Virus genome (UHGV): UHGV-0144289
DNA: 35,479 nucleotides
DNA from: a virus
Reading direction: 5' to 3' (one strand)
Part shown: piece after piece, positions 1 to 35,479 of the stretch
Layout: each line of letters begins with the position of its first letter
Position numbering within the stretch: the stretch's first letter is position 1
Position numbers and translations under genes: made by a program
Notes under the pieces: generated by a model
The model's input: only the letters and a program-made list of their open reading frames with translations
What the model was told of the DNA's origin: nothing
Database searches by the model: none

Positions 1-50
1 TCGTTTCGCCGTTATTTTCAGCAAACGATACAAAGTTGCGAAAAATACCG

Positions 51-78
51 TTGACTCACCGCGAGAGATAAGTAGAAT
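51..78 (+). promoter_or_regulatory. sigma70-type promoter of the tRNA operon (-35 TTGACT, 16-nt spacer, -10 TAGAAT) followed by a GC-rich discriminator
   Basis: TTGACT at 51-56 and TAGAAT at 73-78 sit ~70 nt upstream of the first tRNA; the GC-rich stretch after the -10 is typical of stable-RNA promoters. Read by eye only. Confidence 0.45.
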
Positions 79-150
79 GCAACGCATCGAACGGCGGCAC
101 AGTCTTCCAGACGATAACAAAATCAAGTGATTAGCAAATAACTTGATGAT

Positions 151-226
<76 letters not shown>

Positions 227-279
227 GTTTAAAAGGCATCGGCGTCAGCGGATGTCTGGCTGAAAGGCCTGAAGAATTT

Positions 280-353
280 GGCGCGTTAACAAAGCGGTTA
301 TGTAGCGGATTGCAAATCCGTCTAGTCCGGTTCGACTCCGGAACGCGCCTCCA
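280..353 (+). tRNA. cysT: tRNA-Cys (anticodon GCA)
   Basis: 74-nt sequence GGCGCGTTAACAAAGCGGTTATGTAGCGGATTGCAAATCCGTC...GCGCCTCCA with GCA anticodon in the loop TTGCAAATC; T-arm GGTTCGACTCC; encoded CCA. Confidence 0.95.
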
Positions 354-365
354 CTTTCTTCCCGA

Positions 366-452
366 GCCCGGATGGTGGAATCGGTAGACACAAGGGATTT
401 AAAATCCCTCGGCGTTCGCGCTGTGCGGGTTCAAGTCCCGCTCCGGGTACCA
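366..452 (+). tRNA. leuZ: tRNA-Leu (anticodon UAA), long variable arm
   Basis: 87-nt sequence GCCCGGATGGTGGAATCGGTAGACACAAGGGATTTAAAATCCC...GGGTTCAAGTCCCGCTCCGGGTACCA; class II tRNA with extra arm, anticodon TAA, encoded CCA. Confidence 0.95.
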
Positions 453-494
453 TTGGGATAAAGCAGAATAATCAAAGCAATAAGCAGTGTCGTG

Positions 495-519
495 AAACCA
501 CCTACGGGTGGTTTTTTTG
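495..519 (+). terminator. rho-independent terminator downstream of the tRNA operon
   Basis: Hairpin AACCACC-TACG-GGTGGTT followed by a run of seven T. Confidence 0.7.
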
Positions 520-582
520 TATCTGAAACTCTCCTTTCCGAAGATGCGTCCGAAGATGATTTTTCAACGAACGCATAGCGAT

Positions 583-1599
583 TCATTTTTTCTGACCACC
601 AACAACCGGCACAATTTTAGTTTTCCTGTCGTAAATCGCCGTTTGTCTCGAATTCTTATGGCCTGAAATCGCCTGTTTCTCCTCGAGGCTTCCTTCCAGA
701 TCAGAGACACCTTTCGCTTTCAGATCGTGGAAAGTGAAATCTATCTGCAGGTGTGGGTTCTTTTCCTGCGCTGCGATTTTCGCGTCGCGCCAGCGTGAAT
801 TAAAACCGTCACGGGTGTATTTGCTGCCGCTGGTCTGGTGAATGACAAACAGGCTACGGATACCCGGCTTTAACGGCAGGGAACGGGCGAGGGCGACAGC
901 GGCGCGCAGGCGTGGCGACCATGCTTTGATTTGCTTCACGCCTGTTTTCCCCTGGCGGATAAAGATCCCGGTTTCGCGTATCTGGTCTTCAGTCAAAGCC
1001 AGCACATCGCTTTGTCTGGCCAGACACAAATAAGCGATTTCCATGGTGGCGCGAACTACGTCTGGAGCAACATCGTAAACCGCTTTGTATTCTTCGTCGG
1101 TGATGTAACGCTCCCGGGCTGCCTCTTTGAACTTCTTAACGCCCTGACAGGGATTATGCTGGACGTAACCCCGCTCATAACCCCAGCGGAATACCCGAGA
1201 AAGAAAACTCTTTTCCCGGTTGGCCTGCGTTTTACTGGCCATGCCACGCTGATCCATATAGCGCCGGATGTGTTCCGGTTTAATTTTATCGGGGTTAACC
1301 TTCCCGAACACCGGCAACACTTTGCCTGCGTATTTCGTGTAGTCTTTGCGGGTTTCTGCCGCTAAATCCTGCCAGTCAGGGGAAGACATGAATTGATCGG
1401 CCAGAGCCTGAAACGTCTTGCGCTCGACTTCTTCTCCCATGGCTTTTTCATATGCCAGCCATACAGCTGATTGAGGCTCGGAGAGCGCACATAGCCTGAT
1501 AGCCTTGTTATCTTTATTCCTGAATTCATACGCCGCCTTACCGCGATACACGCGGGGCGGCATCCAGTTATCAGCGGGGTTCTTACGTTTTCCGGCCAT
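583..1599 (-). CDS. int: Phage integrase, tyrosine recombinase family
   Basis: 338-aa ORF adjacent to the tRNA attachment region; C-terminal half has the catalytic-domain pattern of tyrosine recombinases (conserved R, H-x-x-R and a Tyr nucleophile near the C-terminus, ...TAIYDRKTK). Confidence 0.9.
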   Translation of the reverse strand: MAGKRKNPADNWMPPRVYRGKAAYEFRNKDNKAIRLCALSEPQSAVWLAYEKAMGEEVERKTFQALADQFMSSPDWQDLAAETRKDYTKYAGKVLPVFGKVNPDKIKPEHIRRYMDQRGMASKTQANREKSFLSRVFRWGYERGYVQHNPCQGVKKFKEAARERYITDEEYKAVYDVAPDVVRATMEIAYLCLARQSDVLALTEDQIRETGIFIRQGKTGVKQIKAWSPRLRAAVALARSLPLKPGIRSLFVIHQTSGSKYTRDGFNSRWRDAKIAAQEKNPHLQIDFTFHDLKAKGVSDLEGSLEEKQAISGHKNSRQTAIYDRKTKIVPVVGGQKK

Positions 1600-1828
1600 T
1601 AAAGATAGCTCCGAAGTCTGGTTCTTCCTCCCGCACCGTCTCTTCCTGCTGGTTGCGGTATTTAATCGGGTTCAGGAAATGGCCCCACGTCGTTTTAGGA
1701 TGGCCGTCTGCCCTTTCCATGAAAAAGACACCGGCCCGACGTAGCGCTTCACACTGCCTCGATTTAAGTGGGGTCCCCGTCAGTTCGATCATTTCCTCTC
1801 TGGTGATGATGTCGTGATCGTGTCTCAT
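1583..1828 (-). CDS. xis: Excisionase-like small DNA-binding protein
   Basis: 81-aa ORF directly upstream of and overlapping int by 17 nt; helix-turn-helix-like segment (REEMIELTGTPLKSRQCEALRRAG); start codon preceded by the GAGGAAAGACC start-associated motif. Confidence 0.5.
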   Translation of the reverse strand: MRHDHDIITREEMIELTGTPLKSRQCEALRRAGVFFMERADGHPKTTWGHFLNPIKYRNQQEETVREEEPDFGAIFNGRKT

Positions 1829-1988
1829 GGTCTTTCCTCAGCATGCCGGCTATCGCGTTGTCTGCCGTATCGCAAGCGCGTTGGATATCGGACTGGGTCA
1901 GAGTCCTCTTTCTAACGCTGGCTGATAGCCTGCCAATTTTGATATCGAAATCTGAAAGTAAAAGTGTGCCTGGTTGCCAACGTAGCAT
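1764..1988 (-). CDS. Hypothetical protein (doubtful ORF)
   Basis: 74-aa ORF overlapping the xis-like start by 65 nt; no recognisable domain; may be spurious or shorter. Confidence 0.2.
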   Translation of the reverse strand: MLRWQPGTLLLSDFDIKIGRLSASVRKRTLTQSDIQRACDTADNAIAGMLRKDHETRSRHHHQRGNDRTDGDPT

Positions 1989-2023
1989 TGTGATCTCCGG
2001 TTCATAGGTAGATCACAATGCTA
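1983..2023. repeat. Perfect 14-bp inverted repeat TAGCATTGTGATCT / AGATCACAATGCTA separated by 13 bp
   Basis: Read directly; lies in the gap between two minus-strand ORFs of the early-left operon. Confidence 0.8.
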
Positions 2024-2037
2024 ACGACAGTTGCGAG

Positions 2038-2259
2038 TTATTTCTGATTAGGCTTAATCAGGTTTGGTTTATTCCGGAACGCGCCATTTTCGCGGGTGAT
2101 TTTGGCACTGCGCGGAAAATGCATAGCCAGTTCACAACGCGCGCAGGCTTCGATTATCCCGTTAGTACCGTCCGGAAAAACGACGTGAAGCGCGTCGCCT
2201 CGTTTCAGTGTGAGTTTCAGCATATCAGCGCACCTGCAGCGAACGTTCGCCAATCTCAA
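2038..2259 (-). CDS. Hypothetical early protein
   Basis: 73-aa ORF in the leftward early operon, overlapping the next gene by a few codons; no confident domain assignment. Confidence 0.4.
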   Translation of the reverse strand: MRLANVRCRCADMLKLTLKRGDALHVVFPDGTNGIIEACARCELAMHFPRSAKITRENGAFRNKPNLIKPNQK

Positions 2260-2791
2260 GGTGAGCGCCCGGCACTGGGTTTAACAGTTCTTCCGGTATC
2301 TCTCCGCCGTCAGCGGTAATCTGGGCCGCCGCTGCCTGTGCTGATTCAATCGCTTCCTTGATGGCTTTCTTGTCCGGAGTGACTAACGTCTGAACTGTCA
2401 CTAATTCATCCGGCAGTAATTCATCATTATCGATCACGACGTTTATAGCTCCCTTACGTGCGGTAAAGGTATTTTTGGCGGTTTTAACCGTATCCTGACC
2501 GGCGGCCAGTAGACACTGGAGAACATATTTCTTCAGGTTCGTGATCTTACCTTCGAATGATTTTTTGCGGGCGGCAAGGCGTTTGGCCTCTTCATCGCAG
2601 GTTTTTGCCAGGCCTTCCAGATTGCGAACGTGGACGAAAACGGCATCCAGTTTATCGCCGAGTTGTAACTCAAGACCTTCCATTGTGTCGGCGATCATTT
2701 CAGGAGACAGACCAGCACCGTCTTCGTTTTCCAGTAGTGCCTGGAGTTTTGACATATCGGCTGCGATAGCAATTGCAGTGGTGGAAGTCAT
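2225..2791 (-). CDS. Siphovirus Gp157-family protein (commonly found next to phage recombinases)
   Basis: 188 aa; coiled-coil N-terminus and the pattern EEAKRLAARKKSFEGKITNLKKYVLQCL...TFTARKG...VIDNDELLPDEL, which resembles the Gp157 family as I recall it; immediately downstream of the annealing-protein gene. Confidence 0.5.
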   Translation of the reverse strand: MTSTTAIAIAADMSKLQALLENEDGAGLSPEMIADTMEGLELQLGDKLDAVFVHVRNLEGLAKTCDEEAKRLAARKKSFEGKITNLKKYVLQCLLAAGQDTVKTAKNTFTARKGAINVVIDNDELLPDELVTVQTLVTPDKKAIKEAIESAQAAAAQITADGGEIPEELLNPVPGAHLEIGERSLQVR

Positions 2792-4941
2792 TATGCTTTC
2801 TCCTCGGCTTTATTCAGTTCTTTAATGCGCCCATCTTTGATGGAGATGAGTCGGCGGAGCCGGCCAGACAGATAACGTTCATGCTGCGTGTCGCCGTTGG
2901 CCTGGGCGGCTTTAATGTGAACATCGATCTCACGTGCGATAGGGGAAAACACACCGTTGATTTCGTTCACCGTCACGCCATGCGCCAGGGTATTAGCAAC
3001 GCGGCTTAATTTATCGTCAAACTCCTGGCGGAGCCGTGCTGCATCTTCGGCTGATTCGCTGGCGTTCTTCAGGTCAAACTCGGCCTTGTTCTTCTGGCGG
3101 TACTCCAGATTGTCGTAAAGCCCCATAAAGATATCGCCACTGAATCCGAGGCCGGATAACGCTTTTTTGGTCGCATCTGTCAGTGATTTTTTGGCTGCTT
3201 CGCCGTCGCAGGTGATCCCGTATTTACTACCGTAAATGTAGGGTGTACAGCCGTATGCTGTTTCCTCACCTCGTACTCCGTTCAGGATGTACCAGAGCCG
3301 GACAGTCACAACATGGTGCTGTTCGTTGACGGTATTACCATTCCCATCAAGAACCAGCTCCCACGATGCGTTGTTGTCTTTGCCTTTTACCTGCCGAGTG
3401 ATCGGCGCGCCAATATCGAAACGCTCTTCAACAATATCCACGCCCCAGCCGATGCCCTTAGGGCCAAACTCACGTGTGGCAAGCATGGTCATGTAGGTAC
3501 CGTTGATCGAGGTGCCACCGCCGTTCTGTGTGAAAGCCTTAGTAAACCTTTCGTCGGTTTTAAATACGCGTTTCCAGAGGTCTAAATTGTCTTCCCCGAT
3601 AATTGGTTTTCCGACAGCCTGCACAACATCCTCAGCGTTAGGCAGGCTTTCAGCGTGAGCGATTTGTTTTGCTAAACGCTCGGAATCATCAGCCAGTTTT
3701 TCAGCCTTAACGCTTAACTTCTCTTCCGGCTCTGCACCTTCACCAGAGGCATATACGCCATAACCCATATCATTGAGCGTCTCACGCGCCTGTTTGGCCT
3801 GAGTGTCGGTTACAACCGGCTGCTGCGCTTCCACTTTTTCGCCCACGTTTGAGGCGGTATTTTGCGTCGCCTCTGGTTGTTTAACGGATCCTGTCTCGGT
3901 TTCCTCAAAGCGACCGTTGGCCGCCAGCCATGAATCGATATGGCGGCGCAGGCTGTCAGGGAAATGGTAGGTATCTTTCGCCGGTACGTTTTGTACCACG
4001 CCGAAGATGCTGGCACGGTCGTATTTGAGTATCTGCGGCGTGGTGTGCAGCGATGCTGACCAGCGTTTAAAATCTTCCCGGTCATCGGAAATCATCTTCT
4101 TAGCGTCCAGAAGGTTTCCGGATAGTACCGGCGCATCAGGCGCCAGCGGGAGAAGGGCGGTAGCGATCTCCTGATCCAGCGTTGCATAAGTGTGTTTATA
4201 CCCGCGCTTAGAAATTACCACGGGTGTTTTATCATCGGTGCTGGTGCTGAGAGCGGTATTTTTATATACGCCGGGGGCCAGTTCGTCGCGCTTGCCCGGA
4301 TTCTCAAGCCAGCGTTTAACGAACTGAGAGATAGCCGCTTTGCCCGGCGTCTGGTTTTCAAAGTGGGAGAAAATACCCTGAATAAGATTGTTCAGACCTT
4401 CCACATGCATGCTTTGAACCGGGAAGTTATTTTGCAGGGCGCACAGAACATTAAAGTTAAAGCGATCTTCCTCTTCAAATTCCCCATCGTGGTTTTTCAG
4501 ATTATCCAGATAATCCACAACCTGAGAATAAAGATGGCCATCAATCGCCGCGGTGCTAAAAAGCAGGACGGCAGCAAAGCGTTCATCAGGGGAAACGGTC
4601 ATCAGGTCGATCACTTCATCGTCGGCTGGTAAACCTGCACCACTTCCGGAAGCGCTATCCTGCGCAGTAGAAACCCATTTTTCACCGTCAAAAGTATGCT
4701 GCTGGGCGAATGACTCATCGAACTGGCCAACGGTCGGCAGCGGCTGGCCTTCAACGTGTTCCCACAGTTTCGGTTTGAAATAGTTGTCACCATTGGCCGG
4801 GTATGATTCCCAGAGTTTGCCGGTCATAATGCTTTCGGCCACTTTTTTGTTTGGCGCATCGATGGCGATCGCCAGCTGCACGGCGCCGCAGTCTTTAATC
4901 GCCGATTTCTTTGGCTCAAATGAGCCGTTGTAGATGGTCAT
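2791..4941 (-). CDS. Large recombination protein with a C-terminal Erf/Rad52-like single-strand annealing domain and a ~430-aa N-terminal region of unknown function
   Basis: 716 aa from the ATG at 4941 (preceded by GAGGAAAGACCA). The C-terminal third (YGCTPYIYGSKYGITCDGEAAKKSLTDATKKALSGLGFSGDIFMG) resembles the conserved core of Erf/Rad52-type annealing proteins. Position in the early-left operon fits a recombination function. Confidence 0.6.
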   Translation of the reverse strand: MTIYNGSFEPKKSAIKDCGAVQLAIAIDAPNKKVAESIMTGKLWESYPANGDNYFKPKLWEHVEGQPLPTVGQFDESFAQQHTFDGEKWVSTAQDSASGSGAGLPADDEVIDLMTVSPDERFAAVLLFSTAAIDGHLYSQVVDYLDNLKNHDGEFEEEDRFNFNVLCALQNNFPVQSMHVEGLNNLIQGIFSHFENQTPGKAAISQFVKRWLENPGKRDELAPGVYKNTALSTSTDDKTPVVISKRGYKHTYATLDQEIATALLPLAPDAPVLSGNLLDAKKMISDDREDFKRWSASLHTTPQILKYDRASIFGVVQNVPAKDTYHFPDSLRRHIDSWLAANGRFEETETGSVKQPEATQNTASNVGEKVEAQQPVVTDTQAKQARETLNDMGYGVYASGEGAEPEEKLSVKAEKLADDSERLAKQIAHAESLPNAEDVVQAVGKPIIGEDNLDLWKRVFKTDERFTKAFTQNGGGTSINGTYMTMLATREFGPKGIGWGVDIVEERFDIGAPITRQVKGKDNNASWELVLDGNGNTVNEQHHVVTVRLWYILNGVRGEETAYGCTPYIYGSKYGITCDGEAAKKSLTDATKKALSGLGFSGDIFMGLYDNLEYRQKNKAEFDLKNASESAEDAARLRQEFDDKLSRVANTLAHGVTVNEINGVFSPIAREIDVHIKAAQANGDTQHERYLSGRLRRLISIKDGRIKELNKAEEKA

Positions 4942-4985
4942 TGGTCTTTCCTCTTGGTTACTGGCGCAGGTCACGCGCCGGTTAA

Positions 4986-5309
4986 TTAAAACGGTACGTC
5001 GCTTTCTTCAATTGGAGAGTGATCGATGCACAGCAGCTGCTGAATCTGGTCTTCAATAACACCCAGCTCCTTCTTTGCTTCGGCAGAGATTTTCTCTTTC
5101 TTCGCACGAAGGGCATTAACCTGCATACCAATAATGTCGATTGGCTCTAAAGCTGGAATGGCAACCTCTACCGTTTTGGTAGTAACGAGGACATACAGAT
5201 CAGGGTATTGCTGTGACATGTCACAGGTGAATGAGTGATAAGACGTTGGTAGATATGGTTTGGTTGTGGCCATAACGTAAATAGTTACGGGGATGGTAAG
5301 CGCTTCCAT
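4986..5309 (-). CDS. Hypothetical protein, first gene of the leftward early operon
   Basis: 107-aa ORF with RBS AAGGAG 7 nt upstream of the ATG; no domain recognised. Confidence 0.6.
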   Translation of the reverse strand: MEALTIPVTIYVMATTKPYLPTSYHSFTCDMSQQYPDLYVLVTTKTVEVAIPALEPIDIIGMQVNALRAKKEKISAEAKKELGVIEDQIQQLLCIDHSPIEESDVPF

Positions 5310-5333
5310 AGCGACTCCTTGATGATATATACT

Positions 5334-5452
5334 CAGAGCCGATCAGCGGCTCTGTCGTTGGTCTTTCCTCGCTACAGGGTTGGTCCCCTGTAGCATTCTG
5401 GGCGGTTTGGTCACTGTCCCGGGTAAATTAGCCCACTTCGGTGGGCTTTTTT
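5334..5452 (+). ncRNA. Candidate small antisense RNA in the early-left leader (speculative)
   Basis: Possible extended -10 (TGATATATA, ~5323-5331), then two strong hairpins (5334-5354 and 5371-5394) and a textbook intrinsic terminator on the plus strand (AGCCCAC-TTCG-GTGGGCT plus six T, 5430-5452). No plus-strand gene exists here. Confidence 0.25.
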
Positions 5453-5527
5453 ACGCCTGAAGGTTGCCGGTCTTTCCCGGCTGTCAGGGTGGTCAGCCCC
5501 ATTGGTCTTTCCTCGTTACTGCGTGAA

Positions 5528-5560
5528 TGCTTTAAAAAAATGCCCGGGGCGCCCGGGCCA
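5528..5560 (-). terminator. Intrinsic terminator on the minus strand within the early-left leader
   Basis: On the minus strand: GC-rich hairpin GCCCGGGCGCCCCGGGC followed by TTTTTTT. Lies between the putative PL promoter and the first early-left gene, implying an antitermination requirement. Confidence 0.5.
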
Positions 5561-5748
5561 AGACTACACACAGCAATTCGTATTCGTTGCGGTCTTTCCC
5601 GCATGTCATCGTACTGTCGGCGACCCGAAGAATTCGCGCCCGTCTTTCCGGACTGTCAGAACTGTTTCTGAACAACTGCCGCGTGGTTAGTGCGTCTTTG
5701 ATGTGGTGAAGCATAACCAAAGGTATTTTTATTGGCAATGTTTTTTAC

Positions 5749-5760
5749 TAACAAAAGTTA
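5749..5760. promoter_or_regulatory. Operator-type site TAAC-AAAA-GTTA next to the putative leftward early promoter
   Basis: Same TAAC-N4-GTTA dyad as the two sites in the repressor/cro intergenic region. Confidence 0.45.
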
Positions 5761-5767
5761 ATATTAG

Positions 5768-5805
5768 AGGTGTAAAAAAAGGCAATGCATTGAAAACATT
5801 GCCTT
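5768..5805 (-). terminator. Terminator downstream of the repressor gene (hairpin AGGCAATG...CATTGCCT flanked by A/T runs on both sides; potentially bidirectional)
   Basis: 8-bp perfect stem with a poly-T tract on the minus strand immediately after the repressor stop. Confidence 0.5.
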
Positions 5806-5809
5806 TAAT

Positions 5810-6223
5810 TTATTTTTTTGGAGTGTTTTTTTTCTTTTTTACCAAAAGTAACTCATCAAACAATCGCTGGAATCCGTCAACTTTATCTTTCAACTCATTG
5901 ATATGTCTATCTTTTTCTGATTCAGGTAGAGAATCAAAAAGATCAAGCAGTAGCTTTTGGCGATCATCTAACCGAGGTAAAAGCTCTTCTGCCTTCAACG
6001 GTTCATCGCTATCGGTACCGTTAAGTAACCATGTCGGAGAGCAACGAAGAGCCTCAGCGAGAGAAAACAGATTTTGCCCTTTTGGGGTGTTAATACCTGC
6101 TTCCCACTTGTAAACGCTGACGCCAGATATGCCAACGGCATCGGCGAGCTGCTGTTGTGTCAAACCAAGCTCTTTCCGTCTCGATGTAATGCGATCGTTA
6201 AAGGTCAATTTTTTCATATCCAT
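5810..6223 (-). CDS. Prophage repressor, XRE-family helix-turn-helix protein with no recognisable autocleavage (peptidase S24-like) domain
   Basis: 137 aa; N-terminal HTH (LTQQQLADAVGISGVSVYKWEAG); divergent from the cro-like gene across an operator region; the C-terminal part is acidic/coiled-coil with a lysine tail and shows no LexA/cI-type catalytic signature. Confidence 0.8.
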   Translation of the reverse strand: MDMKKLTFNDRITSRRKELGLTQQQLADAVGISGVSVYKWEAGINTPKGQNLFSLAEALRCSPTWLLNGTDSDEPLKAEELLPRLDDRQKLLLDLFDSLPESEKDRHINELKDKVDGFQRLFDELLLVKKKKNTPKK

Positions 6224-6228
6224 AATAT

Positions 6229-6281
6229 AAGTTAACTTGACATAACTTTCGTTAGTATTTATGTTCCTAACTGACGTTAGG
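6229..6281. promoter_or_regulatory. Immunity switch region: rightward early promoter (-35 TTGACA 6237-6242, -10 TATGTT ~6260-6265) with two operator dyads TAAC-TTTC-GTTA (6243-6254) and TAAC-TGAC-GTTA (6268-6279)
   Basis: Dyads overlap the spacer and start region of the promoter that would drive the cro-like gene; the repressor gene starts divergently at 6223. Confidence 0.55.
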
Positions 6282-6291
6282 AGAGGAAACT

Positions 6292-6489
6292 ATGAAGACC
6301 GAAACTGTTATCAGATTTTTTGGAACTAAAACCGCTGTTGCGCGTGCATTAGGTATCTCTCAAGTCGCTGTAACCCGCTGGGGGACTGTTGTTCCTGAAA
6401 AGCGAGCTGCGCGACTTGAGCATGTAACCGCGGGCGCCTTGAAGTACGACCCTACTTTTTACGAAGAGCAAAACACGTCTAAAGCATAA
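6292..6489 (+). CDS. Cro-like / YdaS-like small HTH regulator
   Basis: 65 aa; HTH (TKTAVARALGISQVAVTRW); first gene of the rightward early operon, RBS AGGAGAGG. Confidence 0.7.
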   Translation: MKTETVIRFFGTKTAVARALGISQVAVTRWGTVVPEKRAARLEHVTAGALKYDPTFYEEQNTSKA

Positions 6490-6551
6490 CTACAGGCGTT
6501 ATCGAAATCTGATTACGCTTAATCAATTTTCAGCGACAGGAGACGCTCGAA

Positions 6552-6998
6552 GTGGAATACCTCGAAGAACTTAAACGAGAGATCTTTAACTGGGCAGCGG
6601 AAAGCGGGCAGGAGCTGGTTGCTATCGAGATAAGCCGCATGTGGTTTCGTCTTGGTGGTAATACCGGTTCGCTGAAGCTGCACCAGATCGAAGATGCAGA
6701 TGGAAACGCCGACTGGCGGGCAATCAACAACAACCGCCAACAAATTTTTCGTTGGTTGCGAGGCGAGACCAAAGCCGCGAGAGCCAAAACTCTGGCGCTG
6801 GTCAAAGCGATGGAAGCGGCGCTGCCGGCAGAACGTTACGCGCGCTTGGGTATGTCCACCCAGTATTTAATTTGTGTGGCCATTCGTGAGTTTGCCGCGG
6901 CGATTATCGCGTTATTACTCGACGCCAGAGACGGGCCGCAGCAAGTCGCCAGAGCATTGCAAGCTATGCGAGAAACACAGCGCCTGACCAGCGTTTAA
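6552..6998 (+). CDS. YdaT-like (CII-like) regulatory protein
   Basis: 148 aa, GTG start with RBS AGGAGA; position after the cro-like gene and the motif RWLRGETKAARAK are reminiscent of the Rac-prophage YdaT family (from memory). Confidence 0.45.
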   Translation: MEYLEELKREIFNWAAESGQELVAIEISRMWFRLGGNTGSLKLHQIEDADGNADWRAINNNRQQIFRWLRGETKAARAKTLALVKAMEAALPAERYARLGMSTQYLICVAIREFAAAIIALLLDARDGPQQVARALQAMRETQRLTSV

Positions 6999-7018
6999 CC
7001 TGTACCGAGGAAAGACCA

Positions 7019-7240
7019 ATGAGAACACAAGACCGCATCACCTGGCGGAACGGGTTTCGCCGGAACGGGGTACAAGTCCCGATGGAAGATATCGAATCGA
7101 TTTTCGAGGAACGTCGCGCTACTGCGCTGACAATCTGGGAACGCTACGAACTGCGCAAGGCAGACCTGCAGGAAGCGGGACTTACCCAGAAAGAATACGA
7201 AATCGCCTGCCGTCAGCTGGCTGACTCGCTGGGGATCTGA
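7019..7240 (+). CDS. Hypothetical small protein upstream of the replication genes
   Basis: 73 aa; ATG preceded by the GAGGAAAGACCA start-associated motif. Confidence 0.6.
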   Translation: MRTQDRITWRNGFRRNGVQVPMEDIESIFEERRATALTIWERYELRKADLQEAGLTQKEYEIACRQLADSLGI

Positions 7241-7242
7241 GT

Positions 7243-8235
7243 ATGAATATTTTGCCATTACTCGACAGGCCGATCGCCTTCCAGCGCAGTTTTATTCGTC
7301 TGGATATTGGTGTGACGGCTGCGCTGTTTCTATCACAAATGACCTACTGGACTAACCGGTCCGACGATGACGGATGGGTGTATAAAACTCAGGAAGAATG
7401 GGAAGAAGAAACCGGCCTTTCCCGCTATGAGCAGGAGGGGGCGCGTAAGAAACTCCGCTCAATTGGTGTACTACTGGAAAAAAGAAAAGGCGTTCCTGCG
7501 CGACTTTTCTACAAAGTAGATAATAACGTTTTATATCAGGTGCTTGCAGCTGCAAACAAGAATGCGGAAAAACCACATACTGGAATGCGGAAAACCACCA
7601 AACAAGTCAGGGGAAAACCAGCAAACTTTCTTACAGAGAATACTACAGAGAATATATATACCCCTAACCCCTTAGAGGAGGAAGGCGTTGAGTTAATTCT
7701 TTCTGATGCACAAAAAGCGCTGGAATTTTACAACGAGCAAACCGGTACCCGCTGCCGTGACCTGAAACCGTTTGTGATGATGCTGACGCCGACCACCACC
7801 CGGGAAGGGTACACACTGGACGAATTGCAGTTAGTTATCCGCTGGGTGCTGGCCACATGGCGCCGCCGTGGCGATAGCCTGCCGAAGCCAGCGAACATCT
7901 GCCGGGTAAACCGCTTTGATGGTTATCTCGCTGACGCTGAAGCATGGGCGGTGACCGAAACCGATATTGATCCGGAAGCCGTTATGAACGGCTACAACGA
8001 AATTTTTGCTGATGTTCTGCCCGCTGCTGAATTGGACACAGACCGCCGCCGGATGATCACCCGTCTGGCCGCCCATATGAAAAACAAAACCACGGGCGCA
8101 TTTCTGGGCTATTTCGAAAAATTCCGCGCTGACGCCTCCGATTTTTACTTTGGTGAAAATGGCGGATGGCGCGCCAGCTTTGACTACCTGATGAAGCCTG
8201 AAACATTGCGTAAAACTCGTGAGGGATCGCTATGA
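7243..8235 (+). CDS. Phage replication initiation / replisome organiser protein
   Basis: 330 aa; N-terminal winged-helix-like domain; directly upstream of and overlapping the helicase gene by 4 nt, the usual O/P-type arrangement. Confidence 0.6.
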   Translation: MNILPLLDRPIAFQRSFIRLDIGVTAALFLSQMTYWTNRSDDDGWVYKTQEEWEEETGLSRYEQEGARKKLRSIGVLLEKRKGVPARLFYKVDNNVLYQVLAAANKNAEKPHTGMRKTTKQVRGKPANFLTENTTENIYTPNPLEEEGVELILSDAQKALEFYNEQTGTRCRDLKPFVMMLTPTTTREGYTLDELQLVIRWVLATWRRRGDSLPKPANICRVNRFDGYLADAEAWAVTETDIDPEAVMNGYNEIFADVLPAAELDTDRRRMITRLAAHMKNKTTGAFLGYFEKFRADASDFYFGENGGWRASFDYLMKPETLRKTREGSL

Positions 8236-9620
8236 CTCCGCAGGAACTGGAATCTTGTGTACTGGCTGGACTGCTGAACGGTGGAGCAAGTCCGGACGCT
8301 TTCGACGTGATCGCATCGACGCCTGAAGAATCATTCAGCATTGTTTTTCATCGTCGCGCCTTCTCGGAAATCAAAAAACAGGCGTTGACGAACGGTCTGA
8401 TCGATATGCTGTTTGTCAGTGAGGCTCTGGGAGGGAGTAGCCTGGCTGATTTATCAGAGATTTCGCGTATGCCCGCCACGGTACCAAACCTGAAAGGTTA
8501 CGCCGGGAAAATGGTGAAGGCGTGGCGCAGCCGCCGTATGGCTGAATTACTGCAAAATGGTGCTGATGGTATCCGCCAGGCGAATAATCAGGAGCAGCGC
8601 GATGAGATTGTCGAAACTGCCGTGGCGCAGCTGCTGGACATGACCGGCGACACTGGCGACGTGCAGCCGGTACACATGAGCGAATTATTGCCGGTGTACA
8701 TGGAAACCATGCAGAAGCGCATGGACGGCGAAGAGGGTACTCGCAACCTGAAAACCGGGATCGAGGAACTTGACGATGCGACCGGCGGAATCAACCTGCA
8801 GGATTTGATTGTCGTCGCTGGGCGTCCGGGCATGGGAAAAACAGAATTTGCGCTGAAGATTGTCGATGGTGTTACCGCTGCTGGCGGTGGCGCGTTGATA
8901 TTCAGCATGGAAATGGCCGCTGCGCAAATCGTAGAACGCGCTCTAGCGGGTTCTGGCAACATGTCAGTGTCACGCCTGCGTAATCCCCTCGATATGCAGG
9001 ACGAGGACTGGGCGCGCTTTACAGCGGCCATGGAGACCATGAACGGGCGCGATATCTGGATCGTTGATGCTACCGATCTGACGATTGAGCAAATCCGCGC
9101 CGTTGCCGAAACGCATAAGCGCCGGTATCCGCATCTGGCGATGATCGTTGTCGATTACCTTGGCCTGATTAAAAAACCGAAGGCAGAGCGTAACGACCTC
9201 GCGATCGCCCACATATCCCGAAACTTAAAAACTATGGCTATGCGCCTGCATACGCCGACGTTCGCGCTTAGCCAGCTTTCCCGCGCCGTGGATTCCCGCC
9301 CGGCGGCCCAGCGCCGCCCGGTCATGTCAGACCTGCGCGATTCCGGTTCCATTGAGCAGGACGCCGACAGCATCATGTTTCTGTACCGCGATGAGGTTTA
9401 CAACCCGGAAAGCCCGGCGGCTGGCGTCGCTGAAATTATCCTGGGTAAAAGCCGCTTCAGCGCCGCAGGCGCAATTATTTATCAGGAATTTAAAAACGGA
9501 CACTTTCTGTCAATGGATCAGCATGTTGGCAAAGAGAAAACACGTATCCAACTGGAGGCCGCGAAACCCCGGAAACAACCCCGTAAATACTCAGAGAAAT
9601 TCAATACCGATGCATTTTAA
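8232..9620 (+). CDS. Replicative DNA helicase, DnaB family
   Basis: 462 aa; Walker A GRPGMGKTEF, and DnaB signatures VVDYLGLIK, LSQLSRAVDSR, SGSIEQDADSIMFLYRDEVY. Confidence 0.9.
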   Translation: MTPQELESCVLAGLLNGGASPDAFDVIASTPEESFSIVFHRRAFSEIKKQALTNGLIDMLFVSEALGGSSLADLSEISRMPATVPNLKGYAGKMVKAWRSRRMAELLQNGADGIRQANNQEQRDEIVETAVAQLLDMTGDTGDVQPVHMSELLPVYMETMQKRMDGEEGTRNLKTGIEELDDATGGINLQDLIVVAGRPGMGKTEFALKIVDGVTAAGGGALIFSMEMAAAQIVERALAGSGNMSVSRLRNPLDMQDEDWARFTAAMETMNGRDIWIVDATDLTIEQIRAVAETHKRRYPHLAMIVVDYLGLIKKPKAERNDLAIAHISRNLKTMAMRLHTPTFALSQLSRAVDSRPAAQRRPVMSDLRDSGSIEQDADSIMFLYRDEVYNPESPAAGVAEIILGKSRFSAAGAIIYQEFKNGHFLSMDQHVGKEKTRIQLEAAKPRKQPRKYSEKFNTDAF

Positions 9621-9658
9621 CCGCGCCTGACCAGCGCGATTTAACTGAGGAAAGACCA

Positions 9659-10327
9659 ATGACCACGAATTTAAATTACCCAAAACCAGTAAAACCGGAT
9701 GATGGCTGCAACTGGCTCCCCGTTATTCTCTGGCGCATGAATGCCGGTGCGCGCGCCCGTAGCCGTTCCGTGTTCGTAGCGGCGCCACGTCCGGCCCCTG
9801 TACCAGGCATCACCCCGCAAAAACCGATTAAGCGAGAAATTATCGCCCCTACGGTTTCCGGCCGCAGGCGTAAAACCCACATCGGCACCGTGATTTATTC
9901 CAGAGGTGAAAAAAGCGTTCGCCTTAGCGAAGGCGCGACTGTCTGGTCTGCTGGCTCAAATGAGCATTTCGATAAAAAAACGGGCCAGCGCGTCGGCAGT
10001 ATTGGTCGTCACCGTCTGGTGCTGGAGAGTATCCGCCCATTGCAGGCCAGCGACGCACAACAGGACGCCGGGAGCGTCACCGCGCAGCAACTGGTAGCCG
10101 TGATGAAAGGCAAAACGCTTTCTTACCAGGGCATTCTGGCATTAATCCAGAAGCACTATCCCGATTGTCAGGTGACGACTAAAGAACTTCACGATCGCGT
10201 GTTCGGCATGTTCATGTCGAATTACGTGGGTATCACCCGTCACGACGATATGCCGGTGGTTCACTTCACGCTTAACAGCGTCGATCCCCGTTATTACATC
10301 GAGTCAGCGAAGAACAAGAGGGCATAA
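9659..10327 (+). CDS. Hypothetical protein (no recognised domain)
   Basis: 222 aa; ATG preceded by GAGGAAAGACCA and a conserved upstream block GCGCCTGACCAGCG. Confidence 0.6.
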   Translation: MTTNLNYPKPVKPDDGCNWLPVILWRMNAGARARSRSVFVAAPRPAPVPGITPQKPIKREIIAPTVSGRRRKTHIGTVIYSRGEKSVRLSEGATVWSAGSNEHFDKKTGQRVGSIGRHRLVLESIRPLQASDAQQDAGSVTAQQLVAVMKGKTLSYQGILALIQKHYPDCQVTTKELHDRVFGMFMSNYVGITRHDDMPVVHFTLNSVDPRYYIESAKNKRA

Positions 10328-10330
10328 GGC

Positions 10331-10564
10331 ATGGCCGGGCAATCAGATTACTTGCCGCCCGGCTTACCGCTTAATCGCGCCAAATGGCCGCAGGAGTGCC
10401 AGATCAAAGAGCACTACGACATGCGGGCCGCGGCACTCATACGCCAGCTGTTCGAGAAAAAAGTTACTCGACAGGCCATCGTAGAGCAGATTGCAGCGAC
10501 GCCGGAAAGCTACCGGGAGTTTTTCAAAGAACGATTAAATTTTTGGCGGGAGAAGCGGACATGA
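10331..10564 (+). CDS. Hypothetical small protein
   Basis: 77-aa ORF tightly packed between neighbours. Confidence 0.45.
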   Translation: MAGQSDYLPPGLPLNRAKWPQECQIKEHYDMRAAALIRQLFEKKVTRQAIVEQIAATPESYREFFKERLNFWREKRT

Positions 10565-10731
10565 AATTTTCAACACCTGATTTTATGCATTGCAGCCGCA
10601 GGACGCTGATGCTGTTCGTACTCAGTGCAAACGTTGTTGGCTGGATAGTCATTATCGCTCTGATATGGGCTGGATGTGAGGTTGCACAGTGGGCGCTGGA
10701 ATGTCTCCGCAGTAGTGGGGTGCTTGCGTGA
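10561..10731 (+). CDS. Small membrane protein (single hydrophobic helix)
   Basis: 56 aa; hydrophobic stretch LMLFVLSANVVGWIVIIALIWAG; start overlaps the previous stop (ATGA) and its stop overlaps the methyltransferase start. Confidence 0.45.
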   Translation: MKFSTPDFMHCSRRTLMLFVLSANVVGWIVIIALIWAGCEVAQWALECLRSSGVLA

Positions 10732-11318
10732 ATAACAAATACACCCTGATTTATGCGGATCCTCCATGGACTTACCGCGACAAAGCCAAAGACGGGGAAC
10801 GCGGCGCCGGGCACAAATACCAGACCATGACTGTGCTCGATATCTGCCGTCTCCCGGTCTGGGAACTGGCCGCTGAAAACTGCCTGCTGGCTATGTGGTG
10901 GGTACCGACTCAGCCGCTGGAGGCGTTGCGAGTAGTCGAGGCGTGGGGCTTCCGTCTGATGACCATGAAAGGCTTTACGTGGAACAAATGCTACAGCCGG
11001 CAGACCGACAAACTGGCCCTTGGAATGGGCCATTTGACCAGGGCGAACAGCGAGGATTGCCTTTTCGCTGTGCAGGGGAAATTACCCGCCCGGATGGATG
11101 CAGGGATCGTTCAGTCATTCACGGCCCCGCGTCTGGAGCATTCGCGCAAACCGGATATCGTGCGCGAAAAGCTGGTGCAGCTGCTGGGCGATGTGCCGCG
11201 TATTGAGTTATTCGCCCGCCAGTCGTCGCATGGTTTCGACGTGTGGGGCAATCAGTGTGAGTCGCCAGCGGTGGCGCTGCTGCCGGGCATTGCAGAATAT
11301 ATCGGGGAGGTAGCCTAA
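10728..11318 (+). CDS. DNA N6-adenine methyltransferase, MT-A70 family
   Basis: 196 aa; catalytic motif IYADPPW near the N-terminus, typical of MT-A70-like phage adenine methyltransferases. Confidence 0.85.
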   Translation: MNNKYTLIYADPPWTYRDKAKDGERGAGHKYQTMTVLDICRLPVWELAAENCLLAMWWVPTQPLEALRVVEAWGFRLMTMKGFTWNKCYSRQTDKLALGMGHLTRANSEDCLFAVQGKLPARMDAGIVQSFTAPRLEHSRKPDIVREKLVQLLGDVPRIELFARQSSHGFDVWGNQCESPAVALLPGIAEYIGEVA

Positions 11319-11320
11319 CC

Positions 11321-11551
11321 ATGAAAAACACTATTCAGGATTTAATGAATCACCAGTTCGCCATGCTGGAAACCGTCACCGATCCCAATATCAAAGGCGA
11401 CCTGCTTCAGGAAGAGTTATCGAGGGCTAAAGCGGTAGTGGAAATCGTCGGGGTGATGGTCGGTACTTATCGAGTTGCGCTCGACGCCCAGAAGGCTATT
11501 TATGACGGTACCGCAGGCAATGTACCTAAGATTATGGGGATCGAAAAATGA
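11321..11551 (+). CDS. Hypothetical small protein
   Basis: 76-aa ORF with start 2 nt after the methyltransferase stop. Confidence 0.5.
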   Translation: MKNTIQDLMNHQFAMLETVTDPNIKGDLLQEELSRAKAVVEIVGVMVGTYRVALDAQKAIYDGTAGNVPKIMGIEK

Positions 11552-12165
11552 TAGAGAAATACACTCCAGCCCAGGAGTTGTTTATCAAGCAGCATATTAA
11601 AAGCTCCACTGCGCGGGAATTAACTGAAATGTTTAACGCTAAATTTGGTACAAATAAGAGCGTGGGCGCTATTCGTATCTGGTGCAAATCTCATGGGTTA
11701 GGAAAGCAGTTTTTAATTGAGCCGCGCTATTCCGATGAGCAGCTGACTTTCATTTATGCCAATAGGAATCTAACGAATGCTGAACTTACAGAAAGGTTCA
11801 ACAGGAGATTCGGTACCGATAAAAAACCTGACAATATCAAGGATGTAAAGATAGCTCGCGGATGGACACGCGAACCTAAAGGCCGGAAACGCATTCTTCC
11901 ACAGTACATCACTGTTAATAAAGAGAAAATTAGACTCGATGTATACGTATATGAATGCGTACATGGAAAATTACCGTCTGGTTATTCGGTTATCCATCTG
12001 GATAATGATTTGAATAACAACAATATCAATAATCTACGCGCGGCACCTAAAGAAATACGCCGCCTGTTCTCTGGGGCGGGCTACTCAAAAATGCCGCAGG
12101 TTCTTGCTCCGGCGCTGTATGCACAAGTTATGCTCCGCCATGCAATTAAACGATTATCCAGCTAA
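11548..12165 (+). CDS. HNH homing-type endonuclease with two N-terminal DNA-binding repeats
   Basis: 205 aa; duplicated ~45-aa module (ELTEMFNAKFGTNKSVGAIRIW / ELTERFNRRFGTDKKPDNIKDVKIARGW) and HNH core VHGKLPSGYSVIHLDNDLNNNNINNL; markedly AT-rich compared with its neighbours. Confidence 0.75.
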   Translation: MIEKYTPAQELFIKQHIKSSTARELTEMFNAKFGTNKSVGAIRIWCKSHGLGKQFLIEPRYSDEQLTFIYANRNLTNAELTERFNRRFGTDKKPDNIKDVKIARGWTREPKGRKRILPQYITVNKEKIRLDVYVYECVHGKLPSGYSVIHLDNDLNNNNINNLRAAPKEIRRLFSGAGYSKMPQVLAPALYAQVMLRHAIKRLSS

Positions 12166-12177
12166 CTGAGGTGGTTA

Positions 12178-12516
12178 ATGGCTAAATCATCCGCAGAACG
12201 TAAAGCCGCGCAGAGGGCGCGGCAATCTGCCGCCGGCAACCGCAAAATTGAGCTGGTTCTCGATACGCAGGAACTGGACATGCTGGCGCATAACTGCGCC
12301 GCCCGGCGTCCGGGGCGTGAACCGTACGAACTGGCCGAGTACATCGCTATGCTGATCCGTCAGGATGATGCGCGGCTTAGTGGCCACATCAAATCGATCA
12401 GCAAACGTCTGTGTAGAAAATGCGGTGAGACGCTGCCGATCACCTCCTGCCCGTGTGCTGGTGATTCGCAATGCTGGGTAACGCGAGGGTGGCACGAAAC
12501 CAAACTGTCAGCATAG
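12178..12516 (+). CDS. Hypothetical protein with C-terminal cysteine cluster
   Basis: 112 aa; basic N-terminus, C-terminal CRKCGETLPITSCPCAGDSQC suggests a small zinc-binding element. Confidence 0.55.
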   Translation: MAKSSAERKAAQRARQSAAGNRKIELVLDTQELDMLAHNCAARRPGREPYELAEYIAMLIRQDDARLSGHIKSISKRLCRKCGETLPITSCPCAGDSQCWVTRGWHETKLSA

Positions 12517-12539
12517 CGAACAACCATACCAGTTAAAAC

Positions 12540-12568
12540 AGAACCGTCAGAAATGGCGGTTTTCTTTT
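12540..12568 (+). terminator. Weak terminator-like hairpin after the 112-aa gene
   Basis: AACCG...CGGTT stem followed by TTCTTTTG; large loop, so weak. Confidence 0.3.
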
Positions 12569-12658
12569 GAATTCAATCGGATATTTTGAGATTTATTGTT
12601 GATTTTTAACGATTCGTGCTCTTAAAAATTTGCGCTCACTGTCAGTTGGTAGTATATA

Positions 12659-12678
12659 TACTGTAATTTTATACAGTA
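12659..12678. promoter_or_regulatory. LexA binding site (SOS box) TACTGTAATTTTATACAGTA
   Basis: Perfect CTGT-N8-ACAG dyad with flanking TA, matching the enterobacterial SOS-box consensus; located ~20 nt upstream of the RBS of the next small gene and overlapping a probable -10 (TATATA). Confidence 0.8.
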
Positions 12679-12698
12679 TTGTTGTTGAGGGAGAGGTA

Positions 12699-12890
12699 GT
12701 GGTTGATAAGAAAGACGCAGGAGACCTTCTCCCCGACGATGGTGATGTACTGATAACGTGTGAAAATGGGAAGATTAAGAAGACCAGAATTGTCCATTCC
12801 GATGAGCACGTAGCGACACTTAACGCGTTGTTTGAATTAGCTAAATTGACGGGTTATACCATTATCAAACCAGACGGCAATATGCTATAA
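12699..12890 (+). CDS. Small SOS-regulated protein, candidate antirepressor
   Basis: 63 aa from GTG at 12699 (RBS GAGGGAGAGG); the longer TTG-initiated frame from 12630 would run through the promoter/operator and is less plausible; AT-rich island. Confidence 0.5.
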   Translation: MVDKKDAGDLLPDDGDVLITCENGKIKKTRIVHSDEHVATLNALFELAKLTGYTIIKPDGNML

Positions 12891-12958
12891 TTACCCCGTT
12901 GGCCTGAACACCCAACACCATGTAATTCTGAACAATTGCTGCGCTAAAGGGGAACCCA

Positions 12959-13555
12959 ATGGCGCAGTATTCTTTTGTAAAAGCACCCGGCGGTGTATTA
13001 ATTCCGGCAACGCCTGACGCCCGCGAATTCTTAGAAAAAAAAGTCCGCATGGGCGGTATTCTGTATGCGGATTTTAAACAGGCAAGGAACTCGGCATTTC
13101 ACCGTAAATTTTTTGCCCTCCTGAATCTGGGATTTGATTACTGGCAACCTTCCGGCGGTGCAATATCGCCAGCCGATAAAAAACTGGTTCGGGGTTACGT
13201 GCAGCTGGTGGCCCACTATGCCGGGCATGGCGACACATTGCAGGAACTGGCGGATCAGTATCTGCGCGATGAGGCAGAAAAACGCGCCGGCAATATCAGC
13301 GCGGTTAAATCGTTTGAAGCTTTCCGTTCCTGGGTAACTATCGAGGCCGGTTTTTATACCGAATACCAGATGCCTGATGGCACCACCCGCAAGGAACCCA
13401 AATCCATATCGTTCGCAAAAATGGACGATGTAGAATTTTCCCAGCTGTACAAATCCGTATTAGACGTCCTCTGGAATTTTATTTTATTCCGCACCTTCCC
13501 TAATCAGCAGGCAGCAGAAAACGCAGCCTCTCAGCTTTTCAGTTATGCGGCCTGA
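12959..13555 (+). CDS. DUF1367-like phage protein
   Basis: 198 aa; resembles the conserved lambdoid nin-region protein family (MAQYSFVKAPGG...FHRKFFALLNLGF) as I recall it. Confidence 0.6.
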   Translation: MAQYSFVKAPGGVLIPATPDAREFLEKKVRMGGILYADFKQARNSAFHRKFFALLNLGFDYWQPSGGAISPADKKLVRGYVQLVAHYAGHGDTLQELADQYLRDEAEKRAGNISAVKSFEAFRSWVTIEAGFYTEYQMPDGTTRKEPKSISFAKMDDVEFSQLYKSVLDVLWNFILFRTFPNQQAAENAASQLFSYAA

Positions 13556-13565
13556 GGCGGACACT

Positions 13566-14042
13566 ATGAAATTCAATATTCGCTCTCATATCGTCGAGAT
13601 GGATGAGGCCGACGCCTTGATCTTTGTGGGTTACCCCATCCACATCGGCTCGAATGGTTATGCAAAAGTCACCGGCTGGCATTTTGGCAAGGAAAGATAC
13701 CTTCATCGCGTCATCATGAATGCGGGGCCTCATGATGTTGTAGATCACATTGATGGTAATAAGCTCAACTGCACCCGCTCAAATCTGAGGATCTGCACAC
13801 AGGCCGACAATACCAAAAATGTGGGCTTGAGGAGTGACAATAGCTCAGGAATTCCGGGAATTTACTGGGTATCCACTCGCCTAAAATGGGCGGCGCAAAT
13901 TTCAGTTGATGGCAGGACCGTTAGTTTAGGCCGCTTTGATGAAATTGCCGATGCTATCAATGCCCGCCGGAAAGCAGAAGATTTGTATTACGGGGAGTTT
14001 GCAGCCAGCAAGGGGGTGCTTTGTGAAAAAGCGCGCCAGTAA
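13566..14042 (+). CDS. HNH endonuclease with AP2-like DNA-binding domain
   Basis: 158 aa from the ATG at 13566 (RBS GAGG); HNH core HRVIMNAGPHDVVDHIDGNKLNCTRSNLRICTQADN followed by AP2-like segment GIPGIYWVSTRLKWAAQISVDGRTVSLGRFDEIADA. Confidence 0.75.
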   Translation: MKFNIRSHIVEMDEADALIFVGYPIHIGSNGYAKVTGWHFGKERYLHRVIMNAGPHDVVDHIDGNKLNCTRSNLRICTQADNTKNVGLRSDNSSGIPGIYWVSTRLKWAAQISVDGRTVSLGRFDEIADAINARRKAEDLYYGEFAASKGVLCEKARQ

Positions 14043-14337
14043 ATCAGATAAGCAATATTTCCAAGATCTCGTTGAGATAGGTTGTATTGTCTGCAAAGTA
14101 CACTTCGGCGTGTACTCCGCCCCCGAAATCCATCACATCCGAACCGGTCAGGGCATAGCCCAGCGCGCCGACCACAAAGAAACTCTCCCGCTTTGCCCGC
14201 CACACCACAGAACCGGCGGACACGGCGTAGCTATCCACGCAGGGCAAAAAACATGGGAAGAAAACTACGGCACGGAGACTGAATTGCTCGAACAGGTCAC
14301 TAACGAGATAAAGGAATTACGTCTATGCAGAATTTAA
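14023..14337 (+). CDS. Ref-like (recombination enhancement function) HNH-type nuclease
   Basis: ~104 aa from GTG at 14023 (RBS AGGGGGT); Cys/His-rich motif CIVCKVH...EIHHIRTG...LCPPHHRTG. Family assignment from memory; the start codon is uncertain (the ORF is open from 13936). Confidence 0.4.
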   Translation: MKKRASKSDKQYFQDLVEIGCIVCKVHFGVYSAPEIHHIRTGQGIAQRADHKETLPLCPPHHRTGGHGVAIHAGQKTWEENYGTETELLEQVTNEIKELRLCRI

Positions 14338-14492
14338 TTCCGTCTCTAAGAGCAGCAGATAACGCTAAAAAATGCGGTTGGCCAGCACGTGCGGAAAGCA
14401 TGAAATTCTGTTCAGGCTCCTTTTCCATTCTGGCGGGCGGCGATTTTGCCCTTCTCTATGCTCGCGCACGCGCGCGTTTAGGGGGCTGAATT

Positions 14493-14789
14493 ATGCCGCT
14501 GGTCGCCACCTTCCGTACAGACTGGTTCAGAGTCATTACCGACCTGACCCGAAAAAATCTCACCACTCAGCAAATCGCCGATGAACTTGGCGTTTCAAAA
14601 TCCGCCGTCCTCGGCTGGAAATCTGGATCAGAGCCTCGCCATGGTCACGGTGAAGCGCTGATTGCTCTCTGGTGTCTGGCTACCAGCTCAGACCGTAAAA
14701 AACTCCCCACAGTGCTTTACCGCCAGTGGTGGACGTTCCGCCGCCCTGTTTTTGGTCGGGAAACTGACCAGAAGGGCAACACACAATGA
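14493..14789 (+). CDS. HTH DNA-binding protein, candidate late-gene regulator
   Basis: 98 aa; HTH LTTQQIADELGVSKSAVLGW; last regulatory-looking gene before the virion module. Confidence 0.55.
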   Translation: MPLVATFRTDWFRVITDLTRKNLTTQQIADELGVSKSAVLGWKSGSEPRHGHGEALIALWCLATSSDRKKLPTVLYRQWWTFRRPVFGRETDQKGNTQ

Positions 14790-14807
14790 CGACTCACTAA
14801 TACAGGA

Positions 14808-15257
14808 GTGAAAAAAATGGTTCGACCGAAAAAAATCGTTGAGATGCCGGGGCAGGAAAAAGCGGCGCCGGAAGAAAAAACGTTCGTTACAGAGGGGCAG
14901 TTAATTACTGCTGAACAGACCGGCGCGCAGCAGCAGGGTAGCGATAGCGACGAACAGACCGTGCAGCAGAATGTTTCAACCCTGCTTGATGGTACTCAGT
15001 TGGCAGAACGTAACGCCATTCTAGCCACACTCAACGCGCAGGGCGCTGCGATCGTTGCCCGCTTCGAAGAGTACGGCTTCACCGACACTATCGGCCACCC
15101 GCTGACCAACTGTCTCGATTTCCTCAGTCTGGTACGCAAAGCCACTGATGTAAGCACTGGCGGCACAGCGGAGCAGGTGACAAACGAGGAAGGCAAAAAG
15201 CAACCCGTACGCAGTGCGCCGGTATTAACCGAACACGGCTGGCACGTTCCGGGCTAA
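14808..15257 (+). CDS. Hypothetical protein (acidic, Gln-rich N-terminus)
   Basis: 149-aa ORF with RBS ACAGGAG before a GTG start. Confidence 0.55.
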   Translation: MKKMVRPKKIVEMPGQEKAAPEEKTFVTEGQLITAEQTGAQQQGSDSDEQTVQQNVSTLLDGTQLAERNAILATLNAQGAAIVARFEEYGFTDTIGHPLTNCLDFLSLVRKATDVSTGGTAEQVTNEEGKKQPVRSAPVLTEHGWHVPG

Positions 15258-15267
15258 GGAGAATTTT

Positions 15268-15489
15268 ATGTGTGGTAGCGCACCAAAAGTTGTTCAGTCA
15301 GACCCGCAGGCCGAAGCCGACGCAGCAGCAGACGCAGCGGCCAAAGCTGCGAACGCTGACGCAGCAGCGCGCAAAAAGCGCAAACAGGGATCATCCCTGC
15401 TGGCCAGCGGCGCAGAAGGCGCAACGGATACAGGTTCTTCCCTGCTGTCCACTGGCGCACAGGCCGCAAAAAATACGTTAGGGGCTTAA
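15268..15489 (+). CDS. Small Ala-rich protein, paralogous to the N-terminal part of the 162-aa internal protein at 22827
   Basis: 73 aa; starts MC..., contains QAEADAAADAAAK and two GSSLLxxG motifs shared with the proteins at 17335 and 22827. Confidence 0.55.
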   Translation: MCGSAPKVVQSDPQAEADAAADAAAKAANADAAARKKRKQGSSLLASGAEGATDTGSSLLSTGAQAAKNTLGA

Positions 15490-15492
15490 TTC

Positions 15493-17118
15493 ATGGATCA
15501 ACTCGCCAGCCGGTTAATCAGGCGCGCTGACACGCTGAAAGCAAATCGCCAGGTGCACGAAAGCGTCTGGCGGGAATGCTACGACTACACCTATCCGCTG
15601 CGCGGGGCCGGGTTTTCGTCTGAGGTGCTGGACGCACAGAGCGCAAAGCACAAGGTTGCGAAGCTGCTGGACGGCACAGCCACCGACAGCGCCCGTATGC
15701 TGGCGTCCGCGCTTATGTCAGGGATGACCCCGGCGAATGCTCAATGGCTGAACCTCGACAGCGAATTACTTCCTGATGACGCTAAGGCGTGGTTGTCCAC
15801 CTGTGCAACGCTGGTATGGGAAAATATCCACGCCGCTAACTTTGACGCGGAAGGGTACGAGGCCAATCTCGATGTGGTCTGTGCTGGCTGGTTCGCGCTG
15901 TACGTCGATGAGGACAAGGAAGAGGGAGGATTTACCTTCCAGCAGTGGCCGCTGGCGCAATGCTTTGTGACTTCCACCCGCCGGGATGGCATCGTGGACA
16001 CGATTTATCGGTGCTATCAGCTCACCGCTGAACAGGCAGTGAAAGAATTCGGCGCGGACAAGGTAAGCGAAAAAATCCGCGATGCTGCAAAAAACAAACC
16101 TGACGATAAATTTGATTTCCTGCACTGCATTTTCCCGCGTGATACCTACGCCGTAAATGCGAAGCTGGCGCGCAATATGCGTTTTGCATCGTTCAACGTG
16201 GAAGTGAACGGCAAGCGTATCGTGCGTGAATCCGGCTATCACGAATTCCCTGTGTGCGTCCCGCGCTGGATGAAAATTCCCGGCGGCTCCTACGGTATCG
16301 GCCCGGTATACGACGCGCTGCCGGACTGCAAAGAGCTGAACGAAACCAAACGCATGGAGAAGGCCGCGCAGGATCTGGCTATCTCCGGTATGTGGATTGC
16401 TGAGGATGACGGCGTGCTCAACCCGCGAACGGTAAAAGTTGGCCCGCGCCGCGTCATCGTGGCGAACAGCACCGAAAGCATGAAACCTTTGCTCACCGGC
16501 GCAGATTTCAACGTGGCGTTTACCGCTGAACAGCGCCTGCAGGCTTCCATTCGCAAAATCATGATGGCCGATCAGTTGCAACCGCAGGACGGCCCGGCAA
16601 TGACTGCTACCGAAGTGCATGTGCGTGTCGCGCTGATCCGCCAGTTGCTTGGCCCGGTCTATGGACGATTCCAGGCTGAATACCTGCAACCGCTGGTGGA
16701 GCGCTGCTTCGGTATTGCGTTCCGCGCTGGCGTTTTTCCTCCCGCTCCCGAGAGCCTCCAGAGCGCCAATTTCAACGTGCGTTATATCTCCCCGCTGGCC
16801 CGTGCGCAGAAGCTGGAAGATGTGACCGCCATCGAGCGATACGGCCAGAACATCATGCAGCTGGCGCAGGCGTACCCGGATGTACTGGACAACATGGACA
16901 GCGACGAGGCGAGCAAGGTTGTCGGCGAGGCTCTTGGCGTTCCGGCAAAAGTTATGCGTTCCGCTGATGCGGTCGAGCAACTTCGACAGCAGCGCCAGCA
17001 GATGCAACAGCAGCAGGCGCAACAGCAGTTGCTGATGCAGGCCGGGACGGAAGCCGCCGGCGCAGCAGGGCAGGCAGCAGGCGCAATTATGGGACAACGA
17101 CTGGCGGGCAACCAATGA
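15493..17118 (+). CDS. Portal (head-to-tail connector) protein, T7 gp8-like
   Basis: 541 aa; size, position at the head of the structural module and Gln-rich C-terminal tail (QQRQQMQQQQAQQQLLMQAG) resemble the T7 gp8 connector. Confidence 0.75.
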   Translation: MDQLASRLIRRADTLKANRQVHESVWRECYDYTYPLRGAGFSSEVLDAQSAKHKVAKLLDGTATDSARMLASALMSGMTPANAQWLNLDSELLPDDAKAWLSTCATLVWENIHAANFDAEGYEANLDVVCAGWFALYVDEDKEEGGFTFQQWPLAQCFVTSTRRDGIVDTIYRCYQLTAEQAVKEFGADKVSEKIRDAAKNKPDDKFDFLHCIFPRDTYAVNAKLARNMRFASFNVEVNGKRIVRESGYHEFPVCVPRWMKIPGGSYGIGPVYDALPDCKELNETKRMEKAAQDLAISGMWIAEDDGVLNPRTVKVGPRRVIVANSTESMKPLLTGADFNVAFTAEQRLQASIRKIMMADQLQPQDGPAMTATEVHVRVALIRQLLGPVYGRFQAEYLQPLVERCFGIAFRAGVFPPAPESLQSANFNVRYISPLARAQKLEDVTAIERYGQNIMQLAQAYPDVLDNMDSDEASKVVGEALGVPAKVMRSADAVEQLRQQRQQMQQQQAQQQLLMQAGTEAAGAAGQAAGAIMGQRLAGNQ

Positions 17119-17348
17119 TCAAAAAAGACGTAACCCCTGAAGACTACCGGCGCATTTTCGAGGAGATGCCCGGCGGGCCGCAGGTGCTGGACGAATTAAC
17201 GCGCCGCTTCGGGCGTGAGGCGTATGTCAAAGGCGGTACCGAAGGCGACCGGGAAACCTGTTACCGGGCCGGACAGCGTTCCGTGCTCGATTTCATTCTG
17301 ATGCAAATCAACAAAGCAGACGGAGTAAACGACGATGTGGAAGTTTAA
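17115..17348 (+). CDS. Hypothetical small protein between portal and scaffold
   Basis: 77-aa ORF, start overlaps the portal stop (ATGA). Confidence 0.5.
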   Translation: MIKKDVTPEDYRRIFEEMPGGPQVLDELTRRFGREAYVKGGTEGDRETCYRAGQRSVLDFILMQINKADGVNDDVEV

Positions 17349-18183
17349 ACACTTATTCATGAACACCGAAACAGGTGCAGAAGCGCCAGCGGGTAACGCA
17401 GGAGGGGATGATGCTGGTAATAGCGATGGTACTCAAAATCCGGGCGGCGGTACTCCTGCTGGTACTTCGCTACTCAGCACCGGCGCGGGCGAACAAGGCG
17501 CGGATGACTGGCTACCTGAAAAATACCGCGTTATGGGCGATGACGGAAAACTCAACGTTGAAGGCTCAGCCCGCAAACTGGCGGATGCTTACACGCACCT
17601 TGAAAAGCGCATGGGCAGCGGCGACACGCCGCCGAAAACGGCTGATGAGTATGCGCCAAAGGTAGAGGTCGAGGGTTTTAAGTGGGACGAATTCAAAGCC
17701 GACCCGCGCATGCAATCCTTCATGAAATCGGCTCATGCCAAAGGCATCACCAACGATCAGATGGGTTTCATCCTGGGCGAATATGCACAGCTGGCCCCCG
17801 AACTGGTTAACGGTGCTGCGGCGCTGGATTCGGAAGCCGCCGCCACGCAGCTGCGCGAGACGTGGAAAACTGACGCCGAGTTTAATAAAAACATCGGTCT
17901 GGCTTTCCGGGCATTTAACTCTCTGGCAGATGACGGCGACAAAGGGCGCATGGATGAAATCGGCAATAACCCGATGGTGATCCGCATGCTGGCGAAAATC
18001 GGCGCTGAAATGCAGGAGGATGCGCCGGCGGGCGGCGATGTGAATCTCGAAGAACAGCAATCAATCCGTGACCTGATGAAGTCCCCGGCCTACATGGATC
18101 CTAAACACGCCGACCATGAGAACGTTTCCGCCCGGGTTCGCGCGTACTACCAGAAGCGTTACGGTGATCAAACTGTAGCGTGA
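17335..18183 (+). CDS. Scaffolding protein (T7 gp9-like)
   Basis: 282 aa, acidic, Ala/Gly-rich, predicted helical; located between portal and major capsid genes. Confidence 0.6.
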   Translation: MWKFKHLFMNTETGAEAPAGNAGGDDAGNSDGTQNPGGGTPAGTSLLSTGAGEQGADDWLPEKYRVMGDDGKLNVEGSARKLADAYTHLEKRMGSGDTPPKTADEYAPKVEVEGFKWDEFKADPRMQSFMKSAHAKGITNDQMGFILGEYAQLAPELVNGAAALDSEAAATQLRETWKTDAEFNKNIGLAFRAFNSLADDGDKGRMDEIGNNPMVIRMLAKIGAEMQEDAPAGGDVNLEEQQSIRDLMKSPAYMDPKHADHENVSARVRAYYQKRYGDQTVA

Positions 18184-18216
18184 CATGTCACGACAACCTA
18201 ACCAGAGGAAAGACCA

Positions 18217-18633
18217 ATGAGCGACAAAGATATCGAGCAGCAAATTCAGGCTAAAGGCTTAACCGCGCCGCGCGTTACGCCTGATCATATCGAGAGCGTT
18301 ATCAAAGAGTGCCATTATCTCAACGTCGGCGAAGCGGTTCAGGCGGGCTGGCCTGATAAGTCGGCAATGGACGATTGCAGCCCAGCGCTGAACCTGCTGA
18401 CGATTTGTGTTCTGGTGCTGCACAACGGCTTCACCGTCACGGGCGAAAGCGCCTGCGCCAGCCCGCAAAACTTCGACCCGGAGATCGGTCGCAAGATTGC
18501 CCGCGAGAATGCGGTTAACAAGATTTGGATGCTGGAAGGTTACCTGCTGAAACAAAAGCTCAGTGAGCAGTGTACCGATGAGCGCATGTGTGAAAACTGC
18601 TACTCCGGCCAGGGCGCCTGTAATAACAAGTAA
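18217..18633 (+). CDS. Hypothetical protein with Cys-rich C-terminus
   Basis: 138 aa; ATG preceded by GAGGAAAGACCA; C-terminal CTDERMCENCYSGQGACNNK. Confidence 0.55.
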   Translation: MSDKDIEQQIQAKGLTAPRVTPDHIESVIKECHYLNVGEAVQAGWPDKSAMDDCSPALNLLTICVLVLHNGFTVTGESACASPQNFDPEIGRKIARENAVNKIWMLEGYLLKQKLSEQCTDERMCENCYSGQGACNNK

Positions 18634-18656
18634 CACCGTGACCAGTCACAACCAGA

Positions 18657-18683
18657 AGCCAGCCTAACCCGCTGGCTTTTTTA
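18657..18683 (+). terminator. Intrinsic terminator upstream of the capsid gene
   Basis: Hairpin AGCCAGC-CTAACCC-GCTGGCT followed by TTTTTTA. Confidence 0.65.
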
Positions 18684-18686
18684 TTT

Positions 18687-18702
18687 GGTCGGGATTCCGA
18701 CC
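18687..18702. repeat. Late-region hairpin motif GGTCGGGATTCCGACC, copy 1
   Basis: 6-bp stem/4-nt loop palindrome; identical 20-mer TTGGTCGGGATTCCGACCGC also at 31396-31415. Confidence 0.8.
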
Positions 18703-18852
18703 GCGCACCTCGATAACAATCACTCCATAACCAGCCCGGCGGGGACGCCGGATACCTGATTTCTCCCGCAATGCGCCAGCGCCAACCGCATTGTGCAGAT
18801 TTGGGCCGGGAAACCGACACCCCGCAGGCGATTTTTTACTGGAGTGATTTTT

Positions 18853-19758
18853 ATGTCATTTGATGCAAACAAGAACATGATCACCGCTGCGTTTGTTACG
18901 CAGTTTCATGATTCTTTCGAAATTGCTGCACAGCAAAAGGATTCGCGCCTGCAAGCGGCTGTCCATGACCGTGGCAGCATCACCGGTGCGTCGTTCACCA
19001 TCAACGATATGGGTACCATTGAGATGAACCAGATCACCACGCGTTTCGGTGATACCGTCTGGGATGTTCCGGAAGCCGGTACCCGTAATGCGCTGATGGC
19101 CGACTACGGCGTTTTCGTCCCGGTCGAGAAACGCGACCTGCGCAAGCTGATTGCCGACCCGCAGGGGCCGTATTTGCAGCTCACCCTGTCCGCCGCCAAC
19201 CGCAAAAAAGACGATGTAATTTACCGCGCGCTGCTCGATGCGGTACTGCGTAAGACTGAGAACAACGGCGCGTATGCATCCGTTACCCTCCCGGCCTCGC
19301 AGAAAATCGTTGCTGGCGGTACTGGCATGACCAAAGCCAAACTGATCGCAGCAAAAGCGATGTTCCGCCGTAACGAATGTGACGAGCAGAACGGCGAAGA
19401 GCTGTACATGACGTACAACGCCGACATGCTGACGCAGATCCTCAGCGATACCACGCTGACCAGCGCCGACTTTATGGCGGTGAAAATGCTTCAGGAAGGT
19501 TCGGTGTCGTCTAAATGGCTGGGCTTTAACTGGCTGGCATACGAGAAGCTGGATTCTGCCACTGCCGAAAACGTCACCACCAAAACCGCCGCCGCCTGGT
19601 GTAAGTCCGCTGTGCATTTCGGTACCGGCGCTGAGTACAACGTCGATATCGGCCCGCGTCGCGATAAAAATAACACCATCCAGATTTCCGTTGATGCGTC
19701 CTATGGCGCTGGCCGCGCCAACGAGAAAAAAGTCGTTGCCATCGATTTTGTAGCATAA
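18853..19758 (+). CDS. Major capsid protein
   Basis: 301 aa from the ATG at 18853; follows the scaffold gene, has a long structured 5' leader and is followed by a terminator, as is typical for highly expressed capsid genes. Confidence 0.65.
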   Translation: MSFDANKNMITAAFVTQFHDSFEIAAQQKDSRLQAAVHDRGSITGASFTINDMGTIEMNQITTRFGDTVWDVPEAGTRNALMADYGVFVPVEKRDLRKLIADPQGPYLQLTLSAANRKKDDVIYRALLDAVLRKTENNGAYASVTLPASQKIVAGGTGMTKAKLIAAKAMFRRNECDEQNGEELYMTYNADMLTQILSDTTLTSADFMAVKMLQEGSVSSKWLGFNWLAYEKLDSATAENVTTKTAAAWCKSAVHFGTGAEYNVDIGPRRDKNNTIQISVDASYGAGRANEKKVVAIDFVA

Positions 19759-19771
19759 AGCCGCTGGTACC

Positions 19772-19801
19772 TTTGCCGGGGGATCCCTCCCGGCCTTTTT
19801 T
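19772..19801 (+). terminator. Terminator-like hairpin after the capsid gene
   Basis: GCCGGGGGATCCCTCCCGGC followed by CTTTTTTT. Confidence 0.55.
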
Positions 19802-19817
19802 CATCTGAGGTAAGGCT

Positions 19818-20381
19818 ATGGCTTCCAGTATCTCTATCTGTTCTAACGTACTGCTGGCGCTCGGCGCTCATCCCATTAACAGCTTCGACGAAGCGACCGA
19901 ACACGCCCGCCTGTGCTCCAATATTTACCCTACCGTACGCAATGACCTGCTGCGAAAACATCCATGGAACTGCGCGGTAAAACGCGTCGTGCTCTCACCG
20001 TCCAGCACCGCGCCCGCGTTTGGTTTCGGCTACCAGTTCCCGCTGCCGGGCGATTTAATCCGGATCCTGTCCGTTGGCCGTGAGTATGAGGATATCGGGT
20101 ACCGCGTTGAAGGAAACCGCCTGCTGGCGAATCAGAACGTAATTTATCTGCGCTACCTGTTTCGTAACGAGGATGAATCGACGTGGGATTCGTCGCTGGT
20201 CAATCTGGCCGAAGCGTTCATGGCCGCAAAGCTGGCGTACGCCGTCACCGGCTCCGCGAGTCTGCGCGACAGTCTGACGCAGGAAGCTGCATTCCTTCTT
20301 CGCCAGGCCAAATCTATCGACGGACAGGAAGAACCGCCGGAAACGCTGGACGGCTATCCAACTTATGAATCGAGGTTCTGA
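19818..20381 (+). CDS. Tail tubular protein A-like (T7 gp11-like)
   Basis: 187 aa; size and position after the capsid gene match T7 gp11. Confidence 0.5.
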   Translation: MASSISICSNVLLALGAHPINSFDEATEHARLCSNIYPTVRNDLLRKHPWNCAVKRVVLSPSSTAPAFGFGYQFPLPGDLIRILSVGREYEDIGYRVEGNRLLANQNVIYLRYLFRNEDESTWDSSLVNLAEAFMAAKLAYAVTGSASLRDSLTQEAAFLLRQAKSIDGQEEPPETLDGYPTYESRF

Positions 20382-22372
20382 TGCGCGCGAACCTAATAAA
20401 AACCAATTTTACCGCGGGTGAAATTTCCCCGCGCCTGATGGGGCGTGTTGATATCGCCCGCTATGCCAACGGTGCAAAAATTATCGAAAACGCGGTGTGC
20501 GTGGTGCAGGGCGGTGTCGTTCGCCGACCGGGTACGCGCTTTGCCGCTGCCGCTAAATATGGTGACCGGACAGCACGACTGATCCCCTACGTCTTTAACC
20601 GCTCGCAGGCGTACATGCTCGAATTTGGCGACGGGTATCTGCGCATCTACCAGAACGGCCGGCAGCTGGTAAACGACGATAATACCCCGTATGAAATCGC
20701 CAGCCCGTACACCGTCGATATGTTGTCTGAGGTGAATTACGTGCAGGGCGCTGACACGATGTTTTTAGTGCACCAGAGCGTCCCGCCGCACCGCTTGCAG
20801 CGTAAGGGGCAAACTGATTGGGTACTGGAAGCCGCGCCGTTTATCGTGGAACCATTCGACGAAATCCGCGACACGCCGGAGAAATGGTGTAAGCCATCGG
20901 TTAAAGAATTCGTCGGCTCAGAAATCACGCTGACGCTCAGTGATGCCGAACCCGCAGATGATGACGATTCCCCCGCGTTTACTGGTACCGGCTGGATATC
21001 GGAGGACGTTGGTTCGTACGTTCGCATTAACAGCGGTCTGGTGCTAATTAAGAGCATCACCAGCGCGCAGATTGCTGTCGGCACCATCCGCACCGATTTA
21101 AGCGCAACGCAGGCGGCATCCCCCGGAGCCTGGACACGTGAAGATACTGTCTGGACGGAGGAATTTGGCTACCCCGGCGCGGTGACGCTGTACCAGCAGC
21201 GGCTGGTTCTGGCTGGTTCCCCGCAGTACCCGCAAACAATCTGGTGGAGCGAAACCGGCGTTTACCTGTCGTTTGAGCTGGGAACGGACGACGACGACGC
21301 GATCAGCTTTACGCTGTCTTCTGACCAGTTAAACCCGATCGTGCATCTGGCGCAGATGAATACGCTTATCGCGCTGACGTACGGCGGCGAGTTTACAATC
21401 ACTGCCGGCAGCGACGCGGCGATCACCCCGACCAATATTTCGGTAAAAAATCCCAGCCCGTACGGCTGCAACAGCATTCGCCCGGTTCGTGTCGGTACCG
21501 AAATTATGTTTATCCAGCGTGCCGGGAAAAAACTGTATGCCGTGGCGTATGACCCCGACAGCTACGTTTCGTATTCCGCCAATGATTTAACGGTGCTGGC
21601 CGAACACATCACGGCCGGCGGCGTCCTCGATATGGCGTATCAGCAACAGCCTGATGCGTTCGTGTGGCTGATCCGCGCCGATGGCGTACTGGTGACGATG
21701 GGTATCGACCGGGCGCAGGATGTAGTCGCATGGTCACGCCAGATCACCGATGGCGTTTTTGAATCGGTGGCGAGTATTCCCTCGGAAAGCGACGACGTGA
21801 TTTATGTTCTGGTGCGCCGGGAAGTTAACGGCCAGACCGTTCGTTATGTTGAAGTATTCGACAGCAACCTGAATACCGATTCCGCAGTAACCGGCTCCAG
21901 TTCAGAAGGTGCCACCACGTGGACAGGTCTTTCTCACCTCAATGGAAAAACGGTTGATGTGGTGGCCGATGGTTCCGTGATGCCGCAGGCAACGGTAACA
22001 GACGGGCAAATCACTCTCAGCCGCAAAGCGAAAAAAATCGAAGTAGGCCTGCATTACGAAACCACCATCCAGACGCTGACGCCGGAAATCTCAACGACCG
22101 AAGGCACCACGCAGAACGCCCGCAAGCGTACCAGCGAAGTCACGCTCCGCTTTATGGAAACCACTGGCGCGGAGTGCAACGGTCAGGTGATCCCCTTCCG
22201 TACCTTCGGCCCAAAAATCCTTAACCAGCCCGCGCCACTTTTCACCGGTGATCATTATTTCGGGAAACTTGGCTGGGAGCGCGGGGAAGACACTTTGATT
22301 ATTCAGCAACGCCAGCCGCTGCCGTTTCATCTGCTGGCGATTATTTTCACGTTCTCCAGCAACGGGGGCTAA
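20381..22372 (+). CDS. Tail tubular protein B-like (T7 gp12-like)
   Basis: 663 aa; size and position match T7 gp12; start overlaps the previous stop. Confidence 0.5.
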   Translation: MRANLIKTNFTAGEISPRLMGRVDIARYANGAKIIENAVCVVQGGVVRRPGTRFAAAAKYGDRTARLIPYVFNRSQAYMLEFGDGYLRIYQNGRQLVNDDNTPYEIASPYTVDMLSEVNYVQGADTMFLVHQSVPPHRLQRKGQTDWVLEAAPFIVEPFDEIRDTPEKWCKPSVKEFVGSEITLTLSDAEPADDDDSPAFTGTGWISEDVGSYVRINSGLVLIKSITSAQIAVGTIRTDLSATQAASPGAWTREDTVWTEEFGYPGAVTLYQQRLVLAGSPQYPQTIWWSETGVYLSFELGTDDDDAISFTLSSDQLNPIVHLAQMNTLIALTYGGEFTITAGSDAAITPTNISVKNPSPYGCNSIRPVRVGTEIMFIQRAGKKLYAVAYDPDSYVSYSANDLTVLAEHITAGGVLDMAYQQQPDAFVWLIRADGVLVTMGIDRAQDVVAWSRQITDGVFESVASIPSESDDVIYVLVRREVNGQTVRYVEVFDSNLNTDSAVTGSSSEGATTWTGLSHLNGKTVDVVADGSVMPQATVTDGQITLSRKAKKIEVGLHYETTIQTLTPEISTTEGTTQNARKRTSEVTLRFMETTGAECNGQVIPFRTFGPKILNQPAPLFTGDHYFGKLGWERGEDTLIIQQRQPLPFHLLAIIFTFSSNGG

Positions 22373-22824
22373 TGATGATCCGTAATGCAACCGCCGGTGA
22401 TATTCCGGCGCTTATCGAACTGGGAACCCGGATGTACCTGGAATCCCGCTATTCCGAAAACTCACCCTTTGACGCGGACAAATGCGCGGAACTGGCTGAG
22501 AGCCTGATTTATTCCCCCGCCGGATGCGTGCTGGTGGCAGAGAAAAACGGCCTGGTGATTGGCTGGCTCGGCGGCGGCATCGCGGAGCAGTTTTTTTCCC
22601 GCCAGTTGATGGCGTTTGAATATGGCCTGTTCGTCGCTCCGGAGTACCGGGGCGGCAGCGCGGGCCCACGGCTGGCCCGTGCATTTATCGAATGGTCGAA
22701 AGAACACGGCGCCGCAGTGATCAACATGGGGATCACCACGGGCGTCCATGCCGAACGTACTGGCCAGCTTTATTCCCGCCTCGGTCTGCAACGTACCGGG
22801 CTGCTTTATTCGATGGAGGTTTAA
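22372..22824 (+). CDS. GNAT-family N-acetyltransferase
   Basis: 150 aa; acetyl-CoA binding motif region LFVAPEYRGGSAGPRLARAFIEW; embedded between tail and internal virion protein genes. Confidence 0.7.
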   Translation: MMIRNATAGDIPALIELGTRMYLESRYSENSPFDADKCAELAESLIYSPAGCVLVAEKNGLVIGWLGGGIAEQFFSRQLMAFEYGLFVAPEYRGGSAGPRLARAFIEWSKEHGAAVINMGITTGVHAERTGQLYSRLGLQRTGLLYSMEV

Positions 22825-22826
22825 CG

Positions 22827-23315
22827 ATGTGTACAGGTGTTGAAATCGCACTGGTGGCTTCTTCGGTTCTCGCTGCTGGCGGGGCAGTGGCCAGCGGCCA
22901 GCAGCAAAAGAAAATGGCGAACTATCAGGCCGCGCAGGCTGAAGCCGACGCCGAAGCATCAAAAGCAGCGGCAAAAGTTGAAGCGGAGCGTATTCGTAAA
23001 GCCGGTCGCCAGCAGGCATCTGCCGCCAATGCTGCGTTGGCAGCTTCAGGCGTTGAGACGGGAGAGGGAACGGCGCTCCGTGTCACGTCAGGTATTGCAG
23101 GGGATGCGGAGCAGGACGCCTATCAGACAATCCTTAATGGCGTGAATTCTTCTAATCGCCTGCAGGCGCAGGCACAAGCCGACAGGATCAGCGGCAGTAA
23201 TGCGGCGACAGCGGGGAATATTAGTGCTGGCAGTTCATTACTTAGTGCTGGCGGAACTGCATACAGCGGCTGGAAAAAAGCAAAAACAGGCAAATACGGT
23301 TTATATGCGGAGTAA
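22827..23315 (+). CDS. Internal virion protein (T7 gp14-like)
   Basis: 162 aa; hydrophobic N-terminus, Ala/Gln-rich; shares motifs with the 73-aa protein at 15268. Confidence 0.5.
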   Translation: MCTGVEIALVASSVLAAGGAVASGQQQKKMANYQAAQAEADAEASKAAAKVEAERIRKAGRQQASAANAALAASGVETGEGTALRVTSGIAGDAEQDAYQTILNGVNSSNRLQAQAQADRISGSNAATAGNISAGSSLLSAGGTAYSGWKKAKTGKYGLYAE

Positions 23316-23320
23316 GTGAC

Positions 23321-26032
23321 GTGAGAATTCCAACGGGTAATTTTGGTAATGTGACACCGCAGGCACAGCAGACGCGTGTCGCTGTTAGCAATGTAGGCAC
23401 TATAGGCAATGCGGTGTCTGGTTTTGGGACCGCTACAGGGCAGGTAGCAGAACAAGTACAGCATGAGCAGGATAAAGCCGATGTGGCAGCCACGCAGGCG
23501 ATTCTGACTGATCTGGAAGCTAAATCTAATGACCGCTGGGAAAACCCGGAGACGGGCGCCACGGTCACTCGTCAGGGCTTTAAATCGTCCGGTGTGGTAA
23601 CCGATATGGATAAGGCCGACGCTGGCGATTACGAGGAAGCGCGGAAGCGCGTACCGCCCAACCAGTTAAACTATTTTGATGCGCAGTGGAAAGCAGGGCA
23701 GGTACGCCGGACAAGTACCTACAGCGGTTTCGAGCGTGCACAGACGGATGAGGCCCAGCGGCAGCAGCTTAATGCGACGGTGACCACTTCCGTCGAACAA
23801 GAGGCCAGCGCATACGATAATCCGATGCAGGCAGGGCTGATACGTAGCGCCCGTAAACACTCGATCGAGATGTATGGCCAGGCGCGTGGCTGGCCGCAGG
23901 AGCGCATCGACGCGGCGGTATCAGAAGCGAACCAAAAAGCGCTGGAGCAGCGCGCGCAGAACTACGCGGTAACCAATCCCACTGGCTGGCTGAATGGCGA
24001 TTTTACGTTGATTAACAGCAGCACCGGCGAACTCGATATGCGCGCCGTTGGCCTGGTGGAGTCCGGTGGTAAGCACCGCAATGCGGATGGTAGTCTTGTT
24101 ACATCGCCCGCTGGCGCGCAGGGTGAATTTCAGTTGATGCCGGACACAGGGAAAGAACTGGCGGCTAAACGTGGCGTGGAATACAACCCGGACGATCCTG
24201 TGCAGCATGCGCAGCTGGCGCGTGATTATGCCGGGCAGCTCAGTAAAAAATACCAGTCAGAACCACTGGCCGGGGCCGCGTATAACTGGGGGATGGGTAA
24301 CGTCGATAAACTGATCGCCAAAGTGGGCGACCCGCGCAAAGGCGAAATCTCGATGGCGGATTTCGTTAAGCAGCTACCCGCAGAAACGCGCGGTTGGTTG
24401 TCCCGCTACAACAAAAATAAAACCGGTCTCGACCCGGTAGCAGTAAACAAAATCGACAATATCGCCGAAGCGCAGATCCGGCAGCAGCGTACGGCGCTGC
24501 GCCAGCAGATTGACCCGATTCTCAATAATACAATGGCGCAGCTGTATAACGGCGAGGTGCCGGATGCTATGCCGAACGCCTCCACCATTTTGTTTGCGTA
24601 TGGTGAGCAGGGGCAAACAGCGGTCAAGCAGCTGGATATCGCGATTGATAACGCCAGAACCTTCCAGGCTATTCAGTACGCCACCCCGGCAGAACAGCAG
24701 GCCGAACTGGCGAAGGTGAAGCCGCAGGCAAACGATCCCGATTTTGCGCTAAAACTTGATGCACACGGCAAACTTAGCGCGCTGGTGCAGAAGAGCAACG
24801 CCAATATTCAGGCGCAGCGCGACTCCGCCCGCTTTAACGATGCGCTGCTCTCCGGCGAGAAACTCGACCCGAGCAATAAATCTATGCAGAGGGCGGCGGA
24901 CAATACGCCATCGGCGCTTAATTTCCGCATTAACGATGCAACCACCCACGATGCTATCGTACAGCAGGTAAACCAGACCGGCATTGTTCCGTCGCAGGTA
25001 ACATCACAGCTCAATGCTATTTCCCGCTCCAGTAGCTCAGATGTAGTGAAGCAAGGCGCTGAAATATTCAATAGGCTTTACGACTCTAAATCTTCTAACG
25101 TCAGTGATATGCCAAAAGATATACAAAGTTTTTATCTGACAATTAAGCAATTGACCGAAGCTGGTATGGCTTCTGATGAGGCAGTGAAACAGGCACAGAA
25201 TATAACCTATAACCAGAACGATGCATTAAAAAATCAGTTAACTTCGACGCAGAGCACTAAAGAATATAAAAGCGAGCGAGATAGTGCTATGGATTCAGCT
25301 CGAAATAGTATGGCTCAGTGGTTCAGAATTGATCCAAAGGCAAGCGATACAACAACTGATGCAGTTAATTTTCGAAATGACTACCAGTCCCTTTACGATA
25401 TCAACTATCGAAATTCTGGTGGGAATTCTGAAATTGCCAAAAAAATGACCAACACTCAAATCTCTCGTAACTGGAGCATTAGCGAAGTGAACGGCAAGGC
25501 CCAGTTCATGAAATATGCACCAGAAGCACTATATAACTTTGGTCCGTCAGGTTGGCAGGCTGAACTGTGGAAAGAAAAAAAAGAGGAACTAATGTATGGC
25601 GAGCGTAATGAGGAGATCTCTACCAGCCCAACGCAGTTAGGAATCACGTCAGGAACTGCAACAAATATTATCTCAAACACCCCCGAGTCTAAAGTTGGTG
25701 GTGAATTGGAAATTGTGCCTGATGTATATACTCCAAGAATTAAAGATTATGCAATTTGGATTCGCTTTAAGGATAAAGATGGTAATGAAAAGGCACAGCC
25801 TTATAACGACAAATTTGGTAGGCAAATGCGGTGGAGGCCATCCCTAGAGGAATGGGGGCCTTACCAGAAAATGCAGAAGGAACGAGAGCAGAAAGAACAG
25901 GATGAAATTTCGCGCGGAAAAGATATTCGCGGATTTAAAGCGAAACATCGAGCATTGGATGAGCAGTACCAGCGTTTGCATGATGAGCGACTTGAACGTA
26001 CGAAAAATTATTTTTCATGGAGTAATGAATAA
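23321..26032 (+). CDS. Internal virion / ejection protein with lytic transglycosylase domain
   Basis: 903 aa; transglycosylase-like motif GLVESGGKHRNADGSLVTSPAGAQGEFQLMPDTG around nt 24050-24180, as in the N-terminal domain of T7 gp16. Confidence 0.65.
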   Translation: MRIPTGNFGNVTPQAQQTRVAVSNVGTIGNAVSGFGTATGQVAEQVQHEQDKADVAATQAILTDLEAKSNDRWENPETGATVTRQGFKSSGVVTDMDKADAGDYEEARKRVPPNQLNYFDAQWKAGQVRRTSTYSGFERAQTDEAQRQQLNATVTTSVEQEASAYDNPMQAGLIRSARKHSIEMYGQARGWPQERIDAAVSEANQKALEQRAQNYAVTNPTGWLNGDFTLINSSTGELDMRAVGLVESGGKHRNADGSLVTSPAGAQGEFQLMPDTGKELAAKRGVEYNPDDPVQHAQLARDYAGQLSKKYQSEPLAGAAYNWGMGNVDKLIAKVGDPRKGEISMADFVKQLPAETRGWLSRYNKNKTGLDPVAVNKIDNIAEAQIRQQRTALRQQIDPILNNTMAQLYNGEVPDAMPNASTILFAYGEQGQTAVKQLDIAIDNARTFQAIQYATPAEQQAELAKVKPQANDPDFALKLDAHGKLSALVQKSNANIQAQRDSARFNDALLSGEKLDPSNKSMQRAADNTPSALNFRINDATTHDAIVQQVNQTGIVPSQVTSQLNAISRSSSSDVVKQGAEIFNRLYDSKSSNVSDMPKDIQSFYLTIKQLTEAGMASDEAVKQAQNITYNQNDALKNQLTSTQSTKEYKSERDSAMDSARNSMAQWFRIDPKASDTTTDAVNFRNDYQSLYDINYRNSGGNSEIAKKMTNTQISRNWSISEVNGKAQFMKYAPEALYNFGPSGWQAELWKEKKEELMYGERNEEISTSPTQLGITSGTATNIISNTPESKVGGELEIVPDVYTPRIKDYAIWIRFKDKDGNEKAQPYNDKFGRQMRWRPSLEEWGPYQKMQKEREQKEQDEISRGKDIRGFKAKHRALDEQYQRLHDERLERTKNYFSWSNE

Positions 26033-28935
26033 TGCCAATTTACCCCACACCCAGCGAATTCAGTAATGGTTATATACCTGCTGGTAGCGCCCTGGATGCC
26101 CCAGTAGGGTTCGATATTGATTTACCTGAAGGTGCAAACCCGGAACCTCAACCGCCACAACCGTCCGTATGGAGCGCTGCATTCCGACAGAATAACCTAC
26201 TAGCAGGGATTTTTCGGCCTGCAAAACAATTTGAACCGGCTGAAGGGTATAACCCTTACGCTGATAAGAATGAAATTCACGGCTATGAGCAATGGGGATC
26301 TGCTTTCGCAGATTCTCAGTCACCAGAAGAAACAGCCTGGATTAAAAACCAGATTGACGATGAAAACGAAGACCGCCGTGTACTGTCCGAGGCTGGCACA
26401 GAGGGAACTTTAGCCAGTATCGCTGCTGGGGCTATCGATCCTGTCACGGTGGCTTCGATGTTCATCCCCGGCGCCCAGGGAACTCTGGTTGCGCGCATTG
26501 GTTCGCAGGTTGCTATCGGTGCTGCTGGTACCGCGCTTAGCGAGGTTGTGCTCAACAACGAACAGTATACCAGAACAGCCAGGGAGAGTGCCGCGCATAT
26601 CACAGCCGGCGCACTTCTCAGCGGTGTATTTGCTACTGCTGGCGCTATGATCACCCCATCGGTAAGAAATGCGGCAACCCGGGAAGTAGCCGAGGCGCTC
26701 GATAATATGAATGCCTCGCCAACGATTAATAACGCAGCCGACGCCCTGGCGGATACTTTACCGAACGGTGGCAGCGTCGGCGCTATGCGTATTCGCGAGG
26801 CGACGCTGGAAGACCTCACGCCAGTGTCCGGCGGCCCGCTCGGCAAGCTGGCTAAAAAGGCCGGTAGCTATCTGACGCCGATCACCCGCCTGATGGAATC
26901 CCCATCAAAAGAAGCGCGCCGGACAGCGCTGGAGCTGGCGGAGAATAACTTCACGCTGGAAGGCAACCTGCGCGGTATCGAAACTCCGGTAGCTGCCGAG
27001 ACGCGCGTACGTGGCTGGCGCCGCGAAGAGGCGGCCGTCGTTACTGCTAATAAGCAGGCATACACCCAGTATAAAGCCGAGGGCGGCGATCTGGGTTATA
27101 CGGCCTTCCGTGAACAGGTTGGTGAGGCGCTGCGTAACGGCGACGTGCACGTTAATGCGAAAGTGCAGGAAGCGGCGCAGGCAATGCGTACGGTCATTAA
27201 CCGCGTGAAGACAGCCCAGCAGGAACTGGGCTTACTCCCGCCGGATGCCGAATTGAAAGCGATGGGGCAGACCAGCTATTTCCCGCGCGTGTACAAGGTG
27301 GGGAAAATCGTTAGCGAGCGCGATAAATTCCGCAATATGCTGGTTGACTGGTGGTCACGCGGTGAGAAAACCATGTCCCGCGAAGATGCCGAAATCGCCG
27401 CCGATACCACTATTAACCGTATTGTCGGGGCCAAAATTCCGCAGGAGTTCGCCAACGTCTTTATGGTGAAAGCGCCGGGTAGCACTAAATCGCGTACGTT
27501 GAGTGTTCCCGATCGTCTGATGAAAGACTATCTGGAGAGCGATGCAAATTACGTCCTGCAGCGTCATATCCGCGAAGCCTCAGCGGAGATCGAATTAACC
27601 CGCACCTTTGGCAACAAATCGCTGGATTCGCAGCTTGCCGCCATCCAGGACGAATACGACGCGCTGATGCGTTTACGCCCGGCAGAACAGGAAAAGCTGG
27701 CGAAGGCGCGCGAAGCCGACCTGCGCGATATTCTGGCGCTCCGCGATCGCCTCGTTGGAACCTACGGTATGCCGGATGATCCATCATCATTTTTCGTTCG
27801 CGCCGGTGCTTTCCTGCGTAGTGCCAACTTTGTAACGAAACTCGGTGGCATGACGGTATCCGCTATTCCGGATCTGGCGCGCGGCATGATGGTTAACGGC
27901 TTCAGCAATACCATGCGTGGATATGGCGCGCTGATCACTCGATCACCGGCTTACCTCGCCAGCCGGGCGGAGCAGAAGAAAATGGCTGTAGGGCTGGAAA
28001 CTATTCTTCAAACCCGCTCGCGTACGATGGGCGATCTGGTGGATAGCTCTTCGCGCACCACTGCGATCGAAGCGGGCATGGAGCGCATTACCGATGTGTT
28101 CGGCAAGCTGACCATGATGGGCCACTTTGACGACATGAACAAATCGGTAAATGGCATGATTACTTCAGACGGTATTTTGTCAGGTGCGTTCCCGGCGAAA
28201 CGTCTGGCTAAGCTCGGCATCAATGACAAAATGGCCGAACGCATCCAGAAAGAGTTTCAGAAGCACGGCGAAGTCATTCAGGGCTGGCATATCGGCAATT
28301 TCGAAAAATGGGATGACCAGTACGCCGCCGGCTTGCTGCAATCTGCGGTACTGAAAGACGTAAACAATACCGTTATCACGCCGGGTATCGGTGATACGCC
28401 GCTATGGGCCAGTACCCCGCTGGGGAAAACTGTATTCCAGTTTAAGTCTTTTGCTACGGCATCCTATAACCGCGCGACGCTCGGTGGCCTGCAGGAAGGT
28501 ACCGCGCAATTCTATTACGGTACCGCCTTCCAGATTGGCCTGGGCTCATTGACCTATGCGCTTAAGCAGGCGGCTAACGGTCGCGAGGTTGATTTGACGC
28601 CGCAGAAGATGGTACTAGAGGGTATCGACCGTTCGGGTATCCTCGGCCCGCTGATGGAATACAACAACATGGCGGAAAAGGCATCTGGCGGCATGATAGG
28701 ACTTGGGCCATTGCTCGGCACCGGTACGCAATCCCGTTATGCCAGCCGCGGCTTTATCGGTTCTGCTCTGGGGCCAACCTTTGGCCTGCTGGATACTGTA
28801 ACCGATGTGACCGCTGGCGTGCTGAATGGCGACGCTGGAGACCGGGTCCTGCATAGCGCGCGAACGCTGTTACCGGGCAATAACCTGTTCTGGATCGCGC
28901 CGCTGATTAACCAGGTCGATCCCGGTATGCGTTGA
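26032..28935 (+). CDS. Large internal virion / DNA ejection protein
   Basis: 967 aa; position and size consistent with T7 gp15/gp16-type core proteins. Confidence 0.55.
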   Translation: MPIYPTPSEFSNGYIPAGSALDAPVGFDIDLPEGANPEPQPPQPSVWSAAFRQNNLLAGIFRPAKQFEPAEGYNPYADKNEIHGYEQWGSAFADSQSPEETAWIKNQIDDENEDRRVLSEAGTEGTLASIAAGAIDPVTVASMFIPGAQGTLVARIGSQVAIGAAGTALSEVVLNNEQYTRTARESAAHITAGALLSGVFATAGAMITPSVRNAATREVAEALDNMNASPTINNAADALADTLPNGGSVGAMRIREATLEDLTPVSGGPLGKLAKKAGSYLTPITRLMESPSKEARRTALELAENNFTLEGNLRGIETPVAAETRVRGWRREEAAVVTANKQAYTQYKAEGGDLGYTAFREQVGEALRNGDVHVNAKVQEAAQAMRTVINRVKTAQQELGLLPPDAELKAMGQTSYFPRVYKVGKIVSERDKFRNMLVDWWSRGEKTMSREDAEIAADTTINRIVGAKIPQEFANVFMVKAPGSTKSRTLSVPDRLMKDYLESDANYVLQRHIREASAEIELTRTFGNKSLDSQLAAIQDEYDALMRLRPAEQEKLAKAREADLRDILALRDRLVGTYGMPDDPSSFFVRAGAFLRSANFVTKLGGMTVSAIPDLARGMMVNGFSNTMRGYGALITRSPAYLASRAEQKKMAVGLETILQTRSRTMGDLVDSSSRTTAIEAGMERITDVFGKLTMMGHFDDMNKSVNGMITSDGILSGAFPAKRLAKLGINDKMAERIQKEFQKHGEVIQGWHIGNFEKWDDQYAAGLLQSAVLKDVNNTVITPGIGDTPLWASTPLGKTVFQFKSFATASYNRATLGGLQEGTAQFYYGTAFQIGLGSLTYALKQAANGREVDLTPQKMVLEGIDRSGILGPLMEYNNMAEKASGGMIGLGPLLGTGTQSRYASRGFIGSALGPTFGLLDTVTDVTAGVLNGDAGDRVLHSARTLLPGNNLFWIAPLINQVDPGMR

Positions 28936-28939
28936 TAGC

Positions 28940-29374
28940 CTAGTTACACGAACTAACAGTAACTGCATTGAAGAATGTTCCGGAGGGGTAGGTGTAAACA
29001 TATTGCATCTCCCCACCTAATCTAATGAATGAACCCAGTGGATTTTTATTCGTGCATAACCCATTTTTTGTTATTTCATCCATTCGAGATTTAGCAACGT
29101 CGATTGAAGTATGGGTCTCTGAAGCGGTAGCCAGCATTTCTTCTTCGGTTACGCCTAGCCTTACCTGCGCGATTATTTTGTTTCCATCAGCAGAAACATC
29201 TTTCATTATTACGTTTTCTGATAACGTTAAGGGCAGTCTGGGGCGTACCTGAGTGACGATTTTCTGAGCCTGTTCGCATACATCAAACTCAGTTAAGTTT
29301 GGTTTACACTTATCTGCTGCGAATGCCGGATGTGAGATCATTACTAATATCGAAATTAGACCAATTTTTTTCAT
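28940..29374 (-). CDS. Secreted protein of unknown function (moron, opposite strand)
   Basis: 144 aa; N-terminal signal peptide MKKIGLISILVMISHPAFA-AD; four Cys in the mature part; AT-rich; has its own A/T-rich promoter region at 29375-29460. Confidence 0.7.
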   Translation of the reverse strand: MKKIGLISILVMISHPAFAADKCKPNLTEFDVCEQAQKIVTQVRPRLPLTLSENVIMKDVSADGNKIIAQVRLGVTEEEMLATASETHTSIDVAKSRMDEITKNGLCTNKNPLGSFIRLGGEMQYVYTYPSGTFFNAVTVSSCN

Positions 29375-29463
29375 GAAAAATAAACGCCTTTAGCTGAGTG
29401 TTAGGTATAAGAAACATTTAACAAAAAACCATACAGCGATCAATTTTATAATTAGATTAGAAA

Positions 29464-29480
29464 TAGTCAGGATTCCGACC
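29464..29480. repeat. Late-region hairpin motif TAGTCAGGATTCCGACC, copy 2
   Basis: Same 17-mer at 34300-34316; preceded by a TATAAT-like element. Confidence 0.8.
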
Positions 29481-29527
29481 TCTAAGCCGACACATCATAG
29501 CCCTATGGATAAACACGGGGCTTTTTT

Positions 29528-29869
29528 ATGCATTCAGATTACAAAACTCGCCTTACTGCTCTTAGCGATAAGCTCACCGACGTAGTTCTGGAAGAAGCCG
29601 ATCCGGATAACTGGCCGGGGGCAGGGAAGGAAATCACAAAGCACACTAAACAGGAACGCGGTGATCGGTACTGGCATAAGAAGAACGCGGCCGCATCGCT
29701 GACGCTGCTGGTAAAAGTCCATTCGCTGATTGGCATGCATACGCGCGGGGGGACGCCTAAACCCGGCGAGGATCCGGACGATGAAGCATTCCGCCTGGGG
29801 CAACAGGTATCTGCGGCTGAACGGGCAGCACAGGAAGTTATCGAACGCATACAACAGCGGAAAAAATGA
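29528..29869 (+). CDS. Putative terminase small subunit
   Basis: 113 aa; immediately upstream of and overlapping the large-subunit gene by 4 nt; assignment by position only. Confidence 0.4.
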   Translation: MHSDYKTRLTALSDKLTDVVLEEADPDNWPGAGKEITKHTKQERGDRYWHKKNAAASLTLLVKVHSLIGMHTRGGTPKPGEDPDDEAFRLGQQVSAAERAAQEVIERIQQRKK

Positions 29870-31476
29870 TTTCATTCGTCGCCTTTTTCATCATATGGGC
29901 GGAGCGGATGGGGTGGGAGGTTCCCGACTGCCATTATCGAGCCTGCCACTGGTTGGAACACCGCGGGGATCTCGCGGTGCTTCGCTGTTTTCGTGGCTTT
30001 GGTAAATCTACCATTCTGGCGGTGTATAACGCATGGCGATATTACCAGAACCGCCAGTACCGCATTCTTCACCAGTCTGAAGCTGACGGCACCGCGTACA
30101 AAACCAGCCGCGATACGCAGAACGTTTTACGCAATCACCCACTGACCAAAGGCATGCTACCGGACGGACAGGGAACCGTTGAACAGTGGTGGGTTAACGG
30201 CTCTCTGGATATGCGTAACGGCAGCATGTACGCAAAGGGGATCCTCTCTAACGTTACCTCGGCCCGCGCTGATGAATGCCAGAACGATGACGTAGAAGTA
30301 CCCCGCAATATCCAGACGCCAGAGGCGCGGGAAAAGCTGCGTTATCGTCTCGGTGAACAGACACACATTCTTGTCCCCGGCGGGCGAAAGCTGTTTATCG
30401 GCACGCCGCATACCCACGATAGCCTTTACGATGAGGTTGAATCTATGGGCGCCGACTGTCTGACCATCAAACTATTCGGTAAAGAATTTAGAATCGAGGA
30501 AAAACAGGCCACTGCGAGCCGTTACTCGTTACCGTTCCGGCCGGAATATGTTTTCGTCGGTATTCACATTGGCGCGCGACTGCTCGTTGAAGGTGTTGAT
30601 TATCGTCTTAACGATGACGGTATCGAGTTTGCCGAGGCTCCCGGCACCACGGTTGACTGTTACGCCGATTGTGAATGGCCAGAAAGGTTCACTCCGGAGG
30701 AAATGACAAAGCGCCGTCGCGAGACTCGCACAATTAACGAATGGGACAGCCAGTACCAGCTGCACAGTAAACCGGTTGGCGAGGTTCGTCTCGATCCCGA
30801 CCGCATACGCGAATACAACGTACAGCCTGAAATCCGGTACGCGAACCGCTCCTGCTCGATGTGGCTTGGCCAGACGCAAATTGTTGGTGCTGTTGCCTGG
30901 TGGGATGTGGCCACCGGCAAAGTTAAGGCCGACGCCTCGGCGTTCTCTCTGATTTTCACCGACGCACGCGGGCATCTGTACTGGCATGTTTGCCAGGGGC
31001 TTACGGGCGAACTGGCGGAATTCGACGACAACGACAAAATCACCGGCGGTCAGGTGATGCAGATTAAAGAGCTGGTGCTTAAATACCAGATCCCGCTGGT
31101 CTGCGTCGAGGTGAACGGCCCGGGCAGCTTTGCCGGGAAATTGCTGATTCAGGCACTAAAGGGTACCGGCTGCGGCGTACGGGAAGAATTCAGCGTGACC
31201 AATAAACAAAAGCGCATCCTCGATGCATTCGAAGCGCCGCTGTCGTCGCGCTTCCTCTGGGCGCATACCGACGTGCTCGACGGCCCAATGTATGACCAGA
31301 TGCGCGACTTTAACCCGGCGCTGACTAATCAGCCAGATGACTTTATCGACTCTGGCTCTGGCGCAATCAGCTCAACACCAGTGCGCATTGGTAAATTGGT
31401 CGGGATTCCGACCGCACAGGCGCGGGAACATTGGCAACCAAATGATGGCGATCACATGGTCGCCGTAGATTACTAG
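29866..31476 (+). CDS. Terminase large subunit (T7 gp19-like)
   Basis: 536 aa; Walker A-like FRGFGKST in the N-terminal ATPase domain, acidic catalytic residues downstream; size matches T7-type terminases. Confidence 0.8.
   Translation: MISFVAFFIIWAERMGWEVPDCHYRACHWLEHRGDLAVLRCFRGFGKSTILAVYNAWRYYQNRQYRILHQSEADGTAYKTSRDTQNVLRNHPLTKGMLPDGQGTVEQWWVNGSLDMRNGSMYAKGILSNVTSARADECQNDDVEVPRNIQTPEAREKLRYRLGEQTHILVPGGRKLFIGTPHTHDSLYDEVESMGADCLTIKLFGKEFRIEEKQATASRYSLPFRPEYVFVGIHIGARLLVEGVDYRLNDDGIEFAEAPGTTVDCYADCEWPERFTPEEMTKRRRETRTINEWDSQYQLHSKPVGEVRLDPDRIREYNVQPEIRYANRSCSMWLGQTQIVGAVAWWDVATGKVKADASAFSLIFTDARGHLYWHVCQGLTGELAEFDDNDKITGGQVMQIKELVLKYQIPLVCVEVNGPGSFAGKLLIQALKGTGCGVREEFSVTNKQKRILDAFEAPLSSRFLWAHTDVLDGPMYDQMRDFNPALTNQPDDFIDSGSGAISSTPVRIGKLVGIPTAQAREHWQPNDGDHMVAVDY
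31398..31413. repeat. Late-region hairpin motif GGTCGGGATTCCGACC, copy 3 (inside the 3' end of the terminase gene)
   Basis: Part of an identical 20-mer shared with 18685-18704; ~80 nt upstream of the tail-fibre start. Confidence 0.8.
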
Positions 31477-31493
31477 CCGCCGGAGTTCCTCGT

Positions 31494-34013
31494 ATGTCGG
31501 TACCGAACCAGACACCCTATAACATCTATACCGCCAACGGGCTGACGACTGTCTTTGCCTATGAGTTTTACCTGATCAGCGCCAGCGATATTCAGGTCAC
31601 AATCAACGGCAACGAAGTAACGTCCGGCTATACAGTGTCTGGTGTGGGTAATACTGGCGGTGGCGAAGTTACTTTTCTGACCGCGCCGGCCAATGGCGCT
31701 ACAGTCATTTTTGAACGTGTAACGCCGACTTACAGGCTCACTGATTACCAGGACAACGGCGACCTGCTGGCCGATACAGTTAACAAAGATTTTGACCGTC
31801 TCTGGATGGCTATTCAGCGCGCGTTTATTTATCTCGGAGTGGCCCTAAGTCGCCCGCTGTTCGGCGGTGGACCTTTCAACGCTAACGGCTACCGGATAGC
31901 AAATCTGGCCGATCCAGTTAACGATCAGGATGCAGCTACTAAAAAATTTGTAATTGAAAATGGAAAAATTAATCTAGCTCGTACTCTACGCGTTCCGGAG
32001 TCTAGCATCACACCGTTACCTTCCATTGCAGAACGAAAAAATAAAATCGTTGCAATGGATAATAATGGCAATCCATTGATGGTATTGCCTTCGAGTGGAA
32101 GTGCAGCAGATGTAATGATTGAGTATGCCAAACCGACAGGTAGCGGGCATATAGGGGTTCTTACTGGAGGCACCGTTGAAGATGCAATAAAATACGTAAC
32201 CCCTGAAATGATAAGGATTAATGGTGAAAGATATATTCACGGCATCACTGCTGATGCAACTAAATTTCTACAGGCAGCTATAGATTACGGAAAAGCTAAT
32301 AACCTTCCGGTATATTTAACTAAAATGTATCCGTGCATATCTTCACCGATAGAGTTTAATTTGCCATTCGACGATGGGACTGTATACCCAGGGTGGATAG
32401 GGAACGGTGATTCAAATATTGCTCCTGAAATACCAGTTAAGGCAAAAGCAGCACTGCGTGTTTATGATGATTCAATGATTGTTGGTGAAAACCAACACAA
32501 TTGTGGGATTATTGGTAATTTTTCAAAAACTGCGGGACCATGGGATCATACATCTTCCATGGGTCTATACATCGCAGGTGACAGCGGACCAGATCAATAC
32601 ATAAAGTATCACCTTTCTGATTTCAGGATTAGCGGATTCTTTATTGGGCAATGGGTAGACGGGACTGTAAACCGCTGTGTAGAAAATAATATGATGTACT
32701 CAGGGTGTGCCATTCCTGCTTGTTATCAAGGATCTGATTCTCTGGCGCAAACTGGGCTGACATTATATTGGTATAATATTACAGGCCCTGTTTTTGGCGG
32801 GCGCTGGCTAACGAGAAATCATGCATACGCGTCTCAGTACCTTCCGCCGTACCCGGCATCAGATATTCATCGGGCGGGATGGAATGATTCGTACCATGTA
32901 GACAAGTTTCATTATTATGGTGATACCGGCATGGACTGGACACATCCAGCATATGCCGCTCTTGACACTTGGTTTGATACGTATGTTTTCAAGTCTGCAA
33001 ACTGCTTGCCTACGGCCAGCGGTGGTCGGTTGTCAAATAATCAGCAGAATGGGGTTTACCCAGTTGATACCTATAGAGGTATAGCTGGGCGCGCAAGAAC
33101 TATTATTTCACTTCCGGGAAGGGAGATATTGCATTGCAATATTGGTGAGGCTAAAGTGCTGTGGTCTCCAAGAACGCCATTCTACCACTCTGCTCAATTC
33201 GTTGACGGATTTAAATCATATGTTGGTAACAGTAAAATAAGGACTCTTATACTGGAAAGGGTAGGAATCATCAAGTATGGCCTTGGTGATGTTGCTGGAA
33301 ATAGATTTAATGTTAATAATGTTGATCCCTACGAACCATCTCTTTCAACATTTCCAGCGATGGCAACAAGAGGAAATATTTTCGCCCTTGATATTGTAAA
33401 AGGTGGCGCGGTTCAGGCTGCCCCAGTTAATGAATTTAACGGCACAAGAATCGGTGCCGGTGAGAATATAGTTGCTCAAAGAAAGCTTGGAGATAATTCA
33501 AACTATCGTCTTTTCGGTCTTCAGGAGTTAAACGGAACAAATTTATCCGATAAGTATGTTTTTAATCGAAATGATGCCTATATGCCGCCAATAGCTTTTC
33601 CCGGTGGTAATGCTGCTCAGTTTAAGTATCTTTATGGCACATTCGCACCAACTATTACAATTGGCGGCGCAAGCGTAATACCATCATCCATTATTGGAAT
33701 TTACCGTCGGTTTGGTGATGTTGTTCGTTGCGATATAAGGGTCAGATCAACCTCTTTACTGGTTAGCACTGCGGGCGCCATAGTAATTAGTGGTCTTCCT
33801 TTTACAGCCGCTTCTATACAGGAGGGTGGGTCTAAAGGAAGCATAATTCTTAGTACGGCTACAGGGGTTTTAGTTATGCCGCTTGTTCCTGCTGGGACAA
33901 ATCAAATGACGATTATTAAATCGTCAGCCCAAGAAATATATTCTCAAGCAGCTGGTACTTTTGATTTCACTCTCCAGTGTACTTTTGATTATGTTGTTCC
34001 TTTTAATTCATGA
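31494..34013 (+). CDS. Tail fibre / tailspike: T7 gp17-like N-terminal adaptor fused to a large receptor-binding (probably polysaccharide-depolymerase-like) domain
   Basis: 839 aa; N-terminal ~150 aa resemble the T7 gp17 N-terminus (GYRIANLADPVNDQDAATKKFV versus T7 GRRIVNLANAVDDRDAVPFGQL, from memory); the remainder is AT-rich, Asn/Gly/Tyr-rich. Confidence 0.85.
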   Translation: MSVPNQTPYNIYTANGLTTVFAYEFYLISASDIQVTINGNEVTSGYTVSGVGNTGGGEVTFLTAPANGATVIFERVTPTYRLTDYQDNGDLLADTVNKDFDRLWMAIQRAFIYLGVALSRPLFGGGPFNANGYRIANLADPVNDQDAATKKFVIENGKINLARTLRVPESSITPLPSIAERKNKIVAMDNNGNPLMVLPSSGSAADVMIEYAKPTGSGHIGVLTGGTVEDAIKYVTPEMIRINGERYIHGITADATKFLQAAIDYGKANNLPVYLTKMYPCISSPIEFNLPFDDGTVYPGWIGNGDSNIAPEIPVKAKAALRVYDDSMIVGENQHNCGIIGNFSKTAGPWDHTSSMGLYIAGDSGPDQYIKYHLSDFRISGFFIGQWVDGTVNRCVENNMMYSGCAIPACYQGSDSLAQTGLTLYWYNITGPVFGGRWLTRNHAYASQYLPPYPASDIHRAGWNDSYHVDKFHYYGDTGMDWTHPAYAALDTWFDTYVFKSANCLPTASGGRLSNNQQNGVYPVDTYRGIAGRARTIISLPGREILHCNIGEAKVLWSPRTPFYHSAQFVDGFKSYVGNSKIRTLILERVGIIKYGLGDVAGNRFNVNNVDPYEPSLSTFPAMATRGNIFALDIVKGGAVQAAPVNEFNGTRIGAGENIVAQRKLGDNSNYRLFGLQELNGTNLSDKYVFNRNDAYMPPIAFPGGNAAQFKYLYGTFAPTITIGGASVIPSSIIGIYRRFGDVVRCDIRVRSTSLLVSTAGAIVISGLPFTAASIQEGGSKGSIILSTATGVLVMPLVPAGTNQMTIIKSSAQEIYSQAAGTFDFTLQCTFDYVVPFNS

Positions 34014-34020
34014 GGCAAAT

Positions 34021-34290
34021 ATGACTTTCAGAGTGACGCAGACTATAGGGAAATCTATAGCATACCCAACGCTAGGTGTATGGATGCCACCAGAAGATAC
34101 TTCGATTGAGGTTGAATACCAGGCTGTATCGTTAATATCGCTAAATAATGGAACAGCGACTGTTTCATTTAAAGTTAGCATTGATGGTTGTCTTTCCAGT
34201 GGGGAGCTTACCCATTCTTTTGTCTACTCTGGGTCTGGAAGCCCTCTTGAAGAGGCAGAGGAATCACTTAAAAGCAAACTCGTAATATAG
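34021..34290 (+). CDS. Small protein downstream of the tail fibre (possible fibre accessory/chaperone)
   Basis: 89 aa from the ATG at 34021; same low GC as the fibre C-terminal domain. Confidence 0.45.
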   Translation: MTFRVTQTIGKSIAYPTLGVWMPPEDTSIEVEYQAVSLISLNNGTATVSFKVSIDGCLSSGELTHSFVYSGSGSPLEEAEESLKSKLVI

Positions 34291-34300
34291 AATTTCATTT

Positions 34301-34316
34301 AGTCAGGATTCCGACC
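34301..34316. repeat. Late-region hairpin motif AGTCAGGATTCCGACC, copy 4
   Basis: Upstream of the lysis cassette; preceded by a TAGAAT-like element. Confidence 0.8.
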
Positions 34317-34372
34317 TTAGCTTCGCCTTACCCTCGCATCATTCCACATAGTGATCCCCATGGGGGTAAGGC

Positions 34373-34603
34373 ATGCGAATGAAGAATTTACCGGATGTGG
34401 CGGCTGGCACGTCGTACATCACATCCACTGTCAGCGGGAGCTACTGGCTGCTGCAACTTCTCGATAAGGTAAGCCCCAGCCAGTGGGCGGCTATTGGCGT
34501 ACTAGCCAGTATTGTTTTTGGGCTGCTTACCTACCTCACTAATTTGTATTTCAAAATCAAAGACGACCGGCGGAAGGCACAGGACTATGAGCAACAAAGC
34601 TAA
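34373..34603 (+). CDS. Holin, phage-21 S-like pinholin with dual-start motif (M-R-M)
   Basis: 76 aa; two transmembrane segments; sequence [58 protein letters not shown] closely resembles the S21 pinholin as I recall it. Confidence 0.8.
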
Positions 34604-35123
34604 GTTCAGCGCCGCTATGCTGGCGCTTCTGGCCGCCGGTGCATCTGCACCGGTACTGTTCGATCAGTTTATCAGCGAAAAAGAAGGTAACGCGCTGGTG
34701 GCCGTTGTTGACCCCGGCGGTGTGTGGTCATTGTGCCACGGAGTAACCGTTATAGATGGCAAGCGTGTCATTAAGGGCCAAAGAGCAACTGAGGAACAGT
34801 GCAGGAAGGTAAACGCCATTGAGCGTGATAAGGCGCTGGCCTGGGTAGAAAAGAATGTGCTCGTTTCTTTGACGCCGCCGCAGAAGGTCGGCATAGCCTC
34901 ATTCTGCCCGTACAACATCGGGCCGGGTAAGTGCTTCCCCTCAACGTTCTATCGCAAGCTGAACGCAGGCGACCGTAAAGGTGCATGCGCGGAGATCCGG
35001 CGATGGGTGTTCGACGGAGGCCGGGATTGCCGACTGACCAAAGGCCAGAAGAATGGCTGCTACGGGCAGGTTGACCGCCGCGATCAGGAAAGCGCTTTGA
35101 CGTGCTGGGGGCTGTACGAATGA
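34587..35123 (+). CDS. SAR endolysin (signal-anchor-release lysozyme, phage-21 R-like)
   Basis: 178 aa; N-terminal SAR segment [19 protein letters not shown], catalytic-region motifs [20 protein letters not shown] and [23 protein letters not shown] similar to R21. Confidence 0.85.
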
Positions 35124-35479
35124 ACGGAAAAACCAAACTGGTGATTGTTGGTGGCGTGCTGGCGGTATGCGCCGGGATTTACTGGGCGGGGTATCTGAAA
35201 GGCTGGTACGCACATTCAGAGCAAGTAAACAGCCAGGCTAAACAAAGGCTACCGAAGCAGGAAAAGGCAGTTGCCGCTGGTGAGCAGAAAGCAGCGACGG
35301 CGAACGCCGAAGCCAAAGTGATTTACCGTACCGTTTATCGTGATGTGGTGAAATATGTCAATGACCCGAATCGTACTGTGTGCCAGTTTGATCCTGCTGC
35401 TGTGCAGCTGCGCCAACGAGCAATCGACGCGGCCAACGCCATCCCCGGATTTGATGAACCGACCGTGCAAGATAAGTAA
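35120..35479 (+). CDS. Rz-like i-spanin
   Basis: 119 aa; N-terminal transmembrane helix (LVIVGGVLAVCAGIYWAGYL) followed by coiled-coil periplasmic domain; start overlaps endolysin stop. Confidence 0.7.
   Translation: MNGKTKLVIVGGVLAVCAGIYWAGYLKGWYAHSEQVNSQAKQRLPKQEKAVAAGEQKAATANAEAKVIYRTVYRDVVKYVNDPNRTVCQFDPAAVQLRQRAIDAANAIPGFDEPTVQDK
35355..35479 (+). CDS. Rz1-like o-spanin embedded in the +1 frame of Rz (3' end beyond the window)
   Basis: Out-of-frame ORF MSMTRIVLCASLILLLCSCANEQSTRPTPSPD... with lipobox LLLCSC and a Pro-rich mature part. Confidence 0.6.
   Translation, partial: MSMTRIVLCASLILLLCSCANEQSTRPTPSPDLMNRPCKIS

Follow-up and report, generated by a model that had tools for sequence, protein, structure and literature searches.

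The immunity region of this virus holds a set of inverted repeats of the form TAAC-N4-GTTA which, judging from their sequence and its conservation, are likely to be operators of a lambdoid lysis-lysogeny switch of the P22/DicA type; we put the probability of this at about 0.86. The three exact dyads are very probably real binding sites of a short repressor and of Cro, and the switch is an ordinary, if well-supported, case of a known type of phage genetic switch. All positions are given for the window, by which we mean the whole 35,479-bp stretch of DNA that was analyzed.

Occurrence of the TAAC-N4-GTTA dyads

A pattern scan of the window gave exact matches to TAACNNNNGTTA at three places only, beginning at 5749, 6243 and 6268, just as originally predicted, and all three lie inside the 800-bp immunity cassette (Table 1). 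When the whole window was shuffled, 0.39 exact matches were expected and a count of three was reached in 1 of 100 shuffles. As a local control, the two AT-rich non-coding stretches at OR (74 bp) and OL (110 bp) were shuffled with dinucleotides preserved; two or more sites in the OR stretch were obtained in 0 of 200,000 shuffles, and the probability of at least one site in the OL stretch was 0.004. We also performed a look-elsewhere test, in which any 4-mer dyad with any gap of 0-8 was allowed to reach a count of three. This occurred in 159 of 5,000 shuffles (3.2%), so that the dyad signal within the window is only moderately significant (p ~0.03). The deciding support for the dyads is comparative, not a matter of single-sequence statistics.

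Allowing one mismatch gave 12 matches across the whole window as against 9.2 expected, which is the level of chance. These matches include sites at 5714-5725 (TAACCAAAGGTA) and 6223-6234 (TAATATAAGTTA), as well as one at 5969-5980 inside the repressor gene that is not conserved in phage phiES15 and was taken as chance. With a PWM trained on relatives, the five proposed sites were the top five positions in the window. OL2 had the highest score (24.0 bits), and OR3 and OL1 ranked fourth and fifth of all window positions, above the best background matches by only about 1.5 bits. The earlier count of three holds for the exact sites, but the full set numbers five when the two conserved one-mismatch sites are included. 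A listing of the dyads in OR and OL, which are 29-31% GC in a window of 52% GC, revealed no other dyad that occurs more than once and no evident second repeat family. An Rfam search of the window found three tRNAs at 151-449 only, and the immunity region was empty.

Table 1. Positions in the window of the genes, predicted promoters and putative operators of the immunity region.
Feature	Position	Strand	Details
Immunity cassette	5700-6500		OL, terminator, repressor, OR and cro; swapped as a block relative to BUCT708
Candidate PL	5710-5738	-	TTGCCA (5738-5733), 17 bp, TATGCT (5715-5710); 9/12 matches in promoter scan
OL1	5711-5728		Degenerate 18-bp putative operator GCATAAC CAAA GGTATTT; core 5714-5725, one mismatch
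OL2	5746-5763		18-bp putative operator TACTAAC AAAA GTTAATA; core 5749-5760 (TAACAAAAGTTA), exact
Repressor intrinsic terminator	5774-5806	-	Stem AAAGGCAATG/CATTGCCTTT, then T-run
Immunity repressor	5810-6217	-	135 aa from conserved ATG at 6217; Pfam HTH_3, E 4.6e-16
OR3	6220-6237		Degenerate 18-bp putative operator CCATAAT ATAA GTTAACT; core 6223-6234, one mismatch
PR (predicted)	6237-6265	+	TTGACA (6237-6242), 17 bp, TATGTT (6260-6265); 10/12 matches in promoter scan
OR2	6240-6257		18-bp putative operator ACATAAC TTTC GTTAGTA; core 6243-6254 (TAACTTTCGTTA), exact
OR1	6265-6282		18-bp putative operator TCCTAAC TGAC GTTAGGA; core 6268-6279 (TAACTGACGTTA), exact
cro-like gene	6292-6489	+	65 aa; Pfam P22_Cro, E 2e-21; PDB 1rzs (P22 Cro), E 1e-15

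Organization of the putative right and left operator regions

The predicted PR drives the cro-like gene and the ydaT-like gene. Two of the exact dyads overlap this promoter, in agreement with the original prediction: OR2 lies within the spacer and overlaps the final 3 bp of the -35 hexamer, and OR1 covers the last base of the -10 hexamer together with the predicted start (about 6272), about 7 bp further downstream. The OR1 dyad is perfect, with 7/7 outer positions symmetric. In nine of the ten lineages of our comparison (class A, see below) an exact dyad occurs here, -30 to -33 relative to the cro ATG, with at least eight different N4 centres; only the two 4-bp arms are kept, and the centre and flanks drift. 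OR2 is likewise exact in 9/10 lineages, with offsets of -55 to -58 relative to the cro ATG.

The degenerate OR3 overlaps the start of the repressor gene and a candidate PRM -10 hexamer, TATATT (6229-6224, minus strand), located exactly 6 nt before the conserved repressor ATG. The block ATAATATAAGTTAACTTGACATAAC at OR3 is invariant among 11 unique OR sequences, and the OR3 core is also present in more distant class-A loci (L037-L040). OR2 and OR3 both fall in a stretch of 25 bp that also takes in the PR -35 and does not vary, and this invariance could reflect promoter constraint as well as operator constraint. On the minus strand from 6217 to 6300, no sigma-70 promoter for the repressor was found above the scan threshold; our best guess for PRM would be the TATATT -10 with a poor -35. 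Lambda-style activation of PRM was considered but found no support, for with a start at 6217 OR2 would be centred near -32, not -42.

On the left, the predicted start of PL lies near 5703 and the PL hexamers are conserved among relatives. The dyad said to lie by the leftward promoter does adjoin PL, but it is upstream of the -35, and it is the degenerate OL1 that overlaps the promoter instead, overlying the spacer and the -10. The centre of OL2 is about 11 bp upstream of the PL -35, hence off the promoter itself, and an exact dyad is found at this position in 9/10 class-A lineages. The pattern TAAC...G(G/A)TA at OL1 is kept in 15/15 unique OL sequences and is present too in the Serratia, Kosakonia, Citrobacter and metagenome loci. 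A third site was sought between OL1 and OL2, where there was only a near-palindrome, ATTGGCAAT, around the -35 that did not match the motif. The repressor transcript is separated from PL by an intrinsic terminator conserved in relatives, which was read by eye from the sequence, its 9-nt loop being beyond the limits of the terminator scan.

A short repressor with a P22-type DNA-binding domain

The repressor is 135 aa when read from the conserved ATG; an in-frame ATG upstream at 6223 gives a 137-aa alternative. Pfam searches with the repressor returned HTH families only, and Peptidase_S24 was not found. In a phmmer search of the PDB the repressor matched the N-terminal domain (NTD) of P22 c2 (1adr, 2r1j and 3jxb, E 5e-13 to 1e-12), and the NTD of an AF2 model (pLDDT 85) superposed on the DNA-bound structures 3jxb/2r1j at 0.6 Å with TM 0.93-0.96 and 42% identity (Foldseek). 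The C-terminus of the model is a helical hairpin (helices 85-95 and 99-130) that ends at residue 135. Across 24 homologues from four specificity classes, a motif of this C-terminal domain (CTD), LFDSLPESE...V..F..LF.ELL, shows little or no variation, and in a tblastn search phage genes annotated as dicA or DicA-like matched residues 1-126 at 39-46% identity. An autocleaving repressor of the lambda CI/LexA type was ruled out by the lack of an S24 domain and by the hairpin end at residue 135. The protein fits the DicA/Gifsy-type short class, with about 135 aa, an HTH N-terminus, a short helical CTD and no Ala-Gly site. The neighbors that the original prediction had assumed were confirmed by Pfam, these being a divergent HTH_3 repressor, a cro of the P22_Cro family, and a YdaT-like CII equivalent.

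The P22 repressor recognizes an 18-bp site, making contacts at positions 2-7 and 12-17, and favors A/T in the central 4 bp, which are uncontacted (PMC4267663). By sequence the dyads fit this frame, in which two blocks of 7 contacted bp flank 4 uncontacted bp. All proposed sites have an N4 centre, these centres being A/T-rich and varying among lineages, and half-site positions 8 and 9 were A/T in 41/48 and 45/48 cases. The putative sites are better given as 18-bp T(A/C)(C/A)TAAC-W4-GTTA(G/T)(T/G)A than as 12-bp dyads.

Conservation of the dyads and exchange of the immunity cassette

A comparison with phages carrying similar repressors had been suggested as a check on the dyads, and when it was run they appeared at fixed offsets in ten lineages with the same recognition helix and were absent from nine loci with other helices. 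The ten lineages (class A) were the window, virus contigs L006 and L008, phiES15, two E. coli prophages, loci from Serratia, Kosakonia and Citrobacter, and a metagenome contig; their recognition helix is S-[GS]-V-S-[VI]-[YF]-K-W-E, and their repressor identity is as low as 50%. Counted from the cro ATG, the three sites lie at -30, -55 and about -550, and 27/30 exact dyads are kept, a number that overstates independence because many of the relatives are close kin, with about six to seven of the 10 lineages truly divergent. The class-A dyads contain 13 variants of the N4 centre.

Of the loci with zero TAAC-N4-GTTA dyads, five belong to classes C, DicA and HannyBb, and each of these has a 7-4-7 dyad with a sequence of its own near the OR1 position, at -29 to -36. 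In the other four (class B) the clearest 7-4-7 dyads are at the OR2-equivalent position (about -59) and OL; since class B has an inner AAC-N4-GTT too, the separation between immunity classes may be incomplete. Across these homologous cassettes from the same hosts, the dyad sequence switches when, and only when, the recognition helix switches. In whole records of related viruses the immunity region holds 3/3, 3/3 and 2/2 of the exact dyads; phiES15 has three in the immunity region and two elsewhere, with GC-rich centres.

The heteroimmune relative BUCT708 is otherwise about 90% identical to the window. Sliding identity to BUCT708 was 0.80-1.0 at 5540-5689 (0.63-1.0 over 5300-5689), 0.70 at 5690-5719, 0.17-0.73 across 5720-6499, and 0.77-1.0 from 6500. 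The BUCT708 cassette contains TTAGA-N4-TCTAA dyads in place of TAAC-N4-GTTA, which is absent from the whole BUCT708 genome (43.9 kb). With regard to the immunity specificity that the dyads were predicted to define, the computational operator tests agree, but the class is common to several genera and is not unique to this phage.

The cro-like and ydaT-like genes and a LexA box

The HTH of the Cro-like protein, ALGISQVAVTRWG, is identical in the phiES15, E. coli, Kosakonia and Citrobacter class-A loci, and the gene also matches Pfam YdaS_toxin. It is followed in tandem by the ydaT-like gene (Pfam YdaT_toxin, E 3e-21). Between the two, at 6509-6526, is the sequence CTGATTACGCTTAATCAA, with one mismatch to TTGATT-N6-AATCAA, the YdaT operator that sits between ydaS and ydaT in CP-933P (PMC9986795). 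YdaT was rejected as a binder of the TAAC dyads, the close match to its known site being located elsewhere. A match to the LexA box, ATACTGTAATTTTATACAGTAT, was found at 12657-12678, ahead of an ORF of 63 aa (12699-12890). This ORF strongly matches phrog_340, of unknown function, and weakly matches the anti-repressor phrog_4792 (E 5e-4); a tblastn search against phages returned unannotated homologues only.

Alternative explanations for the dyads

The dyads might be mainly targets of Cro, with the repressor using different or partly overlapping sequences, as was left open for PaaR2 and YdaS of CP-933P. The Cro HTH is identical across class A and so covaries with the dyad as the repressor helix does; the CP-933P footprints contain two kinds of repeat whose assignment to each protein was left open (PMC8630535), and YdaS, the partner of RacR, does not repress racR (PMC9638921). 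We nevertheless consider this explanation unlikely, because the 7-4-7 geometry is that of the solved P22 c2-DNA complexes, on which the repressor NTD superposes so closely, and because no second repeat family is evident in OR and OL. Repressor and Cro use common operators in both P22 and lambda. Furthermore, the homologous DicA binds Oc, which is positionally equivalent (PMC3441716).

A dyad sequence that stays fixed as long as the recognition helix does, and differs whenever the helix differs, is difficult to reconcile with conservation imposed by promoter architecture or by a host nucleoid protein (IHF, Fis or H-NS) on AT-rich DNA. The low GC content of OR and OL and the invariant block that joins OR2 and OR3 to the -35 are what such an explanation would call for, and H-NS/Cnu acts at the dicA promoter (PMC3441716). 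However, spacers and initial transcribed regions are normally unconstrained, and OR1 keeps its 4-bp arms only, which makes this explanation very improbable. IHF binding in particular was rejected, the IHF core WATCAA being absent from the sites. The look-elsewhere rate and the unremarkable number of one-mismatch matches leave room for chance palindromes in AT-rich intergenic DNA when the window is taken by itself. This explanation is effectively refuted by the lineage comparison and the whole-record scan: the positions are kept down to 50% repressor identity, the nine loci with other helices lack the dyad, and in whole virus records the exact dyads fall within the immunity region.

A model for the switch

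For the preferred explanation, in which the dyads are operators for both repressor and Cro, we infer the hierarchy of the sites, the oligomeric state, PRM with its leaderless start, the route of induction, and the binding itself. By homology, the 135-aa repressor would bind each 18-bp site, probably as a dimer formed through the two-helix CTD, with one P22-c2-like HTH in each outer major groove (positions 2-7 and 12-17) and the central four bp uncontacted. Repressor on OR2 and OR1 would shut RNA polymerase out of PR and so silence cro along with the ydaT-like and replication genes. The position of the weaker OR3 over the repressor start and the TATATT -10, 6 nt before the ATG, suggests that PRM may be leaderless and autoregulated, as in lambda cI and CP-933P paaR2. 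The weak OL1 on the PL spacer and -10, along with the strong OL2 35 bp upstream, would close the early-left operon. A P22-type Cro would be expected to use the same sites with a different order of preference. Since the repressor is without an autocleavage domain, induction would probably operate via the small gene at 12699-12890 behind the LexA box, by antirepression of the Gifsy type.

Comparison with known systems

DicA of the Qin prophage of E. coli K-12 has, like the window repressor, 135 aa, and a DicA-type repressor from phage PhiR42_1 is 46% identical to the window repressor over residues 1-126. Both DicA and the window repressor have a conserved C-terminal helical domain without an Ala-Gly or S24 module (PMC3441716; bioRxiv 10.1101/2023.04.14.536235). 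The two loci are also alike in that the repressor is divergent from a Cro-like gene, a 7-4-7 dyad follows the cro-side -10 and precedes the start of cro, and the promoter of the repressor gene itself is weak or departs from consensus. DicA is countered by a small antirepressor, Rem. DicA bound the operator Oc in vivo, one A-to-C change abolished this binding, and two other sequence-predicted sites were not bound (PMC3441716); because DicA bound Oc only, not every predicted site need be functional. The dyad of PhiR42_1, TGTTAGT-CATA-ACTAACA, is the published Oc sequence, at the OR1-equivalent position. The systems differ in half-site (TGTTAGT in Oc, T(A/C)(C/A)TAAC in the window), in recognition helix (SHVSVSQWE and SGVSVYKWE, respectively), and in partner, DicA being accompanied by DicC and a CII-like gene and the window repressor by a P22-type Cro and a YdaT-like protein. 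They also differ in that only Oc was bound by DicA in vivo, whereas the window has two exact sites at OR and one at OL.

P22 resembles the window in the NTD of c2 (42% identical, 0.6 Å), in a Cro of the same family, and in carrying a set of sites at each of OR and OL, with a P22 total of six operators. The P22 half-site is ATTTAAG, which differs from the window half-site at positions 1-3 and 7. The c2 protein has 216 aa and an autocleaving CTD, whereas the window repressor has a short helical tail, and P22 residues N46 and E44 (central minor groove) align with K46 and T44 of the window repressor. The 18-bp site with its A/T-preferring 4-bp centre, uncontacted in P22, is common to both (PMC4267663).

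CP-933P is similar in having a short non-cleavable repressor (PaaR2), the Cro-like YdaS and the CII-equivalent YdaT (PMC8630535, PMC9986795), one group of operators at OR and another at a PL-like promoter, a leaderless repressor gene, and a YdaT-type repeat between cro/ydaS and ydaT, of which the window copy is described above. Unlike those of the window, its operators are 18-bp palindromes with the half-site GTTTAGTAA in four equally spaced copies, and a toxin-antitoxin pair follows paaR2. The Gifsy repressors GfoR, GfhR and GtgR, of about 136 aa, are without an autocleavage motif like the window repressor, and a LexA box precedes the small antirepressor gene through which the Gifsy phages are induced (PMC3121763). 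In the window a LexA box (12659-12678) lies ahead of the 63-aa ORF, a possible antirepressor gene by its weak PHROG match.

Significance of the putative operator map

The analysis reveals no new mechanism, but it provides an operator map (five putative sites, promoters and exact cassette borders) for a class found in at least six named genera: Enterobacter, Cronobacter (the UV-inducible phage phiES15), Escherichia, Serratia, Kosakonia and Citrobacter. The class is probably present in Klebsiella also. We found no operator-level description of class-A immunity in the literature that was searched, and a literature search for phiES15 yielded no operator study. The map connects the DicA/Gifsy-type repressors, which have been little studied, with the P22 c2-DNA structures, and gives the proven operator Oc positional and geometric equivalents in 5/9 of the loci with other helices. 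It aids prediction of superinfection immunity and of cross-induction of co-resident prophages, and orthogonal repressor-operator pairs for laboratory circuits are a further use.

A more tentative proposal, to which we give less than even odds, is that DicA/Gifsy-type repressors may constitute a readable immunity code on the fixed 7-4-7 frame, in which helix positions 32, 36 and 37 (P22 numbering) would set half-site bases 3, 6 and 7, with the CTD, and hence the target of the antirepressor, held constant. The pairs of helix and half-site are S-G/S-V-S-V-Y/F-K with (A/C)(C/A)TAAC, S-H-V-T-I-F-K with ACTTA(A/G)C, A-H-V-T-I-S-Q with (C/T)TTAG(A/G), S-H-V-S-V-S-Q (DicA) with TGTTAGT, and S-G-S-S-I-S-L with ATTGAG. 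If the code is true, the immunity groups of thousands of enterobacterial prophages could become predictable from repressor sequence alone, and a single SOS-controlled antirepressor could wake several heteroimmune prophages together.

Dyads in the immunity region

The only exact matches to TAACNNNNGTTA in the 35,479-bp window were at positions 5749, 6243 and 6268, confirming the three dyads of the original prediction; whole-window shuffles gave an expectation of 0.39 matches by chance. Because the dyads sit in DNA of 29–31% GC inside a window of 52% GC, we also used a local control in which only the non-coding stretches (74 bp at OR, 110 bp at OL) were shuffled, with dinucleotides preserved. 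Two dyads arose in the OR stretch in 0 of 200,000 shuffles, and one arose in the OL stretch in 0.4%. In a stricter test that admitted any 4-mer dyad with any gap of 0–8, a count of three was reached in 3.2% of shuffles. The TAAC-N4-GTTA pattern is real, but its improbability, as judged from this one sequence, is only moderate.

Two dyads had been placed over the rightward promoter (PR), and this holds: OR2 occupies the PR spacer and OR1 covers the predicted start. The third, said to lie by the leftward promoter (PL), does adjoin its -35 but is immediately upstream of it; the site that overlaps this promoter, across the spacer and -10, is the degenerate OL1.

Proposed operators, promoters and genes of the immunity region
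Feature	Coordinates	Strand	Detail	Basis
PL candidate	-35 5738-5733; -10 5715-5710		TTGCCA, 17 bp, TATGCT	promoter scan
OL1	5714-5725		TAACCAAAGGTA, one mismatch
OL2	5749-5760		TAACAAAAGTTA, exact
Terminator hairpin	5774-5806	minus	hairpin and minus-strand T-run	read from sequence
Repressor	5810-6223	minus	HTH_3 protein without peptidase domain	Pfam
OR3	6223-6234		TAATATAAGTTA, one mismatch
PR candidate	-35 6237-6242; -10 6260-6265		TTGACA, 17 bp, TATGTT	promoter scan
OR2	6243-6254		TAACTTTCGTTA, exact
OR1	6268-6279		TAACTGACGTTA, exact
Cro	6292-6489	plus	P22_Cro-family protein, 65 aa	Pfam
YdaT-like protein	6552-6998	plus	YdaT-family; PHROG 'CII-like activator'	PHROG

Relation to P22 and number of sites

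Over its N-terminal 70 residues the repressor matches the DNA-binding domain of P22 c2 (E 5e-13), and the AlphaFold model (pLDDT 85) superposes on P22 c2 in the operator complexes 3jxb and 2r1j at 0.6 Å (TM 0.93–0.96, 42% identity). The window Cro matches P22 Cro (1rzs; E 1e-15). Dimers of P22 repressor occupy an 18-bp site, with contacts at positions 2–7 and 12–17 and none at the four central base pairs, where A/T-rich sequence is preferred (PMC4267663). The window's TAAC-N4-GTTA corresponds to positions 4–7, 8–11 and 12–15 of such a site, and in OR1 (TCCTAAC TGAC GTTAGGA) the symmetry extends over 7 of 7 outer positions. The P22 residues E42, E44, N46 and E48, which exert their effect on the minor groove of the uncontacted centre, are replaced by I, T, K and Q, so that readout of the 4-bp centre may differ from that of P22. 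These residues are encoded at about 6074-6094, and K46 is retained in most homologues of class A (the window-type recognition helix) and class B.

A position weight matrix trained on relatives' 18-mers, with the window's own excluded, ranked the exact dyads 1–3 among all window positions. The one-mismatch sites over the leftward promoter (OL1) and the repressor start (OR3) ranked fourth and fifth, at 10.0 and 9.9 bits, a small margin over the background of 8.5. Centre-to-centre spacings are 35 bp for OL1-OL2, 20 bp for OR3-OR2 and 25 bp for OR2-OR1.

Loci sharing the recognition helix

Related loci were drawn from IMG/VR, GTDB, GenBank phages and E. coli genomes, and from contigs encoding homologues found in a 5.8-billion-protein search. 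The helix S-[GS]-V-S-[VI]-[YF]-K-W-E is common to ten lineages (the window, two IMG/VR contigs, Cronobacter phage phiES15, two E. coli prophage types, Serratia, Kosakonia, Citrobacter and a metagenome contig), with repressor identity as low as 50%. Comparison with the operators of phages having similar repressors, a check proposed with the original prediction, supports it: the dyads lie at fixed positions from the cro ATG in these lineages (-30 to -33, -55 to -58 and about -540 to -560), and 27 of 30 possible dyads are exact, several lineages being close kin. The N4 takes 13 different sequences and the flanks vary; at OR1 both 4-bp arms are retained in 9/10 lineages around a centre of at least 8 forms. 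A 25-bp invariant block contains OR2 and OR3 and also the -35. Across entire records of related viruses, the exact dyad is confined to the immunity region, except in phiES15, which has three there and two elsewhere with GC-rich centres.

Lesions were seen in single prophages: the OR2 right arm is GTTGG in locus L010, the OL2 left arm is TAAT in L004, the OR1 left arm is lost in L031, and the repressor of L036 (E. coli SE11) is annotated as frameshifted. They are either natural variants with which the importance of each site could be tested or signs of prophage decay.

Loci with other recognition helices

The exact dyad was absent from the equivalent 650 bp of nine loci with other helices, whose repressors are 40–62% identical. 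The five class C, DicA and HannyBb loci carry 7-4-7 dyads of other sequence at -29 to -36, and the four class B loci have their clearest 7-4-7 dyads at the OR2-equivalent position and OL. These read TGTTAGA-AAAA-TCTAACA in phage BUCT708, CCTTAGG-AAAA-(T/C)CTAAGG in PPompW and a Klebsiella phage, CATTGAG-AAAA-CTCAATA in HannyBb, and ACTTAGC-ATTT-GTTAAGT and relatives in class B (Dickeya, Serratia, Salmonella). Since class B operators have the inner AAC-N4-GTT in common with class A, partial cross-recognition is possible.

No exact dyad occurs in the 43.9 kb of BUCT708. Its identity to the window is 0.80–1.0 at 5540-5689, 0.17–0.73 across 5720-6499 and 0.77–1.0 from 6500, and the divergent block, which extends from OL to the cro end and takes in the repressor and OR, constitutes the classical lambdoid 'imm' region. 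It contains all five sites, which are replaced jointly with the recognition helices. The repressor C-terminal domain stays similar between specificity classes. Outside the cassette BUCT708 (OM816834.1, 'Stenotrophomonas phage vB_SmeS_BUCT708') matches the window at about 87–100% identity; the repressor, Cro and operators of BUCT708 belong to an enterobacterial class that PPompW and the Klebsiella phage share, and a host in Stenotrophomonas looks doubtful for this record.

The DicA class provides an experimental anchor. At the OR1-equivalent position the DicA-type phage PhiR42_1 has TGTTAGT-CATA-ACTAACA, which is operator Oc of the Qin prophage. DicA binds Oc in vivo, and this binding is lost on a single A-to-C change; two other sequence-predicted DicA sites were not bound in vivo (PMC3441716). 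The window repressor equals DicA in length (135 aa) and is 46% identical to the PhiR42_1 repressor over residues 1-126 (tblastn). OR1 thus corresponds in position and geometry to a proven operator of a homologous repressor.

Proposed working of the switch

Repressor dimers on OR2 and OR1 would block PR, and PL would be blocked from OL1, perhaps with help from the stronger OL2; Cro would be expected to act at these sites too. A TATATT hexamer overlapped by OR3 ends exactly 6 nt before the conserved repressor ATG (6217), a spacing that holds in the window, phiES15 and the E. coli lineage. With no Shine-Dalgarno sequence before this ATG, the arrangement suggests that the repressor message may be leaderless and autoregulated, like those documented for lambda cI and CP-933P paaR2 (PMC8630535). 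Lambda-type activation of the repressor promoter does not fit, as a leaderless start would put OR2 near -32. The hairpin is predicted to terminate the repressor transcript ahead of PL.

The first ~60 nt of the predicted PL transcript (5640-5700; TCTGAACAACTGCCGCGTGGTTAGTGCGTC(T/G)TTGATG, plus strand) are conserved even in heteroimmune BUCT708 and Salmonella class B, and DicA-type phages have a related CACCGCACGGTG...GTTCCGC block; a leader signal, nut/put-like or of another kind, may lie here. Located after the cro stop codon and ahead of the ydaT-like start, CTGATTACGCTTAATCAA (6509-6526) is one mismatch from TTGATT-N6-AATCAA, the YdaT operator footprinted at the equivalent position in CP-933P (PMC9986795). 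A second YdaT-type copy, CTGATTAGGCTTAATCAG, is found at 2044-2061, close to the int/xis end, and the CII equivalent may act on the two as PRE-like and PI-like targets. Three tRNA genes at the left window end (151-449) adjoin the int/xis side and probably mark the integration locus.

The repressor is incapable of self-cleavage: its C-terminal part is modeled as a helix (85-95) and a long helix (99-130), with no peptidase. The full-length fold matches, with poor RMSD, SinR and phage repressors bound by small antirepressors. Downstream of a promoter-like TTGCGC...TAGTAT there is a LexA-box match, ATACTGTAATTTTATACAGTAT (12657-12678), and beyond it a Shine-Dalgarno sequence with an ORF of 63 aa that starts at GTG (12699-12890). 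This ORF matches phrog_340 (E 5e-23), whose function is unknown; its match to anti-repressor phrog_4792 is weak (E 5e-4). It is 76% identical in BUCT708 and is a candidate SOS-controlled antirepressor acting on the conserved repressor C-terminal domain. Induction may then be Gifsy-type, by antirepressor, as the LexA box points to (PMC3121763; bioRxiv 10.1101/2023.04.14.536235).

The P22 frame geometry, the conservation among lineages, the cassette exchange and the equivalence to Oc support the reading of the dyads as operators of a P22/DicA-type set, refined to five predicted sites of 18 bp. The immunity specificity that they predict is that of a class shared among several lineages. The half-site of the predicted set was previously undescribed, although sets of this kind are already known; the set is not surprising, but is useful for annotation and testing.

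Follow-up and report, generated by a model that had tools for sequence, protein, structure and literature searches.

Gene content and layout of the interval

The DNA that we analyzed (the window; 35,479 nucleotides of virus genome UHGV-0144289) belongs to a temperate phage of the Klebsiella group that encodes an integrase, an O-like protein, DnaB, T7-like virion proteins and TerL; Klebsiella chromosomes of 5.3 Mb encode identical proteins. The interval of interest is an accessory ("nin-like") region with replication and structural genes on either side. Which genes and motifs are present, how they are distributed, where the junctions lie and how far the mosaic tract extends are direct observations. 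An earlier note on this DNA had named four genes (MT-A70, a 205-aa HNH_3 protein, HNH-AP2 and a Ref-like nuclease), all of which are present on the + strand and backed by Pfam/PHROG matches; two of the start codons had to be corrected. The 76-aa, 112-aa and 63-aa genes, the terminator, the LexA-box promoter and the DUF1367 gene are additions to that list:

10728..11318, + strand: lone MT-A70 N6-adenine methyltransferase, 196 aa (PF05063, phrog_359, PADLOC MTase_II)
11321..11551, + strand: p76, 76-aa helical-hairpin protein (phrog_2044, AlphaFold)
11548..12165, + strand: HNH205, 205 aa, two HTH-type repeats and an HNH_3-like core (PF13392, phrog_1891)
12178..12516, + strand: reg112, 112 aa, basic N-terminus, Cys-rich C-terminus (phrog_536, E=2e-50)
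12540..12573, + strand: intrinsic-terminator-like hairpin and T-run (10-pair stem, then CTTTTGAATT)
12630..12678, + strand: promoter-like TTGCGC-17 nt-TATATA and LexA box (hexamers read from the sequence)
12659-12678, + strand: LexA box TACTGTAATTTTATACAGTA (CTGT-N8-ACAG-type match)
12699..12890, + strand: p63, 63 aa, first gene 3' of the LexA box (phrog_340)
12959..13555, + strand: DUF1367 protein, a backbone gene (PF07105, E=1e-83; phrog_319, E=6e-71)
13500..14150, no strand: co-traveling tract of ~650 bp (empty-versus-filled alignment, 50-nt identity profile)
13566..14042, + strand: HNH-AP2, free-standing homing-endonuclease gene, 158 aa (PF13392, phrog_99, PADLOC HEase)
14023..14337, + strand: Ref-family (DUF968/RecA_dep_nuc) zinc-finger HNH nuclease, 104 aa (PF16786)

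A lone methyltransferase in a hypervariable slot

The GTG start codon of the MT-A70 gene overlaps the stop codon of a gene for a 56-aa membrane protein. Its product matches PF05063 (83.6 bits, E=2e-23; cut-off 23.9) and the PADLOC model MTase_II (E=7e-78), and carries an intact DPPW motif at residues 11-14. Alignment with relatives, the check that had been proposed for this motif, revealed it to be unmutated in the window enzyme and kept in 40 of 42 relatives, and the view of this gene as a methylase lacking a cognate restriction enzyme but possessing an intact catalytic motif was borne out. The protein shares 78% of 192 aligned residues with the methylase of the Stx phage P13374 and is 46% identical to its phiES15 homologue; among PDB sequences, it is closest to the Tetrahymena MT-A70 protein 7f4r (E=8e-11). 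We predict that the enzyme is catalytically intact, and it would most likely methylate nucleic acid of both phage and host, with no cognate nuclease involved. An anti-restriction role is plausible. The substrate is ambiguous between DNA (GATC-like) and rRNA, given that related MT-A70 enzymes are reported to be either GATC-specific (PMC7556043) or, when combined with the partner protein PNB-2, specific for 16S rRNA (PMC10810198).

The gene lies at the left end of a hypervariable cargo slot, which related phages fill with other lone methylases or defense genes. Between the theta gene and p63, this slot varies from 736 to 5585 bp and displays 58 gene orders among 78 loci. Its contents in relatives comprise C5 (two kinds), N6_N4 and D12 (Dam-type) methylases, all of them lone, as well as a ParB-HTH protein, an AAA_21+RloB pair and an HNH_5 protein; BUCT708 carries RloB and an ATPase at the place taken in the window by p76 and HNH205. 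The reg112 gene closes the slot, a right-edge position that it holds in 38 of the 78 loci.

p76 and HNH205 form a portable two-gene cassette

The TGA stop codon of p76 overlaps the ATG of HNH205 (ATGA), an arrangement indicative of translational coupling. No match to p76 was found in Pfam, NCBIfam or PADLOC, and the label "RNA polymerase beta" attached to phrog_2044 is unsupported for this protein. Its AlphaFold model (pLDDT 90) consists of two helices and gave no match in a PDB search; homologues fell into 310 clusters at 50% identity in a representative search. HNH205 matches PF13392 (38.3 bits, E=1e-9; cut-off 24.8). Its two N-terminal repeats yield a local alignment score of 65 (shuffle mean 20 +/- 4), a value reached by none of 2000 shuffles, and in the AlphaFold model (pLDDT 85) each of them folds into a three-helix bundle. 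After the paired repeats, the protein continues with a beta-beta-alpha core and ends in a conserved helix. Fold matches include the paired HTH domains of Mos1/SETMAR, I-HmuI and viral HNH cores, and the core superimposes on those of viral HNH homing endonucleases with an rmsd of 0.8-3 A over 55-66 columns.

An ORF of the HNH205 family starts at most 400 nt 3' of the p76 homologue, on the same strand, in 78 of the 80 sampled viral loci, which cover p76 identities of 35-100%; of the remaining two, one is truncated and one has the partner upstream. The pair is also present in Staphylococcus phage B236, the pneumococcal prophage IPP61 and Vibrio phage H20, and its occurrence in phages of Gram-positive bacteria comes with unrelated neighbors. 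The genes adjoining the cassette are heterogeneous (144 PHROGs upstream, 108 downstream). In every context, homology begins at the ATG of p76 and stops at the stop codon of HNH205, and no target duplication was found at these edges. p76 and HNH205 constitute a portable, exactly bounded two-gene cassette. The HNH205 gene has a GC content of 42%, compared with 58% in both neighbors, and it occurs in 20 of 41 MT-A70-bearing relatives; as a foreign-looking, sporadic insert, it fits the earlier proposal of invasion to this extent.

The HNH site of HNH205 is degenerate. H150 is present, but hhalign places I149 and R171 at the positions of D60 and N82 of HNH-AP2, which correspond to the metal ligands of I-HmuI, in an alignment whose register is weak (E=0.037). 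Among the 78 family members, 52 have Phe at position 150 and 23 have His, and the alpha helix contains no conserved metal ligand. None of the PADLOC restriction-enzyme or homing-endonuclease models matches HNH205. Both cassette genes are nevertheless under strong purifying selection (dN/dS of 0.02-0.09 for p76 and 0.06-0.13 for HNH205). HNH205 looks catalytically crippled and is probably not a canonical nuclease. The enterobacterial clade keeps H150, D152 and N162. Since the general-base His is retained throughout this clade, the window copy included, a metal site of a non-canonical kind and genuine nicking are conceivable. The earlier characterization as an AT-rich, homing-type HNH protein with duplicated repeats is supported as regards the base composition and the repeats, but not as regards a plain homing endonuclease, given the p76 partner, the missing metal ligands and the Phe found in the family. 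We suggest that p76 and HNH205 would act as the two subunits of a sequence-specific DNA-binding factor, which would have arisen from a homing endonuclease and would nick DNA only residually, if at all, and that the pair would spread as cargo among unrelated phage backbones.

A putative LexA-box promoter precedes p63, DUF1367 and the Ref-type nuclease

The terminator-like hairpin lies in an intergenic region of 34% GC and may end the upstream transcription unit. The LexA box that follows is the sole perfect CTGT-N8-ACAG-type match in the window, and 87 of 92 related loci keep an AT-rich CTG-N10-CAG site there, with a variable spacer. Past the terminator, a LexA-controlled promoter would drive p63 (the exact protein occurs in 520 contigs), DUF1367 and the Ref-type nuclease; with such a promoter ahead of Ref, a RecA-dependent nuclease would be made as RecA filaments form. 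A second promoter-like site (12862-12891) could drive DUF1367 and Ref independently of LexA. PHROGs places DUF1367 with the NinB/Orf recombination mediators, a link that hhalign did not confirm: its comparisons with lambda NinB and with the N-domain of Gp16 were not significant.

The Ref-like gene most likely starts at the GTG codon at 14023 (104 aa) rather than at the TTG at 13936. Its product matches PF16786 (51.9 bits, E=9e-14; cut-off 26.9), aligns its CxxC...HH...CxxHH motifs with P1 Ref (3plw; E=5e-3) and matches the C-terminal domain of PhiNM1 Gp16 (E=4e-3); identical 104-aa proteins are labeled Ref family at NCBI. The gene adjoins DUF1367 in 62 of 92 relatives and is part of the backbone; its earlier counting among the invading endonuclease genes is not supported.

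HNH-AP2 interrupts the DUF1367-Ref junction

The most likely start of HNH-AP2 is the ATG at 13566, which corrects the previous assignment at 13545. The protein matches PF13392 (E=2e-7), phrog_99 (E=7e-42) and the PADLOC HEase model, while its AP2 match stays under the Pfam cut-off (19.6 versus 33.3 bits, E=1e-3). Its DH...N...N motif is intact and aligns with that of I-HmuI; dN/dS is 0.08-0.09. The gene is present in 3 of 92 related loci and is inserted exactly at the start codon of Ref, whose former ribosome-binding site and ATG it uses; the new GTG start of Ref lies inside the inserted gene, which gives the two a 20-nt overlap.

HNH-AP2 resides in a tract that reaches ~50 nt back into the 3' end of DUF1367 and ~125 nt forward into Ref. 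Only within this tract is the window 92-100% identical to a locus with a different backbone (L081), and only outside of it is the window 94-100% identical to the endonuclease-free loci L013 and L016. A further HNH-AP2 homologue (76%) directly precedes a Ref gene and is linked to the same Ref N-terminus; its upstream neighbor differs. The rarity of the gene and a co-traveling tract common to divergent backbones agree with the earlier proposal of an invading selfish endonuclease. Both HNH genes are sporadic among relatives, and HNH205 shows a shift in GC content, but HNH-AP2 does not (48.6% versus 49-50% in its flanks). In our reading, HNH-AP2 has invaded the DUF1367-Ref junction, dragging along ~170 bp of flanking sequence, and its likely target would be the 5' part of endonuclease-free Ref genes.

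Overall reading and alternatives

We interpret the 3.6-kb stretch not as a single methylase-nuclease system but as four accessory modules that are independent of each other and arranged in two transcription units. We give this reading a probability of about 0.68, a joint figure for a lone methylase, the p76-HNH205 cassette, a LexA-driven p63/DUF1367/Ref unit and an HNH-AP2 invasion; within it, we infer what the proteins do biochemically, that LexA exerts control and what HNH-AP2 cleaves. The bulk of the cluster is ordinary phage mosaicism, and its sole new point is the obligate pairing of a small protein with an HNH-like protein.

The earlier note had considered a methylase-nuclease pairing (10728-12165). 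In such a reading, MT-A70 and HNH205, with or without p76, would be a compact restriction-modification-like or exclusion unit whose methylase shields phage DNA from the nuclease. The genes are adjacent, closely packed and in one operon; MT-A70 precedes 20 of the 21 cassettes in this phage family (Fisher p=4e-6, with phylogenetically non-independent loci), and in other backbones the cassette sometimes adjoins C5 methylases. However, the two occur independently in both directions: MT-A70 stands without the cassette at 21 loci, including alleles 96-98% identical to that of the window, and the cassette stands without MT-A70 at one locus of this family (L003), at distant loci and at eight further loci in other backbones (L120-L127). 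In these eight, the cassette follows a VRR-NUC gene and precedes an SNF2 helicase gene, or adjoins C5 methylases, and methylases are only occasional neighbors across the wide p76-HNH family. These distributions largely refute such a unit, which we hold to be highly improbable; the degenerate site of HNH205 and the absence of PADLOC restriction-enzyme matches also count against it. There is next to no chance that the entire cluster is vertically inherited backbone in which relatives differ by deletions. The Ref, DUF1367, p63 and reg112 genes are indeed widely conserved at fixed positions, but this reading is refuted by the cassette, found in at least four unrelated backbones, and by the HNH-AP2 tract, which is at least 98% identical in two backbones while their surrounding sequence is 70-85% identical or non-homologous; the many architectures of the slot argue against it as well.

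The most serious competitor, although we consider it rather unlikely, starts from the homing-type endonuclease of the earlier note: HNH205 would be an active, free-standing enzyme for homing or nicking, p76 would be its helper in specificity, loading or self-protection, and the cassette would spread by cutting cassette-free relatives. The Pfam match, the core fold and the residues retained in the enterobacterial clade speak for it, as do the AT-rich gene's sporadic presence among near-identical backbones and the swapping of HNH alleles behind a near-invariant p76 (L021, L038, L075: HNH 68-70%, p76 99-100% identity). Against it stand the missing I-HmuI-type ligands, the Phe at the general-base position in most of a family that shows equal conservation and p76 pairing, the lack of a co-traveling flanking tract, and the many unrelated contexts, which leave no single "empty site" as the target. 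It is unlikely, too, that MT-A70 acts mainly as an RNA (16S rRNA) methyltransferase or as a regulator of prophage induction. M.EcoPA8orf6770P, the closest studied relative, to whose P13374 homologue the window enzyme is closely related, is reported to have weak DNA activity alone, to prefer 16S rRNA in 30S subunits when PNB-2 is present, and to raise spontaneous induction (PMC10810198). Yet no PNB-2 homologue was found in the window or in 91 related loci, the window enzyme lacks 12 C-terminal residues of the Stx-phage enzyme, PhiBZS1_p32 is GATC-specific (PMC7556043), a passage in PMC10810198 cites GATC methylation in vivo by overproduced M.EcoGV, and the slot also houses clear DNA methylases in related phages.

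Comparison with known systems

The MT-A70 enzyme resembles that of Stx2a prophages (M.EcoPA8orf6770P/M.EcoGV; Gong, Chakraborty & Koudelka 2023, PMC10810198) in fold, DPPW motif, prophage location and want of a cognate restriction enzyme; it differs in its shorter C-terminus, in having the 56-aa membrane-protein gene and not PNB-2 upstream, and in its replication-proximal accessory slot, as opposed to a site next to the integrase. PhiBZS1_p32 of Serratia phage BZS1, for which the phiES15 homologue is given as 70% identical, and M.EfaBMDam of Tn1549 are GATC-specific beta-class MT-A70 DNA methylases (PMC7556043) of the same Pfam family and likewise lone enzymes on a phage or mobile element. Their genes, however, adjoin an integrase, and with only ~45% identity to the window enzyme their specificity cannot be transferred.

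HNH205 shares the Pfam match and the beta-beta-alpha core with canonical HNH_3 (PF13392) phage homing endonucleases (T7-group gp7.7-like), as well as N-terminal DNA-binding repeats, which are common among homing endonucleases. Unlike these, it has an obligate, translationally coupled 76-aa partner, none of the usual metal ligands, Phe in place of the general-base His in two thirds of its family, an extra conserved C-terminal helix and no fixed insertion site.

The Ref-like protein has the zinc-finger HNH core (CxxC...HH...CxxHH) of P1 Ref (PDB 3plw) and PhiNM1 Gp16 and is predicted to be RecA-dependent; with its 104 aa, it has no counterpart of the ~76 N-terminal residues of P1 Ref. Gp16 of the Staphylococcus phage is a RecA-dependent nuclease in which a NinB-like domain is fused to an HNH zinc finger (PMC12817073). 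The location of Ref directly 3' of a gene grouped with NinB by PHROGs parallels this fusion, although the two domains are separate genes here and profile comparison did not confirm the relation of DUF1367 to NinB.

Free-standing HNH-AP2 homing endonucleases are found in T4-related and Xanthomonas phages (PMC2993671, PMC2248197). Like these, the window protein combines an HNH_3 core, whose DH...N...N motif aligns with the HNH homing endonuclease I-HmuI (PDB 1u3e), with a C-terminal AP2-like DNA-binding domain, here with a sub-cut-off AP2 match and predicted cleavage, and its gene is likewise intergenic between conserved genes, sporadic and accompanied by co-traveling flanking sequence. In contrast to the known cases, its host is a temperate enterobacterial phage, and the gene lies 3' of a LexA box and takes over the start signals of Ref.

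Organization of the accessory region

The window stems from a temperate phage or prophage, and its segment 10728–14337 is an accessory region with replication genes on one side and structural genes on the other. Proteins identical to those of this region are encoded by 5.3-Mb Klebsiella chromosomes, where NCBI names them MT-A70 methyltransferase, HNH endonuclease, DUF1367 and Ref-family nuclease; none of the eight proteins searched matched an NCBIfam model. The genes listed in an earlier note are all present, with their starts now corrected. What had been regarded as a single cluster consists of two transcription units, since a terminator and a promoter split the region. Most of it is ordinary phage mosaicism and leaves the general picture of such mosaicism unchanged.

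Features of the window in and around the accessory region

583–1599, minus strand: integrase
5810–6223, minus strand: prophage repressor of 137 amino acids, annotated as HTH only
7243–9620: O-like initiator and DnaB
10561–10731: predicted membrane protein of 56 amino acids; its stop overlaps the MT-A70 start (GTGA)
10728–11318, plus strand: MT-A70 methylase
11321–11551, plus strand: p76, a protein of 76 amino acids; its stop overlaps the HNH205 start (ATGA)
11548–12165, plus strand: HNH205, an HNH_3-like protein of 205 amino acids
12178–12516, plus strand: reg112, a protein of 112 amino acids with a basic N-terminus and a CxxC...CxC C-terminus
12517–12698: AT-rich spacer (34% GC) that includes a promoter-like TTGCGC-17-TATATA
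12540–12563: terminator-like hairpin, followed by a T-run
12659–12678: predicted LexA box, perfect match
12699–12890, plus strand: p63, a protein of 63 amino acids
12862–12891: sigma-70-like site TTATCA-18-TATAAT with TG extension, at the end of the p63 gene
12959–13555, plus strand: DUF1367
13566–14042, plus strand: HNH-AP2, a homing-endonuclease-like protein
14023–14337, plus strand: Ref-like nuclease-family protein
from 15493: T7-like portal, capsid and tail block
29866–31476: TerL

Three sets of relatives were used for comparison: 91 loci fetched via DUF1367, together with the GenBank phage BUCT708; 38 loci fetched via p76; and 80 loci fetched via an alignment of the p76 family. Over the replication and accessory genes, the Klebsiella-type prophage backbone of the window is about 85% identical in DNA to the entries OM816834 and OM816835 ('Stenotrophomonas phage vB_SmeS_BUCT708/709'); their Stenotrophomonas host label looks doubtful.

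Among these relatives, the interval from the theta-like gene to p63 can be as short as 736 bp or as long as 5585 bp, and 58 different gene orders occur among 78 loci. The cargo hot spot corresponds to positions 10567–12646 of the window and to the matching interval of the loci L001–L092. Methylases found as cargo in this slot are MT-A70, two kinds of C5 enzyme, N6_N4 and the Dam-type D12; other cargo comprises ParB-HTH, an AAA_21 and RloB pair (AbiL-like), an HNH_5 protein and AT-rich pairs of unknown genes. As the slot holds several kinds of methylase, MT-A70 is one alternative lone methylase in a cargo slot. The gene for the 56-amino-acid membrane protein occurs in only eight related loci; other loci have a ParB-HTH gene before the methylase. 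At its right edge, the variable slot is closed by reg112 in 38 of 78 loci. Locus L034 carries a remnant of the reg112 5'-end fused to the end of HNH205, then another insert and then a second, full reg112.

An obligate gene pair carried as cargo

In the window family, in locus L003 and in unrelated backbones, the homology of the p76-HNH205 cassette runs from the p76 start codon to the HNH205 stop codon. The unrelated backbones, which have no other gene in common with the window, hold the cassette between VRR-NUC and SNF2 helicase genes or beside C5 methylases, and more than 60 loci carry it in backbones other than that of the window. Its neighbors are unrelated from locus to locus, yet they are typical early or replication genes; neither conserved flanks nor a target duplication were found around it across the compared backbones. 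The p76 family comprises 310 clusters at 50% identity, and in 78 of 80 viral loci (35–100% identity) an HNH205-family gene comes next after p76, usually overlapping it. One of the two exceptional loci is truncated; the other has the partner gene upstream. The pair is also found in Staphylococcus phage B236, the pneumococcal prophage IPP61 and Vibrio phage H20. The partnership of the two families is obligate and ancient. Strong purifying selection acts on both members of the cassette (dN/dS 0.02–0.13), so it contains no decaying gene.

A search with 53 members of the p76 family matched no Pfam model. The structural model of p76 is a confident helical hairpin, for which no informative structural match was obtained. 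PHROG and GenBank label the protein as a fragment of an RNA polymerase subunit; with neither Pfam support among these members nor a structural match, we rejected this assignment. The label seems to have spread by propagation of a weak COG0086 match, and "RNA polymerase beta subunit" is a misleading name for the 76-amino-acid partner. In some proteins (P0225, P0232, P0237, P0317, P0338, P0220, P0223, P0298), the p76 domain is preceded by an N-terminal extension of the Cys-cluster (zinc-ribbon-like) or winged-helix kind. In two of these proteins (P0223, P0298) p76 is fused to the HTH repeat of the partner family; these fusions are possibly frameshift or gene-calling artefacts and were set aside as evidence.

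HNH205 matched PF13392 with 38.3 bits (gathering threshold 24.8) over residues 133–169. In its AlphaFold model (pLDDT 85), a pair of three-helix bundles is followed by a beta-beta-alpha core, and a long helix forms the C-terminus; the fold matched the paired HTH domains of Mos1/SETMAR, I-HmuI and viral HNH cores; a sequence search of the PDB with HNH205 returned only noise. We take the active site of I-HmuI to be D74/H75/N96, with the histidine as general base and, as metal ligands, the preceding Asp and the Asn 21 residues on. In register with I-HmuI and with HNH-AP2 of the window, HNH205 keeps the histidine (H150) and has I149 and R171 at the ligand positions. No conserved replacement ligand was detected in HNH205, and position 150 is Phe in 52 and His in 23 of 78 distinct family members, the His variants belonging mostly to an enterobacterial clade. 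Judged by these alignments, the catalytic center of HNH205 is degenerate. The label "HNH endonuclease" misleads for a protein family mostly devoid of the catalytic His.

We read p76 and HNH205 as a predicted two-subunit DNA-binding factor of homing-endonuclease origin: a homing endonuclease would have given rise to this factor, which would then have been moved as cargo. We assign a probability of roughly 45% to the full form of this reading, in which the pair is an unrecognized, ancient and obligate phage module of Gram-negative and Gram-positive hosts, whose HTH repeats and HNH_3 scaffold have turned into a non-catalytic, sequence-specific DNA-binding subunit, complexed with p76 and portable among early and replication regions. 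An active nickase, with p76 as its helper subunit, is the less likely reading but a serious competitor; HNH205 retains the general base but not the residues at the ligand positions. The 205-amino-acid protein had also been taken for a plain homing endonuclease, a view at odds with its obligate partner and its degenerate active site.

A compact methylase-nuclease pair of MT-A70 and HNH205 (10728–12165), acting as a restriction-like or exclusion system, had further been considered possible. The methylase and the cassette are, however, inherited independently: MT-A70 is present without the cassette in 21 loci, including alleles 96–98% identical to that of the window, and the cassette without MT-A70 in one locus of the window family and in eight further loci elsewhere. 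These independent distributions, together with the degenerate active site, speak against a Type II restriction-modification pairing, and we rejected it. The obligate pairing of p76 with an HNH_3-like protein whose active site is mostly dead is the only feature of the region for which we found no description. The region also exposes a widespread two-gene module that is easily testable in laboratory strains.

The lone MT-A70 methylase

The MT-A70 protein matched PF05063 with 83.6 bits (gathering threshold 23.9) over profile positions 1–172 of 172. Its ADPPW motif (residues 10–14) aligned to the DPPW of 7f4r and is kept in 40 of 42 relatives; this catalytic motif is intact and conserved. The previous description of the protein as a lone methylase holds. 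It is matched by 517 phage records, among them more than 100 Stx-converting phages at 77–78% identity. Its closest studied relative, M.EcoPA8orf6770P, which is close to M.EcoGV, is by itself weak on DNA, prefers 16S rRNA when combined with the upstream-encoded PNB-2, and modulates spontaneous prophage induction (PMC10810198). GATC is methylated by M.EcoGV upon overproduction (PMC10810198), and a more distant phage MT-A70 enzyme is GATC-specific (PMC7556043).

While the holoenzyme of the Stx-phage type consists of the methylase and the winged-HTH protein PNB-2, MT-A70 of the window has no adjacent PNB-2 gene, and its C-terminus is 12 residues shorter than that of the Stx-phage enzyme. A tblastn search with ORF08 of P13374 revealed no PNB-2 partner, either in 91 related loci or in the window itself, where the best match had E = 1.5. 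The predicted substrate of this lone methylase is most probably DNA; the label "DNA methyltransferase" nevertheless misleads, as the nearest studied relative prefers rRNA.

A free-standing homing-endonuclease gene between DUF1367 and Ref

The segment VVDHIDGNKLNCTRSNLRICTQADN of HNH-AP2 aligns with I-HmuI, and its HNH motif is intact and canonical. The 158-amino-acid protein is matched by the homing-endonuclease models of PADLOC and strongly by PHROG families of the HNH-AP2 type; its candidate AP2 domain (PF00847) scored 19.6 bits against a gathering threshold of 33.3. Where the gene is absent, about 12 nt separate the DUF1367 stop codon from the Ref ATG. Where it is present, the former Ref ribosome-binding site and ATG now start the endonuclease gene, and Ref has acquired a new GTG start that lies 20 nt upstream of the endonuclease stop codon, with its first ~110 nt strongly diverged. 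In 50-nt identity profiles, the window is 94–100% identical to its closest endonuclease-free relatives (L013, L016) everywhere except at ~13500–14150, and 92–100% identical to L081, a locus with a different backbone, only inside this tract. Such a tract in two backbones is the pattern expected of homing with co-conversion of the flanks.

The earlier proposal of selfish endonucleases is thus borne out for one gene, HNH-AP2, by its co-transferred flanks and its sporadic presence (three of 92 loci, at one site with conserved genes on either side). Its assignment as a free-standing homing-endonuclease gene (dN/dS 0.08–0.09), with cleavage predicted, holds well. In locus L220, a 76% identical homologue directly precedes a Ref gene whose linked N-terminus is the same and follows a different upstream gene, which makes the 5' part of Ref the predicted target. 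HNH-AP2 is a clean case, taken from nature, of a free-standing homing-endonuclease gene that is seen in two backbones along with the flanking DNA it brought.

The homologue in L220 (2501–3266; dN/dS 0.08) has DY in place of DH at the catalytic His and may be an inactivated or function-changed endonuclease; it follows a large NTPase-like ORF and precedes the Ref and RusA genes. A candidate second homing endonuclease at the DUF1367/Ref junction of L035 (6664–7632), the site of HNH-AP2 in the window, proved to be an IS5/IS903-type transposase gene.

A predicted LexA operator upstream of the nuclease genes

A perfect CTGT-N8-ACAG palindrome, the predicted LexA operator at 12659–12678, overlaps the promoter of the AT-rich spacer. 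In 87 of 92 loci its CTG...CAG arms lie at a fixed distance from DUF1367; that the arms are kept while the spacer between them varies is the hallmark of an operator under selection, to which LexA is predicted to bind. HNH-AP2 is placed downstream of a LexA box, with a recombination-mediator-like gene on one side and a gene for a nuclease of the RecA-dependent type on the other. We infer that, under a LexA-controlled promoter, production of the Ref-type nuclease and of the inserted endonuclease would be tied to the activation of RecA. The sigma-70-like site at 12862–12891 could act as a putative LexA-independent promoter for DUF1367 and Ref. The LexA box stands just before p63 (window 12630–12890), and the prophage repressor is short and annotated as HTH only; this arrangement fits an SOS-controlled antirepressor circuit.

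Comparison of the Ref-like nuclease with P1 Ref and PhiNM1 Gp16

The Ref-like protein matched PF16786 (RecA_dep_nuc) with 51.9 bits (gathering threshold 26.9). Its gene had been counted among the invaders; because it adjoins DUF1367 in 62 of 92 loci, we consider it a backbone gene instead. Its zinc-finger HNH motifs (CIVC ... HH ... LCPPHH) align with P1 Ref and also with PhiNM1 Gp16, in its C-terminal domain. Gp16 is a RecA-dependent nuclease with a NinB-like N-terminal domain (PMC12817073). Compared with the 186 amino acids of P1 Ref, the Ref-like protein has only 104; the two align only from Ref residue 85 onward, and the N-terminal DNA-binding region is missing. PHROGs groups DUF1367 with NinB. 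Profile alignments by hhalign with lambda NinB (E = 0.22) and with the N-terminal domain of Gp16 (E = 0.44) were both non-significant; we rejected homology to NinB and kept the tie as a PHROG-level grouping only. On the strength of that grouping, though with a NinB link that the profile comparisons did not confirm, DUF1367 and the Ref-like nuclease may together represent a split counterpart of Gp16.

What the first reader, a model, noticed from the sequence alone, without database searches (positions are those of the whole stretch)
12590..12890. Canonical SOS box controlling a small orphan gene, with a repressor that shows no autocleavage domain: candidate antirepressor induction circuit
TACTGTAATTTTATACAGTA (12659-12678) is a perfect CTGT-N8-ACAG LexA site overlapping a probable promoter, ~20 nt upstream of a 63-aa ORF in an AT-rich island. 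The prophage repressor (5810-6223) has an HTH but no recognisable LexA/cI-type autocleavage domain. In Gifsy-type Salmonella prophages and coliphage 186, uncleavable repressors are inactivated by small LexA-controlled antirepressors encoded far from the immunity region. This locus has exactly that logic, and the 63-aa protein has no obvious family, so it may be an undescribed antirepressor.
Basis: partly seen in the sequence, partly recalled or inferred. Interest (0 to 1): 0.7.

Follow-up and report, generated by a model that had tools for sequence, protein, structure and literature searches.

The report
SOS-controlled prophage antirepressor, known family
A strong LexA (SOS) operator does control a 63-residue prophage gene, and that gene is an unannotated relative of the known small antirepressors GfoA, FsoA and Rem, so this is a new example of the Gifsy-type way of waking a prophage after DNA damage, not a new mechanism.

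Summary
TACTGTAATTTTATACAGTA lies at 12659-12678 and is the only LexA-quality site in the 35-kb window: 25.5 bits, against 9.8 for the next best site. It sits just after a conserved promoter and 20 nt before a GTG-initiated 63-aa ORF (12699-12890). A CTGT-N8-ACAG box is present at this position in all 57 homologous loci examined, although the flanks diverge.

The repressor (5810-6223, minus strand) is a full-length DicA-family protein: 44% identical to E. coli DicA and 33% to Gifsy-2 GtgR. It has an HTH domain and no Peptidase_S24 domain.

The claim that the protein has no obvious family and may be undescribed is not. The 63-aa protein falls in PHROG 340 together with Gifsy-1 GfoA. BLASTP gives E 2e-7 against GfoA and 7e-8 against Fels-1 FsoA. 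A profile built from its own relatives scores FsoA 49.5, GfoA 34.0 and Rem (the validated DicA antirepressor) 25.4 bits. The gene occupies the slot that gftA and gfoA occupy, directly upstream of the irsA/DUF1367 homologue. It differs from Gifsy in having no dinI gene.

Verdict: a new member of a known kind (Lemire et al. 2011). Near-identical copies accompany seven heteroimmune repressor types that share a C-terminal module, which hints at broad cross-induction.

The parts
12540..12573 (+). Intrinsic terminator-like hairpin with a T-run. It closes the early-right transcription unit after the 112-aa ORF (12178-12516).
   Evidence: a 10-pair stem at 12540-12563 followed by CTTTTGAATT. Lemire 2011 describes the same layout, a terminator just before the LexA-controlled promoter, in the Gifsy prophages, and it is visible in Gifsy-2.
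12630..12658 (+). Inferred sigma-70 promoter: -35 TTGCGC (12630-12635), a 17-bp spacer, and -10 TATATA (12653-12658).
   Evidence: The TTG of the -35 and the TA of the -10 are invariant across 42 distinct upstream sequences (sequences). The consensus scanner did not call this promoter, because the -35 matches only 3 of 6 positions. It is therefore inferred from conservation and from its position next to the operator.
12659..12678 (.). LexA operator (SOS box) TACTGTAATTTTATACAGTA. It abuts the -10 and covers the expected transcription start.
   Evidence: 25.5 bits; the only site in the window above random expectation; a CTGT-N8-ACAG box at this position in all 57 homologous loci. ACTGT and TATACAGT are invariant while the flanks vary.
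12690..12696 (+). Shine-Dalgarno sequence GGAGAGG.
   Evidence: G-rich equivalents are present at this position in all homologous loci.
12699..12890 (+). 63-aa small antirepressor gene with a GTG start. It belongs to the GfoA/FsoA/Rem family (PHROG 340).
   Evidence: PHROG 340 at E 4.7e-23. GfoA hits the same PHROG at 7.6e-21. BLASTP against GfoA gives E 2e-7 and against FsoA 7e-8. Profile scores are FsoA 49.5, GfoA 34.0 and Rem 25.4 bits. The AF2 model shows a beta-hairpin plus a helix at pLDDT 68.
12959..13555 (+). DUF1367 gene, the homologue of Gifsy irsA. It is probably co-transcribed with the antirepressor gene.
   Evidence: Pfam DUF1367 at 1.2e-83. It is 56% identical to Gifsy-2 STM1020, the irsA homologue. 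It lies immediately downstream in every homologous locus with downstream sequence (55 of 56; L056 ends before the gene). No terminator was found between the two genes.
5810..6223 (-). Prophage repressor of 137 aa, DicA family. It has an N-terminal HTH and a C-terminal helical module (residues ~86-129: LLLDLFDSLPESEKDRHINELKDKVDGFQRLFDELL). It has no S24 autocleavage domain. It is the presumed target of the antirepressor.
   Evidence: NCBIfam NF007257 (DicA) at 152.6 bits against a cutoff of 101, covering positions 1-133 of 135. Pfam finds only HTH families above their curated cut-offs and no Peptidase_S24. It is 44% identical to E. coli DicA at E 6e-40 and 33% identical to GtgR at E 1e-12.
6292..6489 (+). 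Cro/YdaS-like regulator, divergent from the repressor gene.
   Evidence: phrog_409, transcriptional regulator, at 4.7e-24.
6552..6998 (+). YdaT/CII-like gene, which completes a Rac/Qin-type immunity region.
   Evidence: Pfam YdaT_toxin at 3e-21. phrog_163, CII-like, at 4.3e-39.

Best explanation
This is the SOS-induction module of a lambdoid Klebsiella-type prophage, and it works like the Gifsy prophages of Salmonella. During lysogeny host LexA binds the operator at 12659-12678, which abuts the -10 of a dedicated promoter, and keeps a 63-aa gene silent. A terminator upstream insulates that promoter. DNA damage leads to LexA self-cleavage, and the 63-aa protein is then made. Like its homologues GfoA, FsoA and Rem, it binds the prophage's short, non-cleavable DicA-type repressor (5810-6223) and removes it from its operators, which starts lytic transcription. 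What is shown here: the operator, its conservation, the gene, its homology to characterised antirepressors, the synteny, and the repressor type. What is inferred: LexA binding in vivo, the physical interaction between antirepressor and repressor, and the conserved C-terminal module of the repressor as the contact surface.
For: Operator: 25.5 bits and unique in the window; present in all 57 homologous loci while the flanks diverge. Homology: the 63-aa protein and GfoA both fall in PHROG 340. BLASTP gives E 2e-7 against GfoA and 7e-8 against FsoA. A profile built only from relatives of the window protein scores FsoA 49.5, GfoA 34.0 and Rem 25.4 bits. I identified GfoA, FsoA and GftA from the primer sequences in Lemire 2011 Table S1. 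Synteny: Gifsy-2 and Gifsy-1 carry terminator, LexA box, dinI, gftA/gfoA, irsA. The window carries terminator, LexA box, the 63-aa gene, and an irsA homologue that is 56% identical. All three small genes use non-ATG starts. Repressor: DicA family with no S24 domain. DicA is inactivated by Rem (PMC10448788), and GtgR, GfoR and GfhR are inactivated by GftA, FsoA and GfoA without being cleaved (PMC3121763). Association: 44 of the 45 homologous loci in which the repressor gene could be identified carry short HTH-only DicA-like repressors. Domain fusions: the same domain forms the C-terminus of KilA-N, P22_AR_N and Rha-type 'Ant' proteins.
Against: There is no experimental evidence for this protein or this prophage. 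Identity to the characterised members is only 33-34% over 44-52 residues. GftA itself is not significantly related by profile comparison. Copies of the small protein that are at least 95% identical occur with 7 of the 8 repressor types, so there is no sign of pairwise co-evolution. One homologous locus (L059) pairs the module with an S24-type repressor, so the module does not strictly require an uncleavable repressor. FsoA shows that a family member can be dispensable for induction of its own phage. The AF2 model is of only moderate confidence, and no solved structure matches it.
Confidence: 0.8

Rival explanations
1. The 63-aa protein is a genuine antirepressor of this family, but like FsoA of Fels-1 it is not the trigger for its own prophage. 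It would act mainly in trans on the repressors of other resident prophages, or only modulate the timing of induction.
For: FsoA is dispensable for Fels-1 induction and acts on the Gifsy-2 repressor (PMC3121763). Variants of the small protein assort independently of repressor type. Locus L059 combines the module with an S24-type, presumably self-cleaving, repressor.
Against: In this window the resident repressor has no autocleavage domain, and no other LexA site or antirepressor candidate was found in the window, although ORFs beyond about 15,000 were not searched against any family library. Without this gene the prophage would have no visible route to SOS induction. FsoA is controlled by the phage repressor, not by LexA, whereas this gene has a strong LexA box.
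Confidence: 0.1
2. The small SOS-induced protein has a different job, for example modulating RecA like DinI, inhibiting cell division, acting as a toxin, or acting in recombination together with the DUF1367 product. On this view the repressor is inactivated by some other route.
For: PHROG 340 is annotated 'unknown function', and neither Pfam nor NCBIfam has a model that matches. The gene is probably co-transcribed with DUF1367/NinB-like genes.
Against: The protein has significant sequence similarity to three experimentally validated antirepressors. The domain is fused to classical Ant N-terminal domains. DinI did not appear among the Pfam or PHROG hits for the protein, and the protein shows no similarity to Tum.
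Confidence: 0.06
3. The LexA-like palindrome is a chance AT-rich sequence, or the ORF is not a real gene.
For: The region is AT-rich. The consensus promoter scan did not call the promoter.
Against: The site scores 25.5 bits, against a maximum of 18.5 in 200 random windows. The box is invariant in all 57 homologous loci (42 distinct upstream sequences aligned), while the flanks diverge. The ORF is conserved at 67-100% identity with an intact frame, and a whole-library HMM search found 59 cluster representatives.
Confidence: 0.01
4. The repressor is RecA-cleavable after all, so the small gene is irrelevant to induction.
For: An Ala-Gly dipeptide exists at residues 41-42 (WEAGIN; sequence).
Against: That Ala-Gly lies inside the HTH domain, not in a linker. 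The protein is 137 aa long and has no Peptidase_S24 match, whereas Pfam readily detects S24 in the L059 repressor, which serves as a positive control. It aligns end to end with DicA, which lacks the cleavage site (PMC10448788), and its homologues GtgR, GfoR and GfhR were shown not to be cleaved.
Confidence: 0.02

Closest known systems
Gifsy-1/Gifsy-3 antirepressors GfoA/GfhA with repressors GfoR/GfhR (Salmonella; Lemire, Figueroa-Bossi & Bossi 2011, PMC3121763)
   Same: It shares a protein family with GfoA: PHROG 340, and BLASTP at 33% identity over 52 aa with E 2e-7. It is also a small protein with a non-ATG start. The promoter carries a LexA box and is preceded by a terminator. The gene lies immediately upstream of the irsA/DUF1367 gene and several kb to the right of the immunity region. 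The repressor is short and HTH-only.
   Different: There is no dinI gene between the operator and the antirepressor gene. The box is 20 nt from the start codon here, against about 390 nt in the Gifsy-1-type loci. The protein is 63 aa against 82 aa and lacks the N-terminal ~25 residues of GfoA. The host is a Klebsiella-group bacterium. The function has not been tested.
FsoA of Fels-1, which inactivates the Gifsy-2 repressor GtgR
   Same: FsoA is the best-scoring characterised relative: 34% identity over 44 aa with E 7e-8, and 49.5 bits against the family profile. It shares the LP..G.V....ENG.....R....DEH...L.....A...G motif. Its target GtgR is 33% identical to the window repressor and shares the C-terminal LF..LPE.EK motif.
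   Different: fsoA lies in the left operon of Fels-1 and is controlled by the cleavable repressor FsoR, not by LexA. It is not needed for induction of its own phage.
Rem/DicA of the E. coli K-12 cryptic prophage Qin (Ragunathan et al. 2023, PMC10448788)
   Same: The window repressor is a DicA-family member (44% identity over the full length). Rem is a validated DicA antirepressor and matches the family profile at 25.4 bits.
   Different: Rem is 83 aa and has an extra, apparently duplicated, hairpin segment. Pairwise similarity to the 63-aa protein is weak (E 0.019). dicBp is not induced by mitomycin C in K-12, so the SOS link is absent or lost there.
GftA of Gifsy-2
   Same: It has the same genomic slot and the same GTG start, and the predicted pattern of a hairpin followed by a helix is similar. 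Lemire et al. align GftA with GfoA and FsoA.
   Different: GftA belongs to a different PHROG (4847). BLASTP finds nothing, hhalign gives E 0.21, and the family profile scores it at only 6.2 bits.
Tum of coliphage 186 and AntC of N15
   Same: The circuit logic is the same: a LexA-repressed promoter drives an antirepressor of a non-cleavable repressor. The operator-to-start geometry is nearly the same as at p95 of 186: TACTGTATGTTTATACAGTA, then 18 nt, then GTG.
   Different: There is no sequence relationship (BLASTP E 11; 1.3 bits). Tum is 146 aa and its C-terminal half is DinI-like. AntC was not tested here.
Large Ant/KilA-N/Rha-type antirepressors such as P22 Ant
   Same: The 63-aa domain occurs as the C-terminal domain of proteins whose N-terminal domains are P22_AR_N, KilA-N or Phage_pRha.
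   Different: Here the domain stands alone. P22 Ant itself was not compared.

Membership tests
GfoA/GfhA/FsoA/Rem small prophage antirepressors (PHROG 340) | Significant sequence similarity to experimentally characterised members | tested here: met
   PHROG 340 at E 4.7e-23, against 7.6e-21 for GfoA. BLASTP E 2e-7 for GfoA and 7e-8 for FsoA. Profile scores are FsoA 49.5, GfoA 34.0 and Rem 25.4 bits.
GfoA/GfhA/FsoA/Rem small prophage antirepressors (PHROG 340) | Small single-domain protein of about 60-85 aa | tested here: met
   63 aa. Family representatives are mostly 55-75 aa.
GfoA/GfhA/FsoA/Rem small prophage antirepressors (PHROG 340) | Binds the cognate repressor in a stable complex and releases it from DNA | not testable with these tools
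   This needs co-purification, EMSA or two-hybrid experiments. Only single-chain structure prediction was available.
Gifsy-type SOS induction module (LexA-controlled antirepressor plus non-cleavable repressor) | A LexA operator overlaps the promoter of the antirepressor transcription unit | tested here: met
   25.5-bit box abutting the -10. It is conserved in all 57 homologous loci. LexA binding itself was not tested.
Gifsy-type SOS induction module (LexA-controlled antirepressor plus non-cleavable repressor) | The module lies outside the immunity region, downstream of the replication genes, preceded by a terminator and followed by irsA (DUF1367) | tested here: met
   The module is 6.4 kb from the repressor gene. 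The terminator is at 12540-12573. The DUF1367 gene is 56% identical to the Gifsy-2 irsA homologue. Replication genes lie at 7243-9620.
Gifsy-type SOS induction module (LexA-controlled antirepressor plus non-cleavable repressor) | A short repressor of about 130-155 aa of the GfoR/GtgR/DicA/RacR type that lacks the S24 autocleavage domain | tested here: met
   137 aa; NF007257 (DicA) at 152.6 bits; no Peptidase_S24 match, with L059 as a positive control for detecting S24; 44% identical to DicA and 33% to GtgR.
Gifsy-type SOS induction module (LexA-controlled antirepressor plus non-cleavable repressor) | [quoted passage not shown] | tested here: not met
   The box lies 20 nt upstream of the antirepressor start codon and no ORF intervenes. 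This is a difference in composition, not in mechanism.
Tum/DinI-fusion antirepressors of 186-like (P2-family) phages | Sequence similarity to Tum, including the DinI-like C-terminal half | tested here: not met
   BLASTP E 11; 1.3 bits against the family profile.
LexA/CI-type self-cleaving repressors (the test applied to the window's repressor) | A C-terminal Peptidase_S24 domain with a Ser/Lys dyad, and an Ala-Gly or Cys-Gly site in a linker | tested here: not met
   No S24 hit at E<=0.1. The only Ala-Gly is inside the HTH (residues 41-42). The C-terminal 50 residues align with the DicA helical module.

The most novel reading that the evidence does not exclude
One conserved, LexA-controlled antirepressor may serve as a master key for many heteroimmune Klebsiella prophages. 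Copies of the 63-aa protein that are at least 95% identical are found with 7 of 8 repressor types. The DNA-binding domains of those repressors differ (mean pairwise identity 38%, and some are barely alignable), but their C-terminal LF..LPESEK...GF..LFEELL modules are conserved (mean 55%). If the antirepressor docks on that shared module, SOS induction of one prophage would cross-induce every DicA-type prophage in a polylysogen. The same domain at the C-terminus of KilA-N, P22_AR_N and Rha 'Ant' proteins would then be their repressor-binding module.
Probability: 0.35. Interest if true: 0.45.

Novelty: new member of a known kind. Interest (0 to 1): 0.3.

Why it matters
The finding explains how this prophage, and at least 56 related Klebsiella/Raoultella-type prophages, can respond to DNA-damaging antibiotics even though their repressor cannot cleave itself. 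It also supports a concrete annotation fix. PHROG 340, and the 'hypothetical protein' entries at this position, can be named GfoA/FsoA/Rem-family antirepressors. The associated HTH-only repressors can be recognised as DicA/GtgR-type and antirepressor-dependent. The mechanism itself has been known since 2011, so the result is confirmatory. The modest new angle is that the antirepressor assorts independently of repressor type. That predicts broad cross-induction among heteroimmune prophages through a shared C-terminal repressor module.

Tried and rejected
- Direct BLASTP of the 63-aa protein against GftA found nothing. hhalign of the two shallow family alignments was not significant (E 0.21). 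Homology to GftA specifically therefore remains unproven.
- Pfam and NCBIfam gave no family for the 63-aa protein. One homologue carries a precomputed PF27490.1 tag, which is absent from the local Pfam copy, so I could not name it.
- The nucleotide and tblastn searches of the phage collection returned only two annotated phages, Stenotrophomonas phages BUCT708 and BUCT709, and both annotate the gene as hypothetical.
- The genome-contig scan returned only one true locus. IMG/VR was far richer.
- A PDB sequence search with the family profile found nothing credible. The AF2 model (pLDDT 68) searched with Foldseek against the PDB gave no hit with E<=0.001.
- Tum of phage 186 is unrelated.
- The second CTGT-N8-ACAG match, at 5211-5226, is not LexA-like by PWM.
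- The consensus promoter scan did not call the SOS promoter. I inferred the promoter from conservation instead.
- Rfam found only the three tRNAs.
- The exact 3' primer of gfoA (le163) matched IMG/VR alleles at only 38 of 40 positions. The GfoA sequence used here is therefore a near-identical allele, identified by an exact match to the 5' primer and by its dinI-gfoA-irsA context.

Full report
**1. The observation**

The 20-mer TACTGTAATTTTATACAGTA lies at 12659-12678. CTGT-N8-ACAG occurs twice in the window, against 0.24 expected.

I scored the window with a position weight matrix built from 20 E. coli SOS boxes that I recalled from memory. This is not the published heterology index.
- The site scores 25.5 bits, which would rank third among the 20 training boxes (13.4-29.3 bits).
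- The next best site in the 35-kb window scores 9.8 bits.
- In 200 Markov-1 random windows the maximum score averaged 10.8 bits and never exceeded 18.5.
- So this is the single LexA-quality site in the prophage. The other CTGT-N8-ACAG match (5211-5226) does not appear among the twelve best sites.

The 63-aa ORF runs from GTG 12699 to 12890, and GGAGAGG lies at 12690-12696. The longer 86-aa ORF from TTG 12630 would read through the promoter and operator, and it is not conserved. The region has 35-43% GC, against 54-61% just upstream. An intrinsic terminator-like hairpin at 12540-12563 with a T-run precedes the module.

**2. Conservation**

An HMM-guided scan of IMG/VR and of representative genomes, plus the phage-collection hit BUCT708 (L001), gave 58 loci that encode a 67-100% identical protein. 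One further hit, a 40%-identical partial match in a Flavobacteriaceae MAG (L004), was not analysed.
- Every locus with upstream sequence (57, giving 51 distinct upstream sequences over 170 bases) has one CTGT-N8-ACAG box at the same place, between a TATA(A/T)A -10 and the G-rich ribosome-binding site.
- I aligned the 42 distinct sequences of the 120 bases upstream of the start codon. The TTG of the -35, the TA of the -10, ACTGT and TATACAGT are invariant, while the flanks vary.
- One locus has ATG in place of GTG at the proposed start codon.
- I therefore place the promoter at -35 TTGCGC (12630-12635), a 17-bp spacer, and -10 TATATA (12653-12658). The consensus scanner missed it because the -35 matches only 3 of 6 positions.

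**3. The repressor**

ORF 5810-6223 on the minus strand encodes 137 aa.
- Pfam finds only HTH families above their curated cut-offs and no Peptidase_S24 at E<=0.1.
- NCBIfam places it end to end in the DicA family (NF007257, 152.6 bits against a cutoff of 101).
- It is 44% identical to E. coli K-12 DicA over the full length (E 6e-40).
- Its only Ala-Gly lies inside the HTH.
- A Cro/YdaS-like gene (6292-6489) and a YdaT/CII-like gene (6552-6998) complete a Rac/Qin-type immunity region.

The rest of the window matches a lambdoid-style prophage. It carries an integrase next to three tRNA genes, a Gam-like gene, an exonuclease, an O-like initiator, a DnaB-like helicase and a methyltransferase, followed by the nin-like region and structural genes.

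**4. What the 63-aa protein is**

It has no Pfam or NCBIfam family. It hits PHROG 340 ('unknown function') at 4.7e-23, and it hits the C-terminus of an 'anti-repressor' PHROG weakly.

The key reference is Lemire et al. 2011 (PMC3121763). In Gifsy prophages the uncleavable repressors GfoR, GfhR and GtgR are inactivated by the small proteins GfoA, GfhA and GftA. These are encoded in a LexA-controlled operon, dinI-antirepressor-irsA, which lies about 1.3 kb downstream of the replication genes and is preceded by a terminator. FsoA of Fels-1 is a homologue that acts on GtgR.

I recovered the three proteins from the primer sequences in the paper's Table S1.
- GftA is Gifsy-2 11464-11685.
- A GfoA allele came from IMG/VR loci that contain the exact 5' primer sequence, in a dinI-gfoA-irsA context with a LexA box 389 nt upstream.
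- FsoA came from Fels-1, and both its N- and C-termini match the primers.

The comparisons gave these results.
- GfoA also belongs to PHROG 340 (7.6e-21).
- BLASTP of the window protein against GfoA gives 33% identity over 52 aa at E 2e-7.
- BLASTP against FsoA gives 34% identity over 44 aa at E 7e-8.

An HMM of the window protein's close relatives, searched against 1.84 billion cluster representatives, found 59 representatives. A profile rebuilt from those hits gave the scores below.

| Protein | Score (bits) |
|---|---|
| FsoA | 49.5 |
| GfoA | 34.0 |
| Rem | 25.4 |
| GftA | 6.2 |
| Tum of phage 186 | 1.3 |

Rem is the Qin-prophage protein shown in 2023 to relieve DicA repression; it was found by PSI-BLAST starting from GfoA and FsoA (PMC10448788). 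The shared motif is LP..G.v.i..eNG.i...R.l.DEh...l...iela...GY.i.

Some family members carry this domain at the C-terminus of proteins with KilA-N, P22_AR_N or Phage_pRha N-terminal domains. These are classical Ant-type architectures.

**5. Synteny**

The window's DUF1367 gene (12959-13555) is 56% identical to the Gifsy-2 irsA homologue. It follows the small gene in every related locus with downstream sequence (55 of 56). The intergenic sequence after the stop codon (TGGCCTGAACA.C) is also shared with Gifsy-2, Gifsy-1-type loci and a Klebsiella phage that carries a GftA homologue. So the 63-aa gene occupies the gftA/gfoA slot.

The differences from Gifsy are these.
- There is no dinI gene. The operator is 20 nt from the start codon, against about 390 nt in the Gifsy-1-type loci.
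- The protein is shorter, because it lacks the N-terminal ~25 residues of GfoA.

The operator-to-start geometry is almost the same as at p95 of phage 186, but Tum is unrelated in sequence.

**6. Mechanism**

What the data here show:
- a strong, conserved LexA operator at the promoter;
- a conserved small gene that is homologous to three validated antirepressors;
- a DicA/GtgR-type repressor with no autocleavage domain;
- Gifsy-like synteny.

What is inferred:
- LexA represses the promoter until SOS induction.
- The protein then binds the repressor and releases it from DNA.

I put this at 0.8.

**7. A further pattern**

The repressor gene could be identified in 45 related loci.
- 44 of them encode short DicA-like repressors, and Pfam scans of a representative of each of the eight types, including the window's, found only HTH domains and no Peptidase_S24.
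- One locus, L059, encodes an HTH plus Peptidase_S24 repressor. This also serves as a positive control that Pfam detects S24 in this setting.
- Among the eight types the N-terminal HTH region averages 38% pairwise identity (minimum 18%). The C-terminal module (window residues 86-129) averages 55%.
- Small proteins at least 95% identical to the window's occur with 7 of the 8 types.

So the antirepressor and the DNA-binding specificity assort independently. This fits the trans-acting cross-talk described by Lemire et al. It suggests, but does not show, that the conserved C-terminal module is the docking surface. It also leaves room for the rival reading that some copies act mainly in trans.

**8. 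Structure**

AF2 run on the 20-sequence alignment gives a model of moderate confidence (pLDDT 68). It shows a beta-hairpin at residues 17-31, a helix at 41-51 and a short C-terminal strand. Neither the Foldseek search of the PDB nor the PDB sequence search found a relative.

**9. Verdict**

The protein is not an orphan. It is an unannotated member of the GfoA/FsoA/Rem antirepressor family, in a dinI-less version of the Gifsy SOS module, paired with a DicA-family repressor. I classify it as a new member of a known kind, with interest 0.3. A search of the held literature found no paper that describes this circuit in Klebsiella prophages.

Noticed in passing
window 5211-5226: A perfect 16-bp palindrome, CTGTGACATGTCACAG, lies inside the conserved ORF 4986-5309 (minus strand, phrog_2479, unknown function), left of the immunity region. 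It matches CTGT-N8-ACAG but is not LexA-like by PWM. Its role is unknown.
   Followed up: partly
window 151-452 and 583-1599: A tRNA-Gly(GCC), tRNA-Cys(GCA), tRNA-Leu(TAA) cluster lies directly next to the prophage integrase gene (minus strand). The attachment site is probably at or near the tRNA-Leu 3' end.
   Followed up: partly
window 11548-12165 and 13545-14042: Two HNH endonuclease genes bracket the SOS module. Whether they are present, and where, varies among the related loci, which suggests mobile insertions in the nin-like region.
   Followed up: partly
window 5310-5809: A stretch of about 500 bp between the phrog_2479 gene and the repressor gene has no convincing ORF. It is conserved in at least one other locus (L059 2439-2770). 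There is no Rfam hit. It could hold a regulatory element, a small RNA or a small gene.
   Followed up: no
window 12178-12516: A 112-aa ORF (phrog_536, 'transcriptional regulator') with a Cys-rich C-terminus (CRKCG...CPC) ends just before the terminator that precedes the SOS promoter. It is present in most but not all related loci.
   Followed up: no
L059 2870-3646 (minus strand) and 9977-10186: One related prophage combines the same LexA-box and small-antirepressor module with an HTH plus Peptidase_S24 repressor of the self-cleaving type. This mosaic resembles Fels-1, which carries both FsoR and FsoA.
   Followed up: partly
proteins P0072, P0086, P0101, P0085, P0077, P0088: The PHROG 340 domain also occurs fused to KilA-N, P22_AR_N or Rha N-terminal domains. 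In some proteins of 120-240 aa it matches in two separate stretches. This links the small Gifsy-type antirepressors to the large Ant-type proteins.
   Followed up: partly
L061 2390-2683 (Klebsiella phage ST16-OXA48phi5.1): A GftA homologue (PHROG 4847) sits upstream of DUF1367 in a Klebsiella phage, and I saw no LexA box in the 200 nt upstream. So both antirepressor families occupy the same slot in Klebsiella phages.
   Followed up: no

Follow-up and report, generated by a model that had tools for sequence, protein, structure and literature searches.

The window, that is, the whole 35,479-nt stretch of UHGV virus genome UHGV-0144289 that was analysed, comes from a temperate podovirus of the Klebsiella type whose virion module is T7-like. 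The genes for the three motif-bearing proteins, the portal, GNAT and gp15-like genes and the features within them lie on the + strand. The portal gene (15493..17118; phrog_332, E=3.7e-179; tblastn matches in 257 phage records) is preceded, 3 nt upstream, by the gene for a small Met-Cys protein of 73 aa, here called p73 (15268..15489; phrog_9015, E=3.6e-17). A Bbp19-like gene (PF25181) is located between the portal and scaffold genes, and the gene for the 282-aa scaffolding protein (17335..18183; phrog_3742, E=3.6e-81) stands between the portal and major capsid genes. Further downstream follow the genes for the nozzle (20381-22372), a GNAT acetyltransferase (22372-22824; PF00583, 43.7 bits), a gp14-like internal virion (ejection) protein of 162 aa with a Met-Cys start (22827-23315; phrog_418, E=1.5e-41), a gp15-like internal protein with an SLT transglycosylase domain (23321-26032; phrog_1044, PF01464) and a 967-aa protein (26032-28935). 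The GNAT gene, which abuts the gp14-like gene, is given for context only; a GNAT gene occupies the same position in epsilon15, CP2, ZP6 and Acinetobacter phages.

Translation of the 162-aa protein begins at ATG 22827 (MCTGV...), within a mechanically called ORF that opens at 22692, and its homologues are 155-165 aa in length with the same MC start. Its gene is flanked by the nozzle (gp12-like) and GNAT genes on one side and the SLT-encoding gp15-like gene on the other, as expected of the T7 gp14 family. Against PF24072 (T7_gp14) the window protein scored 20.8 bits, with a cut-off of 27 bits, and the epsilon15 counterpart 31.3 bits; a precomputed PF24072 match exists for some close homologues of the window protein. 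The 162-aa protein is probably a gp14 homologue. AlphaFold2 predicted helices at residues 4-73, 80-121 and 137-154, with a mean pLDDT of 47 that was too low for a fold search. The 282-aa protein has the characters of a scaffold: its gene is placed between those for portal and major capsid, and the predicted structure is a flexible, disordered N-terminal arm followed by a helical body with a C-terminal helix pair. In the AlphaFold2 model (overall mean pLDDT 41.8) residues 1-61 were without secondary structure (pLDDT 21-27), and the remainder was helical, the C-terminal helices at residues 240-276 reaching pLDDT 74-85. The identities proposed in the first-pass annotation, a scaffold and an internal protein, were broadly right: the first is indicated by position and predicted architecture, and the second is a gp14-like internal virion protein.

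The 26 homologues of p73 have in common MCG, QAEADAAA, RKKRK, GSSLL and a K..LGA end. The basic cluster RKKRK (15370..15384), in which R35, R38 and K39 are invariant or nearly so in the family alignment, directly precedes a first motif copy, GSSLLASG (15388..15411), in which conservation reaches at least 90% at S43, L44, L45 and G48. A second copy, GSSLLSTG (15433..15456), is written in nearly identical codons, which suggests an internal duplication within p73. The protein ends in KNTLGA (15469..15486; K68 nearly invariant, G72 invariant), which corresponds to the terminal (K)[ST]LLG[QGA] that is conserved deep into the small-protein family, for which 83 distinct C-termini were compared. Distant counterparts of p73 adjoin the portals of epsilon15, BPP-1, FBPa42, Baldr and CP2. 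They have RRRR or RRNR in place of RKKRK and a loose motif after this cluster, and a second one, (K)[ST]LLG, stands C-terminally.

A six-frame regex scan of the whole window found G[ST]SLL[SA].G exactly four times, always on the + strand and in long ORFs that are real genes: at the two p73 sites, in the scaffold (GTSLLSTG, residues 43-50, 17461-17484) and in the 162-aa protein (GSSLLSAG, 23229-23252). The claim that these three proteins share the motif, with two copies in p73, was therefore borne out. The scaffold peptide GTSLLSTGAG lies at 17461-17490, as had been proposed; for the 162-aa protein the peptide was correct but its approximate position, 23230-23256, was one base off frame (GSSLLSAG plus the next G is 23229-23255). 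By composition the window proteome (~10,300 residues) is expected to contain 0.0004 sites of the full pattern and 0.035 of G[ST]SLL, and when each carrier protein was shuffled 20,000 times the full pattern never arose. These figures overstate the significance because the pattern was defined post hoc from the same data. As a sequence the motif has little information content.

Tests in homologues are independent of this post-hoc definition. Each of the three families keeps a looser motif, [ST]-[LIVM]-L-small-x-G, across very distant relatives; the core is set among Gly, Ser, Thr and Ala, and G-[ST]-S-L-L-[SA]-x-G is the form of the window's clade. In 120 homologues of the scaffold, residues 43-53 formed a nearly invariant island, whereas residues 11-42 were variable with indels, and representatives at 33-55% identity still carried a related island. 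The strict form was present in 42 of 130 distant scaffolds against 1.6 expected from composition-preserving shuffles (~26-fold), at a median of 17 residues ahead of a W-[LI]-PEK anchor. BPP-1-type scaffolds have T-E-T-[LM]-[MI]-T at the N-terminus. The scaffold motif is not universal, since it was not found in scaffolds of the Acinetobacter, FBPa42 and epsilon15 types. In 120 homologues of the gp14-like protein, the C-terminal element GSSLLSAGGTAYSGW (23229..23273, residues 135-149), which comprises the motif and a conserved Tyr and Trp, was 78-100% conserved except at T144 (69%) and S147 (56%), and the element was also present in BPP-1, FBPa42, epsilon15, Baldr and phiKMV.

A 9-residue PSSM was built solely from small-protein motifs outside the window's clade. 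Scores of at least 7.5 bits were found in the last 45 residues of the gp14-like proteins of 12 of 18 lineages, ~20-45 residues before the C-terminus, against 1.1% expected (binomial P ~5e-20, for lineages that are not fully independent). Scores of at least 6 bits were found in the N-terminal arms of 29 of 129 scaffold representatives against 2.4% expected. The gp14-like protein was the top-scoring protein of its own locus in 52% of 121 loci. No co-variation between small-protein and gp14 motif variants was detected within genomes (P = 0.46). The results indicate that three non-homologous proteins, p73, the gp14 homologue and the scaffold, carry a genuine short linear motif.

By analogy, a role as a capsid-targeting or portal-docking signal, as the first-pass annotation had suggested, is plausible. 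We tentatively favour a reading in which the motif mediates docking or packing at the portal-core vertex. All three carriers would be inside the procapsid near the portal, where the motif may gather the DNA-injection proteins. The Leu-Leu pair between very small residues could act as a knob that packs into a narrow hydrophobic groove. This groove may belong to a common portal-core receptor, for which the portal (its clefts or barrel) and the gp15-like cylinder are the candidates, or to other motif-bearing segments. In T7, gp6.7 and gp14 both touch the portal barrel and gp15 (PMC11784390), and the principal partner of Ar-KM gp34, at the portal barrel, is the gp14 homologue (10.64898/2026.05.18.726046). 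In the proposed sequence of events, the flexible N-terminal arm of the scaffold would engage the portal vertex via the motif and hold the small protein and gp14 during procapsid formation. The scaffold would then exit, and by a hand-over the same segments of p73 and gp14 would remain as flexible core ends. After ejection these segments would become available for anchoring or lining the channel within the nozzle and outer membrane. The excess over chance, the scaffold island in its unstructured arm, the cross-family PSSM scores and the precedents in T7, Ar-KM, P22 and T4 speak for docking. Against it stand the Ala-Ala of T7 gp14 in place of Leu-Leu, the scaffold clades that do without the motif, the lack of co-variation, and the low information content of a motif whose PSSM also matches other proteins.

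The main rival to docking is that the motif belongs to the ejection channel: in p73 and gp14 it would mark small-residue amphipathic segments that become active only after ejection, with the gp14 termini entering the outer membrane and the small protein wedging or anchoring in the nozzle, and the scaffold copy would be convergent. We regard this reading as only slightly less probable than docking. The motif-bearing ends of gp14 homologues are unresolved segments in the T7 and Ar-KM structures and are predicted to enter the outer membrane. For two of the three carriers this makes a serious alternative, because a predicted membrane span of the gp14 ends would explain their conservation without a docking role. 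The termini of Ar-KM gp41 (1-25 and 151-181) are predicted to span the membrane and to project beyond the nozzle (10.64898/2026.05.18.726046), the Peru-2 paper predicts likewise for the N- and C-terminal segments (PMC13320782), and the phiKMV counterpart of the Ar-KM terminal region reads VAGLMSAGSLYASQY. T7 gp6.7 and gp14 jointly form the post-ejection channel, and the C-terminal loop of gp7.3, KKSLSVARSSGGGIN, is anchored between nozzle subunits (PMC11784390). The gp14-like protein of the window has the motif at both ends, GSSLLSAGG at residues 135-143 and a degenerate copy, ASSVLAAGG, at residues 11-19 (22857..22883; PSSM 8.9 bits) within the hydrophobic N-terminal segment; the Tyr and Trp after the C-terminal copy are as expected for a membrane interface, and several clades without the scaffold motif retain the other two. 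However, by hand calculation the C-terminal gp14 segment is weakly hydrophobic (Kyte-Doolittle mean ~0.35 over 23 residues, against ~1.5 for the N-terminal one), and the p73 copies are in a polar Gly/Ser/Asp-rich tail that is incapable of spanning a membrane. The scaffold island, in excess over shuffles and fixed in position, also argues against this reading, and in the window genome the scaffold motif is identical to the second p73 copy in 8 of 9 residues, which is much for pure convergence. It is very unlikely that the motif is instead the recognition site of a shared enzyme or chaperone, whether the GNAT/gp13-like protein, the Bbp19-like protein or a protease or chaperone of the host. In the window, epsilon15, CP2, ZP6, Acinetobacter phages, Baldr and phiKMV, the gp14-like or small-protein gene does have a GNAT or gp13-like gene as its neighbour, a conserved Bbp19-like protein is encoded between portal and scaffold, and T7 gp6.7 and gp7.3 are reportedly degraded by cell proteases (PMC11784390). 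Adjacency, from which the case is made, is explained equally by co-expression of assembly factors, and the structural studies consulted report no modification of these proteins.

Two further explanations concern the origin of the likeness. The motif is short, made of common small residues and Leu in Gly/Ser/Ala-rich regions, its pattern was defined post hoc, and the small-protein PSSM also matches unrelated proteins, among them, in the window, the portal (LASALMSGM), a gp16-like protein and p149. A low-complexity coincidence without specific function is nevertheless disfavoured and has only the slightest probability, given the excess over composition-preserving shuffles and background rates, the conservation at fixed positions in three families with portal identities down to ~25-40%, and the invariant island within a variable scaffold arm. 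It was against such a coincidence, to be recognized by lack of conservation in related phages, that the first-pass annotation had set its proposal; the objection fails because every carrier family conserves the loose motif. The same annotation had inferred a duplication linking the 73-aa and 162-aa proteins, and the features it named, a common MC start and QAEADA...AAK segments, are present (p73 residues 14-26; 162-aa protein residues 37-50). The duplication itself found no support, as hhalign of the family alignments gave a probability of 1.2%, and BLASTP of p73 against the 162-aa protein aligned the motif alone (E = 0.043). We therefore consider it improbable that p73 is a shortened gp14 paralogue that inherited the motif, with the scaffold copy arising separately. 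The Met-Cys start, found in 16 of 25 small-protein and at least 10 of 18 gp14 lineages against a 3% background, speaks for common descent, as do the gp14-like hydrophobic N-termini of the BPP-1 and BUCT708 small proteins and a weak match of the latter to phrog_418 (E = 0.029). Smith-Waterman alignments of small proteins of the p73 kind with gp14-like proteins were modestly above shuffles (z = 3-4.5) only in the Klebsiella/Yersinia and Acinetobacter clades. In the window's clade they paired QAEADA...RKKRK with QAEADA...RIRKAG (z = 3-4.5), and in Acinetobacter phages they ran from the Met-Cys start (z = 4). But shuffling is a lenient control for the aligned part, a helix rich in Ala and Gln, and the BPP-1, FBPa42 and L209 pairs showed no alignment signal. 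The Ser and Leu codons differ between motif copies of different genes, and inheritance alone would not account for retention of the motif.

The docking reading bears on how core and ejection proteins are recruited to the portal in T7-like procapsid assembly. What the best current structures leave invisible are the ends of gp14 and of gp6.7/gp7.3/gp34-type proteins, and a motif common to these ends and to the scaffold arm, from Klebsiella prophages to pelagiphages, is a concrete target for mutations affecting recruitment, hand-over or channel formation. In its broadest form, which we consider unlikely, the reading extends to the wider group of T7-related podoviruses (epsilon15, BPP-1, pelagiphage and enterobacterial prophage types). 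Throughout this group the motif would be a peptide for docking, by which gp14, the small wedge protein and the arm of the scaffold share one groove at the portal-core vertex; it would determine the choice of proteins for head packing and later injection and be transplantable to foreign cargo. A true targeting peptide might allow proteins to be loaded into podovirus heads for delivery to Gram-negative cells. If it is merely a membrane or channel element, the motif would still mark the functional tips of the ejection channel.

Among known proteins, the gp14-like protein resembles T7 gp14 (internal virion protein B, PF24072), Ar-KM gp41 and Peru-2 P2_38 in the place of its gene after the nozzle and before the gp15-like gene, in its length (~160-200 aa), in the Met-Cys start followed by a hydrophobic N-terminus and, at low model confidence, in a predicted two-helix hairpin. 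Like T7 and phiKMV gp14 (T7 IMGSSAASAYASG; phiKMV GLMSAGSLYASQY), it has a C-terminal segment of small residues ending near Tyr/Trp. It differs from T7 gp14 in falling below the Pfam cut-off and in having Leu-Leu where T7 has Ala-Ala (GSSAASAYASG). The C-terminal motif of gp14 is singled out in no published account.

By architecture p73 resembles, as a counterpart, epsilon15 gp3 and the small core or 'wedge' proteins of the gp6.7/gp7.3/gp34 type, though homology is not demonstrable. Like T7 gp6.7 (PF17570), gp7.3 (PF11653) and the 'ejection wedge' gp34 of Ar-KM and phiKMV, it is short and encoded just upstream of the portal gene (10.64898/2026.05.18.726046), and it resembles them in part in the order of a low-complexity core (A/Q/P-rich in those proteins), acidic residues and a C-terminal basic cluster. 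The small-protein N-terminus MC-x-S-x-P-K-[VI] is like that of T7 gp6.7 (MCFSPKIKTP), the only sequence likeness between the two, gp6.7 falling in another PHROG than p73; the tail past the basic cluster resembles T7 gp7.3 KKSLSVARSSGGGINI and phiKMV RRRRNQAGTGVSQTLGINY. In contrast, no significant match to the Pfam families or PHROGs of these proteins was obtained: p73 and six distant counterparts did not match PF17570 at E up to 1-10, p73 and distant counterparts had no Pfam match to PF11653 (T7 gp7.3/Ar-KM gp34), and the small-protein profile gave non-significant scores for phiKMV ORF29 (5.9 bits) and T7 gp7.3 (5.1 bits). Li et al. gave four features of wedge proteins: short, helical, with basic N- and C-terminal clusters, and with an acidic stretch after an A/Q/P-rich core. 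At 73 aa, p73 is short and has an A/Q/D-rich core and C-terminal RKKRK but no N-terminal basic cluster; epsilon15 gp3 fits better (AAPEVQAAPQEQ, then DDEE, then RRRR). The tail [ST][IL]LTG...K[ST]LLG of the p73 and epsilon15-gp3 families is not among the features described in the cited papers on gp6.7, gp7.3 and gp34.

The docking proposal itself recalls three other systems. Encapsulin cargo-loading peptides are short, Gly/Ser/Leu/Ile-rich, flexible C-terminal tails that dock cargo to the inner face of an HK97-fold shell; two of the three carriers here would instead be part of the portal-core complex. The capsid targeting sequence (CTS) of phage T4 is an N-terminal peptide that the prohead protease cleaves off. 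It is common to the otherwise unrelated internal proteins IPI-III and directs them to the prohead scaffolding core (PMC3012670). The present motif is likewise a short peptide common to otherwise unrelated internal proteins, but it is internal (scaffold 43-50, p73 41-63) or near the C-terminus (gp14-like 135-142), the scaffold is itself a carrier, and targeting is putative. Profile searches of the virion module found no protease domain or gene between the portal and capsid genes. In P22 the C-loop of the scaffold makes hydrophobic contacts in the cleft between adjacent portal subunits (wings) and is released on maturation (PMC12005531). P22 is of another phage lineage and scaffold family, and its loop, near the C-terminal part, has no sequence resemblance to the motif, but the proposed engagement of the portal would here too be by a flexible segment of the scaffold.

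Six-frame translation of the window gave exactly four matches to G[ST]SLL[SA].G, all within three genes: those of the 73-aa protein p73 (15268-15489), which carries two copies, the 282-aa scaffold (17335-18183) and the 162-aa gp14-like internal virion protein (22827-23315). The composition of the window's proteome predicts 0.0004 matches, and the full pattern appeared in none of 20,000 shuffles of each of the three carriers. The scan confirmed the first-pass annotation, which had reported the motif in these proteins, and made the case stronger than was known then; its motif coordinates were correct except for a one-base offset in the 162-aa protein. The pattern was defined after the data had been seen, so weight was put on independent tests in homologues. 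Lack of conservation there had been named beforehand as the refuting outcome; the motif was present in all three families. Full-text literature searches found no description of the motif, which is, as far as could be found, an undescribed feature. Its carrier proteins in the window add new members to known kinds.

The window is a temperate podovirus of the Klebsiella/Enterobacterales prophage type, and its proteins have close homologues in Klebsiella, Raoultella, Enterobacter, Serratia and Yersinia genomes. Yersinia phages YeP4-6, which encode an integrase and a repressor, are its sole cultured relatives at the DNA level; a near-identity DNA search and tblastn with p73 and the 162-aa protein, both queries being limited by the low-complexity filter, found only these among cultured phages. 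Gene order in the virion module is T7-like: p73, portal (15493-17118), Bbp19-like protein (17115-17348; PF25181, 46.8 bits), scaffold, gp49/66-like protein (18217-18633), major capsid protein (18853-19758), adaptor (19818-20381), nozzle (20381-22372), GNAT acetyltransferase (22372-22824), gp14-like protein, gp15-like protein with an SLT domain (23321-26032) and gp16-like protein (26032-28935; assigned by position alone). Portal relatives at 23-45% identity were found in epsilon15-, BPP-1-, VP2-, pelagiphage- and Xanthomonas CP2-type phages; the loci compared came from viral-contig scans and annotated phage records. The Bbp19-like gene lies between portal and scaffold, and its product could be a candidate assembly factor. 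Phages epsilon15, BPP-1 and Baldr, as well as Vibrio and ZP6 phages, have apparent counterparts, judged by eye, in this position. A 165-aa ORF (13545-14042), which precedes the virion module at the junction of early and late genes, has by eye the look of an HNH/AP2-type homing endonuclease (HIDGNKLN..., NTKN). GC content drops to ~0.42 at 25001-26000 and 32001-34000, in the C-terminal part of the gp15-like gene and an 839-aa ORF (31494-34013), against ~0.55-0.57 in the rest of the module, which suggests mosaic acquisition.

The 26 p73 homologues begin Met-Cys-Gly, end in K..LGA and retain QAEADAAA, RKKRK and the two GSSLL copies in between. Distant small proteins adjoining the portal gene showed a p73-like plan: epsilon15 gp3 (MCIGSKP...RRRRAAAGRSSTLLTGAQG...GKTLLGQ), the FBPa42 protein (...RRRRARMAGVSSTILGG...TKTLLGG), BPP-1 Bbp22 (...SGTMLTGPQG...KSTLLGQ) and that of Pelagibacter phage Baldr (GTILTSG...SSSLLGG). 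From 250 loci, 83 distinct C-termini with this plan were recovered, in which a basic cluster is followed by [ST][ST][ILM]L[TS]G and a terminal (K)[ST]LLG. A PDB sequence search with the p73 family profile returned nothing relevant. In the locus of Xanthomonas phage CP2, a 68-aa ORF (L169:9164-9370; MCSSAPKVKPV...RQSTILAGN...KTALGV) matched the small-protein family (phrog_831, E=1.8e-9). It falls within the 5' extension of the annotated portal gene (9234-11294), so the annotation probably starts the portal gene too far 5' and overlooks the small one.

The 162-aa protein is probably homologous to gp14. Its PHROG match is phrog_418, and epsilon15 gp14 scores above the PF24072 threshold; one gp14 lineage begins MCWMAAIPIAIS, close to MCWAAAIPIAIS of T7, and the end KAPI.AA.GT.TGR is common to epsilon15 and T7 gp14. 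Residues 135-149 (GSSLLSAGGTAYSGW) were 78-100% conserved in 120 close homologues, except T144 (69%) and S147 (56%). Distant gp14-like proteins have the same C-terminal element 20-45 residues before the end: FSSLLSGAGDVADSWY in BPP-1, FSSLLTGGSQAYGNY in FBPa42, FTTLLTAPLQAYGAY in epsilon15, GSTLLQAGIGYNTY in Baldr and GLMSAGSLYASQY in phiKMV. A second, degenerate copy, ASSVLAAGG, lies at the N-terminus of the 162-aa protein. Nothing relevant was returned by a PDB sequence search with the gp14-like protein, and from its AlphaFold2 model (mean pLDDT 47) the secondary-structure and disorder pattern was used alone.

In 120 scaffold homologues, residues 43-53 (G-[TN]-S-L-L-S-T-G-A-G-E) were nearly invariant and residues 11-42 variable with indels. 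The AlphaFold2 model, with a mean pLDDT of 42 and likewise used for secondary structure and disorder alone, has residues 1-61 structureless (pLDDT 21-27) and a helical body. An exhaustive search gave 150 representatives at 33-55% identity, among which an x-S-[LVI]-L-x-x-[GA] island persisted; its median distance ahead of a W-[LI]-PEK[YF]RV anchor was 17 residues. The strict form occurred in 42 of 130 scaffold sequences, against 1.6 expected from shuffles. BPP-1-type scaffolds have MTTET[LM][MI]T as their N-terminus; those of epsilon15, FBPa42 and Acinetobacter type were without the motif.

A 9-residue PSSM was built from small-protein motifs alone, with the window's clade excluded. Of 18 gp14-like lineages, which are not fully independent, 12 reached 7.5 bits or more within the C-terminal 45 residues; the rate predicted from 110,000 background positions was 1.1%. 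The gp14-like protein was the best-scoring protein of its own locus in 52% of 121 loci. Among 129 N-terminal arms of scaffolds, 29 scored 6 bits or more (2.4% expected). Specificity was imperfect, with further window matches in the portal, the gp16-like protein and p149, the 149-aa protein upstream of p73 (14808-15257). The p149 match (NVSTLLDGT) was rejected as a fourth carrier: its homologues read VQQRVA.LLD, apparently part of a helix. The N-terminal region of p149 is variable and of low complexity and includes a small hydrophobic island, GQLIT in the window and either xLLLNSV or GQLLNS in its relatives; the C-terminus, PVLTEHGW, is conserved in an Acinetobacter phage counterpart. The protein may also belong to the virion or act in assembly.

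A duplication linking p73 and the 162-aa protein, as first proposed, was not borne out. BLASTP aligned the motif alone (E = 0.043), and hhalign of diverse alignments of the two families gave a probability of 1.2%, with no profile similarity. Smith-Waterman scores exceeded shuffles in the Klebsiella/Yersinia clade (z = 3-4.5, over an Ala/Gln-rich stretch) and in Acinetobacter phages (z = 4, from the Met-Cys start); the BPP-1, FBPa42 and L209 pairs gave no excess. Motif codons are shared by the two p73 copies, which is consistent with internal duplication; the scaffold and gp14 copies have Ser and Leu codons different from these. Taken together, these results leave the p73/162-aa duplication unproven. 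The Met-Cys start is nevertheless a real feature of both families: 16 of 25 small-protein lineages have it, as do at least 10 of 18 gp14 lineages, compared with 3% of the long ORFs at these loci. It is found in the window (15268-15273, 22827-22832) and epsilon15 (L087:3037, L087:11586), and T7 gp6.7 and gp14 likewise begin Met-Cys (T7 locus, L086:1365, L086:10229). Met removal would leave an N-terminal cysteine; the structural papers cited here describe no role for this start. A third Met-Cys protein (65 aa, MCGALSASREAF...) is encoded between the GNAT and gp14-like genes of Acinetobacter phage MD-2021a (L082:8591-8788).

A GNAT or GNAT-like gene adjoins the gp14-like gene in the window, epsilon15 (gp13), CP2, ZP6 and an Acinetobacter phage, and the small-protein gene in Baldr and phiKMV (ORF28); such genes lie at window 22372-22824, L087:11122-11586 (epsilon15), L169:18392-18868 (CP2), L083:4860-5297 and L250:3398-3871. 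BLASTP found no similarity between the window GNAT and T7 gp13. Phage_T7_Gp13 (PF11090) weakly matched, below cut-off, epsilon15 gp13 (E 0.009) and CP2 ORF21 (E 0.0005) and no others; on this basis T7 gp13 may belong to the set in degenerate form.

The motif can be placed with short peptide signals for internal capsid proteins, a known kind, and a capsid-targeting or portal-docking signal is plausible as its putative function. One role in docking or packing at the portal-core vertex would cover all three carriers, scaffold included, and is our tentative reading. The scaffold never leaves the cell. The main rival, which we rate only slightly lower, holds that the copies in gp14 and p73 act in the ejected channel and at the membrane tip, the scaffold island being convergent; it draws on published membrane predictions for gp14 termini and on the clades whose scaffolds are without the motif. 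Within genomes, small-protein and gp14 C-terminal motif variants gave no signal of co-variation (18 lineages, permutation, P = 0.46), so neither the docking nor the channel reading was helped.

Published structures bear on both. In P22, a hydrophobic cleft between portal wings holds a scaffold loop (PMC12005531). The T7 portal barrel is joined to the gp15 ring by twelve copies of gp6.7 and eight of gp14, with gp14 C-terminal residues 130-196 and the C-terminal part of gp6.7 unresolved; the gp7.3 C-terminal loop KKSLSVARSSGGGIN is anchored between nozzle subunits beside the DNA end, and once ejection has taken place the channel in the nozzle consists of six gp14 and twelve gp6.7 (PMC11784390). 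In Ar-KM, gp34 binds mainly to the gp14 homologue at the portal barrel; the termini of this homologue (1-25 and 151-181) were unseen and are predicted to be membrane-spanning (10.64898/2026.05.18.726046), and those of Peru-2 are described similarly (PMC13320782).

T7 gp14 reads GSSAASAYASG at the position of the C-terminal element. Links of p73-type proteins to T7 gp6.7 or gp7.3 were sought in Pfam and PHROG and none was found; the likeness is not one of sequence but of position, N-terminal pattern and architecture. The p73 gene lies just upstream of the portal gene, and p73-type proteins have the N-terminal MC-x-S-x-P-K-[VI] pattern of gp6.7. 'Ejection wedge' proteins encoded upstream of portals run from an A/Q/P-rich low-complexity core through an acidic stretch to a basic cluster at the C-terminus, and p73 shows most of this layout (Li et al., 10.64898/2026.05.18.726046).

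Follow-up and report, generated by a model that had tools for sequence, protein, structure and literature searches.

Why should one short, nearly palindromic sequence recur ahead of the late genes of a phage genome? The window analysed here is the whole 35,479-nucleotide stretch of virus genome UHGV-0144289, and the repeat in it is probably a switch, worked by a small DNA-binding protein that the phage encodes just upstream. In full, our reading is that this “box” forms the upstream half of five late promoters at which host RNA polymerase depends on an activator, the candidate being a 98-aa HTH protein. Judged from sequence comparison, we would give this a probability of roughly 70%.

The 16-mer box is found at 18687-18702, 29465-29480, 31398-31413, and 34301-34316, always on the + strand. 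Searching the window with it returned six matches (two being reverse-strand readings of palindromic copies) versus 0.04 expected in shuffles, so the four copies listed in a preliminary description of this DNA are sound. That description called all of them perfect palindromes with a 6-bp stem, which is true of copies 1 and 3 only (arms GGTCGG/CCGACC). Copies 2 and 4 have arms AGTCAG/CCGACC with two uncompensated A·C mismatches, and a predicted RNA hairpin energy of −2.1 versus −11.1 kcal/mol for copies 1 and 3. The identical 20-mer reported for the first pair and the common sequence reported for the second are both present, TTGGTCGGGATTCCGACCGC in copies 1 and 3 and TAGTCAGGATTCCGACC in copies 2 and 4. 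There is also a fifth, diverged copy, GGTCGGGAAACTGACC (14754-14769), which lies within the HTH gene's 3′ end, 47 nt 5′ of the ATG at 14817. In a PWM scan of both strands of the whole window, the five boxes score 32-47 bits, all on the + strand, and nothing else exceeds 8 bits. The earlier reading had missed both this fifth copy and an nAnnnT hexamer that lies 12 nt downstream of every copy.

The same oriented layout accompanies every copy in ~160 related phage loci, which yielded 298 unique contexts for the statistics. From 5′ to 3′ it consists of an AT-rich AWTTR, a 16-bp imperfect dyad with the consensus (G/A)GTC(G/A)G-GA(W)(W/C)-C(C/T)GACC, a spacer that is always 12 nt long and whose sequence is not conserved, and a hexamer nAnn(A/C)T. 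Counting from the box start, position +28 is A in 288 contexts and +32 is T in 288 (1.74 bits each). Information in the spacer is 0.08-0.5 bit at each of its 12 positions. The pattern nAnnnT stands at offset 12 in 286/298 contexts (96%); the background is 5.2%, and no other offset exceeds 15%. As a control, 120 chance 15-mer occurrences in unrelated genomes had the hexamer in three (3%) and the upstream AWTTR in none. The single control match with both hexamer and AWTTR is a true prophage of the box-bearing phage family. Relatives do not keep the TATAAT-like hexamers previously noted 5′ of copies 2 and 4, and no position further than 6 nt upstream exceeds 0.4 bit in them.

A bipartite, oriented architecture of fixed spacing, under purifying selection, stands before each late unit. 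In the window, this gives five predicted promoters, listed here with their PWM scores and predicted units.

14748..14787, + strand: P-late-0, with upstream TTTTT(G), box GGTCGGGAAACTGACC at 14754-14769, 12-nt spacer, and −10-like CACAAT at 14782-14787; 32 bits, predicted start ~14794; 146-aa ORF (ATG 14817), 73-aa ORF, portal, scaffold, and 138-aa ORF.
18681..18720, + strand: P-late-1, with box GGTCGGGATTCCGACC at 18687-18702, spacer, and −10-like AACAAT at 18715-18720; 46.6 bits, predicted start ~18727; capsid gene (ATG 18853) to internal virion proteins.
29459..29498, + strand: P-late-2, with box AGTCAGGATTCCGACC at 29465-29480, spacer, and −10-like CATCAT at 29493-29498; 44.6 bits; small and large terminase genes (ATG 29528).
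31392..31431, + strand: P-late-3, with box GGTCGGGATTCCGACC at 31398-31413, spacer, and −10-like GAACAT at 31426-31431; 45.7 bits, inside the large-terminase ORF at its 3′ end, with box codons V-G-I-P-T; tail-fibre gene (ATG 31494).
34295..34334, + strand: P-late-4, with box AGTCAGGATTCCGACC at 34301-34316, spacer, and −10-like TACCCT at 34329-34334; 42.6 bits; lysis cassette (holin ATG 34373).

Looking for the motif at equivalent junctions of related phages, as had been proposed, does recover it: in YeP4, each of the five junctions again carries one site, and box, N12, and CACACT persist in a GC-rich lineage. Each junction class (146-aa ORF, capsid, TerS, fibre, lysis) has 32-53 different spacers, with the A and the T kept. 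The site orthologous to P-late-0 occurs in nearly all of 80 portal-centred relatives, and nAnnnT is present in 74/75 orthologous capsid instances (34 different spacers), 79/81 TerS instances (43 spacers), and 46/48 lysis instances (32 spacers). Among relatives, the capsid promoter almost always has a perfect dyad, and the left arm is usually weakened (AGTCAG) at the terminase and lysis promoters, which suggests that promoter strength is graded.

The A and T of the hexamer match the A−11/T−7 signature of a sigma70-type −10 element, and it is from sequence that we infer the start sites and the use of sigma70. Numbering the hexamer −12 to −7 places the dyad at about −40 to −25 with its centre near −32.5; its half-sites (−40..−35 and −30..−25) then straddle the expected position of a −35 hexamer. 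That position holds GGATTC, a 0/6 match to TTGACA, and no consensus sigma70 promoter was found at any late junction of the window. The −10-like hexamers are without the usual T at −12.

What, then, would read the box? No phage RNA polymerase or sigma factor is present among the annotated ORFs of the window. The candidate late activator is encoded as follows.

14493..14789, + strand: 98-aa HTH protein, last gene of the early-right operon; its 3′ end holds box 0.

This is the position that Q has in lambda. The protein matches PHROG 16553 and, weakly, Pfam HTH families, and its AlphaFold model (pLDDT 85-91 over residues 10-70) has an XRE/lambda-repressor-like fold. Virtually every relative that covers the region has the HTH gene just 5′ of the first box (−31 to +770 nt upstream). 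YeP4 retains a homolog, 50% identical, in an early region that is otherwise different (DNA polymerase/primase type). The relative vB_EcoM_APEC is HTH-less and also without the box, and L081 has both a diverged recognition helix and a changed box, GTCAAGATTTCGACC, at both junctions, although this link between HTH and box variation is drawn from very few lineages. Among the options offered in the preliminary description was that a late activator binds these sites, for instance the HTH protein at 14493; this is the option that the evidence favours, now sharpened to a full promoter architecture.

On this reading, early rightward transcription would yield the 98-aa XRE-fold protein as the product of the last early gene, and a dimer (or higher oligomer) of it would occupy the dyad. 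It would then recruit or stabilise the sigma70 holoenzyme at promoters that are inactive alone, switching on five units: head assembly, capsid-to-ejection proteins, terminase, tail fibre, and lysis. The units would be insulated by terminators just 5′ of boxes 0 and 1; these, and an additional box-like element, are located as follows.

14726..14744, + strand: terminator-like hairpin and T-run inside the HTH gene at its 3′ end and immediately 5′ of P-late-0, from a consensus scan only.
18654..18680, + strand: intrinsic terminator (10-bp stem and T-run) that directly adjoins P-late-1.
18797..18818, + strand: second element resembling the box but degenerate, ATTTGGGCCGGGAAACCGACA, within the 5′ leader of the capsid gene.

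The T-tract of the terminator at 18654..18680 doubles as the AT-rich upstream element of P-late-1, and the order of terminator then box is kept in YeP4 and most relatives. The element at 18797..18818 is without a −10 hexamer at +12; it is kept in YeP4, L284, and ~20 relatives, and may be an extra regulator site.

It is unlikely, if still worth serious thought, that the promoter architecture is right and the reader of the box is something else, be it another phage protein (e.g., the 146-aa product of the first late gene), a conserved host factor, or the host holoenzyme directly, with the HTH protein a repressor or operator-binding protein that silences the late promoters, or unrelated. PHROGs labels the HTH family “transcriptional repressor,” and Acinetobacter phage TPWB-05 carries a 41% identical homolog and yet no box. 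The XRE-type dimer C.AhdI represses from a site centred near −29 and activates from −44 (PMC2275141), so a dyad centred at −32.5 is not automatically in an activating position. Nevertheless, promoters with 0/6 at −35 and a weak −10 are unlikely to fire alone, so a positive factor would still be needed. A host reader fits less well than a phage-borne one with a box that is constant from Klebsiella, Yersinia, Serratia, and Pectobacterium to the GC-rich lineage, and, beside the late module, YeP4 and the window share no non-structural gene except that of the HTH protein. The 146-aa protein, for which searches gave no recognisable function, is a possible co-factor; its gene, however, is downstream of box 0 and would therefore itself be a late gene.

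That the box acts as RNA is far less probable still, whether as a hairpin in the 5′ leader or one that gives stability, as an RNase III-type site for processing between late genes, or as a boxB-like hairpin for antitermination. A stable 6-7 bp hairpin (−11 kcal/mol) would indeed form from copies 1 and 3, and some loops are GAAA, a GNRA tetraloop. But the hairpin energies of the promoter classes span −11 to −1.6 kcal/mol, with whole classes at −2.1 and −1.6, and at least one arm pair is broken in 107/208 unique sites. G-to-A changes at box positions 0 and 4 (74 and 71 of the 208) leave A·C at pairs 0/15 and 4/11 and are essentially never compensated on the opposite arm, and Fisher tests over the same sites found no arm covariation. 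One doubly compensated site, GTCAGGATCCTGACC, does occur, and the L081 variant changes both arms (G5-C10 to A5-T10); a dimeric DNA-binding protein predicts such symmetric changes equally well.

Selection acts on the DNA sequence rather than on structure, as the terminase-embedded copy makes plain. It sits, as first described, within the 3′ end of the large-terminase ORF, and the argument that a copy in coding sequence implies selection on the nucleotides now has numbers behind it: among 67 unique sequences, third-codon-position entropy is 0.00 in the four fourfold-degenerate box codons and at T−7, and 0.5-1.9 bits in the flanking codons. An RNA role would leave no function for the A/T hexamer at its fixed distance or for the AT-rich flank with its orientation, and no Rfam family matched. 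Moreover, the −10 hexamer lies 12 nt 3′ of the box, which is thus 5′ of the predicted start, so transcripts from each promoter would not contain it. The leader hairpins and the processing sites suggested earlier therefore both lose their footing, given arms that are not compensated and stability that is not conserved; T7-type RNase III substrates, in addition, have stems far longer than 6 bp.

We can give next to no credence to a replication or packaging site (an origin iteron for an O-like initiator, or a terminase recognition site, pac), since, although the origin iterons TGTCGGAAAATCCGACA (four copies, inside the O gene) of E. coli phage vB_EcoM_APEC resemble the box core, the window's own iterons (GGAATGCGGAAAAACCAC, three copies at 7553-7627) are unrelated to it, the boxes are single and dispersed before late operons rather than tandem, YeP4 has boxes and yet a replication module of another kind, lacking an O protein, and the rigidly spaced −10-like hexamer would be left unexplained.

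How do activator-dependent late promoters of this design compare with known systems? T4 middle promoters likewise pair a sigma70-type −10 with a phage-specific box, the MotA box at about −30, in place of the −35. MotA, however, binds a non-palindromic box as a monomer and relies on a co-activator, AsiA, that remodels sigma region 4, and no AsiA or MotA homolog was detected in the window. P1 late promoters have a −10 hexamer and, in place of the −35, a conserved 9-bp inverted repeat, which differs from the window's dyad in its sequence and in its centre near −22. They too are a dispersed late set with a common sequence, many promoters answering to one phage-encoded factor, Lpa (PMC8198154).

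The C proteins of restriction-modification systems are small XRE-fold dimers that bind palindromes around −35 and activate sigma70 transcription via region 4 (PMC2275141), and the best fold matches of the 98-aa model include C.BclI, C.AhdI, C.Kpn2I, and C.EcoT38IS. C-boxes differ in sequence and come as two operators (activation at −44, repression at −29), whereas the window has one dyad per promoter and no restriction-modification context.

The lambda CII promoters (P_RE, P_I, P_aQ) have a very poor −35 and a weak, noncanonical −10, and depend absolutely on CII, a phage HTH protein of ~97 aa (PMC2613000). CII contacts both sides of the −35 as a “class IV” factor (bioRxiv 10.1101/2025.05.02.651988), and half-sites flanking the −35 are the geometry that we would expect in the window. 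Homology of the 98-aa protein to CII is unproven: similarity is weak and confined to the HTH region (hhalign probability 23%), and PDB profile matches have E about 0.5. CII reads direct repeats, TTGC-N6-TTGC, as a tetramer at lysogeny promoters, whereas the window has an inverted repeat serving the whole late region.

The late promoters of Mu (Plys, PI, PP, Pmom; protein C, Mor/C family) differ in their dyad centre, −43.5 versus about −32.5, and in an unrelated box sequence, and the window's XRE/lambda-repressor-like candidate has no Mor/C Pfam match. They are alike in being several and dispersed, with a recognisable −10, without a −35, and with an imperfect dyad of 16 bp overlapping the −35 region that is bound by C, a small phage HTH reader from the preceding temporal class, and they are served by the host sigma70 holoenzyme (PMC2582627), as the window's promoters would be. 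In their logic, the five late promoters thus appear similar to those of Mu C or lambda CII.

The repeated element in the window is real and biologically meaningful, but it had been mis-described. Four copies were reported, and all four are present on the plus strand, against 0.04 matches expected from shuffled sequence; the longer strings said to be common to pairs of copies are also correct. The perfect 6-bp stem attributed to every copy holds for copies 1 and 3 only, as copies 2 and 4 read AGTCAG...CCGACC and carry two A.C mismatches. A fifth copy, box 0 (GGTCGGGAAACTGACC), occupies the last codons of the gene for a 98-aa helix-turn-helix (HTH) protein, just before the first late open reading frame (ORF). 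Scored with a position weight matrix derived from the relatives, the window yields these five sites and no others, at 32-47 bits, and all else on both strands stays at 8 bits or less. We read these repeats as the activator boxes of five bipartite late promoters, and not as a family of hairpins.

Box copies and the start codons below the predicted transcription starts
14754-14769, box 0, within the end of the plus-strand HTH gene; start codon of the 146-aa ORF at 14817
18687-18702, plus strand, box 1; start codon of the capsid gene at 18853
29465-29480, plus strand, box 2; start codon of the small-terminase gene at 29528
31398-31413, plus strand, box 3; start codon of the tail-fibre gene at 31494
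34301-34316, plus strand, box 4; start codon of the holin gene at 34373

The phage itself is temperate and is integrated beside three tRNA genes. The left part of the window is lambdoid, with an integrase, a Gam-like protein, an exonuclease, CI/Cro/CII-like regulators, an O-like initiator with a DnaB-type helicase, NinB, and HNH nucleases. The right part is a T7/BPP-1-like podovirus virion module comprising the portal, a Bbp19-like protein, scaffold/protease, capsid, tail tubular proteins A and B, an acetyltransferase, gp14/15/16-like internal virion proteins, small and large terminase, tail fibre, and lysis genes.

Features at the left end of the window
151-449, three tRNA genes, the only Rfam 15 matches, adjoining the integrase gene on its left
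583-1599, minus strand, integrase gene

The tRNA/integrase area (151-449) is probably the prophage/host junction and attachment region. Within the O-like replication gene (7553-7627) there are three repeats with a 23-bp period, GGAATGCGGAAAA(A)CCAC, which are likely origin iterons. Before the portal gene, a 73-aa ORF (15268-15489) encodes an Ala/Lys-rich protein that begins MCGSAPK and presumably resembles T7 gp6.7 (MCFSPK...).

Transcription of T7-like virion modules normally falls to a phage RNA polymerase. Neither such a polymerase nor a phage sigma factor was found among the window ORFs annotated with PHROGs or Pfam; by the same annotation the 727-aa ORF codes for an exonuclease and the large virion proteins resemble gp15/gp16. 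It follows that host RNA polymerase must transcribe the late genes, and promoters for a T7-like single-subunit enzyme can be set aside because the polymerase gene is absent from the annotated ORFs.

The closest sequenced phages are Yersinia phages YeP4-6. A related terminase occurs in more than 500 IMG/VR contigs and a related portal in at least 396, and the names attached to sources of the HTH protein are Klebsiella, Raoultella, Citrobacter, Serratia, and Pectobacterium. The preliminary description had proposed looking for the motif at equivalent junctions of relatives, and YeP4 carries it at all five of them, five sites in total, although its DNA is ~77% identical to the window at best and mostly unalignable. 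The late promoters are conserved over hundreds of prophages.

For the promoter architecture we compared 80 portal-centred and 80 terminase-centred relatives, plus YeP4. Seen across these loci, the motif makes up one half of a bigger, oriented element. AWTT(G/A) lies directly upstream of a core of 15-16 nt, which is nearly invariant except for two R positions in the left arm, one Y in the right arm, and two or three middle bases. The 12 positions after the core hold almost no information (0.08-0.5 bit), and they are followed by a -10-like hexamer, nAnnnT, whose second base is A, and whose sixth base is T, in 288 contexts each out of 298 unique ones (1.74 bits apiece); across relatives the fifth base is A or C. 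Hexamers seen include AACAAT, CACACT, CACAAT, CATCAT, GAACAT, TACCCT, and TAAAAT. At an offset of 12 nt, nAnnnT is found in 96% of contexts, against a background of 5.2%, and at any other offset in 15% or fewer.

As a negative control, the exact pattern GTCRGGATTCCGACC was scanned over 185,579 genomes, the matches listed being single chance ones in unrelated taxa. Among those listed, 120 chance copies of the 15-mer in unrelated bacterial genomes were followed by the hexamer three times and preceded by AWTTR not once. The single control match with both hexamer and AWTTR is a prophage of this phage family. As a measure of host range the same scan is useless, since the matches listed include chance ones in unrelated taxa.

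Positions 2 and 6 of the hexamer correspond to A-11 and T-7, the bases that matter most in -10 elements of the sigma70 family. Such a combination, a box and an A....T both conserved and rigidly spaced around a freely drifting spacer, marks a promoter. With -12 to -7 assigned to the hexamer, the spacer runs from -24 to -13, the dyad from -40 to -25 with its centre at ~-32.5, and the AT-rich pentamer from about -45 to -41. The arms, whose positions derive from the fixed 12-nt spacer, fall at -40..-35 and -30..-25, so that the half-sites flank -35. The predicted transcription starts would lie 23 to 126 nt upstream of the late start codons. We put the probability that the five sites are late promoters of this two-part architecture at about 85%.

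Other promoter classes fit poorly. A consensus scan found no ordinary sigma70 promoter at any late junction. GGATTC at -35..-30 matches TTGACA at 0 of 6 positions, and spacers of 16 or 18 bp give at most 1 of 6. TTGGTC could serve as a -35 hexamer only with a spacer of 24 bp and is rejected on that ground. A sigma54 promoter has GG at -24 and GC at -12, 10 nt apart, but TTGGTCGGGATTCCGAC reads GA and not GC 10 nt after GG, and copies 2 and 4 have AG instead of GG. Compared by eye, none of the sigma54, sigma28, sigmaE, and sigma32 consensus sequences fits.

The preliminary description had offered three functions for the copies, namely a leader hairpin, an RNase III-type processing site, or a binding site for a late activator, and only the last survives. 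Two of the dyad's pairs vary among 208 unique sites. Pair 0/15 is G-C in 134 and A.C in 74, and pair 4/11 is G-C in 126, A.C in 71, G.T in 10, and A-T in 1. The variable pairs do not covary in this set (Fisher p = 0.10, in the wrong direction); each is broken, uncompensated, in ~35% of sites, and about half of all sites have at least one broken pair. The hairpin is predicted at -11.1 kcal/mol in the perfect copies, at -2.1 in the AGTCAG class, and at -1.6 in the variant of the related locus L081. A T7-type RNase III site is rejected because the stem is only 6 bp long, its pairs are broken without compensation, and its energy falls to as little as -1.6 kcal/mol. No box has an Rfam 15 match at the gathering score. 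Nor is the box an intrinsic terminator, given that a GC-rich 12-nt spacer follows it; the true terminators precede boxes 0 and 1.

The copy embedded in the terminase gene, which allows the cleanest test of DNA site against RNA hairpin, had been singled out as a sign of selection on the nucleotide sequence itself, and the synonymous positions bear this out. In 67 unique sequences, the entropy at fourfold-degenerate third positions is 0.5-1.9 bits in the flanks, and it is 0.00 bits at the third positions of GTC, GGG, CCG, and ACC within the box and at the hexamer T. A loop variant, ATT to AAA (31405-31407, TerL codon 514), replaces Ile with Lys in 14 of the 67 unique relatives. Frozen third positions together with a tolerated Ile to Lys change show selection on nucleotides, including a base 28 nt from the supposed stem. 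At TerL codon 514, the promoter sequence dictates the terminase protein sequence.

The A variants are also distributed by junction. The dyad is perfect in 38 of 44 unique sites at the capsid promoter, and A..A is found in 36 of 55 at the terminase promoter. Such class-specific variation reads more like adjustment of site affinity than like decay. When sites were clustered by downstream k-mers, the 146-aa-ORF and fibre classes merged, so that class counts from the clustering are approximate.

Strong intrinsic terminators stand upstream of boxes 0 and 1 and after the capsid gene, and with these the late region reads as five insulated units.

Terminator after the capsid gene
19775-19794, intrinsic terminator GCCGGGGGATCCCTCCCGGC followed by a T-run, directly after the capsid gene

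In its position it is reminiscent of T-phi, which follows gene 10 in T7, and it implies that some transcripts end before they reach the tail genes. Ahead of the capsid gene, the 5' leader holds a degenerate second box-like element, ATTTGGGCCGGGAAACCGACA (18797-18818), kept in YeP4 and ~20 relatives (at ~21462-21478 in the related locus L001, at 13838 in L284). It differs from the promoter box by one extra base and has no -10 hexamer at +12; it may be a further regulator-binding site or a leader element.

The small-terminase junction has peculiarities of its own. Between the predicted -10 and the ATG, the short leader holds a hairpin with a T-run, agCCCtatggataaacacGGGGcttttttATG (29499-29527 in the window, ~33033-33059 in L001), and the predicted small-terminase start falls inside the 5' arm of this hairpin; the arrangement in YeP4 is similar. 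On the minus strand, a sigma70-like promoter, CTGACT-16-TAAAAT (29443-29470), faces a divergent gene for a 144-aa moron protein (28940-29374, minus). The left arm of box 2 (AGTCAG), read on the other strand, supplies the -35 of this promoter, and because of this overlap activator binding could also shut off the moron gene. The overlap might help to explain the A-rich left arm at this junction.

Which protein reads the boxes? The HTH gene (14493-14789) comes directly ahead of the late region, in the position of lambda Q. The AlphaFold model of its product has a pLDDT of 85-91 over residues 10-70 and shows a five-helix XRE/lambda-repressor-like domain, whose nearest solved folds include the DNA-binding domains of P22 C2 and 434 Cro as well as C.BclI, C.AhdI, and C.Kpn2I, all of them palindrome-reading dimers. 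Essentially all relatives spanning this region have an HTH homolog just ahead of the first box, at -31 to +770 nt upstream of it. In YeP4 the whole early region is of a DNA polymerase/primase type, yet the HTH gene is kept in the same place at 50% identity. In a GC-rich lineage with a 57% identical HTH protein, box, spacer length, and hexamer are all identical. In L081, where the recognition helix reads AAKSSVIYWK versus VSKSAVLGWK, both junctions examined carry GTCAAGATTTCGACC with an 11-nt spacer. The related phage vB_EcoM_APEC has neither HTH gene nor box. On the other side, Acinetobacter phage TPWB-05 shares the late module and has an HTH homolog of 41% identity, and neither a box nor an obvious equivalent dyad was found in it. 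Also counting against an activator role, the PHROGs label of the HTH family is repressor.

On synteny and fold, rather than function, we lean somewhat towards the 98-aa protein as the activator of the late promoters. The combined statement, late promoters of the architecture described here with this protein as their activator, we hold to be quite probable. As an alternative regulator, the 146-aa first late protein gave no match in Pfam, NCBIfam, or PDB sequence searches.

Some details of these loci deserve recording. The C-terminal FGRETD of the HTH protein (residues 86-91, encoded at 14754-14771) is translated box 0; homologs that stop earlier leave the box intergenic, so the tail is probably a by-product of the overlap. 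In TPWB-05, a repeat, CACCCAACAAAC, with the form (C)ACCCA(A/C)CAAAC(C/A), recurs on the minus strand in at least five late intergenic regions (near 25740, 20860, 11950, 8440, and 3470), each time followed within 10-25 nt by a GC hairpin and T-run that directly precede the next gene; TPWB-05 may use this repeat as a late-transcription signal of its own. The CGGAAAATCCG repeats of vB_EcoM_APEC are not box equivalents, as they are origin iterons: four tandem copies of TGTCGGAAAATCCGACA lie inside its replication O gene (21960-22035), and the likeness of their core to the late-promoter box is probably coincidence.

We found no description in the literature of how polymerase-less temperate relatives time their late genes, a full-text library search returned the motif in no relevant context, and papers mentioning YeP4 or APEC-type phages do not discuss promoters. 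We would give even odds that the 98-aa protein founds an undescribed family of XRE-fold late activators, acting through an inverted repeat that straddles -35, a 'class IV' geometry like that of lambda CII, and governing the whole late regulon of a large and widespread group of temperate, polymerase-less T7/BPP-1-like podophages of Enterobacterales, to which more than 500 IMG/VR contigs belong. If so, a 40-bp element and one small protein would form a compact, portable, and orthogonal switch, in which the conserved G/A variation of the left arm would set how strong the capsid, terminase, and lysis promoters are relative to one another; the pair is small enough to try as a genetic tool. The analysis provides a testable promoter consensus, five mapped, if predicted, transcription units, and a single candidate regulator. 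This prophage group is common in Klebsiella, Raoultella, Citrobacter, Serratia, Yersinia, and Pectobacterium, and the analysis would improve operon and start-site annotation of its members.

Several known systems invite comparison. The controller (C) proteins of restriction-modification systems share only a weak likeness of fold with the HTH protein (E >=0.03, target-normalised TM ~0.55-0.7), and the C-box reading is rejected, as the surroundings offer neither a restriction endonuclease nor a C-box setting and the sites are dispersed through a phage late region. The C.AhdI XRE dimer, which activates from -44 and represses from -29 (PMC2275141), does offer a caution for the window dyad. Phage Mu shares the logic of the window late promoters: its four late promoters have -10 hexamers but lack a -35, and their 16-bp imperfect dyad is the binding site of C, a small HTH activator (PMC2582627). 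The Mu dyad, however, is centred at -43.5 rather than ~-32.5, and Mu C comes from another protein family; in the window, the HTH model shows an XRE fold, and small ORFs near the late region gave no Pfam, NCBIfam, or PHROG match to the Mor/C family. P1 Lpa and T4 MotA promoters, where a phage-specific box stands in for the -35, are analogues too.

The geometry of the window promoters, with half-sites on both sides of -35, is closer to lambda CII than to Mu. CII reads direct TTGC repeats, not inverted ones, and in this the window, with its inverted repeat, differs. The match of the HTH protein to CII is weak and confined to the HTH region: hhalign aligns 31 HTH columns at 32% identity with a probability of 23%, which is not significant, and profile matches to CII in the PDB are weak (E 0.5-0.7). 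The lambda promoter P_RE combines a very poor -35 and a noncanonical -10 with absolute dependence on CII (PMC2613000), and CII has been assigned to a class of factors with binding on either side of the -35 element (bioRxiv 10.1101/2025.05.02.651988). The late promoters described here would add a second natural example of an activator that straddles the -35 position.

Follow-up and report, generated by a model that had tools for sequence, protein, structure and literature searches.

The GNAT gene in the DNA analysed here, a stretch of 35,479 nucleotides (the window) from a temperate Enterobacterales podophage integrated as a prophage beside tRNA-Leu, most likely codes for a virion-assembly helper and not for an unusual enzyme of host attack, because it occupies a conserved slot of the short-tailed phages, the same as that of T7 gene 13. 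In fact, this genomic place was already explained in 2016, when Hardies et al. (PMC4819975) read GNATs of this slot as holding the T7 gene-13 (IVP-A) position, and the same positional reading was given again for cobaviruses (PMC6775973).

The 150-aa ORF at 22372..22824 of the forward strand was confirmed by reading the sequence and is far beyond a chance ORF. The TAA of the preceding nozzle gene (22370-22372) and the ATG of the GNAT gene (22372-22374) overlap by 1 nt as TAATG, within a junction (22364..22377, forward strand) that also holds a GGGGG stretch at 22364-22368 and a second ATG at 22375. As the gene starts with ATGATG and most homologues begin with M-I-R (78 of the 134 aligned sequences have a gap at position 1), the real start may be at 22375, giving a protein of 149 aa and a 2-nt gap in place of the overlap. 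The sequence-only reading had described co-oriented genes coupled through an overlapping stop and start; the common forward orientation and the TAATG stand, whereas the overlap itself is lost if translation starts at 22375. Under either start, the gene is tightly packed with its neighbours. At its 3′ end (junction 22815..22829, forward strand), it contains the GGAGG Shine-Dalgarno sequence of the IVP-B gene at 22815-22819, and the IVP-B ATG at 22827 lies 2 nt past the GNAT stop codon TAA (22822-22824). No promoter- or terminator-like site was seen in the flanks of the gene, and its GC content is 0.58 vs 0.55-0.59 in the neighbours. The identical protein was present in 137 blocks of the assembly collection, some of them in contigs longer than 1 Mb.

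[quoted passage not shown] A tubular tail A-like protein of 187 aa (19818..20381; phrog_394, E=3.3e-60), with 44-70% identity to the syntenic gene of YeP5, Piluca, TPWB-05, and L015, is followed by the 663-aa nozzle or tubular tail B protein (20381..22372; PF25675 Phage_nozzle, E=2.7e-8; phrog_376, E=1.3e-220) directly upstream of the GNAT gene. Downstream of the latter come IVP-B, a T7 gp14-like small ejection protein of 162 aa (22827..23315; phrog_418 ‘internal virion protein’, E=1.5e-41; weak PF24072 T7_gp14), a 903-aa ejection protein with a lytic transglycosylase (SLT) domain (23321..26032; PF01464, E=1.2e-9; phrog_1044), and an IVP-D-like large ejection protein of 967 aa (26032..28935; phrog_342 ‘internal virion protein with endolysin domain’, E=2.7e-194). 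IVP-B, whose Met-Cys N-terminus is common to T7 gp14, YeP5, Piluca, TPWB-05, and L015, may be a client of the GNAT or its substrate. In the same prophage family, accessory and anti-defence genes, for example, a Tad2-like gene, are found in another, variable slot.

The GNAT protein matches Pfam PF00583 Acetyltransf_1 with 43.7 bits against a cut-off of 20.7 (E=3.8e-11), passes the threshold of PF13508 as well (32.9 vs 27), and aligns over its full length with PHROG 1249 ‘acetyltransferase’ (E=1.4e-47; residues 1-149 on profile positions 8-156 of 180), a family that YeP5, Piluca, and SP6 gp28 also match. PHROG 1249 is a large GNAT family specific to podophages, of which the window gene is an ordinary member; at E<=1e-10 we found 1333 representatives of 50%-identity clusters, nearly all of them of 148-152 aa. 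The AF2 model (pLDDT 97.8) has GNAT topology: its DSSP assignment (E2-5 H8-24 H26-29 H35-47 E51-58 E61-72 E79-88 H97-111 E114-117 H127-136) follows the order β1-α1-α2-β2-β3-β4-α3-β5-α4-(β6), and in this monomer model DSSP gives no C-terminal strand in the 14 residues after α4. The GNAT fold assigned by the sequence-only reading is thus borne out by ORF, Pfam, PHROG, and model, and structural comparison led to known acetyltransferases. Foldseek returned 661 PDB matches at E<=1e-3, and nearly all of the best 50 of the 661 are acetyltransferases, annotated or putative; the top 50 matches in BFVD are only other phage GNATs, with T7 gp13 and P22 gp14 both absent from these 50.

Conservation was counted in an alignment of 134 representatives with 33-81% identity. 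R93 is invariant (134/134), G94 is kept in 119 of 134 (89%), A/G98 in 118 (88%), the acidic residue D/E83 on β4 in 131 (98%), and Y134 in α4 in 101 (75%), and E24 and S25 are likewise conserved. The window protein carries Y22 where 106 of the 134 relatives have H. Its loop R93-G-G-S-A-G98, at the β4-α3 junction, follows the family pattern R-G-[GS]-x-x-[AG] and corresponds to the motif A pyrophosphate-binding loop (R/Q-x-x-G-x-G/A), with the glycine register one off the textbook motif. Loss of the acetyl-CoA-binding residues, which had been named as the observation that would speak against an enzyme, was not seen; the signature is intact. With the acetyl-CoA loop, the acidic position on β4, and the tyrosine in α4 all kept by the family, it is plausible that these proteins bind acetyl-CoA and transfer an acyl group.

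The order tail B, GNAT, IVP-B recurs in Yersinia YeP5, Alcaligenes Piluca, Acinetobacter TPWB-05, Celeribacter P12053L, and a metagenome contig, relatives found by tblastn; megablast of positions 20000-24000 against the phage collection gave no match. The GNAT gene is found in this slot in relatives of 32-65% identity, the gene order holding down to 32-35%; the GNAT has diverged at the rate of its structural neighbours, and it is inherited together with the structural module. The location had been called unusual for an enzyme, a view that the recurrence of this order in distant podophages and the GNAT-fold gp13 in the gene-13 slot of T7 do not sustain. In phages of the SP6 type, the orthologue is placed upstream of the portal gene, at the boundary of replication and structural genes, whereas the window copy follows the nozzle gene; the SP6-type location says less about a morphogenetic role. 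Hardies et al. (PMC4819975) describe an unrelated small protein in the slot of phiRIO-1, PA11, and CW02 and give the phiRIO-1 group counterparts as non-structural.

Nozzle, GNAT, and gp14-like genes of the window stand in the same position as T7 genes 12, 13, and 14, and T7 gp13 itself is GNAT-fold in its structure model, which has β6-β7, whereas the window model is without a strand after α4. The window protein matches GNAT families only and neither PF11090 nor phrog_308, the families of T7 gp13; BLASTP against gp13 was non-significant (E=9.8), and hhalign aligned only 12-15 N-terminal columns (15 columns, E=1.1e-4, probability 56%, with the 134-sequence alignment). Among 27 gp13 sequences, with relatives of at least 56% identity, R70 is kept in 14, G73 in 5, and A75 in 5, and the tyrosine is replaced by an invariant F111. 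As its acetyl-CoA loop is not conserved and F stands for the α4 tyrosine, both of which the window family keeps, T7 gp13 is probably a pseudo-enzyme. According to the account in PMC4819975, which cites Kemp 2005, gp13 is needed for the morphogenesis of infectious particles and is not found in mature virions. A paper that had come up as a gp13 match, PMC11482910, concerns gp130.

The reading that we favour, with about even confidence and by analogy of position and fold to T7 gp13, is that the GNAT is the morphogenesis factor of this prophage, the podovirus version of IVP-A that is gene 13 in T7 and gene 14 in P22. It would be expressed late, on the transcript that also encodes the tail tube, the nozzle, and the ejection proteins, would work in the cytoplasm while particles are being assembled, and probably would not be carried in the finished virion. 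Its task would be to render the ejection apparatus competent for assembly and ejection through acetylation of a phage protein, which it would probably carry out as a dimer; the likely targets would be the gp14-like IVP-B encoded next to it and/or small ejected proteins, and particles formed without it would be expected to infect poorly. Transfer to a phage protein is suggested by the pyrophosphate loop, the β4 acidic residue, and the α4 tyrosine that the family has kept, and modification of a virion component, one of the alternatives in the sequence-only reading, appears the most plausible chemistry. As a counterpoint, GNAT is a very common fold. Moreover, gp13 has lost the motifs, so the common function of the slot may lie outside catalysis, and the case for a morphogenesis factor that acetylates a virion protein is the weaker for it. 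In the literature searched, no acetylated ejection protein is reported, and no biochemical function is demonstrated for gp13, gp14, or IVP-A GNATs beyond positional and HHpred statements.

A host- or metabolite-directed acetyltransferase riding in the late operon, acting on a host protein, on polyamines (DNA condensation for packaging), or on an antibiotic-like compound, seems to us rather unlikely. This was the main idea of the sequence-only reading, which had thought of a packaged or early-acting effector of anti-defence or host takeover, and it is also the usual ‘AMG’ annotation in the literature. The intact catalytic signature agrees with it, the nearest solved structures, AAC(3)-I, AAC(6′)-Iy, DpA, and RimI, act on small molecules or proteins, phage GNATs have been read as metabolic or host-takeover genes (PMC6918029; PMC10504331), the phage GNATs Rac and Qst act on host targets as cited in PMC10504331, and in SP6-like phages the gene closes the DNA-metabolism block. 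However, the protein is just 13-22% identical to the solved enzymes and scores far under every NCBIfam equivalog cut-off; the position is fixed and the divergence neighbour-like across very distant phages, unlike that of accessory cargo, and the Tad2-like gene and other cargo of the prophage family have their separate variable slot. Expression would be late and co-translational with the tail genes, which does not suit the timing of a takeover except by a packaged protein, and the T7 counterpart is unpackaged in the account of PMC4819975. There was no PADLOC match either (0 families of PADLOC-DB at E<=0.01), which is weak evidence because PADLOC covers defence and not anti-defence. Taken with the neighbour-like GC content and the lack of an own promoter or terminator, these observations tell against the packaged or early effector.

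It is also unlikely, in our judgement, that the protein has the same IVP-A-type morphogenetic role without catalysis, the GNAT fold being a chaperone or scaffold for ejection or small head proteins and acetyl-CoA at most a structural ligand. Such a role would suit T7 gp13, which is GNAT-fold and needed for morphogenesis (PMC4819975, citing Kemp 2005), although neither the pyrophosphate loop nor the tyrosine is conserved even in relatives with 56% identity or more. The unrelated slot protein of phiRIO-1, PA11, and CW02 (PMC4819975) points the same way, as the chemistry is therefore not obligatory for the function of the slot. Nevertheless, the acetyl-CoA and catalytic residues are the most conserved ones across the 134 representatives of the window family, a pattern that is difficult to account for if the protein neither binds a ligand nor acts as a catalyst.

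A more definite version of the assembly-helper reading, in which an active acetyl- or acyltransferase acts on the ejection apparatus, likeliest on the N-terminus of IVP-B, and so makes the particles infectious, with gp13 as a degenerate descendant, is one that we regard as doubtful. The IVP-B N-terminus would then be the most attractive target, being exposed and having the unusual Met-Cys start, and T7 gp13 would have retained no more than its part as a binding protein or chaperone. Finally, that the gene encodes the toxin of a GNAT toxin-antitoxin module, or is a moron or resistance gene newly inserted among structural genes, is hardly credible and effectively refuted by synteny: small stand-alone GNATs do include TacT/AtaT-type toxins and AAC resistance enzymes, and there are structural matches to AAC enzymes, but the same slot is occupied in relatives of 32-65% identity, GC content is that of the flanks, no private promoter or terminator is present, scores fall far under the resistance-family cut-offs, and no small antitoxin gene is adjacent, the flanks being the 663-aa nozzle gene and the 162-aa IVP-B gene at 1-nt and 2-nt junctions.

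Automated annotation and several papers (PMC6918029; PMC10504331) routinely mistake GNATs of this kind for genes of auxiliary metabolism, host takeover, or resistance; those in the slot are better treated as components of the virion-assembly module. Because gp13 looks like a pseudo-enzyme and PHROG 1249 keeps the full catalytic signature, members such as the window GNAT are a better entry point to the substrate of IVP-A. If that substrate is indeed an ejection protein, a covalent maturation step, hitherto undescribed, would be added to podophage assembly.

With the cellular GNATs AAC(3)-I, AAC(6′)-Iy, the DpA polyamine acetyltransferase, RimI, the phosphinothricin acetyltransferases, and 4j3g, the window protein shares the fold and the architecture of the cofactor site. 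Foldseek TM is 0.7-0.85 to cellular minimal GNATs among the matches listed, and profile matches go down to E=1.6e-11; however, identity is low (13-22%), and the window protein belongs to a virion-assembly operon, with no resistance cassette and no ribosomal or metabolic locus around it. Membership in these families was rejected on NCBIfam equivalog scores for AAC(3)-I and AAC(6′) (AAC_3_I, 16.8 bits vs 200; AAC_6p_group_E, 16.7 vs 140) and for RimI (TIGR01575, 19.6 bits vs 86.4), to which the likeness is structural only (7n1l, TM approximately 0.75). Phosphinothricin resistance and polyamine acetyltransferases were set aside with scores far under the curated cut-offs, and a defence-system component for want of a PADLOC match.

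In P22, gene 14 (8911-9366) is followed by gene 7 (9369-10058) as the window GNAT is by IVP-B. P22 gp14 (DUF2824, PF11039, phrog_651 ‘head morphogenesis’) has 151 aa and is encoded in the ejection-protein cluster before the IVP-B homologue, gene 7; it has an invariant R-G at the β4-α3 junction and Y-x-x-x-G-L, in register with the window family. Upstream of it lies the tail needle (gene 26), whereas the window has the nozzle. BLASTP against P22 gp14 gave nothing significant, nor did the hhalign comparison with DUF2824 (E=0.09 over 75 columns; E=0.17 over 87 columns with the 134-sequence alignment; probability <1%), and since there is no demonstrable sequence homology, the link of the window gene to T7 gp13 and P22 gp14 is one of position and fold, with gp13 as the one of the two whose fold was modelled. 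When PDB sequences were searched with the profiles of gp13 and gp14, no solved relative came up, the best non-artefactual match of gp14 being a faint one to the PseH acetyltransferase (E=0.17). The ‘Cake/Scone’ matches of gp14 are designed repeat proteins that align with a 34-residue low-complexity stretch and were discarded as artefacts, and the ‘gp14’ of the Sf6 paper is the tailspike.

The closest known systems are the PHROG 1249 or IVP-A-position proteins, including the SIO1/cobavirus GNAT pc40 (PMC6775973), SP6 gp28, and K1E gp27, which share with the window protein the length of approximately 150 aa and the motifs, with nothing essential different. Unlike the known members listed, the window copy is carried by a temperate Enterobacterales prophage next to tRNA-Leu.

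The gene at 22372-22824 (+) is an intact ORF of 150 codons, as read from the sequence, and it is closely joined to both of its neighbors. Its ATG shares one base with the TAA stop codon that ends the 663-aa gene before it (TAATG, 22370-22374), and the gene for the internal virion protein IVP-B starts at 22827, two bases past the GNAT stop, with its ribosome-binding site (GGAGG, 22815-22819) placed within the 3' end of the GNAT gene. The gene opens with two successive ATG codons (ATGATG, 22372-22377), of which the second, in frame, lies at 22375; residue 1 is absent in 78 of 134 homologues, and the close relatives annotated at NCBI are 149 aa long. Since most homologues start with M-I-R, the true start may be 22375 instead of the overlapping 22372; a 2-nt gap would then replace the 1-nt overlap, and tight coupling stands either way. 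The GC content equals that of the flanking genes, and no promoter- or terminator-like site belonging to the GNAT gene alone was seen.

The protein scored 43.7 bits with Pfam Acetyltransf_1 (gathering threshold 20.7, E=3.8e-11), exceeded the gathering threshold of Acetyltransf_7 as well, and aligned over its full length with PHROG 1249 ('acetyltransferase'; E=1.4e-47). The AlphaFold2 model, built from an alignment of 134 diverse homologues, has the GNAT topology with a pLDDT of 97.8, a very confident prediction of the fold proposed by the sequence-only reading. A Foldseek search of the PDB returned 661 chains at E<=1e-3, the best 50 being almost all annotated or putative acetyltransferases; among the matches listed, the leading ones were AAC(3)-I-type enzymes, the polyamine acetyltransferase DpA, AAC(6')-Iy and RimI, at 13-22% identity. 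PDB entries 4h89, 2ge3, 3f8k and 1yvo were sequence-profile matches of the window family. The ORF, Pfam, PHROG 1249, AlphaFold2 and Foldseek thus agree on a 150-aa GNAT tightly coupled between the tail B and ejection genes, as had been claimed.

That reading had also called the location unusual, which did not hold. The nearest sequenced phages, Yersinia YeP4, YeP5 and YeP6 (65% identity), keep the order tail A, tail B, GNAT, IVP-B, and the same order occurs in Alcaligenes phage Piluca (32%), Acinetobacter phage TPWB-05 (34%), Celeribacter phage P12053L and the metagenomic contig L015, whose GNAT has only 35% identity. Every comparison shows the GNAT diverging about as much as its structural neighbors: against YeP5, GNAT 65%, scaffold 63%, tail A 70%, nozzle 77% and IVP-B 81%; against Piluca, GNAT 32%, nozzle 29% and IVP-B 28%; against L015, GNAT 35%, nozzle 38% and IVP-B 39%. 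This divergence, together with the flank-like GC and the lack of a promoter or terminator of its own, indicates a vertically inherited core gene of the tail and ejection module, not cargo. The 903-aa and 967-aa ejection proteins match YeP5 at 31% and 22% identity over short stretches, against 65-87% for flanking genes, which suggests that the large ejection proteins were swapped by mosaic exchange. [quoted passage not shown] For JG068, a phiKMV-like phage, the published HHpred table also places a GNAT (gp29) immediately ahead of the portal (PMC3765740). With tblastn, 244 phage records gave a match, all of about 27-58 kb and mostly podophages, so that the family appears close to being a hallmark of structural modules in podophages, present as one copy in either of two positions.

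The window is a temperate podophage. A tRNA-Gly(GCC), tRNA-Cys(GCA) and tRNA-Leu(TAA) cluster (151-452) lies directly beside a minus-strand tyrosine integrase (583-1599); the prophage is therefore probably integrated next to the tRNA-Leu gene. A DnaB-type helicase follows the integrase. The early region also encodes 727-aa (2791-4974, -) and 330-aa (7243-8235, +) proteins with no Pfam match, the former with no PADLOC match either; a Sipho_Gp157-family gene (2225-2791) comes next after the 727-aa gene on the minus strand. The structural genes are the portal (15493-17118), scaffold-like (17335-18183), capsid (18793-19758), tubular-tail-A-like (19818-20381) and 663-aa nozzle/tubular tail B (20381-22372) genes, the GNAT, a gp14-like IVP-B (22827-23315), the 903-aa SLT-domain ejection protein, whose C-terminal part shows a fall in GC to 0.40-0.44 (25100-26000), and the 967-aa IVP-D-like protein; a T7-type terminase (29866-31476) and tail fibre/spike (31494-34013) are encoded beyond. 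Cargo of this prophage lineage sits elsewhere, in a variable slot between the scaffold-like and capsid genes. Here it holds a 138-aa PF13876 (Phage_gp49_66)/phrog_322 gene (18217-18633, +) with a strong terminator-like hairpin behind it (18654-18680). In a sibling prophage whose GNAT is identical, the slot additionally contains a gene of 54 aa and a Tad2-like gene of 166 aa (PF11195, anti-Thoeris family; L019:5194-6266). A 144-aa ORF on the opposite strand (28940-29374, -) separates the last ejection gene from the terminase block. With a GC of ~0.39 against ~0.56 around it and no match in Pfam, NCBIfam or PADLOC, it is likely a lysogeny-expressed moron; the sibling has in its place a different 108-aa gene on the plus strand. 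The identical GNAT protein occurs on many assemblies, some with contigs >1 Mb; proteins 96-97% identical to it are annotated in Klebsiella, and farther homologues come from Citrobacter, Enterobacter, Serratia, Yersinia, Pectobacterium and Dickeya.

We then considered whether the protein has kept the features of an enzyme. In 134 representatives that share 33-81% identity with the window protein, the beta4-alpha3 pyrophosphate loop retains R93 in all 134, G94 in 119 and A/G98 in 118, so the acetyl-CoA-binding residues, whose loss would have counted against the sequence-only reading, are in place. Position 83 in beta4 is acidic in 131/134, Y134 of the alpha4 motif L-Y-x-x-L-G is kept in 101/134, and a family-specific pair closes alpha1 (E24, 127/134; S25, 122/134). 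Two residues ahead of this near-invariant pair, at the alpha1 end, codon 22 (22435-22437) encodes His in 106/134 members, but the window protein has Tyr there, as do its close relatives in Klebsiella and Citrobacter; in GNATs this part of the fold generally lines the acceptor site. Conservation is highest at the residues expected of an active GNAT, which argues that the protein binds acetyl-CoA and probably transfers acetyl. Its working unit may be a dimer, as suggested by the following: the 14 residues past alpha4 form no strand in the monomer model (DSSP); AAC(6')-Iy and Hpa2, which are strand-exchanged dimers, are among the structures with the highest TM-scores; and another lineage carries tandem GNAT genes (150 + 152 aa) in the tail-B/IVP-B slot (L011:4220-5127, L012:3231-4138), while fused double-GNAT proteins of 318-371 aa also occur (P0278, P0292, P0327). 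One fused protein neighbors a giant cadherin-repeat protein.

Most likely, the GNAT would be expressed late and serve in the cytoplasm as a factor for assembling the ejection apparatus; it would probably be left out of the finished virion and would probably acetylate a co-expressed phage protein, the adjacent IVP-B being the obvious candidate. The Met-Cys N-terminus of IVP-B (22827-22832) is common to T7 gp14, YeP5, Piluca, TPWB-05 and L015 (starts in related loci at L004:3729, L002:7456, L009:5456 and L015:6455); SP6 gp35 and P12053L start with Met-Ala, and other IVP-B proteins with MG or MI. The conserved Cys2 is accompanied by neither a signal peptide nor a lipobox and may be a site of modification; as a substrate clue the Met-Cys start is only a lead. 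Our literature search found no report of biochemical activity or substrate for IVP-A-type GNATs of any phage; PHROG 1249 does keep the catalytic signature. The usual 'AMG' reading, also the one first proposed, takes the protein for an enzyme that acts on the host or on a metabolite and is simply carried along in the late operon; it is rather unlikely, as the fixed position, the neighbor-like divergence and the late co-translation count against it. We also consider it unlikely that the protein fills the same assembly role without catalysis, as in PHROG 1249 the active-GNAT residues are the best conserved. In favor of this rival, the T7 gp13 family, even among members at least 56% identical, has no conserved loop (R70 14/27, G73 5/27, A75 5/27) and an invariant Phe in place of the alpha4 tyrosine. 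A toxin, resistance or moron gene is ruled out for practical purposes by synteny and curated thresholds (AAC(3)-I, 16.8 bits against a cut-off of 200; AAC(6'), 16.7 against 140; RimI, 19.6 against 86.4), and PADLOC gave no match to the GNAT.

Hardies et al. (2016, PMC4819975) had drawn the equivalence with the IVP-A position, and the cobavirus paper (PMC6775973) applied it to the GNAT of SIO1; the family and placement are thus already in the literature, and our gene adds one member. The T7 gp13 model (pLDDT 93.7), built from a 97%-identical representative with a 27-sequence alignment, is predicted to share the GNAT fold, with the full beta1-alpha1-alpha2-beta2-beta3-beta4-alpha3-beta5-alpha4-beta6-beta7 order. 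In P22, ejection gene 7 is immediately preceded by gene 14, which encodes a 151-aa protein with the annotation 'head morphogenesis'; the gene 14 product keeps the R-G (R 13/13, G 10/13) and the tyrosine (12/13). Occupants of the slot therefore probably range, judging from these residues, from a canonical GNAT in the window to a pseudo-enzyme in T7, and this spectrum shows that the morphogenetic contribution of the slot can be made without catalysis. BLASTP of the window GNAT against T7 gp13 and P22 gp14 was not significant, and profile-profile comparison aligned only the N-terminal beta1 motif of gp13 (15 columns, E=1.1e-4, probability 56%) and 75-87 columns of P22 gp14 in a sensible register (E=0.09-0.17), so that homology to either was not demonstrated at the sequence level by these methods. 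Pfam and PHROGs hold the three families apart as PF00583/phrog_1249, PF11090/phrog_308 (T7 gp13) and PF11039/phrog_651 (P22 gp14), the latter two Pfam families presumably belonging to the acetyltransferase clan. As sequence homology to gp13 is not demonstrable, we file the window protein as a PHROG 1249 member that corresponds to T7 gp13 in position and structure, not as a member of the gp13 family.
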